Source: Geosiphon pyriformis uo1
Lineage: Eukaryota > Fungi > Glomeromycota
Assembly (NCBI GenBank): GCA_016748015.1
Contig: JAAOMT010000599.1
Location: 310,001-374,000 of the forward strand
Reading direction: 5' to 3'
DNA: 64,000 nt
Shown here in pieces: positions 1-64,000 of the stretch (position 1 is the first letter of the stretch; each line of letters begins with the position of its first letter). The notes beneath the pieces were generated by a model. It saw only the letters and a list, made by a program, of their open reading frames with translations. It made no database searches and was not told the origin of the DNA. The translations under genes were made by a program, and so were the position numbers.

Positions 1-770
1 TTTCTAAAATCCTTAAATCTTAAAAAGGAATTAAGAGGAAAAACTTTACAAATTTTTTTTTTTTGATAATTTAGCATAATAAAGCAAGTTTTTTTTGAAG
101 TCGTTTAAAAATTGATCACACCGAATTCATTGACCTAATTACCTCTACTCGTAATATGTAATATATAGGTAAAATAGAGATTATACTTTTTTTTTTAAGA
201 AATAATTGACTCGATTTTTGATATCCCAAGTTCAAATCTAAAAATATTAGAATTCTTTTCTGGTTAAATATATAAATATATTGATGGTTCATTGTTTTCA
301 TGCCCAGCTTCAAGTTTAAAAACAAATTTTCTTAGAATTCTAATTATTTTTCATTTCAATGATTCAATTCGTAAGCTTGCCTTTTTTCTCTTTAACGTGT
401 TGATCCGATGTTTTTAAAATTCTTTGGGATCGATCGATCGATCGCAAATGAGGTTAAAAACTTTTTAGTTTTTTTAGTTTTTTAGAACGTTTTTTCAATT
501 TAATCTTAATTATATATTTTCGATCGATTCTAATGACAAAGTTTTGATAAAACTTGAAAAAAAAAAAAAATTTTTTTCTCTTTTCCTATAGATTTTGTAT
601 TTTTAATAAAGAATCTTAAAAGATTATTTTAACGATTGAATGAATGAATGAATGAATGAATGATTGAATGAAAAGAAAATATTAAATTCAATAAATATAA
701 TTTTTTTACACTAATTCACATTTTTTCTTTAAATTTAAAAAAAAATTTATAGAATTAATTTAATATTCAA

Positions 771-825
<55 letters not shown>

Positions 826-1327
826 TTTTATTTTTTTTTTAAAAAAAAAATTGATATAAAATCTAAATAAATTTTAAAAAAATTCCATTTTTAACATGTA
901 TTTCTGCAAAATTGAATTAAAACCAAAAATTTTATGTTTTATGTTTTTATGTTTTAATGTTTTAATGTTTTAATGTATAATATTTATTCATTAAAATATA
1001 TATATATATATATATTTATTTATTTATTTAATGATTTACTAAAATTCTTTTAATACTTTTATTTTTTAATTAAATTAAAAATATATATATATTTATACTT
1101 TTTTATCAAACGATGATACAAATAATTATCTTTTTTAAAAAGTCCAAAAGTTCATTTTTATCAAAAAATACTTTCTCAATTCCTGAGTGAAAAAGATACC
1201 CTTAGAAAAAACTTTTTTTTATTTTTTTTTTCGTGGTAAAAAATGGGGGTTTTTTTTTCTAAATATTTGTCATTGTTTTTGCAATTATCATTATTTTTAT
1301 TTTTATTTTTTTGGTAAAAAACGTATT

Positions 1328-1359
<32 letters not shown>

Positions 1360-2156
1360 GAAAATAATAAATAGATTCAGTTCACTTTTTTGATGTGAAG
1401 AAACAAACCCACAGACCTATTGTTAAAAAATCTTTTTTTATTTTTTATTTTTTTCAATGAAATTACCAATTCAGTTTGGATTAAATTTACCAACCAACCA
1501 ACCAACCAACCAACCAACTAATCAATAAACCAGTATTCAAATTTTTTCTCAAGTGTCTTTTACATCGAAAGATTCTCGATTAATCATAAGTCGGGAAATC
1601 AACCTGTTATCATCGATACCAAATATTATTTTATTATTCCTACACGAGCAACTAAAAACACTGCTATAGGAAAAAAAAATCACATTCAAGAACAATCTAA
1701 CAACAATCTAGGAATTTCTAATTAAAAAAAGATCAAAAAATAATAATAATCAAATATTTTGTAAATAGACGAAAAACTCATTAAATCAAAATCCGAAAGT
1801 GACGAGATTTATTTTTTATTTTGATCGAACAAATAAACGCCTCAATCAATGACGAGCCCTTTTTATTAAGATCTAGAGTACCAAGAATTTATGTCCTACC
1901 CTCTTACTAATATTCCGCCTATTATTTACACACACGCACTCAAATTTTTCCCCCAAAAAAAGAAACCAAACTAAATCAAAAGAAAATTACTTTTGGTCCC
2001 TAAAATATTAATCCAAAAGTAAAAAAAGAAAAAAAGAAGAATTGTTTTTTTGTATGGTGAAATTGACATTAATTACAAAAAGATAAAATTGAGAAAAATA
2101 TGATTCAAATGTTTTTGATTTTTGATTAGAAGTCTTATGATGATAAAACCTAAAAT

Positions 2157-2744
2157 TTAATGATGTGATTGATGATATTTTCGATAATTCGTTGAACCGA
2201 ATGTGCCCATTAAAAAGAAATCCTCTTCATCCTCGCTGCTTTCATAATCATCGAGAAAATCCCAATCGTTATAATTAATTTCGTTACCGTTTGCGTCTTC
2301 TTCACAATAATCGTGTCTTTTAAATCGAATTACCGAAGAATATGTAGCCCTTCGCTCCATTCCTATTGAGTATTGTTCTTTTTCATGGAGATGAGAAGAC
2401 CTTGAAATATAAATTGGACTCGAATAATTGCTTGTTCTTGTCTCATAAGAGTCAGCAGGTGTCACTGGAAAGGAATTTTTGTATGAGCTTGAAAGAGAAG
2501 TAGAACTTGAATTATTGCTGGAACTGAGATAAGCTTCAAAGGACGGTGGCTTTCGTAAATGTTTGTGAGTTCGACTTTTGCCTCGTTTTTGTTTTTCTTG
2601 TTCCAGTTGATGAGCGAGAAAGATTGAATGAGTCGGTGAACATATTTCCATTGATTGTGTTTTTCTTCGAGAAACCCTTTTTAAAGCTGCTGAACCACTG
2701 TTGTTAACGGCTTTATTAATTGTTAATCCTTGTGTTCCTTTCAT
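2157..2744 (-). CDS. SPTHS/LRKPPSF-family low-complexity protein, paralog 1 (195 aa, single ORF); function unknown
   Basis: ATG-to-TAA ORF clearly GC-richer than its flanks. Contains ICSPTHSIF, HKHLRKPPSFEAYL, RRATYSSVIRF and an acidic tail (NDWDFL...EDEEDFFLM), collinear with four other ORFs in the window. Confidence 0.88.
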   Translation of the reverse strand: MKGTQGLTINKAVNNSGSAALKRVSRRKTQSMEICSPTHSIFLAHQLEQEKQKRGKSRTHKHLRKPPSFEAYLSSSNNSSSTSLSSSYKNSFPVTPADSYETRTSNYSSPIYISRSSHLHEKEQYSIGMERRATYSSVIRFKRHDYCEEDANGNEINYNDWDFLDDYESSEDEEDFFLMGTFGSTNYRKYHQSHH

Positions 2745-3818
2745 TTCGTTGAAAAATCAGTGGTGAAAAAAAGTTTGTAATAAAATTTTTTTTCAAATGG
2801 TAGTAGTAGTAATAATAATAATAATAATAATAATAATGATATTAATAATGATATTAATAATGATATTAATAATAGTAGTAATTAAGTATTCGTTAATGAA
2901 AATAAAATCTTTAACAACAACAATAACAACGGAAAATTTTTCGGAATAGGGATTATAAAATAAAATAAAAAAGAATTACGTTTCTTTAGGATTTAATCAT
3001 GCTAAGGGAGTAGACCCTTTTTATAATCAATTTCTCTCGTTTGACTTTATAACCTGTTTTAGATCGAAATCCCCGCCGTCGCTTCTTTGTCAACAAACAG
3101 CGTTTTACCGGGGTGATCTTGATTAAATAGATGGTTCTAGTGGCAAACAGGAAATAAACTTTTTGTAGCCACCACTTTATAAACCAGTTTAACAAACGTT
3201 AATAAATTATGATTCCACCAGTTCACCCGATGTTTTGCCTTTTAGTAAGGATTATCAGTTTGACTTTTGAATTTAAACTGCCTTTTTTTTCAGATCTTCA
3301 CTTTCTTCGAAATATCAGTATTAATGATATTATGATTACTTTTTCTATATCAGACAGTCAAAAATAAATAATGTTTTTTTCTGATAGTAAACCAAAAAGT
3401 ATTCATACCTTATCGGGTTTAACCAAGTGTTTAGTTTTAATCAGAAATTTCAAATTGAAATTGATAATTTTCTTGATAAATCACATGTTTAGGGAATTTC
3501 CCATATAATTTTATTGATTTTGTTTTTCTTTTCCCAGATGAATGAAATAAGGGAAAGAGGTTTGAAAATCCTTTTGGTTTGATTTAATTGCATTGAAAAA
3601 AATGAAAAATAGTTGGAACCTTCTAATTTTTTTGTTGACACTCGTAAAGAAACATGTTTTGAAAATGGAATGTTGTGCAATTTTTTCTGATTTCACTCTA
3701 TTTTTCAAGATTCTCTGACTACTCGTTAAAGGAGAAACTGAAACTGAAACTGAAAAAGTAGCCGAATTAATTGTTTACCATTTTAGTATGGCATTTTCGA
3801 GCCTCAACAAATAACTTT

Positions 3819-3884
3819 GATGATGATGATAATGATTATGATGATAATGATTATGATGATGATGATGATTATGATGATGATGAT
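3819..3884. repeat. (GAT/TAT/AAT)n trinucleotide microsatellite
   Basis: Directly visible; explains the spurious M/I-rich ORF 3817-4002. Confidence 0.9.
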
Positions 3885-4723
3885 GCTATTATTAAAATTT
3901 CCGGCATCTCTATTTTTTCATAAAACTTTGTGTATGGTGAAAAATACATCGAATGAACAAAAGAAACAAATTTTTGTATCAATTGGTAGTAGCATGACCT
4001 AAAAAGTAGGTTTGTTTGAATTAGTAAAAATTTATATAGTTAAAGATGAATTTAATAAATTTTGGGATAACTTTAAAAGGAAAGGAAATGGAAATGGAAA
4101 TGGAAAAGGAAATGGAAATGAAAAGCATCAGTTTTTTTTTTTTTGGTAATTTATAGTTAGTATATTTAAATAGAGTACTAAAAAAACTAATGATGAGCCA
4201 CTAATCAACTCACACCCACCATTTACTTGTGAATGAGTGGACTCAATTTTTATTTGGCAAAAGCCTGTTTAGAAAATATGGCTCTTTTTAGGAATAAGAT
4301 TTTTTTTGGGCTCATTTAAATTAATTGATACGGCAGATAGCAATGGAATATCAACTAAGCTTTTTTCTTGTGTGGTGTTATTTCTAAATGGGTTTTTTTT
4401 ATGTTTCCTAATAAATTTTATAATTCAGTTTTATATCATTAATATTCATATTTTTTTTTATTGAGAAAAGGCTGTTCAAAGAAATATTATGATATTCAAT
4501 AATTGATTATCAGTGATAGATGAGGATATTGATAAGAAAATAAATAAAATGAATCAACCATAAAAAAAAAACAAAAAACAAGGAGTTTCTGAGTCACGCC
4601 ATTATATGAGGTAGAATCTATAATCTTGTTTGAACATCTGTCATCAGCTGACTCATAGTCAATAATAGCGCTATATTCAAATAATCAAAGAGAAATGAAA
4701 GTTTTATTTAGTTTTACCCTTTA

Positions 4724-4775
<52 letters not shown>

Positions 4776-4814
4776 TATTAAAAAGTTTAAAAAGTTTGAT
4801 GTTGCAGGTGTTCA

Positions 4815-4970
4815 CCGCGATCCATAAATTCACGCGATTTTTAATTTGATTTTTGACGAATCGCGAATTCAAAGTTTATTGACCTCCTGCAGCTTCAAAA
4901 CGCCTTCGCTCGAAGGGCTTGAGGTCAGGTCATTTTTCATACGCACTGACTGTACAACGCTGATCGATAA
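4815..4970. promoter_or_regulatory. CpG-dense patch with three CGCG cores and a possible stem-loop; candidate regulatory element
   Basis: ccgcga, cacgcga and atcgcgaa lie within about 55 bp, followed by GACCTC...GCCTTCG-ct-CGAAGGGC..GAGGTC, in an otherwise CpG-poor background about 2.1 kb upstream of paralog 1. Confidence 0.3.
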
Positions 4971-5662
4971 TTTGAACTAACTTTCTTTTGGAAACTCTGG
5001 GTTTGTATAGGGTTTTGTTTGTTTTTTATTAGGTGATAATGGGGGGTCTATTGACCGATTTTTTTATTCTTGAATTTCTGTATGTTTACTTGAAATCGAA
5101 TTTGGAAACGTTGGAAGCTCATCAATTAAGTTGAATCTAAAGATCATCGTTAAAATCGATTGAAAATCCAGCTAAATCAAAAACTTTTGATTTCAATAAC
5201 TTGATGATTTATGAATTTTTATTGCTTTTTGACAAGATTTTTGGAAATTCAATATAAATTTACAAAAGCTCCAATTCTAGGAATTTTTTCTTTTTAATAT
5301 TTTTTCCTTCTCATCTTAGAAATGAAATATTCAAACGACAAAGTAATTTTTTTAATTTATGAATCTATATATAAGATATAAATGAATGTAACTCATAATC
5401 AAAATTTCTACAAAAAAACCTTCACCAGATGCAGATTAATTAAATTTTCCATATAAATTGAAAATTAATCTTCAGGAACGTTTATCAATAAATTTGATTC
5501 TCTCATCAAACAATCTTTCTTATAATTTAACCAATACATGCCGAACCCTAAATTCATGTGCGCGCACGAGTTTAATTTATTAAGCTGGTTTTTGATTTTC
5601 TTTGATGAGTATCTGTAATCCGTAATTTGAAAAAATGGTGTTAATAATGTAGATTTTTGTTA

Positions 5663-5784
5663 TGTTGTTATTGTTGTTATTGTTGTTGTTGCTGTTGTTG
5701 TTGTTGTTGTTGCTGTTGTTGTTGCTTTTGTTGTTGCTTTTGTTGTTGTTGTTGTTATTGTTGTTGTTGTTGTTGTTATTATTA
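5663..5784. repeat. (GTT)n-type microsatellite
   Basis: Directly visible; gives rise to the poly-N and poly-T ORFs 5580-5843 and 5660-5905. Confidence 0.9.
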
Positions 5785-7427
5785 TAAAAATTTCTGTTGC
5801 CGTTAAAAAAATCGAAATTGACAACCATTTCAAGATGTTCCAAATATTGTCTGTGTGGCTCTTGTATATAACAGACTTAAATAAATCAAAAGTACTCATA
5901 TACAAAGAATTGTTTTTTCATTGACTTCATGCCTATTTCACCTCTCATGAACTTTATTATTATTATTATTATTATTATTATTTATTTATTTTTTCGTTGA
6001 AAGAAATCTAGAATTTTTGAATTTGTGTTTTTAGGAATTGAAACTAAATCTTGACTAAATAGAATTTGTAGGTTGTGATGATCAAAATATTTTTAAATTA
6101 TTAAACTATTGATTTTTTGGTGAAATCATTAAATCCCCATTTGTGATTTTATACTACAAATTTTGAACTCTTAATAATCACTCGATGACAATCACCTAAA
6201 ATCGCAAAAAGGATGCTCCGAAAATGTGTGTGTTTGAGATATTCAGTAAATAGATTAAGGCTTCTCCTGGTGAAGATCAAAAGTTTCACCAATTAACTTT
6301 GTGTTACTTAATTCAGAAAACTCAAGAATAATCTATTTGAATTCGACATGAATTGCATAAGAATATTTAAGTTGGTTTGAATGAATGAATGAATATATAT
6401 ATTAATAATAATTTTTCTTGAATTTTTGTGGCACAGCGGAATTTTATAAAGATCGTCCGAAAACAATCTAAATACCCATATATATTAAAGCACTTTCAAT
6501 TCGAAAAACGAAGGTTTTCTGATCCCCGTCAGACATCACAACCCGTTTTACAAGGCAAAGTTACTTTTAAAATCCCAAGAAGTATCAAAGGTATAAATAG
6601 GAGCTTGCATTAAAGGTTCAAAAAATAAAAAATAATAATATGTCAATAAAAAAAAATTTTTTTTATTGACATATGCTTCTTGCAACATGAACAAGTTTAT
6701 TCCATTATAAAAACAGATTTCAAAAAGCAGTGTCATTGGATAACTCTTATTTTTCTCAACTTTTATTTTGATTGGATAACTTGATAGGCTTAGTTGTATA
6801 CAATTAATTGTCTTTGTATGTTGGACGAAAATTAAAATCAAATATTTTGACAGTTTTTGTAACGAACTGGAGACTTAAAAACTTGTTTAACCAAATTCAG
6901 AATAGAGTTAGTTTAAGCATGCATGCATCCATGCATACGTACATGGGGAGAATGAATACAAACTTTTTGGCTAAAACAATGACAAATAAAGTGTGGGGGA
7001 TTTATTTTTGTATCACAAAAAAATTTTTTTATTTTTTTAACTTGTGATCACTGAGTTCAAAGTTACGGCGTTCGAAAGTATATCATTACTAAGTAAAGTT
7101 AGATTATTTTGTGTTTCAACCATTTACATGATACTAACGAGAATTTTTTCAAAAAAGTTCAAGTTCACTAGAAGATGACAAAAAAATAGTTGGGAAAAAT
7201 GTTCCAGAAACGGAAATACAAAATCCCCTCTACTCTTTCGTAAACCCTGGTCTATGATATCATAAAATAAATGAGAATACAACAAGCTTGCCAGTAAGTA
7301 TATGACTCGCGGAGCCCATTATCTAATATTAAAAACCTGTTTAATAGTATTTAAACATCATCCTTAATAAATTGGAATCTTGATGTGAGACAGATAAATT
7401 TCAAGGCTTCGAATTTCAAGGCTTCTA

Positions 7428-7468
<41 letters not shown>

Positions 7469-8282
7469 GCACATCACATTTGATATTTCACTTTTTCGGA
7501 GTCATGAGTAACATGTTAACATCTGAAAATTCTCCTTAAAAGCTTCGCCACTATTTTCAAGTCTATTTTTAGTCCACTGCTAAACAATATTCTTTTGTGA
7601 AAGAGGAATAAGATAAGAAGTAATATATATTTGGATGAGTGAACTTTTTTGAACGGTTGAACTGAATTCAATTAGGAAAGAATGCAGGATTTTGACCCGT
7701 GTGAGGATATGAGGCTTTTATATTTAAGTGGCTAATTTTCCTTACTCCTTATCAAATATGGATCACGTTAAATCTTGATTTTTTGATCTTCAAAAAAATT
7801 TTAATTGGTTAAATCTCGATATTTTCCCTAGTTAGGTTCAAAGGAAATGGCTTGGTTTCTCATTATTATAATCTAATGTTCTTTTATTCTAAACATCATG
7901 CAAAGTGAATTTCTAATCCCATTTGAAGCTGGCTTAGTGTTTTTTTCATGCACATCCAATTTTGAAAAAGATTAAATTCTAAAAAAATTTCAAAAGCTTC
8001 CTAGTTTTCTGAGAAATTAATTGTTTCATTTCGTAGTTTATGATAATTTCCCGGTTGGCTAAGCTAATTTTCCTAAAACACATGAAAAGCATTTTGCTTT
8101 CACGCCTAATCATAATTGATAAATCATTAATTAAAAATCATGTGATTTGGAATTTTTAGTATAGGCAATTGCTTAAATAAGTTAAAACTGTCAAACTGTC
8201 AAAACTTGAAACTTTTCAGTTGTAGTAGTGGCCTATTTGCATGTTCTATGGGATTCAGATTTGAAGTCTTAAGTGTCAGCTT

Positions 8283-8600
8283 ATAGATATATACATAGAT
8301 ATAAATATAGATATAGATATAGATATAGATATAGATATAGATATAGATATAGATATAGATATAGATATAGATATAGATATAGATATAGATATAGATATAG
8401 ATATAGATATAGATATAGATATAGATATAGATATAGATATAGATATAGATATAGATATAGATATAGATATATATATAGATATAGATATAGATATAGATAT
8501 AGATATAGATATAGATATAGATATAAACATAAATATAGATATATATATAGATATAGATATAGATATAAACATAAATATAGATATATATATAGATATATAT
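8283..8600. repeat. (ATATAG)n hexanucleotide microsatellite, about 0.3 kb
   Basis: Near-perfect tandem ATATAG units with a few variants; explains the (RY)n and (IS)n ORFs. Confidence 0.97.
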
Positions 8601-10307
8601 AATTTTTTATTGTTTGACTTTTATAACAAGAATTTCAAGAGGGATTTTTTAATATTTTAGAACCTACCAAAATTAATTTAAACTTTTTAATCTTTTTTGT
8701 TGTCGAAAAAATATTTAGCAATTGTATCGTTTCAATTCCTTGAAACCATTTTCGTTTTCAATCTAAAAAATAAAAATAAAAAATAAAAATAAAAATAAAA
8801 ATAAAAAATAAAATAAAAATGAATCTATAATCTCTTCAAGATTAACTCTATTATTTTGATTCTTTTGAACGAGTTATTTAAAAATATATCTATTAAAATA
8901 GGAACAAGTTATTTAAAAGTATATTTATTAAAATAGGAACAATTTGAATTTTTCTCGTCCATTTTTTAACTTGAAACATGAAAAAAATATCAAAAGGTTT
9001 CGGATCAAAACATTATTCTCAATGAACCAAATAAATTTTTAGTAAAGAAAGTGAGAATAGAATGATAAGAAAATTCTTCTTTCGAGGTTTATCTTTTTGT
9101 GTACTATTCTAAACTTTGCCTTTCGCCAAAAATTGTGATCACAAAAGATTCACAACCTGCTTGAATATTTTTTAACGAGAAAACCAAATACCAATCATTC
9201 GAAAACAAAAAAAATACAAAAAAAAAAAACAATAATCAAAAATAAACGATTGTTTCATGTTAAATTAATATTTCTTTGAAAAAAAAATTTTAATTGGTAA
9301 ATTAGGTGAATCAATTTAAAACTCAAATAGTCATTCTCAGGTCAAAGTTAGATAATAATCTAGAAATATTTTTGATCTGCTTTTAACTAATGTGATATCT
9401 TTTTTCTGTTTGTTAAATTTTCTTTTTCGAATAATACCTAAAATGTGATATTATGAAAATCTTCTTAAAAAATACCTAGTACCTATTATAATTATTTTAA
9501 AAGTGATCCCACAGGGAGAATGCTCGCATTAATAATCTCTTTATGTTCCCATTTTGTAACATACTACCATTAAAGAAAAATCTTGTGTAACTTAGTATTA
9601 GCAATTGCCGATCTGATTGAAAACCTTAATTTTCCCTCCATATATATATATATATATAAAAATATAAATAAAAAAGACAATTTTAAATTTCTCACGCAAC
9701 TCTATGGTGAAACTTAAGCAACTGGTTGTGCATGATGTAGAAAAACGTAATGTATAGATGCTTGTAATGTATGACAAGGGAAATGACATTTGGCAACGTT
9801 TTTTTTTTTTTTTTTTTTTTTTTTGAGGTTCGGCTATTTCAATCGAAATTATTCCATATATGATGACTTTGGAAATGGTCAAACGAGTTTTCATATTAGA
9901 TTTACCCAATTTATAGACAACAAAAATGTCTGGTATATTGTTGTTGACTATTAATTTGCGCAAAAACCCTTCTGATTAATAAGACACACAAAGTACACTA
10001 AATAATGATCAAAGACAAAGGTCAAAGAAAAATGGATTGTTCATGAAAAAAACTTGTCCAGACATACACTGTCAGAAGTTCAAAGTTTTTTTTTAATAAC
10101 GGATAAAATGAATCGATGGTTCAATGAGTCAAGTGATCATTTGTTCCATAATTTGTATTATTGGCCAGACTTTCATTTAATATGCACTTTATAACTGGTA
10201 GATAATGTAAGAAACAAATAAACAAGGAGTGGCCAGCAAAAAGACAAAGGAGGCTTGCAAAACCTAATTATTCGGAGGAGAGTAAGATGATAAAGTTTTA
10301 AAGAGCA

Positions 10308-10341
10308 ATTATTATCATTATTATTATTATTATTATTATTA

Positions 10342-10376
<35 letters not shown>

Positions 10377-10435
10377 GTTATTATTATTATTATTATCATT
10401 ATTATTATTATTATTATTATCTTCTTCTTCTTCAC

Positions 10436-10483
<48 letters not shown>
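10308..10483. repeat. Compound (ATT)n(CTT)n(CAT)n microsatellite
   Basis: Directly visible. Confidence 0.93.
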
Positions 10484-10742
10484 GATAATAAATCTTGCCA
10501 TTATGGAAAATTTTTGATTTATTGATAATTATAGATACAAGTTTCGGCCGAAAAAATTGATTTTAGGAAATTTCAAAGCGCGAAAACTAAAAAAAAATAA
10601 AGAATTTTGGTACAAATTGAATCGTGGGGACATTTTGATGCACGTAAACACTAAGGGTTTAATCAATTTTCTCGCCTGCAGAAAAAATATGATGAGGTTA
10701 GAAGATTTGTAAGATTTCTACGTGAGTTGTGGTGAGATGTAA

Positions 10743-10795
<53 letters not shown>

Positions 10796-11440
10796 CATTA
10801 GTAGTATATCGAGCGGTGAGAACCTAAGGTTTGGGTCGCAAAGAAAAAAAAACTCGAAATAATGTTTTTTTAGTCAAATAAAAGGAATTGGTAACAAAAA
10901 GTGCCGATTTTAAGTGATTTTTAAAGCTTTTAAACATTTATATTTACAAATTTGAAGAAACTTTGGATTTTTCTCACTGGTTTTTTTTTTTTGGATAAAT
11001 TGATTGATAAACCTAATCTTTTTTATCACCATCATCCCTGACTCTTTCTTCAACTTTGCTTACGTAAAATGGGAATGATCAAAATTTAAATATATATTGA
11101 CTTATTTGGCAGTTTTTTTTGGGGTGCGGGGTGGGAAATTAAACAAATACAAGTATCGGAACTCAATTTTATCGCTGATATCTTGTAGATCTTTCAAGTT
11201 TTTACGAGAAATTTCCAAGGACGAAAAAATAACAAAAAGAAGATAAAACTTTATGGAAAATTTCACGCAGAGGTATTAATTTCCATGAATTTTTAACACG
11301 AACGTAATCGCATAATAAATAATGATTTTTAAGGTTTGGAAACGTCAAGAAACATTTTTGATTATGACACCACCATTTAACAATTCTTGAATGTGATTGA
11401 TTTTTAAATTCCTTCTATTAGCCATTATAACGTGTGAATG

Positions 11441-11542
11441 AGTGTGAGTGAGTGAGTGAGTGAGTGAGTGAGTGAGTGAGTGAGTGAGTGAGTGAGTGAG
11501 TGAGTGAGTGAGAGAGAGAGAGAGAGTGTGTGTGTGTGTGTG
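11441..11542. repeat. Compound (GAGT)n(GA)n(GT)n microsatellite
   Basis: Directly visible. Confidence 0.93.
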
Positions 11543-11821
11543 TTTAGGATTTCATGAGAAATGGAGAAAAAAAAATTTGACGGGTACAATTATTATCTCG
11601 GAAAATTTCTTAGTTCACAACTGTAATTAACAATAAAAAAGTTACACCATACGCACCATAAAAAAATGATTCAAAAAAGTTCTTAAATAATCGATAATGA
11701 TCAATTTTTTAAATGAGACTAGACTAAAAAGTTTTAATCGAAACGTGATAATTGACAATTATTTCATTTTAGTTTGGAACAATTAAAAAAAAAAAAAAAA
11801 AAGGAAAAAAAGCAAAAAAAT

Positions 11822-11841
11822 NNNNNNNNNNNNNNNNNNNN
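11822..11841. other. Assembly gap (20 N) flanked by poly-A
   Basis: Run of 20 n between A-rich tracts; true length unknown. Confidence 0.99.
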
Positions 11842-12675
11842 AAAAAAAAAAAAAAAAAAAAAAAAAACCTCATTGTTGCATTACACCAATTTTCAAAAAA
11901 TCTTTAAAATATCTAATATGGTAAGATTAGTCTCACGTATCGTGACAAAATCTTTTGACATTTTTTTTTTTTGGTGGAAACAAGTGACTTTAAAAAATGA
12001 CGAATCGTTTCATTTAAAAAGATGTACACACAACTTTGACAATATGTAAATATTTATCATTTACATTTTATAACATTAATTAACAATAAAAAGAAAAAAC
12101 TTGATTTTTTATTAATGCACAAATTTTAAATTTTTTTTGTTTAGAATTTTTAAAAAATGAATTTTTTTTTATGAATTTTTTTCTATTAAAGTTTTTTGCT
12201 ATTTTGTCTATGAATTCAGAATGAAATTTTCTATTTCAATAAAAAAAACTTGATTAAATATATGTATATTAATTCTGTATTATAAATCTTTTTTATTTCA
12301 AAAAATAAAATAATTTTTACATTTATAATAATAAATTAAATTATACATTTTTTTCTTCTTTTTAAAAATAAAAATATTATTTTAATTTAAAATATTTTAA
12401 TTTTTTAGTTTTTTAGTTTTTTAGTTTTTATCGAATCTATATTAAAATTTTAGTCCAATAATTGAAAGTTTTAAAATAAAAAAAAATATTTGTTAATATC
12501 TAAAACATATCTATTACATTAAAACATGATTAGAATTAAAATTTATTGTTAAAAACTTTAAAAAATTGGGAAAACTCTGATGATATTAATAAAAACTATT
12601 AGCGTTGAAGTTAATGTAGATAAATTTTCAACAATGAACTGAAAATTCTTAAGAATAATATATATATATAACAAA

Positions 12676-12717
<42 letters not shown>

Positions 12718-15414
12718 AAATTTTTAAAAAAAATCAGGTGAAGCTTAACTAATATTAAAGACAGTCAAGTTTAAAATTAAAAAAAAAAAAATAGATTTTT
12801 TATTTGTACAAAAATAAAAGAACACATACACTGCGCTCCACATACAGATCTTTTCGGAAAAAAGAACGGAATTCACCTATTTTGTGTAGGATATTAGATC
12901 TCATTGACTAGGTTAAAAAAAAATCAATCAATCAATCAATCAACTATCGTAAAAACTTACAAGAAAAAGTGATAAAAAAAATTTATATCAAAGAGATTGA
13001 TGATTATGAAAACATAATGATCACAGAAAATCAAAAGATTTCAAAACTTAACATACCCAAAGAGAAAATCTTTTTAATTTTTTGTCAAAATTATCTTTTA
13101 AGTTAATACCTGAAATTACATGTTTACGAAAATAATACAAATAAAAAAAGTTTCAAATTAAATTTATCAAATAAAAGACAAAAAACAGCTAGGTCAAACC
13201 ATTTAAAATTTTATCTTATTAAGACCCCGCTTAAAGTTAAAAAAGACTACCATGTTCACCTAAATTTAGATTGATCAATTGGAATGACGCTTGTAAATAT
13301 TTGTCATTAATTTTTTTCTTCAAAGAAAATTCTTGCCTTTCTCAATCAAGTTAGTATATGATTTCTAAATTCCAAACGTGGGCCTAAACACGTTTTGAGG
13401 TAACAATGTTGGCTGGCTATTTGGAGGTTGTTATGAGAATGTTGATTCATGCAACAATAAATTATACCTGTTTCTTGTGTTTATTAGTGTTCAATATATA
13501 TTTTCATCACAAAGAAACCACTAGACAAATTGTAAACCTTTGAAGCTTTCTAATTTGAACATAAAATACTTTGATAAAAGATATATCATCACAAGAATTA
13601 ACTTAGATTTGGAAATAAGATTTGAATAAAATATAGATAATCAATCAATCAATCAATCAATCAATCTAAAGAACCTGTCTTTTTACAGGTATTTCAAAAA
13701 ATGCGTTTTTTTAACTGCAACTTCTTCCTTCGTTCGTTCATTCCTTCCTTCCTTCCTTCCTTCCTTTACAACCTTTGCACCATAAGTCTAGAATAAAACA
13801 AAATTCACTATTCTTGCTCATCCAAATAATAGATGATCCATCACAAGACCTTTGCGCCATTCTCTTGATGCATATCATCCTTTTCAGGAAAAACAACAAA
13901 GTTAAATTCACCAAGCTTTTCTTTTCCATAAGTCCATTTGGACTTTTCTTGCTTTTTTAAAAAATCAAATTAGCGAGACTAGGGAGACTAGAATTATACA
14001 ATCATACAAACAAATTCCAAACTGAAACTTATTCTAAAAAAGGTCTCCTTATGGAAATGTTATGGTTTTATGTCCTATAAACTATTAACATTTTTAATTG
14101 GGAAAATGTTTCAGGTATAATTTGTCTACAAAGCACAATTTTAAATCTTCACCAAAAGAGGGTTAATTGAAACTTTTGGTAATAATTAAGTGAAAGTCGA
14201 AAAATTAAAGTTCGAACCTAACCATGTTTTATAGGATTCACCATAATAAATGGTGGTTGTTTTTGATAGATTCGGAGTGACTATAAATAATAGTTCCCGT
14301 TACAAAAAAACACTACGGCCAATAGATTATTTCATTCTAATTTCTTTTTGCATTTCCTCTTTGGAATTGTAATTTTTCGTAGACTAATCTATTCAGAAAT
14401 GTTACGATAGTTTTTCGGCGTGTTTTTAGGCCATTGAACAATATCTTCGTCCGAACAGTCAGGATCTAAATTAAAAAGACCATTGTTTTGCATTGCATTG
14501 CATTGCATTGGAGTAATTCTCCCAAATACTTTAGCGTCAAGATTAACTAGTGTTTAAGTTTTCTCAATCTTTCTAGGAAAGAATTTCTTAGGTATGTGAG
14601 TCACATAGAAAACTTAGTTTTTAACAATCTTTTGACGCGTGACGTATACCGATTTTGAAAGGAATTACAGGGATCAAAAATCGTGATCGTGATGACTAAT
14701 AAATGAAATCTTTTCGATTAATTTATTTTTCCCGTTTTCGGAATATTTTTCACAATTACTTGTTTCACGATTTTTTCAAGTTATTTCTTCTCATTTTTCT
14801 CACTTTAATTCTCCAGCGATATATTCATTTGGTTTTCCAGGTTAAATGAAAGAACGGTCCCGTGATCGCGATTAACTATTTTGTTGGCACTGGAATTAGT
14901 CTCATCAAAATTTATTATTATTATTATTAATTCTTATGTCTTTAAGCTCAGAATATAATTTCGGGAGGCTAGATTAAATCATGGAGAGAATGGGCTGGTA
15001 AAAAAACGAAATCAAATTGTCGTTATAATGTTTCGTTGAGATAAGGATCAATGATAAATTCCGTGAATACAATTTATTATGATTATTTTGGTGTAATGCA
15101 GATAAAATGAACCATACACCAAATTCACCTTATCTTCTACATTTTACGCTTATGGCCACAATCTAAAAAGTATTTAATGCTTAATTGCGGAAACGATAAC
15201 AATAAGATGAAAGGTTTTCTTGTATTTATCGAGATCCCTACCAAGACCCTGAATATTTCAGTTGAAGGCAAATCTGATTAATAGGTTAATAAAATATCAC
15301 CAGGGAACCACACCATAATCCCATTACATTCAAAATAACCAAGTTGTAGTAGATATCACGCATAACGCGATATTGCTTTATTTTTACAAAAAAAATTTCA
15401 TGAAATACACATAT

Positions 15415-17657
15415 TCATTCATCTTCCCTCTTTTTATATGTCGGCTTTTTGGGAGTTGTAAAACAATCCGCAAAATAATTAATAGTACTTGGGGGTGGTG
15501 TTTGTCGGCCAACTCTTAAAAGTTCATCTAATAACGTATCTTCAGTAGCATCTTCCTTAACGTTATCCTCCTCAAATATATTTAGAGCTTGAATATTATT
15601 TTTTAATATCATCTGTATTAAATAAAATTGAAATATAGTAATTAGGAAATAATTTTAAATAATAATACAATTAAGTAATTTATTACCTTATATTGATATA
15701 CTGATATTAAAAATTTTAAGAAGGGCTTGAATTTATTAATAGAAAACCTACTCGATATTTCGTATAATGGGGGGTCTTTTTTGAAGATCGTTATCGATCC
15801 ACCTGCTCTCCACAGCCTACTGAATTGTATTTTTAATCCAAGATGTATGATTCCAAAAATTTGAATTTTACTTATTTTTTTATCATCGTAGTCAACAACC
15901 CTGATTAAATCTGCCAATATATCTCTTAAAGTCTTGGGCATTTTAAAGAATTCTTGAAGATATTTTTTGTCATGAACTCCAGCGAAAAATCTTGCATCCT
16001 CGATAGCACCCATTTCATGTAAATTTTCTATTAAATAAATAATGCCATCTATTTTTCGTCCCGTTAATTTTCTTCCTTTAGTTATTTTAGTGCGATTTTT
16101 TCTATTTGAACTCGCATAGGATCCTACTTCTGACCTAAAAAAATCAAAATAATATTATATTAAAATTATATCAATTTAATGGTTATAACAATCCAGAATG
16201 GTAAAAGAAAAAAACCTTTTAATGCTCGTTCCCAATCTCGAGTCGTTAAACGCAAAATCTATACAGGCCCCAAATAAGGCAATTGTATACCAGTACTCAT
16301 AGTGATTTCGTTGTAAAGGAGAATCATCATTTTCATATAAATTCACTATAGTTCTTATCGCCATGTGGATCCACTCCAAGTCATAGTGTTGATTATGATC
16401 ATAGGGAACATCCCTCGGCAGATACGACGTCATTATTGCCTCACGTAATTCTTTCAAATCCTTATTCCCATATTTTGACACTTCTTTTGCGATATCTAAC
16501 GGTACTACAGGAATACCCAACTGATCTTTTGTTAATTCTTTCCATTCTTCCTCGCTAAATAGCTCTCTGATCTCTTGATCATCATAATTTATGATATATG
16601 AGTGGGCATGACTGAAACACATACAGTATTAATATTATGAACTATGAAAAAATAAATCAAATCTTCTGAATACTTACTGCTCGTAATCACTATTCTTTAT
16701 ATAATTAAACAGAACTTCTTCAACCACCTTGCCAGAACTCAATTTTAACTTTGATGTCTCCGGTATCTTTTCGTATGCTTGACGAAATGCGTTCTTATCT
16801 ATTTTGGCACGAATATCTTTATCAACATCTCCGTTTCCACTACCAGTCTTATTCTCGTCATCATCATCATCATCATCTTCTTCTTCTTCTTCTTCTTCTT
16901 CGCTCTCGTAATTATCGTCAATATCATCATCTTCGTATTCAGATTCACTAATTGGTTTACGCTTCATGACTCGACTTGAATACTTCTCTGAGTCGTCTGT
17001 ACCATCATCTAGATATCTGAAAACACAGGCGAAATATGAACTCATTTGCAAAAACTCAAATTTCGTCATGGAGACCATACCTTGAAACGTGGTCAGAATA
17101 TATATCCGGTTCAGAATCGAAGGTTTTAATGTTTGATTCTACAGCACGAGCCTAGAAGAGTTTCCTATTAATTAAAATTGCAAATATTTATGACAATATT
17201 ATCACATCCAAGAAACCTGATTGTTTATCATCTTGTCTCCGTTCACGTAGTCACCCAAGACAACACTGGGTCCAGAGGTGGTCTTTTCTTTGCACTTGTA
17301 ATATGAGTTAATGACAGACTTTCGTAATTCCTGATAAAAGCAGTATGGTTAATAAAAAGCCTTGAACAGTTTTGGATTGTGTATGAAGCTCATTCAGTCT
17401 TATACCGTTGAGTAATGGTAGAGTTTCCTTGCATAAATTCGAATGCCCTTGTTTACAACTCCTTGATCGTGTTTCTCTATTCGTGAAAGCTCAGCATGAT
17501 AATTCGATCGGACAATGCTAGCAGGATACTGGTGAAACATGATATAGTTCTGAAGTGTCCAGTCTTTGGCAAACTGGAGTGAAAAAAAATCCGTCGTAGA
17601 AACCACATTCGAAGGAAGTTTATAGTGTTCGAGATTTCGTGGTAGTCTAGGCAGCAT
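15415..17657 (-). CDS. Seven-exon gene, 605 aa, with a C-terminal PD-(D/E)xK restriction-endonuclease-like domain (CRN/REase-type family expanded in Mucoromycota/Glomeromycotina). Exons: 17657-17406, 17330-17217, 17151-17081, 17016-16678, 16611-16216, 16134-15687, 15612-15415
   Basis: Six GT..AG introns (75, 65, 64, 66, 81, 74 nt) join five listed ORF fragments and two short unlisted exons into one 1818-nt frame. Motifs: LKLSSGKVVEEVL, YEHHAHSYII, RSEVGSYASSNRKN, GRKIDGII, EMGAIEDAR, FKMPKTLRDIL, IFGIIHLGL. The family assignment rests on motif recognition, not a search. Confidence 0.85.
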
Positions 17658-17671
17658 CGTAAAAGGTATTT

Positions 17672-17738
17672 ACGCGAATTGATTTTTCACGCCAATCAGA
17701 ATGGTTGTATCACCTGTTAATGATATGCAGAGTCGCGT
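17672..17738 (-). promoter_or_regulatory. Candidate proximal promoter of the REase-like gene (ACGCGA x2 plus a CCAAT box)
   Basis: acgcgaa at 17672-17678, ccaat at 17692-17696 and tcgcgt at 17733-17738, all within 85 bp of the ATG. Confidence 0.35.
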
Positions 17739-17864
17739 TTTTATAGAAAAATCTTGCAGATCATGTAGATCTGTTATTACATATATATATTGAACCTTAT
17801 TTTACTTTTTTCCCATCATCAGAACGCAACGACAGAATATATACTCAAATTGCTTCATGAAAAA

Positions 17865-18570
17865 ACATTCGAAAATTAAAAGAAACTGGAATCGTTGGTC
17901 GCCAAAAGGTAATGGCCATCCCAAAAAAATAACGCTTGTATTTCTAAAGCAATTAACCAATATTTAAGTCGAGATCCAGCCTACTCTTCTCGAAAAATTG
18001 CAACCAAATTGGTAGAGCAAGGCGTTGAAGTGTCTTATAGAACTTTTTCGAAGCATCTAGGTAGTTTAGGCTACAAAACTAACTTACCATCAGCAACCCC
18101 AGTGCTTACCAGTGCGCATGCAGTGTAACGTGTAGAATGGGCTCGAACTCACCTTAGCAATAATTGGAACCAAACCTTTTTTCAGATGAAATATCCTTCC
18201 AGTTATTCCAAAATACCATAAAACAAGGGCATAAAGAATCACGTCTCGTTCGTCCGATCGTGTAAAAATTTTTGGTTGAGTGGATTTTGCGCAAAGGGAA
18301 AAACGAGTCTGTTCTGTCTCCAGCAAATAATGGGCTCTTATTATTTTGAAATTTTGCAGAAACACCTACCTGAGATCTAAAGAATGCGAGATGTGTCTGG
18401 CGCTTCCAGCAAGATAATGATCCTAAACATACTAGTCGTGTCGCTAAGGCAATTCCTTCAGCCCAATATCCCTGAAGTTATTGACTGGCCATCTAATAGT
18501 CCCGATCTTAACCCATTGAGTATAGTCAAGAAGAACGGTGAAAGACGGCAGCCAAAAAATCTTGCAAGTG
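17865..18570 (+). mobile_element. Decayed Tc1/mariner transposase (frameshifted pseudogene)
   Basis: Fragments in changing frames: NIRKLKETG..GNGHPKKIT, RKIATKLVEQGVEVSYRTFSKHLGSLGY, WNQTFFSDE (first D), WRFQQDNDPKHTSR (second D), PEVIDWPSNSPDLNP. The following IENxW with the catalytic E is deleted. No TIRs found. Confidence 0.9.
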
Positions 18571-18663
18571 TTCCGGTTACAGTGTTTAAACTATAACAGA
18601 TTATCGAAATATTGTGCAATAAAAAAAGGAGAAAACTTCATCCCACATGCCAGACACTAGGGA

Positions 18664-18884
18664 TCAGCCTCTGGCTCTGGCGACAAACCGGCTGCAAGGA
18701 TACTCATTGGCTTTGGCTCCGGCGACAATAACTGCCTCAGTGGTAGTCGCCTTTGGTATCCTGTTGCCCTTTTTGTTTGAGCGGCAGGTCAGCCTTTGGC
18801 TCCGGCGACAAACCGGCTGCAAGGATGCTCATTGGCTTTGGCTCCGGCGACAACAACTACCTCGATGAGGTAGTCGCCTTTGGT
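18664..18884. repeat. GC-rich imperfect direct duplication (units of about 95 bp, period 125 bp) with internal TTTGGCTCCGGCGACAA subrepeats
   Basis: tcagcct(c/t)tggctc(t/c)ggcgacaaaccggctgcaaggat(a/g)ctcattggctttggctccggcgacaa...gtagtcgcctttggt at 18664-18757 and 18789-18884. Confidence 0.9.
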
Positions 18885-19949
18885 GTCTTTTTCCTGCTGC
18901 TTCTGCATTATGGATGACAGTGTAACATGCTGCAGCCTTTAACTACATCTGTCAGATAAGTTATGTCATTTGAATACTCCATCTGATTCTATAACGCCTG
19001 TTATCCTTAATAATGGTTGGCTTCTTTATTTCTGAGTTATATCTAATAAAGAACAGTGTTTGCACAGGTACATAAATTATACTGTTATACATTCTTCATG
19101 GCAACACATCCTGATGGTGCTTTTTCTGATTCATATTAGTATTACAATGTAGGAACATCTGGGAGAATAGTTTGAGCGACCCCATTGACACATGAGCTGC
19201 TAGAGCGTCTGGAATCTTGACTCAAGGTTAGATATATTTTTCAACAAGTCAGTGATTTGTTATATATATATATATATGAAGACAAATAGTAAAAAGGCGG
19301 GAAGCAGACCAATACATATACTGGCTGCAATCACATTGACGAACCCATCAGAAATCCGATAATACTGCTGCATGTTATTTCTTTGCTCTGTTATGATATC
19401 TTCTAAACGAGATTTTTCGCTGTAAACAGGTACGGATTGGCTGAGCGGAGGACATTGTCCCACACTCATTTCATGGCGAATCGAAGAAATTCAGCGATGT
19501 ATAACTTCATATGACTAATTCTGTCAGCGCCTCTAAAAAACATCTTATCTCCTCTACTATAAGCCCGACAATACAGACGATCCCAGTTCATTGTACGTCA
19601 ACGCTATATTATGGAGTGGCTAATGAAACAAGACGGGAGTTAGTATAAGCGCGAAAAATGCAAATAGCCATTGCTATCTCACGTATCGGCATCGTTCTCA
19701 TGTCATGAGCCAAATTCCATTTAATTTACCTTCCTAAACTCCCAAACACCGAAGCCATCATGATCCAGAGCACAAGTTCATTTCAGAAGATTTTATGCAG
19801 ATATTGGTAGAGGGACTTATTGAACTTTGTTATCATTCTGAAGATTTGCCCTTCAAAATAGTGAAGGGGTTGATCATTCATAACAATCCATTTAATCCAA
19901 AAACTACCTCATCTACTCGTCTATTAATTTAAACCTTTTGACAAAAATA

Positions 19950-21450
19950 AAGCTTTGATCTTAGATTTTACTTTTGTTATGTCTTTTTAATAATATTGTG
20001 TAAAATTAATTAAAAGTATTTATAATTATAAAAAAACATGTAATTTTTTTCTAAATTAAATTGTATGTTATATAATTTAAATATATGTTATTATAACGCT
20101 TTAATTAAAAAAATTAATAAAATAAATGCTTATTATAAAAATTATTAATTTATATCAAAATATTAATATTACTAATAATACAATTAAAAAAATATTTAAA
20201 AAAAATTTGGATATTATTTGTAAAAACAATTAAAAAAACAATCCAAATATATATTTATTATTATTGTTATTAATAAAATGTGGTTTATTCTAGTTACATA
20301 AAGTTATTATAGATGTAGATCATGTATTTTTGACATGTGATCAGCTATTCGATTCAAATATTTGTTTTTTATATTATTATAAATTCAAATAACAAGTTAA
20401 TAAATAGCAAAAGTTTAAACAAAAAATTAAATATATAAGTAATTTAATCAATATAACTAGATTTAAATCTGAAAGTAAAAAAATTATTTTTTAATTTGCT
20501 TTACAATTTTAAAACAGTATTTGCAGTGTTTTTTAAACTACAAACAAAATAATTGTTTTAGATTGTTGTTATTAATAAAATTTACATGTAATAATACTTT
20601 TTAGATCTTAATTAAAACAATATTATTTATTGCTAATTTTAAATAAAACTTCTAATTTGGTTTTTATAATGTTAAAAAATTAGAAAATTTTATTATTAAG
20701 AAATATATTAATAAAATTAAAAAAATCTAATTTTAAAACTTAAAAATAATATTAAAAAATACAAATAAAAAGCAAATAAAAAACATTAAAAGACATTAAT
20801 ATTTAAAATAAATAATAAAATATAATTTTTATAAAAAATATTAAATTAGTACAGTTTTATAAAAAGTAAAAAAATAACTGAAATATTTAATTACTCAAAA
20901 AGAGTATTTATTTTGAAAACAACTTAAGATATGTTAATAGTGTTATAAATGTATTAAAATTAGTTTTATGTCTGGTATCTTAATAAATTTGTTTCAATTA
21001 AAAAACATTGTTTAAAAAATAATAATACTACAAACATATAAAATATCATGAAATTTTAAATTATTTTAGAATATTTCAGTCATCTTACAAATTCAGTTAA
21101 AAAAAATTGATTAAATCTAATTCAGTTCTTTAAACAGATTAATACCAGTTATAGAATTATAGCTTAAATAGTCTTATTTTTTTGTTTTCTTGAATTTATT
21201 TACTCCAGTAACTCTTGCTTTTTTACTTGTACAAATCTTAACACAAACATCAAGTTCATATTACAAAAACAAATTTTAAACAATATTAATTAAAGAAAAC
21301 TTTGTTTTTAATATTATTGTAAAATATACAATTGAATCACAAAGTTTTTTTTAATTTAAAATTGTTTTTTAAAGCATTATAAATTCATTTACAATATCCA
21401 TAAAACTTTATTTAAAAGCATTTCAACACTAATTGCTATTTTGATAAAAC
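19950..21450. other. Ultra-AT-rich, CpG-depleted block (probable erased repeat)
   Basis: Almost no CpG and very little G/C; sharp transition from the GC-richer island; not a simple tandem repeat. Confidence 0.5.
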
Positions 21451-24400
21451 TGGTGCAGATTTTTGAAGTTACTTTAAATTTAAGAAAATAAGTGAAAAAA
21501 TTGATTTTGCTGTGCTTGATTTCTTTGTAATTGAGTATTTAAGTCAAATGGGAGAACAAAGATAGAAAAGAAAAAGCTTTTAACAGACAAAGTAACCAAA
21601 AATGCAGGTAGATTTGGCTATTAAGTATTTTTTATTTTTAGTAGATTTATCGAAATTCATTCTTATTGCTACCCACGAGACCAAAAAAACATCTTTATCT
21701 CTTAGATTGAAATAATGCGGACGCTGCTCAATTAAAAAAAAATTTCTTGGATAAATATTGCTATTGATTCTTGGTACCTTCCCTTTTATTCAATTTTACT
21801 TTGTTAATACTAATTTTTGTGCTCAAAAGTAAGAAGTGAAAACATAAATGGTAATTAGATTTTATCGAAACCCTAAAAAGAAATGACGAAAAAAAATATG
21901 GGCCTAAGAAAAATCTGTGGCACTTGGGAAATTATGATCCCTGAAATTTGTTCGTGGCGCCAGTGTTCATTTTATCTGGTTTTGTTTACAGCATGCCCCA
22001 TATTATGATCAATATCAAGTTTAGATTTCACCTTTTCAACGAAATCTGAAACTTAGAAATAGACCCTGACTTCCAACATGAAAACTCATATCTAGAACTT
22101 ATATAGCTGAAAATTATTTTGGGTAACAAAAAAAAATCAAGAGTTCAAATATTTCCCAGATAGTAAAGCATATGAAATCAAATAGGAACTATTTAAAACA
22201 TTACAATAAAGTGTAAACAAACTGCGTAAATTGACAGATAAATATCAACCCCTTTTTTGAATAGGAAAAATTACCCAAAAGGTGAATTAAAGAATGACTG
22301 TGAAATTTTTAACTTTGAAATTTATAGATCTTATGTTAGAATTGCGTGATCTACTAACTTAAAGAACAACATTTTGAAAGTCTTTTTTTCTTAGATTTTC
22401 ATTTAATTTGTCATTTGAATTAATTTCTTTTTCTTATAAACAAATGGACTAAATGGTCCCGTTCTAGGTGTTCACTTGAAGCGTAAATTGCCAACACTTG
22501 ATGATCATTTGATATTTTTCCGGTGGAAAACTTTATTAGGCAATACCATAACCTAAAATCTAATCTTATAAGTAATTGTGATTAGTTTTGAGTGATAGTA
22601 CCAGGAATCACATTTTTCGAATCATCCATAAATTAGTGATTCTATGATGAGTAGGTTGTGTACACTCTCGAAAAGCCTATCATAAAAAGAACAATCCACA
22701 TCATGCATCAGATCGTTCCAGATCCCACTCATTAGATAATCAACCTGTCACACAAACTTCGGGTATTGTTCTTTTTTGTCCTAAGCATGGATTTGGATTT
22801 TCGGTTTTTTGGTAAATAACAATCCCCATATAAGCGAAAAAAATTATAATGTTTACTGCGCAGAATATAAAATTTTGGAAGTTCGACAAGCTAGTTTCTG
22901 CAGTCTTAAAATTCTACGCTTGGAATTTTTGCCAAAATGGGTGATATTAATTTTAGGCTTTTTAAATTCATCATGGACAAAAAAGTTGACTTGTTCAAAT
23001 CTTAGTTTGGTAATAATTATATGGAATCGATAAATTTAATTTCACAGATGACGATTTTTACAATTTTTTTTAAATTTATTTAAAAAATTTAATGAGGAAA
23101 TAATTTAAGCGTCTCTCAAAAATTCGTGGGTAATTATGATTGGGCTATCAATAAAAAATCTTTCTTTTGTATAGCAAATATATTGCTTGCATTTGTTTGA
23201 GTTTATTTTTGATATATTTTTGAGCTGAATAATTGAAAACGAAATAAGTTAATAATAAATTGAATCTTTTAAATATCTTAAATCAACTCAATAATTTAAA
23301 CTTTCACTCATCTAAAATCAAAAACAATTAATCCTAATTGTAGTTATAAATATTGTATGTTTATATTTAATATTGGTGAGGATTTTTATGTAAAAAATAT
23401 ATTCAAAAAATATATTTTTACAAAAATATGTTTAAAATGATTTCAAGAAATTAGAAAATAAAATAAAAATGATTTTTAATTGTTGCACATATTAAATTGG
23501 AACAAAAAAATTATTATTATTTTTCAATAGTTTTTTTGAAAATTTATTTTTTAATTATTTGAGAGTTTTTCGTGTTCATTATTTATTCAAAAATTATTGC
23601 ATATGTCAAAAATATTTTTTTAAAAATATATTATTGAAAATAATTTATTATAAAGAAATTCAAAAAAAAAGAGTATTTGATTTTTAAGATAATTTATTAT
23701 TTTTGAATTATATCTGAATTTTTAAAATTAATTCTTTTGAATGAAATAAAAAAATTATCATTTACAAGATTTTTTTTAAATGAACTATTTCTTTATAAAT
23801 TTAGTATAATTATAAAAAAATTACTTTCAAGCTTGTATTTCAATTGATGTAAAATTTCCAGTTTATTTTTGAAAATTAACTCTTTAGTTTGACTTTACAT
23901 TTCCATCATCAATAAGAAATCTATTCAAAATTAAATGATTATGCTAAAATTAATGAAAATAGAAAATTTAGAATTCATAGGAAATGAAGATCAAAAAATA
24001 GAAAAAAAAAAGCAAATTCAGATGCATACTTCAATTCGAATTGCACTTCTCTCGATAAATCAACCATTAAAAATTAATTAATTGAACTTTACTTGATAAT
24101 AAAATATTATGTGATTCATGTTATGTTCCGAGACAATTATTATTGTGATTAAAGTTTGTAAATCATATTGCGCAACTTGTGGAGCGCAAAAATTTACTAT
24201 AACTCATATAGGTTTGAAATTATTCTTTCGAATAGAATTATCCTGAATCTTTGCTTTGTTTATTCAAATATTAGATTTCTTTTGGTTGAGCCTGGACTTT
24301 TTTTCCTCACGATTCACTTGGTTTTCTATTTTTATCATTATTATAAATTAAATAATTTCAAGAAAAAATAATAAAATATCTAGACTTTTAATGATTCAAT

Positions 24401-27400
24401 AATTAAAAAAATCTAGTTGAATTTTTATAATAATTTACGAACCAAATTTGGTTAGATTTTATTTTCATATTAACCTAACTTGGAATTATCGCGAAACCTT
24501 TCAACATGACTAATTTTTTCTGCAAAGAATTGCCATGATAGAGTCTCATGATTAGCATCTGGTTGGGGAGCATCATGAAACAACAACCAATCAAAAACCA
24601 TATGTGTGACAAGTTGGGTCGTCAACAATGGCGAATTTTTGTTTAACATAAACGATGATCAATTTTTTAATTTGTCGATCTAATTGTTATCAAGATCAAG
24701 TATCCAATCTATCCATTAATCCGGAGAGTCGTAGCTTGCAATTGTGTCTCGGAGAAAATCTCTTATCAAGTAAATTTTCGGCTTATTTTTATGGGTTTCA
24801 AGTTAAAGGTTATGTGATGTGGTGATTAGGATGAAAGCTAGCGAGTTTAGTGTATTTTTGAATAATTAAAACTCGCATGATGAGAAGAGGTACATTATTA
24901 AATGAATCGAACTTGAGATTTAATTAATCTTTAAAAATGCCCAAGAAACTTGACCATTTTCACCAAAAAATCAACAATAATTTTTCGATTTCGATCAAAT
25001 CTTAAACTTTATCAAGTGTTGGTAAACACTAAATTGCGAACATTATTGCGTGCTGATGAGAGAGGGAATTTTCTTTGGGGTCTTTATTCTGCAAAAGGTT
25101 TTCTATCTCATGAAAAAAATCTACACAAAATTTCCATAATAAAAAAAATGTGTCATGAAGCAAGAAGTTTATTGGATGATGAAAGATTGTGGTGAGATGA
25201 ATATCGTAAAAGCTTGTTATTAATTAATTGCGAAATTTTGTTTGTAGGATAGGGCTGAATGTCAACAAAATAACAAGGGAAATTTTAAAAAGTCGGGTAA
25301 AAATCTCCTCGTTAAAAATAAATCATGCCATTATTGAGAATGATATTTTCTTGTTTATATTGATCGGCTTAGTAAATAAATGACTGAATATACTTTTCAT
25401 CGAAATAAAAAAAAAAAATCAAATCAAATCAGCTACTTTAATTTCTAATTGAGAGGTGAACTTAATGACACGATCTTCATCTGTAATAAAAATTTTCTTT
25501 CTATCATATTAGCTTGGGAAAATTTACAAGTAAAACTTTATAGTTATTGGCCAAACGTGTTTCATAATGATAGCCTCTACAAAAATTAGTAAAAGCTCTA
25601 GTTACTAAAATGGTTTTATGAATCTTTGAAGCAAACAATCTCGCAACCAAAAAAAGAGTTATTGGTGTGATGATTCACTGATATTCCAGAGTACAACGAT
25701 AAATTTTATTTATTCCTTTTTTGACAGTAAATGAAGTATTTGTTTGGAATCATCCGCAAGAAACGATTCTTGGCCGTAAAGAAATCGAAATGAACATCAA
25801 GACACAATATCAAAAACATGTTATCAGTAAATAAGAGATGTTGTAATAAATTACACAAATCACATCTGTGATGTCATTAATACATTTATCTTCCTATGGA
25901 TAAGTTTCATTGGAAAAGAAAAGGCTTATTCGCAACTTCTTGAGCCAGAAATATAAATTTTTGAATGCTATGCAACTTCCTAAAGAAAACTTAAGAAACT
26001 AGTATAATGTCACCCATCCCGTCAAATATGTAATCTTATCGGTTTTCGTTTTTTACCTGCGCTTTATTCTATTTTTGAGGCAATTGCTTTGCTACCACCC
26101 GCTGCTTCCAAAGTATGCTAGAATGCTTGCTTGTTCATTCTGTCGTTTTTGCATACTCTGATTCTCTGCGGGTTCCACCTTCTCCATGTTTTTATATTGT
26201 TGTCTTTAAAATGGGACCTACAAAAGCATTTTTAACACTGGCCTCATAAACCCATCAACTTACAAAAAATAGAATCAAAGGGAAAGTAGAATGTTAAGGA
26301 GTGCATATATGTATATGCTAAAATTATAGATTTCTTCAATCTCGGAGTAGCCTTCATGATACTTCCAAATAATTAACTCTATTAATATGTCGACGCGGTA
26401 AACAGCTTGGCACCTAGAAGTGAAGCGCAGCACAAGTACATCGTATTCTGAATAATATCAAGAGACCAATAAAAAGAAATCTGAGCGTGACTTGATGGAT
26501 TGCAAGTCAAATACTTTTTTTCTGGAAGTGCATCCAGTTGAGGCTGGTAATCCTACTATTGAGATATTAGGCATTCCCTAATATCGATAATAGCGTGCTA
26601 GGTTGAAGCAGAATACCTCTGTGAGGCAGGGTAGACTGCTTCTGGGATTTCAAGTCAACAAAGCATTAAAACATAATTAACAATCTCTCTGTTAATTTTA
26701 TGATAACATGAAGTGATTCGCATTGGCAAGGGAAATGCAGGAGCACCTTAATTCTCCAAGACAAAAGCTTTGTTAATTAGCTTTATAATTGTGTGGCAGC
26801 AACGAAACTGTTGATTTGACTTTGGAGAAGTATATGAAAGGTCATATGGAGACAACGAGATTAACTTATATAATTAAATCCTTTTAGCACGACAAGTTTC
26901 TTTCATAATATCAATGATTCCCATATTTTTATTTTTATTTAAATGACAAATCAAAGTCCAAGAATTTTTTGATGGTTCCTTCTATGAATTCAAGTCACTA
27001 AAGACTAATAAATCAGAAGATTTCAAGGTTATTAAAAATATCAAGCAATACCTTTTACCATAATATCCGTCCATTTGTCAAGGATGAATTTAAAGTTGTC
27101 ATTTTGTGAAACATGTAATTGAATCAAATATAATTAACTAAAAATATATCTAATGATTAAAAAGCCATGAGTTTGGATGAATTGAATAAAATAAATTCAT
27201 GGAATAACCTAGTGCTGCTGATAAAAACCAGCTAATCACCAAAGTAAAAGATCTACTGGCAGGCAAAGACACTCTGGTCCCCAAGTTGAAGAAATACCAG
27301 AACAGCTTCCCAAAGAAAATTTATAGTTTCTTTGGGGTATTAAATGTCGTTGGAAAATCACCTAGATGCACATGATAGGAACAAATCGGATAGTTACAGC

Positions 27401-28300
27401 GAGTGAAAATTCGAAAATCAAGAGATATTTATCCTAACCAAAATTTGGTTTGTGAATGAACACAAATCCTATTGATGAATGTTTTTAGAAAACAAAAGCA
27501 CCTTACAAGTCAAACATTTTATCTTCATTACTACTTATGAATATATCACATTCAAAACTATAATTAGTCAGAGTATAAGTTTTAATTTTAATTTTAAAAA
27601 AAGGGATAATATGACATGATAAAAATATCAAAAAGCTAGGTTTATGCGATAAAGGTATTAATTAATCTTATTATCCCATTTTTTTCTATCCTCCAAGACA
27701 TAAAAAAACTAGGTGGGATTTTTTACTAAATATGAGTACAATAGTTATTGATTGAGCCTAGCTCTTGAAAAAAAAGAAAGATACTAATTTAGTAAAATAA
27801 AGATAAATAAAACTTAATTTATAATTAGGATAAATTAAGAGTTGTTCGTGGTTATAATAGATTAAAAGTGGTTATTTTTACTTAACAAAATAGTCAAAAA
27901 TTTTTCAAACCATAATTAATTGACTAATTATTAATTTATAAAAAGGTTTTATTTGATATAAAAATATAAACAGTGTACCATGGGAAAGGAAAATAAAAAG
28001 ATAACTTTTAATTAAAAGCTTTATAATAAAAACACCAATTATTCGAAAAATGGTTTATTTTAAAAACCTTAAAATTTTAAATCATTAAAAATTCACATTA
28101 TTTAAGCAATATAAAAAATTTGAGGTACAAACATTAGGCATTAAAAATCATATTATATTAATTCATTAATACAATATGTAAATAAAAAATATGTGATTGT
28201 AATATTTTTTTGGAGAGGTCAGTATTGTTACAATTATGATCAAATATTATTTTATGTTGTTTTTATTAATAAAAATGACCATATTAATTATGGTTTTTAC

Positions 28301-28348
<48 letters not shown>

Positions 28349-31300
28349 TATGAATATTAAATCAATCAATCAATAAACAAATAAATTTAGCTTTATAATA
28401 TAAAAAGTTTTATTCAAATAATAAGTTTTAAGACTTAAAATTATCGGTTTTCTAAAATAGTAAAGTATAATTTAAAATTTGTATTATTACTAGATTTATA
28501 CCGGAAAATAAAATTCCGCAGTTGTGATTTGAAAGTAATGGATTTTGAAAGTTAATGTAAAGTTATTATTGAATTTTAAAAAAATACATATGTAATAAAG
28601 ATTTTTTATTTGCAAAGTTTCAATTCAAATTTTTCATTTTATAAAAACTTTAAATAAAAATGAATCTTGGATGGTTTTATACAGTTACCAAATCTATTAA
28701 TTTACATGTGATTAAGCTTTTCCCTACAATTTTATTTCAACGTTGATCATAACAATTCGCTAAATGCTGAGTAAAGTATATATATGCCATTTAAATCTAG
28801 GGATTTAAAACAAGTGAAACTACCTTCAAGTTTTCAAGAGCCAAGATTTTTTTCAATTAATTTTTTGGCAAAAATAAAATATTTATTGAGAATTTTTAAA
28901 ATAGTTATTAATTTCGTTGATAAATGAAAAAAGTTGGTTCCGATAGGATGAATTTGGATATTCTCACACTTTTACCGTGCATGTGAAAAATTGTCAATCA
29001 CGCTGATCCCGAAGTTGTGCCATTTTCACAGATAATGCCTCATTATTATTGACAATCATTGTCGACGGCCATTCCTCCGTTTAGAGAAAAAAACGAAGTT
29101 ACGACATCAAAATTTACGATCCTATATCTGAGAATTAAAAATAGATGGCGCCATATTACCAATAAAAACTTTAAAATTTTAATTTGTCAAAATTAATTAA
29201 TGATAAGACAATTGTAAATTCAAGATTTACCGAGTTTTTTTTATATAGAGATTAATGACTCAGCAATTAAATTTTCAAGGAAAAGTATGCCATAATCCAC
29301 AACCGCAATTATTTTACTCTACCTGTATCATAAATTGTCATATAGCCTGGTTGAACCATCCAAGTTACCACATGCTTTTGATCTGTTGCCTTTTGAGGTA
29401 AATCGAACAAAGACTTTTCATGGCTCGGCTTGTTGATTATCCATTTTAAAAAATTCCTTTGTTTTAGAATATCATGTGTATACACATATGTTGGCGTCTT
29501 TCTCATTTGGATCTTTTATCTAGATATTGTGGGTTGAGTGTTTTGAATTTGAGATCTAAAATAGTCGTAAACAAAAATCAATCGAAACTTCTTTTCTCTT
29601 GCTCTAGAATTTACCCCGAGTGTCTACCCTTTATTATATTGCCTCATGGTCTTTCCAAGTTAGTATTTTATTCAAGCTCCATTTTAAAATGTTAGTTTTA
29701 AAGAAGGTTGTCTTCAATTTAAATCATATCAAAAAGAAGAAGAAGGCAGAATTTTAGATTCGATTTTATTGAATGATGCTTAGATTTGAAAGATCTGAAA
29801 TTCATAGAGTCCTCACATCTTGGAATAAATTAATTACTATTTAAGTCAATTATTGACCTACAGTAGAATTTTTGCTCAATTACTTTTATGAGAGAAAAAC
29901 TAATTTTAGACATCTAATTTAAGTTGAGATTTTTGAAATTTTTTCCTTTTCTTTTTTTTCAAATTTTCTAAAGTAAATACTAATTTTATGATCTTGAAAT
30001 TTATATATAATAATCTTGAGGCCAGAATTAATCATTTTGTCTTAATCTTTTCGAATTTGCATTTCCATGATTGAATCTACTTATAAAAATGACCAAGGGC
30101 TTTGAATACAAATATCTAAATGATTTAATACTATATAATTATTCAAATTGAACTTTTTCACAGATTAATTGTTAGAATAAATAAATTGTTTTGGCTTATA
30201 TAAGATTTTATGAGAATTCCTTAAACTAGTGCCATAAAATTGAATTAGTAAAATTTAGAATATATATATAATTTGCATGGAATATTTAATTAAAAGAATA
30301 ATTGAAAAGGCTAGGAGGGAAATTTTCTGTATAATTCACTATAAATTATTAAAATAGGTGGTATTATTTTATCTTATCTTTTGGCAGATGGTTCCCGTGG
30401 TAGTTAAGAAAGTATGATATGAATATAAAATATTTATCGTTAACACTATCATTTTTGAATTAATGATTAAATATTATATCTTTAATCAAGTGATTAAAAT
30501 TGAAAATATATAAAGTAATTCAAAATCTTTGTTGAAATACTTTTATTTTAATTGATAATAACTATAATAATTTTTAATAACAAAGATACAAATAAGAATG
30601 TAATATACATGCAAGATATCAGATTTTAGAACCTTCCATTAGCACATGCTGCAGGGTCTATAATACGAAAGCTAATATTTCAAGGTTGAAGGGTCTGTTA
30701 AAACCACAAATAAATAAATAAATAAATAAACTAATTTTTTGAAAATGCCAATTAAAAGTCATGGCGAGTCATGAAAAGATTTTATGGTTTAAGTATCTGT
30801 ATAAATTATATTTTTCTTTAAAAGCAAACAAACAAATAAGCAAGTAAATAATTTAGTATGTTACGCTTTTATTCATTGAATCCAATGATAGATTTTAAAA
30901 ATTATACAAATCAAAGAGTATTGAGTACTTTTGAATGCAAGTATAAAAATTTTTTTCATCTTTTGAGAATTATAATAATAACCACATTATGGTGTCTCTT
31001 TTCCAATTTAATAAAATCTGAACCCTAAAAAAGTCGACAATGATAATCTTTTTTTTTAGATCGGTTTAGACAAAAAGAGGTTAGATTAAAGATTCGCTTC
31101 GCGATGATGTTTTGATCATTGATAATTATGCTATCTAACCTGATCAAAAAAATATAGCAATACTTCATCTTTAAACATTTTTAAAATTTTTGAATAGATA
31201 TTTGAACATTTTACTTTTTTTGATAATTAGATTTTATTTTTTAAATCTTTTGATAAAGATTTCTTTTTGAGCAACTAAATACATAAAAAATAGGGTACTA

Positions 31301-32129
31301 AATTCTCCAAGAGACTAAAATAAAAATTATTGAAACTTCCGATTTCTTTGACCATTGCAAAAAAACTTTAACTTCTTGTTGAATTTCATTTTATAAAAAT
31401 TATTAAGATTACATTTGAAAAACTCGTATCACTTTTGGAAAAAAAAGACAAACGCACAAAAGGAATTTCTTATAACCAATGAGAAATTCATAAATGTAAA
31501 AATTCTCAAATATTATTATTTAACAAAGAAAATGATAAAAACTTTTCTCATTAAAAGACAAGAAACAAAATTTTTTCTGCTGATGACCACTAAAAAATTG
31601 CAGTGGATAAAAATTATTATTGTACTTTTTAGTTGCTAACAAAAGTTGAATTCAATTCCTTATATATTATTATGCAAAAGAATAAGAATAATAATAATTA
31701 TGCCTGAAATTAAGGAGACTCTTTCAAATTAGGTTTAACTCTTTGAGTTTTTTAGACTCGGCAAAATGAGTAAGAATTTTTTATAATCATCAAATCTATC
31801 ATAAAACTTAAATTATCACCAAAAGTATTAAGCCCACCTTCATTCCTTAATCTTTGAAATGCAGTTAATCAAATCAAAAGTAGAAATCATTAAAAATATG
31901 CAGAATTCTGAATCTGATAAAAAGATGAGAGAATTTGTGGTTAAATTTGATCAATTCAAAAGGCTGATAATTCGTGTATGGGAAACTTTTTTCACTGATT
32001 TTTTAGAGAGTTGAATAAACTCTAAAACGGGAATTACAAGCCTGTACGCATTGAACTATTCTCAATTTGAGATTAGGTTAGGGAAATTATTTAAAATATT
32101 AAAAAGAATTACCCCTTAATCTACACCTA

Positions 32130-33950
32130 TATTGTATTTATTGTATTTTTTAGCTATTTATGTATTTTAAAATACTGCTCAATATCTTTATTTTTTTCTA
32201 TTTAATGTTTTATCAAGTAAAACATTTTAGAAATTTTTTATATCTTTACAAAATGGGTTTGTTTTGTATTAATAATTTCATTTTAGTTTTGGTTATATTT
32301 TTAAAAAAAATTATTTTAAACTAAATTTGGTATTAATCTTATAAAATTAAATTTGTTTCTTCCAATACTTTTTTCAAATTTGGTTATCAATTATTTTTTA
32401 ATATATTTGTTATTTTAATTTTAAATTGTCATTATATATATTATATTTATATATCATAAATTACAAAATTTTAATATTATTTTTATATTATATCATAATT
32501 TAATAGTAATATAAATAACTTTTTTTTTATTAACAAATTTTTTAATCTGATTAATATTAGCTATTTATATATTTTTGATCATTTTTTATTTTGCTCTTAG
32601 TTGAAAATTTTTTAATAAATTTCTATTTGGCAAAAAATTTATTTAAATTCTTATTAGATTAATTTTAATTTGGCATTCTTAAATTTTAGAGGTTTCATTT
32701 GTTTTTTAAATATTATATTTTACATAAGAAAATTTATTTTATTAATAAAAAAATTTTCTGATATTAAAATCAAAATTAACAGTCTTTATAAATACATTAA
32801 TAAAAATCTGGTTAAAGTTTTATTTCAAAATAAATCAATCACTATAAATAAGTGTAAATTATTGTGATTTAATATTAATTTTTAAAAACTTATTACTAAT
32901 ATTAAGAATATTTAAAATTTTTATACAATTATTGTATTAAAATATTTGTATTTTGTGGTCATAAAAACTTGTAATATTTATTATTAATCAAGTATTTAAA
33001 TAAAAATAAACTTATTAGTTATTATTTTTATTAAGTTTAATTTTATAATTATTATAAATTTAAAAATATTAATCAAACCAAAAAAATTACAAATTAAAAT
33101 TTTTTTTATAAAATTATTAGAATAAATTAAGCACGAATTTAAAAATATTATATTATTTCTAATCAATCAACAAATTTGCAAGATAATTATTACTAATTTA
33201 AATTTGAAAATATATTTTTGTATGTTCTTAATATAATTTTTGAATTCAAAAATTTATAAAGTTGTTATAATTGAATAAGCTATTAAACATTTTAAAATTC
33301 AAATTTTTTTTAAATTAATTAATAAAAATTATTTGTAACTAAAAATATAATTACAAATATAATAAATAAGAGCTATATAAATTATAATTTTGAAAACTTA
33401 TTTACTTTTATGATATATGTACAAAAACAAAAATATTTAAGTATTAATTTTTTACATTATTTTTAGTACTTATTTATTAATAGCAATCAATTTTTATAAA
33501 TTCTATTACAAATTTATTAAAATAGCATATTTTCTGGTTTAAAATTAAGCAATTATTTTTGAAAAAATTATAAAATTAATTTTTACAACAAATAATAAAA
33601 TTAAGTAATTTTTAAATGAAATTATTTTTAATAAAATTATTTTTAAATATAATTTACAATTTTTAATTTTCAAATTTTGGTCTTTGTTATTTGAATTAAA
33701 GTTAATATATTTACAATATGTTATTTACAATTGATAATTAAAAAAAAATAAGTTAAATAAATTTTAGAATAATATTTAAGATATATAATCAAAATAAATA
33801 AACAGACTTTTTATGTATATTAAAATTTGCATATTATAATTCAATATTAATTTTTTTGCAAATTAATACTGTTATTTTTAATTTGATATTCAAGTTTTTT
33901 TTATTAATAAGTAAAAACAAAGGTTGAAATTATTCATAAATTTTAATAAA
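32130..33950. other. Ultra-AT-rich, CpG-depleted block (probable erased repeat)
   Basis: Same composition as 19950-21450; boundaries approximate. Confidence 0.5.
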
Positions 33951-36443
33951 AACAAATTTCGTTTATCGTGTAAAAAGTTGAATAAAACATAAAACATTTC
34001 GATGAAATATATATATATATTTTTAGATTTTTTTAAAAATAAATTTTTATCTCGTAAAGTTTTTGCAATTAAAAAATTGCTTCATTTTTCCAAGGAATTA
34101 TGTATTGGTTATCACGCAGTTTAGTTATTATCATTCTTTAATCTATTCGTTTTTTTTTTCTATTCAAAAATATGTAAATTAGTTTATGAATTGTGAAAAA
34201 TGTTTGAAATCCATTCTCAATAAAGAATAAGCTGATTAAGCAATATTAATAATTTAGGTCCAATGTTAAAATTACTATTATAGAAATAGTACCAAGTATA
34301 ATAACATTTAATCTCATTTTTGGAAACTGGTTTTTCACTAAAAACGCCACATTAAATTACTTATTTGAAGTGGCAGGTATCACGCTTTTTTTCAAAAACT
34401 TGGCAATTTCTTAAATTTGGATTTCTATTTCATTCCAAAAAAATGCCACGATGTTACGTGGTATAAAAATTTAAAATCTTTTTAAGGTATATTATTTTAC
34501 AATATCTTTCTCTAATTTAGCAACATAGAATTTGATGCAAGCCTGTTTTTAATTCCTTTTCAAGATCTTATTTATTGAGACAATTGAAATAATTTAGTCA
34601 TAAATATATAAATATATAAATATTCACATTTTTTTAAAAAAAAAGATAATATTTTTACTTTCATGAAATCACTTTGGGACAGAAATAAAATGAGTAATAA
34701 TTATAAATATAGTTTCTTGAAAATCAATTTCAATTAAACCATTTTCAAATTCTTACGTTATTGATTTGTAATTCAATGAGTACCAAAGAATACTTTGCAA
34801 AGTTTATTTTTCAAAAAAGTAATATGACAATGTTACAAATCTTTATAACTTAAAATTTATACAGTCTCTCAATAATAATCATGTAATTATTAGGTAAAAT
34901 ATTTCGGCTTTGGTTTTTAAAGATCTGGGCCGATTCCAATAAAAGTCTTTGAATTTGCAGGCGATAAGTGTTTCACAAGAGGCAATTGATTAGACAGAAA
35001 TCAGCGTGAGAATGTGTTACATTTGAATAAAAAATTCACAAAGAAAAAAAAAAAAGAATGAACTTGAAAATCGAATCCAATAACTTTTTTTATTAACATT
35101 CGGATGATGATGATTGTTATCCGCTCGTCATAGGTTACAAGATTGACATGTTCGAATAGATTAAAGTTAATATTATTAGAGTGTTAAAAAGATAAGTTAA
35201 AAATAGGGGTTAATCTCTTTGTCAACTTTTTAATCTTTACTTTTTCAAGTAGAACCTCAAAGGAGTCTAATAGAAACTTCATTTCCCGCGCGTAATAATG
35301 ATAAGATCAATTATTAAAAATTCTTAGAACCCTTTTTAAAACTCTTTAGAAATAGGAAAACTTTAATTTTACAAGTTACCTTGAAAAAAAGAAATACTTG
35401 TTCAGATTTATCTGAGCATCAAATAGGTTCGGCATTTTAGTGCATCAAATTTGCCGCGGTGTTACATTTACGGTAAACCAACTTAATAACCGTTTTCTTG
35501 AATCTTTTCTTTTTGTTTTGCATTGAATTTAAATTTAAATTAATTAATTAAAAAAACCTTAAAAAAAAAAAAAAAAAAAAGAATCAACCTTTATTGGAAC
35601 ACAGAAAAACAACACAAAAACAGCAAACAATAAAAAATTTTAAATTAAATCTTTGGGGTAGATCATGAAAATAAATTTTTAACGGAAAAATTTCATACTT
35701 TTTTTAAAAGTTATAATTAAAGCGCATAATTTTATTTTACACATTCAAATAATCTGAAATGAATCATGTTTATTAAGAATATCTCGATGCAAATCATTAA
35801 AACCCCCCGCTTTTCTTTTTACAAAGAGATACCCTTTGTAATTTTCGTCTTCCAAAAAAGATGATAAAATGTTGTTATATTCACTTCACCGTGCACAATT
35901 CTTTTCAATGCACGGTTAATGTATATATGTGATTGATTTATTGATTGATTGATTGTATGACTGAAATTTAAAATTCATCTACTTAAAATTTCATTATCTT
36001 TTCGAGTAATATTTTTTTAAAAAAAATTATATAACAGACTTGAAAGCATGCATGAATATATATACATGCATACATTTTCGTTCTAGAATTGGAAATTGTT
36101 AGGGGTTGAAAAAAATTTGATGGTTAAAGATAACGCTTAATAAGGAAATTTCATCTATTTACGAATGAGTGAAAAAACCAATAAACGAAACTTTTTTTAA
36201 AAAAAAAAAAAACTCTCAATCTTCGATGATTTATTAAAAAAAAACTCGTCGAAATATTTACACCAGATTTCTTCTATCAATTGTTTCTCGTTTACATTAG
36301 TAACGTTCAACTTTTTTTAATCTCTCATCTGCTACAAACCTATTCTAAAATCATCTTTCTTTGTTATAATGTTCATTATTTGAAAAATTTCTTTTAATTC
36401 TCGGTAATTGTCCAAAAAATAAATTATTGTTATTGTTATTGTT

Positions 36444-36491
<48 letters not shown>

Positions 36492-36499
36492 ATTGTGGA

Positions 36500-37456
36500 T
36501 CAAAATCGAGTTAAACTAGAATCTATTTGACTAGAAAATGAAGTTTTTCTAGAAATTTCTCTCAATGGGGTTTGTGGTCGGGAGGAAGATGAATTTGAAT
36601 TCACGTATTCATATTCTTCTTCTGAATCACTTTCTTCGAAATGAGGTTCCCATTCTTCTCCTTCATCAATATTTTCAGAGGCGATTGCTGATTTCACAGC
36701 AGCAGTAGCAGCAGCAACAACAGGATATTCGCTAATATCTTCCATTAAATTAGCGAATCTGATAGCAGAAGAAACACGACGAAGGAATCCTGAAGTTTTA
36801 CTTGTCGATTCGGGGTTAGAAGGTGGATTATTTGATAATGATTTAGTGATATTATGAGAATCTTGTAATGAAATTGAAGAGCTAGTTGAATGCGAGTGGG
36901 AATGGGAATGGGAATGGGAATGGGAATGGGAATGGGAATGGGAATGGGAATGGGAATGAGAATAGGAATAGGAATGGGAATGGGAGTGGGAATGGGAAGG
37001 TGAAGGCAAAGGCAAATGTGAATGTAATGGATGATTTGTCGAATGTAACTGAGCGAGAAATTGAGCATAACTTGCTGATGCATTCAAATTTTCTTCAGTT
37101 AAAATCATTGAATGAGGACGACTACTTCCTGAAATACTACTACTATCACAAGAAGACGTAGATGAAACAGAATTTGACCTAGGTCTTAAATAGGTATCAA
37201 AAGCGGGAGGTTGTCTTAATTGTTTTTGTAAATGTTTTCTTCTACGACGTTCATGTATTTCTTGTTGTTGTATAGCAAGAAAAGTTGAATGTGTAGGTGA
37301 AGAAGAATAATTTGTTCCTGACGAATTATTATTATTATTATTATTATTATTGTTAATATTATTAATATGAATGATTTTATTGTCTTTACCATCTTTGCTG
37401 ATGGTAGTATTGTTAAGGTGAAAAGATTCTGATGGTGGTGATGTGAGGCTGACCAT
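36500..37456 (-). CDS. SPTHS/LRKPPSF-family protein, paralog 2 (318 aa) with poly-N and (HS)n tracts
   Basis: 957-nt ATG-TGA ORF containing SSSPTHSTF, RRRRKHLQKQLRQPPAFDTYLRPRSNSVSSTSSCDS, FLRRVSSAIRFANLME, EEWEP...SEEEYEYVNS. Confidence 0.92.
   Translation of the reverse strand: MVSLTSPPSESFHLNNTTISKDGKDNKIIHINNINNNNNNNNNNSSGTNYSSSPTHSTFLAIQQQEIHERRRRKHLQKQLRQPPAFDTYLRPRSNSVSSTSSCDSSSISGSSRPHSMILTEENLNASASYAQFLAQLHSTNHPLHSHLPLPSPSHSHSHSHSYSYSHSHSHSHSHSHSHSHSHSHSHSHSTSSSISLQDSHNITKSLSNNPPSNPESTSKTSGFLRRVSSAIRFANLMEDISEYPVVAAATAAVKSAIASENIDEGEEWEPHFEESDSEEEYEYVNSNSSSSRPQTPLREISRKTSFSSQIDSSLTRF
36897..36997 (-). repeat. Coding (CATTCC)n hexamer microsatellite encoding His-Ser repeats
   Basis: (GGAATG)n on the + strand, in frame within paralog 2. 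Confidence 0.95.
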
Positions 37457-39649
37457 TTTTTTAATAAATAACTTGTTATGATATTAAGTTTGGAATTGAT
37501 GAGTTTAACCAAAAAAATTAAAATTCTAATTTGTAATTTAACACTCTTCTTTTTTTAACAAAAAAGATTTGATATTTGAAATAAAAAAAATCTAAGCGGA
37601 ATAAAAGTAAAAGAACGAAGAAACATCGTGTTTCAAGAAGTGGTTGTATTTATCTCAAATTCACTCTTGTTTGTGACCTCTTTGCGTTGTACCAAACAAC
37701 CTTTTCGATTCCGACCCCCGCTCATCATCTTTCCAGAAATTTGTTCCCTAATTTTTTAATATTACCATAAAATAATGTAACATAATGTAATATAATCTAA
37801 AATATTATTTTAGTGTACTATTAAAAGTAATTAAGTGTTTAAATGGTAGTAATGAACCATTTATGAAATGGCGTAACAGTCAATAATTTATCATTCCAAA
37901 TACTCCTGAATACTACCACTCATTTGGTTAAAATGATCATTTAATTGTAAGTCCTAATTTAACATTAGTCACTGACCGCTAGTTATTTAATATTAATTTG
38001 TTCATGTGTTCAAGTATGATAAAAATTCTATTTGCTTTTACAAGTATTTCTCAAAGAATGGTATTACATTTTCTTGCACCATACTTTTGGTTAAACCAAG
38101 GCAACTTGAAATTAGTTACGTATTCTGCACTACGCCAATTATTAATTCTTATTAACTCTAATTCTAATGAATAGTGTTTATGCTGAGTATAAAAATTATT
38201 CATTCGTTTAACTTTTTTTAAAACAAGGACATTTAAATATTAAAATTAAAATATAAGCTAGATTTTCTAACTGGAGATCCCATGTTATTGATGGTGATGA
38301 TGATGATGATGTTGATGATGTTGTTGATGATGATGAAACTTTCTTCGTACCCGCAGTTTTTACATCCTTTCGAAACATTGTTATTTTTGTAAAAAAAAAA
38401 TTTATCATTCATTACTAATTTTATAAATTATAACAATGACATTATTCACCGATTTCCGGAAAAATTGCTTGAATTTCAATCAAAATGAAATGAATAGCAA
38501 GCAAGTAAACAAAAAACAAACAAATATACAATTGCTTTATTTTGACATTGAAAAGGTCTGGAAACTTTGAAATAGTTCTTTCTTTCATAAGGAGAAATAA
38601 CATCAATTTTCTAGGAGATCAAAGATGTGTTTCATTATGTGATGTCAAAAAATCGTTCAAAAATCTGAAAAATCTCAATTCAAATATTATTGAATTTAAT
38701 TGATGTTGTCATTTACTAAATACATTCTATTTAGCATTTATGTGATACCAAAAAGTTTTTGAAACGATAGAATGAAAGAAAATTAAAATAAAAATATAAT
38801 ATTTCTATCCATTTTCATTCATTGTAAAAATTTTATTATAAAAAATTTTCTGTTACACAAAGAAAAATCTAAAGAGCCTCGCAGTCTGTCTACGCCAAAA
38901 TTATCCGTTCTTTGCGCTCTCATTTTCAAGAATTTAATTCAAAATACTAGTTTTTATCAGCTTTTTTCAGTTATTCAATTGAAAAAACCCATTTCTGGTT
39001 TTATTCCGTTCGAAAAACTTTTTTTTTAATCCCGGTCGCGAAAATCACTCACACCGTAGCAAATGTGGCGTGTTTAAAATCTGTTCTTGCGGAAAAATCT
39101 AACCAAATTGAAAGGATGACTTCATTCTTAAATTTCTCTTTAGAGACGACATATTCTACCACTGTACGATCTACGACATCTACATTGCATTGTGTATCAC
39201 AGGGACATTGAGAATGCACCATCTTTGGCAGCGGCTTTTTTATTACTCATATCAAAGTTTCTTATTTAAAGAAATTCACGTCTTTTCATCATATCGTCTG
39301 AAATTTACAAAGATATATCTTTCGATTCTTTGACTGTTGATTATGACAACATCATATCGATTAAAGAGATTCACCCCTCATTACGATGCTAAACAAATCC
39401 AAAAATGATGGATTTCACCATTGATCTTTTATGCATGTGTCATGTGTGAGCTTTCGAGGGGTTTATTTGGATCCTCGCTAAACAAACAAAAAAAGTGCTA
39501 TTGGTTAGAATATAATTTTTTTTGTAATTTATTCGGATAAACTTGAACAAAGAGAAAGGAAAAAAAAAAAAAAGGTAAACACGCCAGAAACTGCAAGAAG
39601 ATTAAATATTTTCTCAAACTGATTGACCATGATTTTTGAAAATAACCTT

Positions 39650-42000
39650 AATGGTTTAATCAATCCATTTTATATTATTTTTGCATTAAATTTTTAATTA
39701 TTATTATTAAATGATTTTAAAGTTGATTCATTATATTTAAAATTTATTATAATATATATATTAAAGGACAATATTTTTTATTATATTATCTTGATTAATA
39801 AAGAATTTAAATTAAAATCTCAATTAAGAAATTTAAATCATTATATTTGATTTTTATTAAAATCTTAAATACCAAATTGCTATATAGTTAATCATAAAAA
39901 TTGTATTAATATACAATTTTGTAATCATTTAATAAAAAAAAAAGTTAATCATTAATTGGTCTTGACTTTCAATATTTTTATGGCTTGTAAATTTAAATGA
40001 TTATTCTATTTCAATTAATAAAATTATTATTCACTAAATCCAATTTGAACACATTTTCAAAAAATCTGTTTATAATGTATACAATTATATTAATTGCATA
40101 AATTCTTTTTAAGATTTAATGTATTTGATTCAAAAATTTTTGAAGCTTTTACCCAACAAAATTATTCATTTTTAATGTTAATAATATTTTTTAAATATTT
40201 TAATATATATTGTATAATATTATATTTTTTTTTAAAAAAAATTAAAATTAAAATTAAACCGTTTTATCATAAAAAGTTTTTGAATATATCTTCTGTTAAT
40301 CGACAACAATAAATCTTAAATATATGTGTTAAAATTCCAAATTTTGCATTTTAAATTCACAATCAAACCATAATTTTTTTTTATTAAATTTCTTTCTTTA
40401 CATTTACATTTGTTAAATTAATTATTACTTTTATATTAAAAAATTAGAATTCATGGATATTTTTTCCAATTTATGATTTATAACAAAATAAATAGTTAAA
40501 CAAATAAATAAAATATATATGATGTTTTAAAAAAAAGATTTAATTTAAATAAAAAATTGTAAATAAACTTTTTAATTACTATGATTTTTTTTTTCATTTT
40601 TTTCTTAAATTTTTTTATATAATAAAAATATTTTGATAAATAAAAATGCATTATTTAAAGTATTTTATTAAAAAAAAAATTACATATACACAGTAAAATT
40701 TGTTTTTTTAACAAAATTTAAAAAAATAATTTTTTTTTTTTACTAAACCAATTTAATTTTTTTGTTTTAAAAATATAAATAATCAATTTTTATAAAATTA
40801 ATAAAAATATTATTATGTATTTTTTACTAAACTAATTATATTTAATTATTTTAAAAATATAAATTTTATTTTCAGAATATTTTTGTAATAAATTAAAATA
40901 AAGAATTATTTTATACTTTTACATCAATATTAATATTTAAAACAATTACTTTTTATAATAGTTTGATTAAAATATATTTAATTAATCAAAGTTTTTTTTT
41001 TTGCTTTTTAGTTTTATAAATTTTCATGTTTACAATCAAAGCAAAAAAAGAAAAAGAAAAAATCATTATTTTTATTATTATAACTAAAAAAAACAACATT
41101 CAAAATAAGTTTTTTTATTATATATATAAAAAAAAACATAATAAATGCGTTTTTCTTAAATAACATAATTTTAAAATAATTTTTATTTGATTAAAAATTG
41201 TGTGTTTTCAGTTAAAGTTCTTTTAAAAAAAATATACCAAAAATAATTTTGTTTTTTTTTGCCAATATCTGTAATAATAATTACTATTATCATTTTTTAA
41301 ATGTTAAAAAAAATATAAAACAGCCAAGAAATAACCATTTTTATTAGTTTTATTTTAGTTTTAATCCAATTATAAACAACAATGTTTTTTCTAATTAAAC
41401 AATAATTATAACAACATATTTATTAAAATAAAATAATATTTAACTATATTGTTTAATACAATTATTTTCATTAATTATTATTTATTGTAAATGATTAATA
41501 ATATATTTTTTTCATATTTGAAAAATATATTTTTGATTTTTGCGCAAAAGTCATTTTTTTAAAAAATGTAACCAGTTCAAATTATCTTTGTATAAATGAA
41601 AAAAGGTTATATTTTAGGTAAAAATTCAATTTACAATTATTTTTAAATTAAACAAAATATAAAAAAAAAGTAAGAAATAAAGAAAAATGGAATATTTAAA
41701 AATAATTTATTTTAAGAATATCTTATATTTAAATTAAATTAAATTAAATTATTCTACTAAAATTAGTAATTAGTTAATTTCAAAATTATTGATTTTATAT
41801 AATAAATTTCAAAAAATTAATTAATTGAGTTTTTATGTTTTATGTTTTAAATTTTAAATTTTTATTTAATTGCAAATATATTATATATATATATTTTTTA
41901 AAAAAAACTCTTTTTTTTTATATTTTAAGTTTTAACACTATTTTTTTGCAAAAATTTTGGTAAATTATTAAAAATTTTAGTAAACCATCAAATTTTTTTT
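39650..42000. other. Ultra-AT-rich, CpG-depleted block (probable erased repeat)
   Basis: Extreme AT content; abuts the LINE-like fragment at about 42.1-42.3 kb. Confidence 0.5.
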
Positions 42001-42074
42001 ACTTTAACGAATGTTGCCCAATCACTACCTATTACAATTACAATAGCAACTGTTCTAAAATAGATGTGGCTCAT

Positions 42075-42300
42075 GCTCTTTTTACACTATATGTTATTAA
42101 TGCCACTTAACACACCAATACCCAAAGCCGTAAAAAAGAAATTAGAAATCAAGCCAATGCCCTTCCTGAAACCAAAACTAATAGAAACATTTCTGACAAA
42201 ACCACTATTTTGAACAAACTTTCTAGAGTACACACCAGACAAACCACGTAAATCATCCAACAAAAAGCTGTTATTTACTAACAAGCCTTTCTTACCATCA
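42075..42300 (-). mobile_element. Probable extreme 3' end of a non-LTR retrotransposon ORF
   Basis: GT-skewed ORF remnant ...LSGVYSRKFVQNSGFVRNVSISFGFRKG...FFTALGIGV resembles C-termini of LINE-derived ORFs I recall from Glomeromycotina. This is recollection, not a search result. Confidence 0.45.
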
Positions 42301-42882
42301 AATATTTAACAAATTATCAAATAGTTCAATAAACTTTTTAATATTTTATAATTTAGAAATATTGTGTATAAAATAATTATAATATCTTAGTTATACAATA
42401 AAATTGTATAAATTAAATTATTAATTAAATTAAATTTATTAGTAATTTGATTTAAAAAACTGTTAAAGTTTATAAGACTAAAAAATATGATTGTAATAAA
42501 TACTGGTGTTTTAGTATAATATAATCTTAATTTTAACTAAGCGGTTAATTAATATGGTAATTTATCTTAAATTTGCACAATTTATGTTCATTTTAAACAT
42601 GTACATGTATTATGCTAATAGATTTTGAAGGATTTAAATTCATTTAAGCATTAAGAAAAATTAAATGTTAAATTTATAAAATAACAATATTTATAAAATA
42701 TGGACAATAATTTTATATTCAAATTAAACTTATAATTTAAACAAAAATAATATGTAATTAATATTCATTTAAACAAATTCACATCACTTTGTTTTGATTA
42801 ATTCAAAAATTTGCTCAAGCTCAACAAAGAATACTCCAAGTCAAATTAAAAGCAAGAAAAAGATTGTCTAACTCAGTAATTA

Positions 42883-43753
42883 CAGTCCTGGCGGAAAATT
42901 ATGACGGACATTTTTTTTATTTTATTTACAAACCTAAGACTATTTTTTATTGAAGATACCTTAATGCCAATGGTATGGTATATGTAAAAATTAATATTTA
43001 GTATTGCATTTATACAAGCGTGATTAAGGGGGGACATGGTACAAATATTAGTAAGTACTACCCTTCTTTTATTAACTCAATAAAGAGATCCCCTTTTAGC
43101 CATTTCTTTTACTTTTTTCTCTGCACTATGCTTTTGAAACTCCCCCAATATTCTCTATAGGGTTATATGATGACCACGACAGAATACGGCATGGAACACT
43201 TGCTTAAAGGTCATCATCATGCACATTATTATTATTGAAGGTGAATGACATGCTTGGGCAGAATTGAAATGCAGCCAAACTTTGAAAGCTTGTCCCGGAC
43301 AATTTATTTGCCAACTTCGAGCCCTGGATGCATTGCTTTGAGCGCTTTGATTTTTGGCTAGCGTAACGAAATGATTTCCGCGCGCGATTTTTTGCCGATC
43401 TGGTGACGTTTGTAAGCGGCCAGGACGATGAATATCGGAAATTTAGCTATTTTTTCAAAATAGAGCGATCTAAAGTTGACAGGAGCGAAGGGGGGAACAC
43501 CAGTTAGTTTGGATATTTCGGTTGTATTGCGTCAAAAGTACTTAATGACTTCACCTTTGATTTTACGGGGTTAGGGTTTATTAGATAAATAGATGAGAAA
43601 ATAGATGAAAAGATAAAATGGGTAACGGCAGGAATAAATGAGAGTTTTATGACATCAAAGGGTAACCAAAAATAATATTTACGCGTCGGGCTCTTTTGCA
43701 AGGAAGTTGGTAACGCGACCAATATTGCGAAAAATTTGGCGCCGCCAGGACTG
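42883..43753 (-). mobile_element. Internally deleted, non-autonomous Tc1/mariner element (871 bp) with 12-bp TIRs and TA target-site duplication
   Basis: TA|CAGTCCTGGCGG at 42881-42894 and CCGCCAGGACTG|TA at 43742-43755. Minus-strand transposase relics: HRPGR, HPGLEVGK*IVRDKLSKFGCISILPKHV and RILSWSSY-NPIENI (degenerate WPxxSPDLNPIENxW). Confidence 0.9.
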
Positions 43754-44883
43754 TAAGTGACGAAAAAGACTAGTTACAAAAAAGAATAAAGTAATTGAAA
43801 CATCTATTTGAGAAGTGGAAAAAAGTTAATCATGATAATCTGGAGTAAATTAAATTATTAAGAAAATTATTCAAGTACTCATAAATAAGGTAAAAAAAAA
43901 CAAAAAAAAAACAAAAGAGTCTAAAATTTGATTTATTTAACAGCAAGGTATTAATCAAATACGCTCAGCATAAGTTGTATTGTTTTTAAATTTGTCATCA
44001 ACTATAACCTATTCAGGTTAAAACTTTGCGTTTATCTTTCATATCGCTCAGTATGATAATCCCACTATCAAATATCGAAATGATGACTTTAAAGATCGAT
44101 GAAATAGGTTAATTTATGATTCCCCCGAGTTCAGTAACAATGCGGTCATTTAGGATGAAAAGGAAAAAAACCAAGTAGATGAAAGATTTACATCAGAAAA
44201 AGGTAAACTAGGATTAATAGTAGAGTATTTTTAGCAACAGGAAACTTTTTTGGATTCATTGTTGAAAATTTAAAGGTATTGCATCATGAAAATGGGTTGA
44301 AATCAGAATTTATTAAATAGTATTTAAATTTTTATGAAACAGCTTTGAGGAAATAATTTATCAAAAAAAAAAAAAGCTAAAAATTTTATTTTATTATATC
44401 ACAAAGTATGTTATCACGGTTTGAGCATACGCTAATCAACTTCAAAGGAAATGAACTTTAAAAAAAATAACGAGAATATCAAGTGTCAAAAATATTTTTG
44501 GAAATTAACTGTCATAAGCATTTTTATAGAACATATTAGTCATAAATTATCCTTAATAGTAGATTTACCAAATGATTATTATTTTTTTCATTTAGTATCA
44601 GATTAGTTCCCGGATTTAACTCGGGTTCCCAGTAATGATAAATGAGGTTCTTTAAAAATTTCCTGATTAGATAATTATAGTAGTGGTAAAAAAGTAATAG
44701 AGTGCTACATTTAAAGTTCGGATGATCATTAAGAAAAGTTATAAAAAGGGAGGTCAATAACTGAGCTTTAACAAATACCTCCACCTTTGTGAACGATAAA
44801 TTTTCAGAGAAGAAGTATTTTTTCCTAAATATCCGATTGACAGAAATTAGGAAAGAAACATTTTCTATTAAAAATTGAACGAA

Positions 44884-45117
44884 ATGTTTTCAACTAGTTT
44901 ACCTAATATCCATCCTTTCGTAATTCAAAATCAACGAAATCGAAGTAATAGTTCTTCGTATTGTGCCTCTCCAACTCATTCCATTTTTCCACAAGAAAAT
45001 CGTAGAAAAAATTATTCTCATAAAAAATTAAGAAAACCCCAATCTTTTAATAATTATCTTTTACGTGGTCCTGATTCTTTTACTTTCGGAAATAACAACA
45101 ACAACAATAATAATAAC

Positions 45118-45158
<41 letters not shown>

Positions 45159-45166
45159 TAATAATG

Positions 45167-45209
<43 letters not shown>

Positions 45210-45567
45210 CAATATTGTGTTAGCAGAAGACCAATTTACATCCTATCATTCGTCTTACCCTAATTTTCGACGCCAAGAAAGCCATCATCATCATCATCAT
45301 CATAATCACCACCACCACCATAATCAAGCAACATCACCTCCATCACCTCCATCACCTGCATCAACACCTGGATTGCTTCGACGTGTTTCATCTGCAATGC
45401 GTCTTAGTTTTATCGATTCTTGGGCTATCGACGAGGTGAATAATTCGGCTAGTGGAACTAGTTCAAGTAATAATACGGATGATGAGTGGGATGAAGATGA
45501 GGAAGACGAATATCAAGAAAAATTTCTTTTCATTAGTTCTAAATCACGATCAGCTACTCGACGATGA
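44884..45567 (+). CDS. SPTHS/LRKPPSF-family protein, paralog 3 (227 aa from the first ATG) with long poly-N and poly-H tracts
   Basis: ATG at 44884 (the listed start 44875 is TTG). Contains RNRSNS, CASPTHSIF, HKKLRKPQSFNNYL, LLRRVSSAMRL, NNTDDEWD...EKFLFISS. Confidence 0.92.
45091..45213 (+). repeat. Coding (AAT/AAC)n microsatellite encoding a roughly 40-residue Asn tract with a few Asp
   Basis: In frame within paralog 3. Confidence 0.95.
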
Positions 45568-46147
45568 AGTTCAAATGGTGGCAATAACTAATAAGATCAG
45601 TTATTCCGCTTGAGGCTTAAAACCTTGTCCGGTATTTTTGATCCTCACTAAACAACCCATATAAGAGTAAAACTCTTTCTGATTTTCATCATGGGCTTTG
45701 TTTAATTGCGATTAGCCACGCATTAGAGAATTATCAATTAAACATGGACGAATCGAAGGTGGCCAGAAAAGATTTAGTGAAATCTAGGAATCGTGTTTGA
45801 GTTATTCAATTGAAATTTTAATCTCGATTCAAAATTGAATTTTCAAGGGGAAATTCGGTTCACGAATTTCACAGACTAAAATATTATGCAATGGAATTCA
45901 AGAAAAAAAAAATTTAACCAATGTTCAAAAAAAATAATTTAAAGTACTCTTTTGAATCTCATTTACTTTGTCTACTCACTTTGATAATTAAAAACCAAAC
46001 TATCATAACAACTTTCTCAATATGCAATTAAGTTTCTTTTAAAAAAGACATTTATTATGGGACTTTTTTATAAAAATGTATATAATGAACATTTAGTAAT
46101 ATATTATTTACATTATAATTTTTTGTGTAATAGGTTGCCATTTTTTA

Positions 46148-46323
46148 ATATATAAACCTTTCATGTCTTTATTTTTTTTATCATAGAATATATTAATGTA
46201 TTTACTATATTAGATATATAGGAATCAGTAATAAAAATTTAATATAAACCTCTCATTTCTTTATTTTTCTTATCCTAAAATATATTAATGTATTTAATAT
46301 ATAAGAATCAGTAATAAAAATTT
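46148..46323. repeat. Imperfect local tandem duplication of about 85-90 bp
   Basis: atataaacct..cat.tctttattttt..tatc.ta.aatatattaatgtattta....gaatcagtaataaaaattt occurs twice in tandem. Confidence 0.8.
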
Positions 46324-47173
46324 CTCCTTTCAAAAAGTGAAAAAAAAAAAAAATGTTTTGCATCAGCAGAATTTATTCAATAGATGGGGATTACAAAAAA
46401 TAAGCTTTTTAGATACACACACGTAAATTTATCTTAATGAACTTGATTTTAATGATCTGATTTGTAAAAACCCCGCAACAAAAGTATACTAGATACGATA
46501 ACTTTAAATTTGTTCGTTTAGAATGTCCCAAAAATGGGTAGAACCTTTCCTTTTCCTCATCACTGTTTCTATTCTACTCAATCTGACATTATTCTGCTTC
46601 CGAATTTGATCTATAAGTACATAAGTGACACATAAGGCCGGAAATGTTTTTCTCGAACATTTGTACTACAAATCATTTCATCATAATGACGCAGATATAA
46701 ATTGAAATTATTTATAGAAGTTTGAAAGAAAAATAGATAAAAAAAAATATATATTTTTTTATTATATAGTAGCTCAATTGGGTTGACGTATTAACCCTGG
46801 TGTGTTTTTCGATAAAGATCTGTGATTATATTAATTTTTCACGATTCGGTCGGGTGCCCACAGTACTGAAACTCTTTAGATATTCTATGCTGATATAATT
46901 GAATGAAAAAAATATTCCTAAAAACTGGATCACCAGGATAAACTCGTAAAACAAAAATTATTGGGAATTTCGAAAAATTAAATCTTTTTAAAAAGTTTAT
47001 TTTAAAGAAAGTCAATCAATTATCTAAATTATTTAACATATAATATGACTAATTATGCCGTTTGAAAGTTTGTGGCTAAGAAATAACAAATGACGAGACA
47101 TTTATTTCTCATGACTCCGCCGTATATTTTTTTATGGTAAAGGCTAAGCTTTAAATAGTTTCATTGATTGTTT

Positions 47174-47217
<44 letters not shown>

Positions 47218-47266
47218 TTTCTAATTAAACTATTATAGTTAAAAATTATATATATATCTATACATA

Positions 47267-47302
<36 letters not shown>

Positions 47303-48589
47303 TGTATGTCTCTGTGATATGAAGATGACAATATTTTTTTTTTCGAATAATATTGTGATTGAAAACCCAGCTTGCGGAAATTCCCCTTGCGATTAATTTC
47401 ATTTGATTGAATATCCTACGTGTCAAATTTTTGCGACTCTATTGATCCTCAGGTACCAACTATAAATGGTTTGGAAGAGTTAAAATTTCTTTATGTAATT
47501 AGATCATTACTTTTATATATATTGTTATTGAAGGAAAAAAATTTTCCTTTTGGCTTGCGCAATTAATTTCATCACCACCTAAACAATCGAATCTAATCTT
47601 TATAAGTATAGAATATTCTAAATAACATAAAAAATTAATGACTAATTTTTGCTTACTATCTTTTATATATAAGAAGTTAGAGAGATTTTTCTCTCTTCAA
47701 AAGATTGAAATTTTAACGTTTTTTTCATATTTCTTTTGAAAGTCAATAAAATCTAAAAAGAATTTTTATTTTTTACCCACTGTCTTCTGTGATTGTTCAT
47801 TTTTACAAAACAAAGAAAAAAAAATTTGATTGCGTTGTCATTTCGAGTTTCTACTACTAAAGTTTAGCCAAAATCCAGGGGATTTAGAAATGTAAAATAC
47901 GAGATATATATTTGATCCATATTTTTCGTTTCGACAAGAATAAATTTAAAAACCAGATTATTCCCGTATTTTTTCAATAGAGATTACAAAAAAGGATTAG
48001 CAAGTTTCGTGAAATTAATCTCATTCTTTGACTCAATACAATGGTGAAGGTTGCTTGAACGCTCTGGAAAATCTCAAAATTGTTGAAAATAAATTTCGTA
48101 TAATATTGATGATATAATCGATAAGCAGAATTTTGAATACCCCCTGATTTAAAAAGTCCCGCGTCACAGTACAACTATTAAAAAGCGAGACCATAGTCTC
48201 GTGGCTCGGGACTCATTAAATCGACTTAGAATGTTAAACCTTTTTTGGTCTACCTTAATCGCTGATCAAAAAATTCAAATTATTATGAAGTATAAAAACC
48301 AAAACGCCGTTCAATTGTACCGCAACCCCTTCTGACCTTCATATAGTAATTCTCCCGATCATGATCATGTATGTACTAATACGTCAGAGTTCTCTTGCGA
48401 CTCTCCAGGATTATCATCATCATAAAAAACTATAAATAGAGCCACCATTTTTGATTGTTTTTCTCCCATCTTTTCTAAGTAAAGAATAAAAAATCAACCT
48501 AAGCATATAAAATCAAGAAAAATTAAAATTTTATTTTTAAAGTTTATTATATATATATATATATAAATATATAAATATATAAATATAAA

Positions 48590-48971
48590 ATGTTCAATCA
48601 CAGTAACCATAGTAATAACGATAATTTAACAACAAATTTATCAAATCCTCATCATCACCTTTTTAACAATCAAAAGACGGGTAGATTTCGAAGTAATACT
48701 GCTCCATCATCAATCGTCGTAACTATCTCTCCCACGCACTCAATTTACCTGACAGAACAAAAACAAAAACAACAAACGAAACGAAGAAAACGACGAGTAC
48801 AAAAGCATTTACGTCAACCACAATCGTTTGATACATATCTTCATTCTCGTTCAAATTCTATTTCTTCCATCTCATCGTGTGATAGTAGTATTATGTCTTT
48901 AAATAGTCCATCGACATTAGTTTTTCATTACCCAAATCACATAAATAATTCTACTGATTATTCCACATCAC

Positions 48972-49003
<32 letters not shown>

Positions 49004-49249
49004 CCACCATCACCATCATCTATCGAACAGCATAGTGTGCCTTCATTTATCTCCAGTTCAACGGAAATTTTACGACGTGTTTCTTCTGCAATTCGACTCT
49101 CAAATCTCTTGGAAACATTTAGCGATGATGGTAATAGTAGTATCGCGAGTACTATGTGTTCTAGGAATAATAGTGATGACGAATGGGATCCAAAAGATGA
49201 TGAATCAGAGGAAGAATTTTTGTTTATCAATTCGAAATCCGTGATATGA
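48590..49249 (+). CDS. SPTHS/LRKPPSF-family protein, paralog 4 (219 aa)
   Basis: ATG in AAAATG context. Contains RFRSNTAP, TISPTHSIY, KRRKRRVQKHLRQPQSFDTYLHSRSNSISSISSCDS, ILRRVSSAIRLSNLLE, NNSDDEWDP...SEEEFLFINS. TATAAATA at about 48431. Confidence 0.93.
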
Positions 49250-50399
49250 TTTTCGTAAAAAACATTTATTTCATTCTACAAACATTAAATAAATTCAATC
49301 TTTGCATATATGATAGTTACCAAATTCTTCCTTATTAAAAAAACAATTAAAAATCTACCAAACTCTCAATGTTATGTCATTGTCAAGATATTTAAGCTTT
49401 TTCTCATTTATCATTTTTCATTTATCATTTATCATTTTTTTTCCTGATTCAATTCTTTCTTAATCTGTGTGTAAACATTTTTTAACATATCACTTTTAAA
49501 TTCTGAAATATGTGTTGCATCAAAAGCAATTGGAATTTCTTTGTCGATTTAGATGAATCAGGCTTCATTTTCACATATTTTTATTCATTACCAACATATT
49601 TTATAAAATTGTATTCATCTATCATTATTATAACATACAATATATATTTCATCGATTGTTCAACTTAAAAAACATTTGAATCATACTCTATTGGAATCAT
49701 CAAGTCAAGCTATTTTCAATAAATGAATAGTTAAAACAGGAGAAATAAAATAAAAAAATGGAACAATCATTTTTTTTTAACCCCCGACGTTGAACGAAAT
49801 GAAATTATGATCTTTTTTTTTTTTCTATTTCCAATAATGGAAAATTTTTTTAACCAAAAGTCTTTATATTTTCAAAAAAGGGGCAAAACGTCATCATTAC
49901 AATCAAATACCATTGTGAGTTTCACTTGATTTGTTTTGTGTAATTTGTTTAATCTGATATAAAAACATGTTCCTTTGAAGTCACAATTGGAGATATATGA
50001 CATAGATGAAAAAGATTTAAAGTAAAAATAAAAAAGAATATATTTTTAAACAGAAGTGTACCTAATTTAAAAATACGTTTTTACCTGTATACGATATCAT
50101 TTTTCGAGAATATTTACCTTTTTGGAAAAAATATTTTTCAGTTATCAAATGATTTCCTTTCCACGGAAAAAGTTATTCAAATAATATGATCTGATTCAAT
50201 TTCAGCCCAGTTCATTAGTAAATTTTCAAAAAAAAAATTTTTTATGGCCGGCAGTAAATTTGTCATCAATAAACTTCAGGGGCTTTATGAATTACGAATC
50301 GAGTCCAAACATAACATTGTTAAAATGTAAAGATTATCTTTTTAGAAAAAAATTAGTTTTGGTCTAGTTTACTGTTTTTTTTTGCCAAAAATCCTTTGT

Positions 50400-53300
50400 C
50401 TTATTATAAATAATATAATTTTTTGTTTTAACATTTAATTATTAATCAATCATTTTTCAAATAAAAAATGTGATTCAATTATTTTTATTAATTGCTGCAT
50501 TATTTGATATTATTTTTATTATTTTTTATTATCTTTTTATTATTTTTATTATTTTTTATTTAAATAATATAATTAAGTTTGATCTAGTTATTATCTACGT
50601 ACATGCAATAAAGTTATTATTATTATAAAAATCTTTGTACATTAATTTATAAATTAATAAACTTAATAAAATTATTTATTGGAAAGTTTTTTCTTTTTAA
50701 TAATAATAAAAATGTTAAAATATTCATAAATTAATAATAACTAAAAAATTAATGATAAAAAATGATATTTAATTGAAATAAATAATTTTTTTTTATCAAT
50801 AAATTTAAATACTAAAGTTTAAATTAATTATTTTTATAAATAACTACATTAATTTACCAAAAAAATATATTTAATAAATAATTTTTACATAAATTATATT
50901 GTTTTTGTTAATAACATATTTTTTTTAAAATAAAACAGATTTATATATTATTACAATAAATTAAAAATTAATTTTTTGTTAATAAAAAAATATTATTATT
51001 ATTATTTATTATACGCTAAAAATATTTTAAACCTCATAATTTTCAAAAAACAAATATCAAATTTTCATAAATTAATCAAAAAAAAAAGTTGATTGTATAT
51101 TTTATGTTTAAGTTTTTTTTTTTTATTGATTTTCAATTTTTTATTTATAATAATTTAAATAATTTTATAAAAAAAAAAAAAATTCTTTTTGTTTTTAAAT
51201 TCAACATTATTTTTTTATTTTTTACTCTTAATTATTATTTATATAATAAATATCATTGACTAATTAATTTAATTTACTATATCAAGAGATTTATTATAAT
51301 AATAATTTTTAAATAATAAATCTTTATTTTAAAATTATTTATTATTGTATTAAGTCTATTAATATAATTTTATTAAAATAACAATTATTTTAATAAAAAC
51401 CAATTATAAATATTAATATAATAACTAAATTTTTAAATTAAAATTCAAAAAAATTTAATTTAATTTAACTTTATTACAAAATAATAACACCAAAAAAATT
51501 CTAGTAAATCTATTATTAAAAATATTAAAAATAATAAACAGCTTAAAAATATGTTTAAAAAACCAAAAAAATCAATTTTGTAATTAAAACTTATTTATAA
51601 TAATATTAATAATTTATTTTTTTAAAAAATTAATTTAATATTATTATTATTAAAAATTTTATTAAACTAAAAAATAATATTAATATATCTTTAATAATAC
51701 TTAATATTAAATAATTTAATAATAAACATGTTTAATTATGTACTTAAATAATTGATTAATTTTAAAGACTGTATATTTAAAAAAAAAAAGGTATTTAAAA
51801 AAATTATTTAACACAATTATTTAATATAAATAATACAATCATCAATTTTTTTAATTAAAATTAATAAATTAATTTACTAATTCGATTAGTAATTGATTTG
51901 CGATTTTCTAGATATAAATAAAAAGACTATTTAAATCTATTTCCAGTTTTTTAATTAGATTAACATCAATTATAAATTAAAATTTTTACTTTATTTCTGT
52001 TTTTAAGCTTAATTTTTTATTGTTTTTTGCTAATTTTGCTTAAACATAATTATTAATTAGTTAATAAAATAGTCTTAACAGATTTAATAACTTTAAAATA
52101 AATTATATTATATTATTATTTACCAGTTGGTTTTATTTTAATAGCAAAAATTTTAATTAAACATATTAAAAAAAATTTTATATTATAATTATAGTTTTTA
52201 AAAGAATATTATATAAAACAACAACAAAAAAAAACAATAATAATATTAAAAACCACAACAGATTTTGTAATCTTAAAAATAATAAAAAAATTAGCAAGCA
52301 CAATTTTAGTAACATTATTCAAAAAAAAGTAAAATACAAATTCTATACAAAAAAGTTTAGTATTGTTTTTAATAATTAATTTTATATTAAAAAAATTAAT
52401 TGGTGTTTAAAACATAGTTTTAATATAAATTATTTTAATATTTGTAATAGTTTTAAACATTAAAGTAGAGACTATTTATTTAAAGAACTTTTAATAACTA
52501 GTAATTATTTTTTAATTATTATTAAAATTAATAGTATATTTAAAAAACCAAAAAAATAGTTTTAATTTCTATTTTATTAACTTAATCTTTGTAATTATAT
52601 AATATAATAAATAAATAAATTATTTTTTACATTAAAAACTAATGCAAATTTTTTTGGTAAATTATCAATTTATCGATTATTAATTTGTGATTAATGTTAA
52701 TAAATTCTTGTAGAGAATTTGATTCATTAATATTGTATATTACAACTTAATTAGGATTTAATAAAGTTGTAAATCCAACAAAAAGTAAAGAAAAAAATAA
52801 AATTTTAACTTTTTGTTAACAATATTTATTGTTTGTTAAGTTATATTTAATTATGTTTTACTATTAATATTAATTACATTTGAGTTTAAATATCACAAAA
52901 AAATTTTTAATAATATATATTAAAAGATTATTTATTGGTACATTATTTATTTTGTTTGAATATACATATTTTTTTAATATAATGTTATTTCATAAAATTA
53001 TTCAATCAATTATTTCATTCTTCGAAATAATAAAAAAAATGTCATTTTTTTAATTTTTTAAAATGTTATAAACAAATAATATTGTATTATTTAAATTTTT
53101 AACAAAAAAACACTACTAGAAAAACTAGTAGTGTTTTTTCATTTGGCAAAGATAATAATATTGTAATATATATTAAACTATTATGCTTTATTTTTTTGTT
53201 TAAAAAAATTTTTACTTGTACCAAAAACTGTTTTGTTATTTAATTTATCATAGTATTTAGTTTAATTATTATTAAATTTTGAATAAGTTAGTAAAAAGAA

Positions 53301-54180
53301 TAGAGTCATAAAATATCATAAAAACAAAATAAAAGTAAAGACAAAGTTATCAGAAGAAAACTACACGTTCAAATACTGTTTTACAAGTAACTAAGCATAG
53401 AATAACATAAAATTGAAAAACTATTGACTGCACAGCTAATCACATAATTTATTACATATATTTGACATTCATTACATAGTGAAATTTATTACACTACAAT
53501 TAGTTCATAACAAAGGCGAATTATAATATAATATTTGTTAGAAGTTACCTCAAAAAATATATATAATAATTTGTTATATCAAGAAAATGTAAAATATTAT
53601 TTGTTACAGAACAAATTTGTTACAAAATTGGTTCATTATATCGAAAAGTAACTAAGTAACCAAGTAACCAAGTAATTTATATAATTAATATAATAACGTA
53701 AACAAAAAAATCAAATATTAACTATTTTTATCGAAACTATTAAATCACTCCATGTTTATATTTATATTATAATTTATTAACATAATTTTTTTATTATATT
53801 ATAATTAATTAATAACTATTTATACAATTTCTTTTCTTTTTCTTTTAATTATGCTTATTGAATTTTAGTTTTTAATTTAAAATTTTGTGCGTTTTTAATT
53901 TTAAATAAATTTATCATATTTATATTTTTATTTTTATAAATTTGTGTAATTTAATTATTATTATTATTATAAATTTTATTTTTTTAAGTTTTTACTCAAG
54001 TTTTTTGAATTATTATTTTTTAAGTTAAAATAAAAACTAAATCAAAACAATTAATTTAATTCTATTAAATAATTTTTTAATCTTTATATTTACAATTCAT
54101 ATTGTAAAAAAAAAACAATTTCATTTTAACACAAATAGTTTTATTTAATATTTAATATAAATCAAAATATTTATAATTGT
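50400..54180. other. Ultra-AT-rich, CpG-depleted block of about 3.8 kb (probable erased repeat)
   Basis: Extreme AT content with local C-over-G skew; adjoins the LINE remnant. Confidence 0.5.
53105..53139. repeat. Perfect 15-bp inverted repeat with a 5-nt spacer
   Basis: AAAAAACACTACTAG-aaaaa-CTAGTAGTGTTTTTT. Confidence 0.9.
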
Positions 54181-54190
54181 TTTCGTTAAG

Positions 54191-54912
54191 TTTTTTTGCT
54201 TTCATTAATATAGCCCTTTCACTATCTCTACATATATATTTCTATGGTAAACGCACTTTCTACACGTGACTAACATCTGGAGCCACACCACAACTATATA
54301 CTAAAAACGTCTAATACGTACAAATCCATCACACCATCACTAACTTCAAGTCCCTTGAAGCTTTCGCGTCCCCTTAAAACACCTATTTCTTTTAGTTCTC
54401 CCAATCTTATCCAGTCCTTTGAAATCGACACATTCGTGAATTCTATCTCGTCTCACCGTATTAGACGCATTGCTGCTGTCGGCAGTCATATTTTCTTCTT
54501 ATGCTTATTAACCATTAACGTGGCCAACTTCCCAATAAACATATTGACCTTGCCTTTTTCCTAGACCAAAATCTGTGCCTCCTTGCATCACTCTTGGAGA
54601 ACCAAGTTTTTAGCCAAAGACACGTAGTCAAAGGTACCTTCACATGAAACTTTCCCTAGTTGGGATTCTTTCATTGAGGTTCTGCACCTAAACGACGCCA
54701 TTTGTTCCACGCCGCGTTAAGTATTTTCACTCTTGTCTCCTTATTGTATATACACTCAAAAACGTGATCAGTATCCACATTTAAAGTATCTTATACTAGG
54801 ATACGTCCTGTCATAAAAATTTTTTTTCAGCCACTGGAAGCTTCCTGTATATCGTCGACATGATATACATACGGATACTTGAAGTGACCTTACTCGTAAA
54901 TCCCGTCCCCAT
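54191..54912 (-). mobile_element. 5'-truncated non-LTR retrotransposon (LINE) remnant: zf-RVT-like region to the 3' end
   Basis: Minus strand, across frameshifts: HMGTGFTSKVTSSIRMYIMSTIYRKLPVAEKK / YDRTYPSIRYFKCG / TDHVFEC (degenerate LP...CxxC...H...C), then FDYVSLAKNLV and KKI*LP (IWxPR-like), ending in a short A-run (T-run at 54191-54197 on +). Confidence 0.8.
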
Positions 54913-56061
54913 ATGATTCTTTTTAGATTTTTATTAAATCATTGTAAATTTTTAAAATCAAACATTTTGTAAAACACAATTTATTTAATTTTTTTTTAAA
55001 AGATTCAACTTAAAAATGACATCACAACTAGTTGCAACCATTTTTATTAGGAACAGTAATTCTTAAACTTACTGTTATTTTTTATATAAAATTTTTTTTT
55101 AATATTTAGATTTAGTGATTTCAAAGAACAAAAAGCTCATAATTTTTCAATTAAAGATTCTTAAGAGGATGGGTTTTATTGATTTATTCCACAATTCTAA
55201 ATCGAAAACTATATCGATTTTTGAACCAAATCGAGAGATTTCAGGATTCCAGTTTTCAATTTAGAATCCTGATTTCTTAATCTCCCAATCTTTTTACGTA
55301 TTGAATTTTTAAACTGTAGAAAAGTGTACAATAGAAATTACATTATAATTTTTTGCTGACAGAGGATAAATTTCATTTTATTGTAAACTCTCATCCTTTT
55401 GCTTTCTTTCCCTCCCTTGACAGCTGATATTTTGTATGCATAATAGAACTTTATTGTTTTTGGCGCATACACAACAGCTGTCATATAGTTCATGCATCAA
55501 GTGTCCTTATAATTGTTCAAATATGCTTTTATAAATAAGTTGCTCGGTTTTTTTTTCAAGTTTCATATTTGGTTAAACCTTAAAACTAAAGAACTTTGAA
55601 CGTTTTGGCTGGATAAATTTGTTTATCCTTTTACAGTTAGAAAAAAAAGAAAAAATTTTCACATATCCCTCTTTTTTTGGATGAAAAAAACTTGATTATA
55701 CTAAAATTGAGATTTGTGTTTTGATATTTTAAAGAAATTTGCATTTATTTTATGAAAAGTGATTAAAATATGTCATTAAAAAATAAAATAAAAAATAAAA
55801 TGATAAAGGTAATAAATCTTTTTAATCTGCGTCCGTAATTATCATAATGTAACTAACCTCCTGCGTGAGATAAACAAACAAAGCGAGAATCTATCAAGGA
55901 TTTATCAAGAATCTTTAGGGATGACAATGATATGATCATTTGGGGATTCTTTTTTAATAAAAGATGTGTGTCATTTGATTTTTTAATTACCTCATATTAC
56001 AGGTTCTGGTTTTCTATCAAAACAAATTAAGGACCTACAAAAAAAGAACTTGATTCAATAA

Positions 56062-56101
<40 letters not shown>

Positions 56102-56166
56102 GAACCCAACTATAGTAATTAATTTCATTCATGAAAAAAGAAAGTATCAAGGAACTCTTTTTTTTT

Positions 56167-56270
56167 CTTGATATTGGAATTTTCTAAAAGTTTTAAAAAC
56201 TAGTAGTTTTCTTTAACTTATTTTGATACTTGAATTTTCTAAAAGTTTTAATAACTAGTAGTTTTCTTTT
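56167..56270. repeat. Local tandem duplication (period about 55 bp)
   Basis: ttgata.t.gaattttctaaaagttttaa.aactagtagttttcttt occurs twice. Confidence 0.85.
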
Positions 56271-56496
56271 AAAAAAAATGAGTTATACTCAATCAATTAA
56301 ATCACGCGTCATTTAATTCAAAATGATTTTGATCACAAAAAATAAAAAAAAACTAAATAAAAAAAATCCCCGATTGTTCAATTTAACCTAAAGAGTAATA
56401 ATAATAATAAAGCATCACATTTTTCATTGTAAACATTTAGGATAAAAATTAAAATTTATCCCAATGAAAAAATCACAAGAAAATAAAGCTCACATT

Positions 56497-56497
<1 letters not shown>

Positions 56498-56568
<71 letters not shown>
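56498..56568 (+). repeat. 71-nt poly(A) homopolymer
   Basis: Directly visible; a 32-nt poly(T) lies at 56064-56095. Confidence 0.95.
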
Positions 56569-56571
<3 letters not shown>

Positions 56572-56928
56572 CCATATCTTAAAAAGGAGTTAAAATTAAA
56601 CTATCATCACTAAACTTTATTTTTCCGTTATCTGTACCTACAGAGATCACAAGAAAACTCATAAATTGTCGATTTCGAAACAGTAAAAAAGCCAAATTAA
56701 TGTAATGCAAAAAAAAAAAACTCGATTTCTGGTCCGTGCCATTTTTGTACATGAGAAAATCAAGGAATGTAATTTATCGTTGAATGGGATTTTTCGTTAC
56801 GGAAAAGTCTTTAATGGCAAAGTAATGATGCATATGTACACACAGACTGTGAAATTTAAATGGGAAATTTTGGTGGGAGAAATCTTTTTTTTTTCTTTTA
56901 TAAAAATACTCATTATGATATTCAAAGG

Positions 56929-56982
<54 letters not shown>

Positions 56983-57699
56983 AGCTCCGATAATATATAG
57001 ATTAATCTTTCTCGGGGAAAAGTTGATTAAATTATGATATCACTCAAAAGCATGAATAATGATTATGAAAAACATTTTTATCACTAATGTACATTTTATT
57101 AAATTTTTAATTTTTGTGTGAAGGGAAGATCATATGTGCTGAAAAACAAATCATTAAAAATTATAATTTAAAATAATATATATATATATATATATATATT
57201 CACTGAAAAGAGATGTCCCTAGTTAATTCTTTAGTTTGAAAAAGTCAATTTTCTCATAGTGGATCGCGGGAAAAACCTTAGTACTCAGGTGACATTTCTT
57301 TCATTATTAATTATTTTTTTAGCTTTTCCCAAAACGCCTACTAAGCGAAAGAAAGTAGTCGTGTGATCTTATCACGCGATGGTAATAAGTTAACTTTTAT
57401 GCATAAAAGCCCCGAATTCAGATCAATCTGTGTTATGAATTTTTAGGTAATGCAAAAAAAAAAGATTTTCACCTCAATATTTAAAATAGTTCAAGTTCTC
57501 ATTAATATTCAAAAAAAAAAAAAAAGAATTTCTTTGGCTGTATTTTGAAATATTTAGATTTAAGATTTAAATTTGGAGAGATACATAGTGGTGGATTTTG
57601 TACTGCATAGTGAAAAAATTTACGGGTATAAACTAAATTCTAACATTAGAATGTGGTTTAAAAACTGTCAAAAATTTTGTTTATGGCTTATCTGTTGTT

Positions 57700-57732
<33 letters not shown>

Positions 57733-57943
57733 ATTATACCTTTTTTTTTAAAAAAAAAAAACTTTTTAAGTCTATATTTTGTTTTGATGTTAATGCAGTC
57801 TAGTAGTAAAACTATTTTTAGGTTTTAATCAAAGAATGAAACAAAACCTTTTACTTGATCATTATGATAATTATGATAATTATGATGATTACTAAAGACA
57901 AAAATTATCTTCATTAGATAATCATCTTTTTTTTTTTTTTACG

Positions 57944-58618
57944 TCAAAAACTACTCGACATTGAATGCCCACGTCGAAACAAAGGTCGCGTGATAGCAGA
58001 ATTTACGATAAAAAATTCTTCTTCCTCTTCTTCTTCACTATTTTCCCCGGCAGTGGATGTGTCATAAGTGTCAAAGTTATCACTCATTTGTGAATGATCT
58101 GTGTCAGGAGTATTGCATCGATCATGATGTTCAAAAGTGATTCCTAAACCTTCAGAAATACTCGCGAATTTCATCGTGAATGAATCTCTTCTCGGATTAT
58201 TAGTTGCACGAGTGTTAAATCCATTCGGGGAATGAAATGATCCTTGATATCCATAATATCTCGAATTTGTTTCACAGTTTATTGAATGATCCGGTGACGA
58301 ATCAACTGAACAAAAACTTTCGCTCGGTGAACTACTCCCTGGTGGACTCAAACTATCGCATGATGATATCGATGATGTTGAATCCGAGCGACGTAAGAGA
58401 TAAGTATCAAAAGAAGGGGGTTTACGTAAATGTTTAAAAAATTTACGTTTAGATTGTTTTTGTTGTTGTTGTAAAGCGAGAAAAACGGAATGTGTCGGGG
58501 ATGAGAAAGTAATTGATGTTTCGGTGTTGCTACGGGTACGTCTGTTATTTGAAGAAGAGGAGTTGAATAATGGTGATGTGGTGGTGGTGGCGGTGGTGGT
58601 GGTTGTATTATAGTACAT
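57944..58618 (-). CDS. SPTHS/LRKPPSF-family protein, paralog 5 (224 aa)
   Basis: ATG in AAAATG context. Contains RRTRSNT, FSSPTHSVFLA, KRKFFKHLRKPPSFDTYLLRRSDSTSSISSCDS, RRDSFTMKF, SEEEEEEEFFIVNS. Confidence 0.92.
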   Translation of the reverse strand: MYYNTTTTTATTTTSPLFNSSSSNNRRTRSNTETSITFSSPTHSVFLALQQQQKQSKRKFFKHLRKPPSFDTYLLRRSDSTSSISSCDSLSPPGSSSPSESFCSVDSSPDHSINCETNSRYYGYQGSFHSPNGFNTRATNNPRRDSFTMKFASISEGLGITFEHHDRCNTPDTDHSQMSDNFDTYDTSTAGENSEEEEEEEFFIVNSAITRPLFRRGHSMSSSF

Positions 58619-60034
58619 TTTGATGTAATTTGTTTGTTTGTTTTTTTTTTAAAAAAAAAAAAGCTGGAAAATGATCAAAAATATCAAGGAAAATTTTTTC
58701 AGGATAAAAAAAAATGACAAATAGAATAAGTGTGGTTTTTGATTTTTAGTAATTAGAAATTAGCATTCACAGATATTCATTAGGAAAAAAAAAAAGGAAT
58801 AGTTTAGTTTTTTGGAAATCGCAAGTCCTAAATAAAAATACGATATTTCATAAAAATCGAAAAAATCGATCGAATAAAACTTTTGCTCACGTAAAATCAG
58901 ATTTTTTAAAATGTAAAAAAAAAAACCAAGACGTTTTTTTTTTCAATACCCTTAGTTAGCCGTGCGAGTTTTTATGCCATTTTCTCGTGGTAAAGTTTTT
59001 TATTTTGTTATAGGATATATATTTGGAAATCTTAAAAAATCAATTGCCGATAATGTGAATTAATGGATAAATGAAAATTTGACGATAGTTGAAAAAGTAA
59101 ATAATAAAATTATAAAGTATTAATGGTGAGAAAAAAGAAGTTTTCGTTTTTTTCTTTTTTTACGCATTTTTTAATGTTGTGTCCATAAAAAAAATTTTTT
59201 TTTGGTTGTACGATTCAGGGTTTTTTCTGATTGATCTCTGATTGGAATTCTAGGTTCTAAATTGTTTCTTGCTTTTGAACAAAAGTATAATAATAAATTA
59301 TTTTAAATAAGATAGTTTAAATATTTGAATTAGTTAATTTAGATAGATATAGTGCTTTTTTTTTTCGTTTATCATAAAAAAAGGTTTAGTAAAAAAATAT
59401 ATCTTTTTAATTACCCTAATCGTCATTTCTTAATTAAATTCAATAGAATGTTTTTACCCTTTTTGTTGTCGTTGTTGTTGTTATTGTTGTTGTTTTTCAA
59501 TTAAAATCTTTCCCGGTAAGCTAGACCAGCATTAAAATTTGAGACTACCCTAAATCATACTTTATTCTAAAAAGATTTTCTTCATCTAAATATTAAATGG
59601 ATCAACAGTCAAAAGGAAAAGTTAAAAAAAAAAGTCAAAGCACGACTTTTAGTTCTCTGAAAATATTATTATTATTATTATTATTATTATTAAAAATTAA
59701 CTTGAACCTTTAATAAAACCATATATCTCTGTGCTAGGACTGTTTATGTAGGTAAGGATAAAACAAATGAAAAAAAGTCCACCTACCGATGATGAGTCGA
59801 TTTTTTTCGGCTGAAAATGGTAGTCACACGAGCTTTATCTTTTCATTTTTAGTTTCAAATAAAAGAATCAAGCACATGATCTAATGATGCATAATTGTCA
59901 AAAAAAAATTTATAAGTGATGAAGAACTTCTATCAGATCAGAAATTGCACATACAATCAAACACACAGATAGTAATTTGTTGCTGCAGGAAAAACGCCTT
60001 TTTACCTTGAAAAGCGAAAAAACAGTTGTTAAAA

Positions 60035-60079
<45 letters not shown>

Positions 60080-62025
60080 AATTGAATCTCACGCAAAAAA
60101 CGTGCCCAAATGTTCTATAAAAAATCCTTGAATAGTCATTTTTTTTTCTTTATCCTTTTTTAACATATTAAAGAATTGCCATCCCACTTTTAATAGTCTT
60201 TTTTCGATTTCAATCTTGTGTTTGCATGTCAGTTTCGTTTCAATATGCAGAAACAACTTTTCCGAGATCCCAAAAAATTAATTATCGATATTATGTTTCC
60301 AGTATTTGGGTAAAAACAGGAAAAAAAGTTGGGATAATTCCATATTTTTTTTTTAACTTTACTCATTGATAATGATTTGATTTATTTGTGTACGTCTCGT
60401 GATATTTGCTAGTGAGTTTATATATGTATGTAGGGGGTAGAGACTAAGATCTTCTACTTTGTCAATCTTTTTTACGACTATAAAATTTTAAAAAATGATA
60501 TTTTAGTTATAGATTAGACTTATTTTTAAAAATTGAACCTTCAACTTCAAAACCTCAACAACCTAAAATCTTTTCTTAAACTCACTTTTTTTCAACTATG
60601 TGTCTCCTGAAAATTTTAGAATCGAGTTTTATATATGAAAGGGTGATTGCTTTCATGTTTTTTCGATTAATTTTATTTCATTACCTGTAATCAACTTCTT
60701 CTTTTTTTTTTGATGATTTTCGATTGATTTTATTTCATTACCTGATAAAAAATTTTATTTTTTTTTATAAAAGTAAAAAGATTTTTTAGAAAAAATTTAA
60801 TGGAAAAGATCTAACCTTTAATCATTCATAATGCATATGAAATAAAGTTCCTTTTTTTTTTAAAGAAAAAAAGAAAAGAAAATTCTAGATTCTCGAATTT
60901 TATTTTAACCATCGAGAAAATAATGTTCAAAAGAAAAAATATGATACGTATCACTTATTTGAGGCAATTCTGCCTCGGCCACATACTCACAGTTTTGACG
61001 ATTCTTTTATCAACTTTCCTGAATTAGGCACCTATCGATTATTCAATTTCAACTTCAACGCCCATCTTTCACGAGGATTATAGTGGTGCATATGAGTTTA
61101 CAATTTTGATTTATGTCTGTCGGCGATAATTTTCGAGGGGTTAAAAAAAATATAGATCATAGATCATAGATCATAGATCATAGACCAAGTCCTAATTAAA
61201 TTGAATACTGTACAGCTTTTCTTTTTTTTTTTTTTGCCAATTCAACATTATTAGCATTGCACTACATTACATTACACTACGCCTATCATTAATAGGATCA
61301 TAAATCGCGTGACGTATCAACCCCGATCTTGATTTCAAAGGGTTACGCCAATCCGACTCATCTTGCATCAAGTGTTAACCATTATCATCAAGATACATTT
61401 TGTGAATTGTCAAATTTTAGAATCTGCACCATCAAAAAGTGCCCTTTTTCGGGAGTTTCTCCGAAGATAGTCATTTAAAAACTATTAAAGCTTTCAAACA
61501 AAGAAAATAAAAATGTATACCATATATCCAATAATATTCTTTGTTCTTTTTCAAGATTTTTGGATGATCGTTTATTTTTTGTCAATAGTTATACACCTAA
61601 ATTTTCTCGCAAAAAAAAAAAAATAATAATAATAATAAATTTCTCGAAAAAAAGAGTTTTTCGAGTTGTTCAATGTATAATTTGAAATTTATTTTCCCTA
61701 ACAACTACTACATAGAATTTGAAGTTTTTTACAATTATTTTTTATATAATATTATCCAATGAAGCTGAGAAAAACTTTATTTGAAAATTTGGTTTTTGTT
61801 TCATAGACGAAAAACGGGTAAGAATACAATAATGCTTTTACTAATATTATGGTTTTTTCCAAGATTTTCAAGTCCTGAAAATTTTTGATTATAACATTTT
61901 CTCAAAGAAAATTTATTTTTCTTATTAAATATTTTAAAAGAAAATAACAAAACTGATAACCACTTAAACACTTGACCAATTTTAAATAGTATTACAAAAT
62001 TTAATTCTTAATATAATGGAATTAA

Positions 62026-62061
<36 letters not shown>

Positions 62062-62149
62062 TCTCAAAATTAAATCAAAAACTATAAAAGTCTTGTCTTT
62101 TTCAAAAGCTTTTGACCAAGAATAAAAAGTATTAAATTTCTTTTTAATT

Positions 62150-64000
62150 CAACGAGATTTTTTTTTATGTAATAAATTTGAATAATATATGTTTATTAAA
62201 TTAAAAAAATATATTTTCTAGATTTTCAAAGTTTCTTGATTTTTAATATATATTTATAATTTTAAAAAAAAAATTTGTTATAATAAAAATTTAAAAACTT
62301 GTAAAATTAATCTATATCATACATGATTGTTATTAAGTATAATTTTTTTTTGTATTAAAATAAACTTAAAAAATAAAATATTATTTAATTTCTTATAAAT
62401 AATTCTAAAATTAACATATTACTAATCACACCAACCCTATACTTAGATTTTTAATTAATAATTTTATTTAAAAACATATTTTTACTGAATAATTTTAATT
62501 ACAAAAAATATTTAATTAAAATAATTTAAACTTAAAAATAATTTAATTGTAATTTTAAAATAATATTTTTAATATAAATTAATAAGTTCATTTTAAATTT
62601 TTTATTAAATTTTCTTTTAACTTTTATTATAAATTTGTATTTATATATATACTTAAAAATCCTATCTATATATATTTTTAAAATAATATTTTTTAATTAA
62701 ATTAATAAATATTAACTTTTTAAAAAAAATATATTTATTATAATTAATTATTTCTTATTTATTTATTTAACGTATAGTTCAATCACTATCTAATACAATT
62801 AATTATATATTTATATTTTTTGTTTTATTTGAAATTTTATTTGAAATTATTTAATTTGTGAAATATCATTTAAAATATTTAAATTGTTTAAATTTAAATA
62901 AAATTAAATCACAAATTTATGTTTAATATAATTTAATCTTTTATTAATTATTTTTATATAATTTAATTATTATTTATTAAATATAAATTATATTAAAACA
63001 AATATATAATTAATTATATTAAAATTATATTAAATTAAATATTAAAAATAACTTTTTTATATTTTTTTTATTCTTTTTTTATTGCTGTTTAAATAGTTAA
63101 AAAAAATCAAAATAGTTAAAAACTATTTTTTTAACTTTTTATTATATTTAATAATAATCTTTTTAAAATACCAAAAGATTTTTTTTTTGGTGTTTTGGTA
63201 GTTTTAATATTTTAGAATTAGCTTCTCTTCTTATGAAAAATAAAGCTTTGATTTTTTGTTTTTTTTTGTTTTTTTGATTAATTTTGTATTATTAATACTA
63301 ATTATAATATTTAATTTTATTATAATTATAAATAAAAAAAATTTTCTGTTCTAAATAATAATAATAATAATTTTAGTTTAAATTAATTTTTGGTTGTGTT
63401 TCTTAATATATTAATTTTTGGTTGATTTTTATTAGTTTTAAAAACAAAACAAAACATATTTTTATATGTGTTTTTTTCTAATTAAATTATTAGATTACTT
63501 AATTATAAAAATAAAATTAATTAAATAAAAGCATAATTAATCTTTTTCTTTTTGTTATCTAATATTGTTTTTAATAATAATTAAAAAATAATTACTAATT
63601 ATTAAAAATTTATTAAATAAATAATTTTTATTTTAATATTTAGTGCTTTTTTTAAAATTAAATTGGTTTTTGTTAAGATTGTATTTTAGTTTATATATGG
63701 TTTTATTAATATTAAATTTGTATTTAAAAATAATATAAAGCTTTTTGGTATAAAATTTGTTTTTTAAGTTTTTTAAATATTGTATTTTAAGCTAAACTTA
63801 CTGATTTTGTTTCTTTTATTACTCTTAAAATTGTTAAATTTTTGAGTTTTTCTTCTATTGTTGTTATTATTTTATATAATATACTTTTAATATATATTTG
63901 TAATATTAAAATAGTTTTTGGTATTTTTAAAAAAGTTTTTAAAATTATATTAAAGTTTATTAATATTTAATAATATGTTATTATTTATTTTAAGTTCTTT
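62150..64000. other. Ultra-AT-rich, CpG-depleted block running off the window end
   Basis: Extreme AT content; the last ~0.9 kb is G/T-skewed on + (ttttggtgttttggtagtttt), like a decayed LINE sense strand. Confidence 0.5.

Follow-up and report, generated by a model that had tools for sequence, protein, structure and literature searches.

Five homologous open reading frames (ORFs) in a 64,000-nt stretch of Geosiphon pyriformis DNA, the window analysed here, raise the question of whether they are genuine genes, how old and how widespread they are, and what kind of protein they encode.

An intronless gene array

A first-pass annotation of the window had described five intact homologous ORFs on strands -,-,+,+,-. 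This was borne out: the ORFs encode proteins of 195–318 aa that share one collinear string of motifs. The features are as follows:

2157–2744, minus strand: g1, 195 aa; SPTHS 2625–2639; LRKPPSFEAYL 2526–2558; RRATY 2340–2354
11822–11841, no strand: assembly gap within an intergenic poly-A tract, part of no gene
36500–37456, minus strand: g2, 318 aa; SPTHS 37286–37300; LRQPPAFDTYL 37187–37219; RRVSS 36767–36781; EEYEYV 36602–36619
44884–45567, plus strand: g3, 227 aa from the first ATG; SPTHS 44968–44982; LRKPQSFNNYL 45028–45060; RRVSS 45379–45393
48590–49249, plus strand: g4, 219 aa; SPTHS 48728–48742; LRQPQSFDTYL 48809–48841; RRVSS 49073–49087; EEFLFI 49211–49228
57944–58618, minus strand: g5, 224 aa; SPTHS 58487–58501; LRKPPSFDTYL 58397–58429; RRDSF 58178–58192; EEFFIV 58004–58021

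For g3, the first ATG was used, the TTG at 44875 being an artefact of bacterial-code ORF listing. The linkers of g3 include a long poly-Asn tract and a poly-His tract, g2 contains an internal (HS)n repeat and g4 is the window copy nearest to the family consensus. A six-frame regex scan located no family motifs in the window beyond these five genes. Other coding material comprises a multi-exon gene at ~15.4–17.1 kb (minus strand) and a Tc1/mariner relic at ~17.9–18.6 kb, so that the earlier count of five family members among six genes is roughly right. The assembly gap, with a poly-A run on each side, sits in AT-rich intergenic DNA; g1, the nearest copy, is 9 kb away and g2 24.6 kb. Family members lie on either side of it and no ORF or motif needs continuity across it; the scaffold join is needed only to link g1 physically to g2–g5.

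The G. pyriformis genome contains nine copies, all intronless; proteins of the family measure ~150–320 aa. Eight lie within ~81 kb (C776:287.8–368.6 kb), namely the five in the window and three just upstream on the same contig, while the ninth, divergent copy resides on another contig. This layout agrees with the local expansion initially proposed, and contigs of Ambispora likewise carry two or three adjacent copies. Public annotation exists for g1 (P0002) and g5 (P0001), whereas the exact sequences of g2, g3 and g4 were not found in the public protein collection; in total, the public set lacks four of the nine Geosiphon ORFs, and recorded copies are nameless or termed ‘hypothetical protein’. 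Among eight 600-nt upstream regions, no G/C-containing 7- to 9-mer was common to five or more, a result within the shuffled range.

Sequence data bearing on transcription came from a public run of uncertain type (X1, ‘probably DNA’). Within 44400–49800, its three short contigs lie over g4 and the 3′ flank of g4 and nowhere else, leaving g3 uncovered, which gives no evidence either way on transcription. One 1509-nt contig matches by its last 235 nt only and looks chimeric, probably joined through a poly-Ser repeat. As a separate observation, two environmental or run-derived sequences, L014 (970 nt) and L017 (1188 nt), carry Glomerales-type members in which the ORF is followed by A-runs, and might be mRNAs.

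Motif architecture and candidate functions

Each protein presents its motifs in the same order: a proline-directed S-P-T-H-S-φ-[FY] site, a Gln-rich and then strongly basic, NLS-like patch running into the near-invariant core KHLRKPxSFDTYL, a Ser cluster of basophilic-kinase type (RSxSxSSxSS), RRxS(S) and an acidic tail carrying D[DE]WD and EEE-[FY]-φ-[FM]-φ. The RRxS(S) element opens a short amphipathic stretch (block 5) that reads RRVSSAIRF in Archaeosporales and RRGSSAxKVRF in Glomerales/Diversisporales. The motif blocks originally reported for the window proteins were reproduced throughout. SPTHS is invariant in all five by alignment and by six-frame regex scan, and its Pro codons (CCG, CCT, CCA, CCC and CCG) match the claim exactly. 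The core pattern LRxPxx[F]xxYL (block 3) is likewise found in all five, as is the aromatic/aliphatic quartet that closes the acidic tail. Three copies (g2, g4 and g5) contain RSxSxSSxSSCDS, and g2, g3 and g4 contain LRRVSSA[IM]R[FL], for which g1 has RRATYSSVIRF and g5 RRDSFTMKF.

Ser, Thr and Asn together make up 24–45% of residues, and the linkers, ranging from near zero to more than 100 residues, include poly-N, (HS)n and poly-S. Conservation is limited to short collinear blocks between such unconstrained linkers, a pattern that places the family among intrinsically disordered proteins made up of short linear motifs (SLiMs). Structure prediction accorded with the disorder proposed at the outset: AlphaFold2, run on g4 with a 20-sequence alignment, returned a mean pLDDT of 52, a pTM of 0.18 and two 4-residue helices only, although low confidence from so shallow an alignment is no proof of disorder. 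The only blocks scoring above 60 fall within residues 71–90, where the core motif lies. As the first-pass annotation had stated for the window proteins, neither signal peptide nor transmembrane segment is present in the nine Geosiphon copies by Kyte–Doolittle hydropathy; their N-termini are polar, with a maximum 8-residue value of ≤0.91 in the first 30 residues, and no 19-residue window exceeds 1.17. Secreted effectors of arbuscular-mycorrhizal (AM) fungi were considered as a class and rejected, hydropathy being too low for the N-terminal signal peptide that defines them.

Motif enrichment was assessed in 24 members against shuffled sequences. RRx[ST] occurs in 20 of them (4.1 in shuffles), whereas most of the regexes tried, which are short, showed no enrichment (SP/TP, CK2, AIM-like and FBW7-like). 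The proteins carry a net charge of +5 to +9 in the 24 residues before the core and of −5 to −12 in their 60 C-terminal residues.

The reading we favour, and consider fairly probable, is that these are ancient genes, detected only in Glomeromycotina, that encode disordered, Ser/Thr/Asn-rich strings of SLiMs acting as phosphorylation-regulated adaptors or regulatory subunits. From motif content, we infer a signalling or regulatory role. Recruitment of folded partners would fall to the invariant motifs, with KHLRKPxSFDTYL as a putative docking motif, while phosphorylation of PKA/AMPK type at RRxS and RSxS would switch the partner contacts. Electrostatic self-masking between the oppositely charged basic and acidic segments may also be possible, and freely evolving linkers would hold the motifs in fixed order.

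A more specific proposal, which we regard as unlikely, makes the proteins regulatory subunits of PP1 (Glc7) with a PKA switch, in which block 5 is a dock of RVxF type and phosphorylation of the upstream RRxS releases PP1. In overall design (small, disordered, with a basophilic site, [VI]x[FL] and an acidic tail), the proteins are consistent with this class. Moreover, all Glomerales/Diversisporales members bearing block 5 contain the canonical [RK]x0-1[VI]x[FW] (KVRF, KFVRF or KLVRF) after RRGSS or RRSSS. Against this, Geosiphon and Ambispora copies lack a basic residue before [VI], and the last position in several of them is L, A, I or S, not F/W (AIRL, AMRL, ALKL, AIRA, AIGL and GTRS). In g1–g5 and the upstream copies u1 and u3, block 5 reads VIRF, AIRF, AMRL, AIRL, TMKF, AIRF and AIRL, respectively, three with a terminal L and none fitting [RK]-x(0,1)-[VIL]-{P}-[FW]. 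Family-wide, the ELM RVxF regex matches only 11 of 24 members, compared to 5.5 in shuffles, and no SILK or MyPhoNE motifs were seen. For g2 residues 210–265 and a PPZ/PP1-type catalytic domain from a public record (P0041, not full-length Glc7), complex prediction scored 0.00, which counts neither for nor against PP1 binding.

Known examples of such a switch are RRVSF in muscle G_M or KNL1, and inhibitor-1/DARPP-32, which are small and disordered and combine a PKA site, RVxF and an acidic tail. The resemblance of the Geosiphon family to these systems is one of analogy, not homology: its proteins are likewise small and fold-less, with RRxS adjoining [VI]x[F] and a long acidic tail, and the Glomerales/Diversisporales members share the canonical KVRF or KFVRF at that site. 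However, Pfam and PDB searches detected no sequence homology to the inhibitor-1/DARPP-32 type, the Geosiphon copies deviate from the RVxF consensus and those proteins have no counterpart of SPTHS and KHLRKPxSFDTYL, the most conserved elements of the Geosiphon family.

Also improbable in our judgment is a role as nuclear co-regulators, in which the KRRKRR-type patch serves as an NLS, and the acidic, W/F-rich tail (DDEWD...EEEFLFI) and the φ-x-x-φ-φ of FDTYL make contacts like those of activation domains with the machinery of transcription or chromatin, under the control of phosphorylation. In line with such a role, K[KR]x[KR] is enriched (11 of 24 members versus 2.7 in shuffles), φ-x-x-φ-φ occurs in all 24 members versus 13.1 in shuffles and the strongly acidic tail has a conserved W and F/Y, an acidic–aromatic composition being typical of activation domains. 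Yet neither a DNA-binding domain nor a known cofactor domain is present, and only half of the members have a basic patch that qualifies as a strict NLS.

Taxonomic range, age and selection

An exhaustive profile search of 1.84 billion protein representatives gave 22 matches at E ≤ 1e-3. Three came from environmental or sequencing-run sources without a name; all others, named by organism, belong to Glomeromycotina: Geosiphon, Ambispora (two species), Diversispora, Acaulospora, Rhizophagus clarus, Glomus cerebriforme and Funneliformis. The family was thus detected in three orders of Glomeromycotina and nowhere else within the reach of the search. A word-indexed homologue search with g4 as the sole query yielded no match and, with the 20-sequence profile, retrieved only Glomeromycotina proteins and one JGI contig; in a scan of JGI metagenome contigs, 45 stretches fit the pattern, none of them a relative. 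Neighbours in an ESM Atlas feature search were at chance level only. The suggestion that the family is undescribed withstood hmmscan against Pfam (E ≤ 10 for the window proteins, E ≤ 1 for 20 members), which gave scattered sub-threshold noise, a PDB profile search, with noise only, and a literature search, which found no published match. By these sequence comparisons, the family matches no described family and is detected only in Glomeromycotina, the AM fungi and their relatives. It is uncharacterised, of a familiar type and, on present evidence, not a new mechanism.

Were the proteins highly diverged members of a named fungal family, such as YBR071W-like or DUF4667, they would be neither new nor specific to Glomeromycotina, an explanation we consider very unlikely. 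Those proteins are of similar length (~210–220 aa), with a function that is likewise not described, and a language-model search placed Ascomycota clusters named ‘YBR071W-like protein’ (0.80) and ‘DUF4667’ (0.77) nearest. A third of shuffled proteins reach the range of 0.77–0.80, so these scores are at chance level, and the recognition value of 1285 lies below the mark of 2300; the YBR071W likeness consists solely of the cosine of 0.80. No HMM match emerged: the Pfam scan of the 20 aligned members included PF15700 and gave no match to it at E ≤ 1, and the exhaustive profile search returned no match named from outside Glomeromycotina and no Ascomycota protein.

The family had also been called old and under purifying selection on its motifs, and both parts stood. 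Every paralogue pair shows synonymous saturation (median pS 0.64–0.70), and a comparison of motifs and linkers gave a pN of 0.06 for SPTHS, 0.36 for all motif columns and 0.62 for linkers. For the closest pair, g2 and u1, ω was 0.14 in motifs and 0.45 in linkers; for most pairs, linker dN/dS carries no meaning, given saturation in both classes of site and linkers that can hardly be aligned. Four copies have reciprocal-best partners in Ambispora: g1 (A. gerdemannii P0012), g2, g4 (P0003, 44% identity over 172 aa) and g5 (P0009). In the tree, g2 and u1 group with Ambispora P0006/P0004 (support 100/99) and g3 with Ambispora P0008 (80/93), while the Glomerales and Diversisporales sequences form a single clade (100/100). 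Synteny with a related genome was also found, the gene order g2–g3–g4 being kept on Ambispora contig L013. These orthologues, together with the kept order, indicate that the expansion predates the Geosiphon/Ambispora split. In Archaeosporales, a single ancestral gene would have given rise, in place, to at least five subtypes ahead of that divergence, with the array kept since. On the timescale of Glomeromycotina, selection has maintained the motif string for hundreds of millions of years.

That the ORFs are instead relics, repeat-derived or open non-coding DNA is barely credible. Linkers are of low complexity and the four ORFs missing from the public set could mean that annotators saw no support, but all nine ORFs are intact despite synonymous saturation, pN in the motifs lies well under pS and intact orthologues persist in at least seven other genera. 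With stop codons at 0.088 per codon from window base composition, chance would yield only ~0.002 open frames of ≥195 codons across the window, compared to the five homologous ones seen. The family genes are genuine, conserved protein-coding genes.

Implications for Glomeromycotina biology

For Geosiphon, the four missing copies reveal that public annotation overlooks intact members of conserved families. More speculatively, and with rather low probability in our estimation, the family could be a phospho-switchable hub invented in Glomeromycotina, for example a PKA/AMPK-gated adaptor that uses KHLRKPxSFDTYL to engage PP1 or another conserved enzyme in signalling particular to these obligate symbionts. 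The order-kept expansion of five subtypes in Archaeosporales would then reflect subfunctionalisation tied to unusual symbioses; the partner of Geosiphon is Nostoc. AM fungi have a central ecological role and are not amenable to genetic manipulation, and lineage-specific conserved genes are therefore among the few leads to their distinctive cell biology. With its restricted range and a motif string held by selection, the family offers a concrete and cheap target, a small intronless ORF with point-mutable motifs that is suited to interaction screens.

The motif-bearing genes of the window and their upstream neighbours

At the composition of the window (G+C ~25%, with deserts near 10–13%), chance would place one stop per 11 codons and yield ~0.002 open frames of 195 codons per window. 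Five ORFs of at least 150 aa were found and no others:

g1, 2157–2744, minus strand, ORF
g2, 36500–37456, minus strand, ORF
g3, 44884–45567 (counted from the first ATG), plus strand, ORF
g4, 48590–49249, plus strand, ORF
g5, 57944–58618, minus strand, ORF

The encoded proteins align along the collinear blocks listed in the first-pass annotation, and a six-frame regular-expression scan reproduced its motif coordinates and located family motifs in the five ORFs and nowhere else in the window. SPTHS and the core L-R-x-P-x-x-F-x-x-Y-L are invariant across the alignment. RSxSxSSxSSCDS occurs in g2, g4 and g5, and the block 5 sequence LRRVSSA[IM]R[FL] in g2, g3 and g4, with RRATYSSVIRF as its counterpart in g1 and RRDSFTMKF in g5. 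An acidic stretch and then an aromatic/aliphatic quartet form the C terminus of all five proteins. The proline codons of SPTHS differ exactly as first described (CCG, CCT, CCA, CCC and CCG). Coding microsatellites were noted in g2 (36745–37161; (His-Ser)n, ~25 units) and g3 (45087–45327; poly-Asn of ~50 residues and poly-His).

A profile search of the 128-Mb, 792-contig assembly, in which the window corresponds to C776:310001–374000, recovered three extra intact copies directly upstream on the same contig and one copy elsewhere:

u1, C776 ~303.5–304.4 kb (positions 1078–2049 of the stretch L006), minus strand, 323 aa
u2, C776 ~290.1 kb, minus strand, 179 aa, identical to public protein P0014
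u3, C776 ~287.8 kb, plus strand, 219 aa, identical to public protein P0016
d1, contig C642 at 222.9–223.5 kb, divergent ninth copy, identical to public protein P0022

Together with the five window genes, u1–u3 thus make eight copies within ~81 kb of C776, in support of the local expansion suggested earlier. Annotated copies comprise g1, g5, u2, u3 and d1, and the public Geosiphon pyriformis proteins G9A89_022201, G9A89_022202 and G9A89_010622 are identical to copies in the genome. The exact sequences of g2, g3, g4 and u1 were absent from a 15-billion-protein collection, and an exhaustive profile search returned nothing resembling them; these four genes therefore seem unannotated in the public genome annotation.

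The assembly gap at 11822–11841 is intergenic and flanked by two poly-A runs, with g1 at a distance of 9 kb and g2 at 24.6 kb; no frame and no motif crosses it. The join matters solely for the scaffold linkage of g1 with g2–g5, and both flanks carry family members. Elsewhere in the window, the only other gene-like region (~15400–17140, minus strand) consists of several consecutive open frames resembling exons. Among these are a long run of Asp/Glu and a 148-aa segment without a Pfam match, whose only relatives in the rest of the genome are two weak ones (E values of 1e-6 and 1e-5). The G+C-richest part (0.40), at ~17900–18600 on the plus strand, contains broken frames with Tc1/mariner transposase hallmarks (HTH-like 'SRKIATKLVEQGVEVSYRTFSKHL' and 'IDWPSNSPDLNPL') and, judged by these, looks like a decayed transposon. 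Intergenic deserts of 10–14% G+C separate family genes at 32001–34000, 40001–42000, 50001–54000 and 62001–64000. A long hexanucleotide-type microsatellite at 8273–8602, which translates as (RY)n in one of its frames and as (IS)n from the opposite strand, gives rise to spurious ORFs of ~100 aa.

Taxonomic range and nature of the proteins

Scoring the five-copy profile against 1.84 billion representative proteins returned only 22 matches at E ≤ 1e-3. Every match with an organism name came from Glomeromycotina (Ambispora gerdemannii, A. leptoticha, Diversispora eburnea, Acaulospora morrowiae, Rhizophagus clarus, Glomus cerebriforme, Funneliformis geosporum and Geosiphon), and the remaining three (JGI, Logan and SRC entries) are of the Glomerales type. 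The motif string is conserved between orders: KHLRKPPSFDTYL is nearly letter-perfect, and D[DE]WD and EEE-[FY]-phi-[FM]-phi are retained. In Glomerales and Diversisporales, SSPTHS-phi-[FY] is replaced by SSP(x)TTGSFYLP, and block 5 reads RRGSSAxKVRF or RRSSSTTKFVRF. Pfam-A gave no match for 20 members and the PDB none for the family, language-model neighbours stayed at chance level and a literature search on the locus tag found no paper, all in agreement with the initial impression that no described family was involved. The family is undescribed, yet of a familiar kind, namely a lineage-restricted disordered protein made of short linear motifs.

AlphaFold2, run on a 20-sequence alignment, supported the disorder first surmised from sequence (mean pLDDT 52, pTM 0.18), with two helices of four residues each as the only ones and confidence above 60 confined to blocks covering residues 71–90, the site of LRQPQSFDTYL. 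Ser, Thr and Asn account for 24–45% of residues. No Kyte-Doolittle maximum over 19-residue windows exceeded 1.17 and N-termini are polar, so that, as also proposed, the proteins have neither a transmembrane segment nor a signal-peptide-like start. Charge is segregated: the 24 residues that precede the core motif carry +5 to +9, the last 60 −5 to −12. Linkers range from near zero to >100 residues of poly-Asn, poly-His, (His-Ser)n or poly-Ser; they expand through repeat slippage, the motifs meanwhile remaining fixed.

Selection and age of the array

When the nine Geosiphon copies were codon-aligned and counted by the Nei-Gojobori method, synonymous differences proved saturated in all pairs (median pS 0.70 in motif columns, 0.64 in linkers). 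Nonsynonymous differences (pN) came to 0.06 in SPTHS-phi-[FY]L, 0.36 across the 80 motif columns and a near-random 0.62 in linkers. For the closest pair, g2 and u1, omega was 0.14 in motifs versus 0.45 in linkers. Low motif pN beside saturated pS supports the earlier proposal of protein-level purifying selection, here confined to the motifs, with the reservation that most linker alignments are untrustworthy.

A maximum-likelihood tree with reciprocal BLAST paired g2 and u1 with the Ambispora proteins P0006 and P0004 (100/99 support), g4 with P0003, g5 with P0009, g1 with P0012 (81/79, with long branches on both) and g3 with P0008 (80/93); Glomerales and Diversisporales sequences formed a single clade (100/100). 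On the A. gerdemannii contig CAJVPL010001008.1 (L013), orthologues of g4, g3 and g2 lie adjacent at 4286–11128 in the order found in Geosiphon, with g3 inverted, and these three family members are the only genes called in its 17.5 kb. This order is microsynteny between two families of Archaeosporales. Other Ambispora members are also neighbours, judged by consecutive gene numbers on shared contigs. The orthologue pairs and the conserved order indicate that the array predates the Geosiphon/Ambispora split and has been retained since; with saturated pS, they bear out the family's suspected old age. Orders outside Archaeosporales seem to keep one subtype.

Candidate function and significance

In these broad terms, we consider it fairly probable that the proteins are disordered adaptors or regulatory subunits gated by basophilic-kinase phosphorylation. 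Folded partners would bind to the invariant motifs, and phosphorylation by such kinases would gate these contacts. Among 24 members, RRx[ST] occurs in 20 (versus 4.1 in shuffles), K[KR]x[KR] in 11 (versus 2.7) and Phi-x-x-phi-phi in all 24 (versus 13.1); SP/TP, CK2, AIM-like and FBW7-like patterns showed no excess over shuffled expectation. In the most concrete version of the adaptor reading, which we regard as unlikely, block 5 would serve as an RVxF-type docking site for PP1, switched by PKA. The canonical KVRF or KFVRF present in Glomerales and Diversisporales agrees with this; the Geosiphon copies do not, as they lack the basic residue and often have L as the last residue of the motif. A structure prediction pairing g2 residues 210–265 with a PP1-family catalytic domain (an unaltered public protein) returned no verdict and weighs neither way. 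That the proteins act as nuclear co-regulators with an activation-domain-like tail appears similarly doubtful. No shared element was found among the upstream regions of family genes.

Only one public run, of uncertain type, contains window DNA, as three short contigs covering g4 alone, and two short environmental or run-derived contigs of uncertain sample type carry Glomerales-type members followed by A-runs. The family demonstrates no new mechanism; it is a clean conserved marker, detected in Glomeromycotina only, with motifs that are readily testable.
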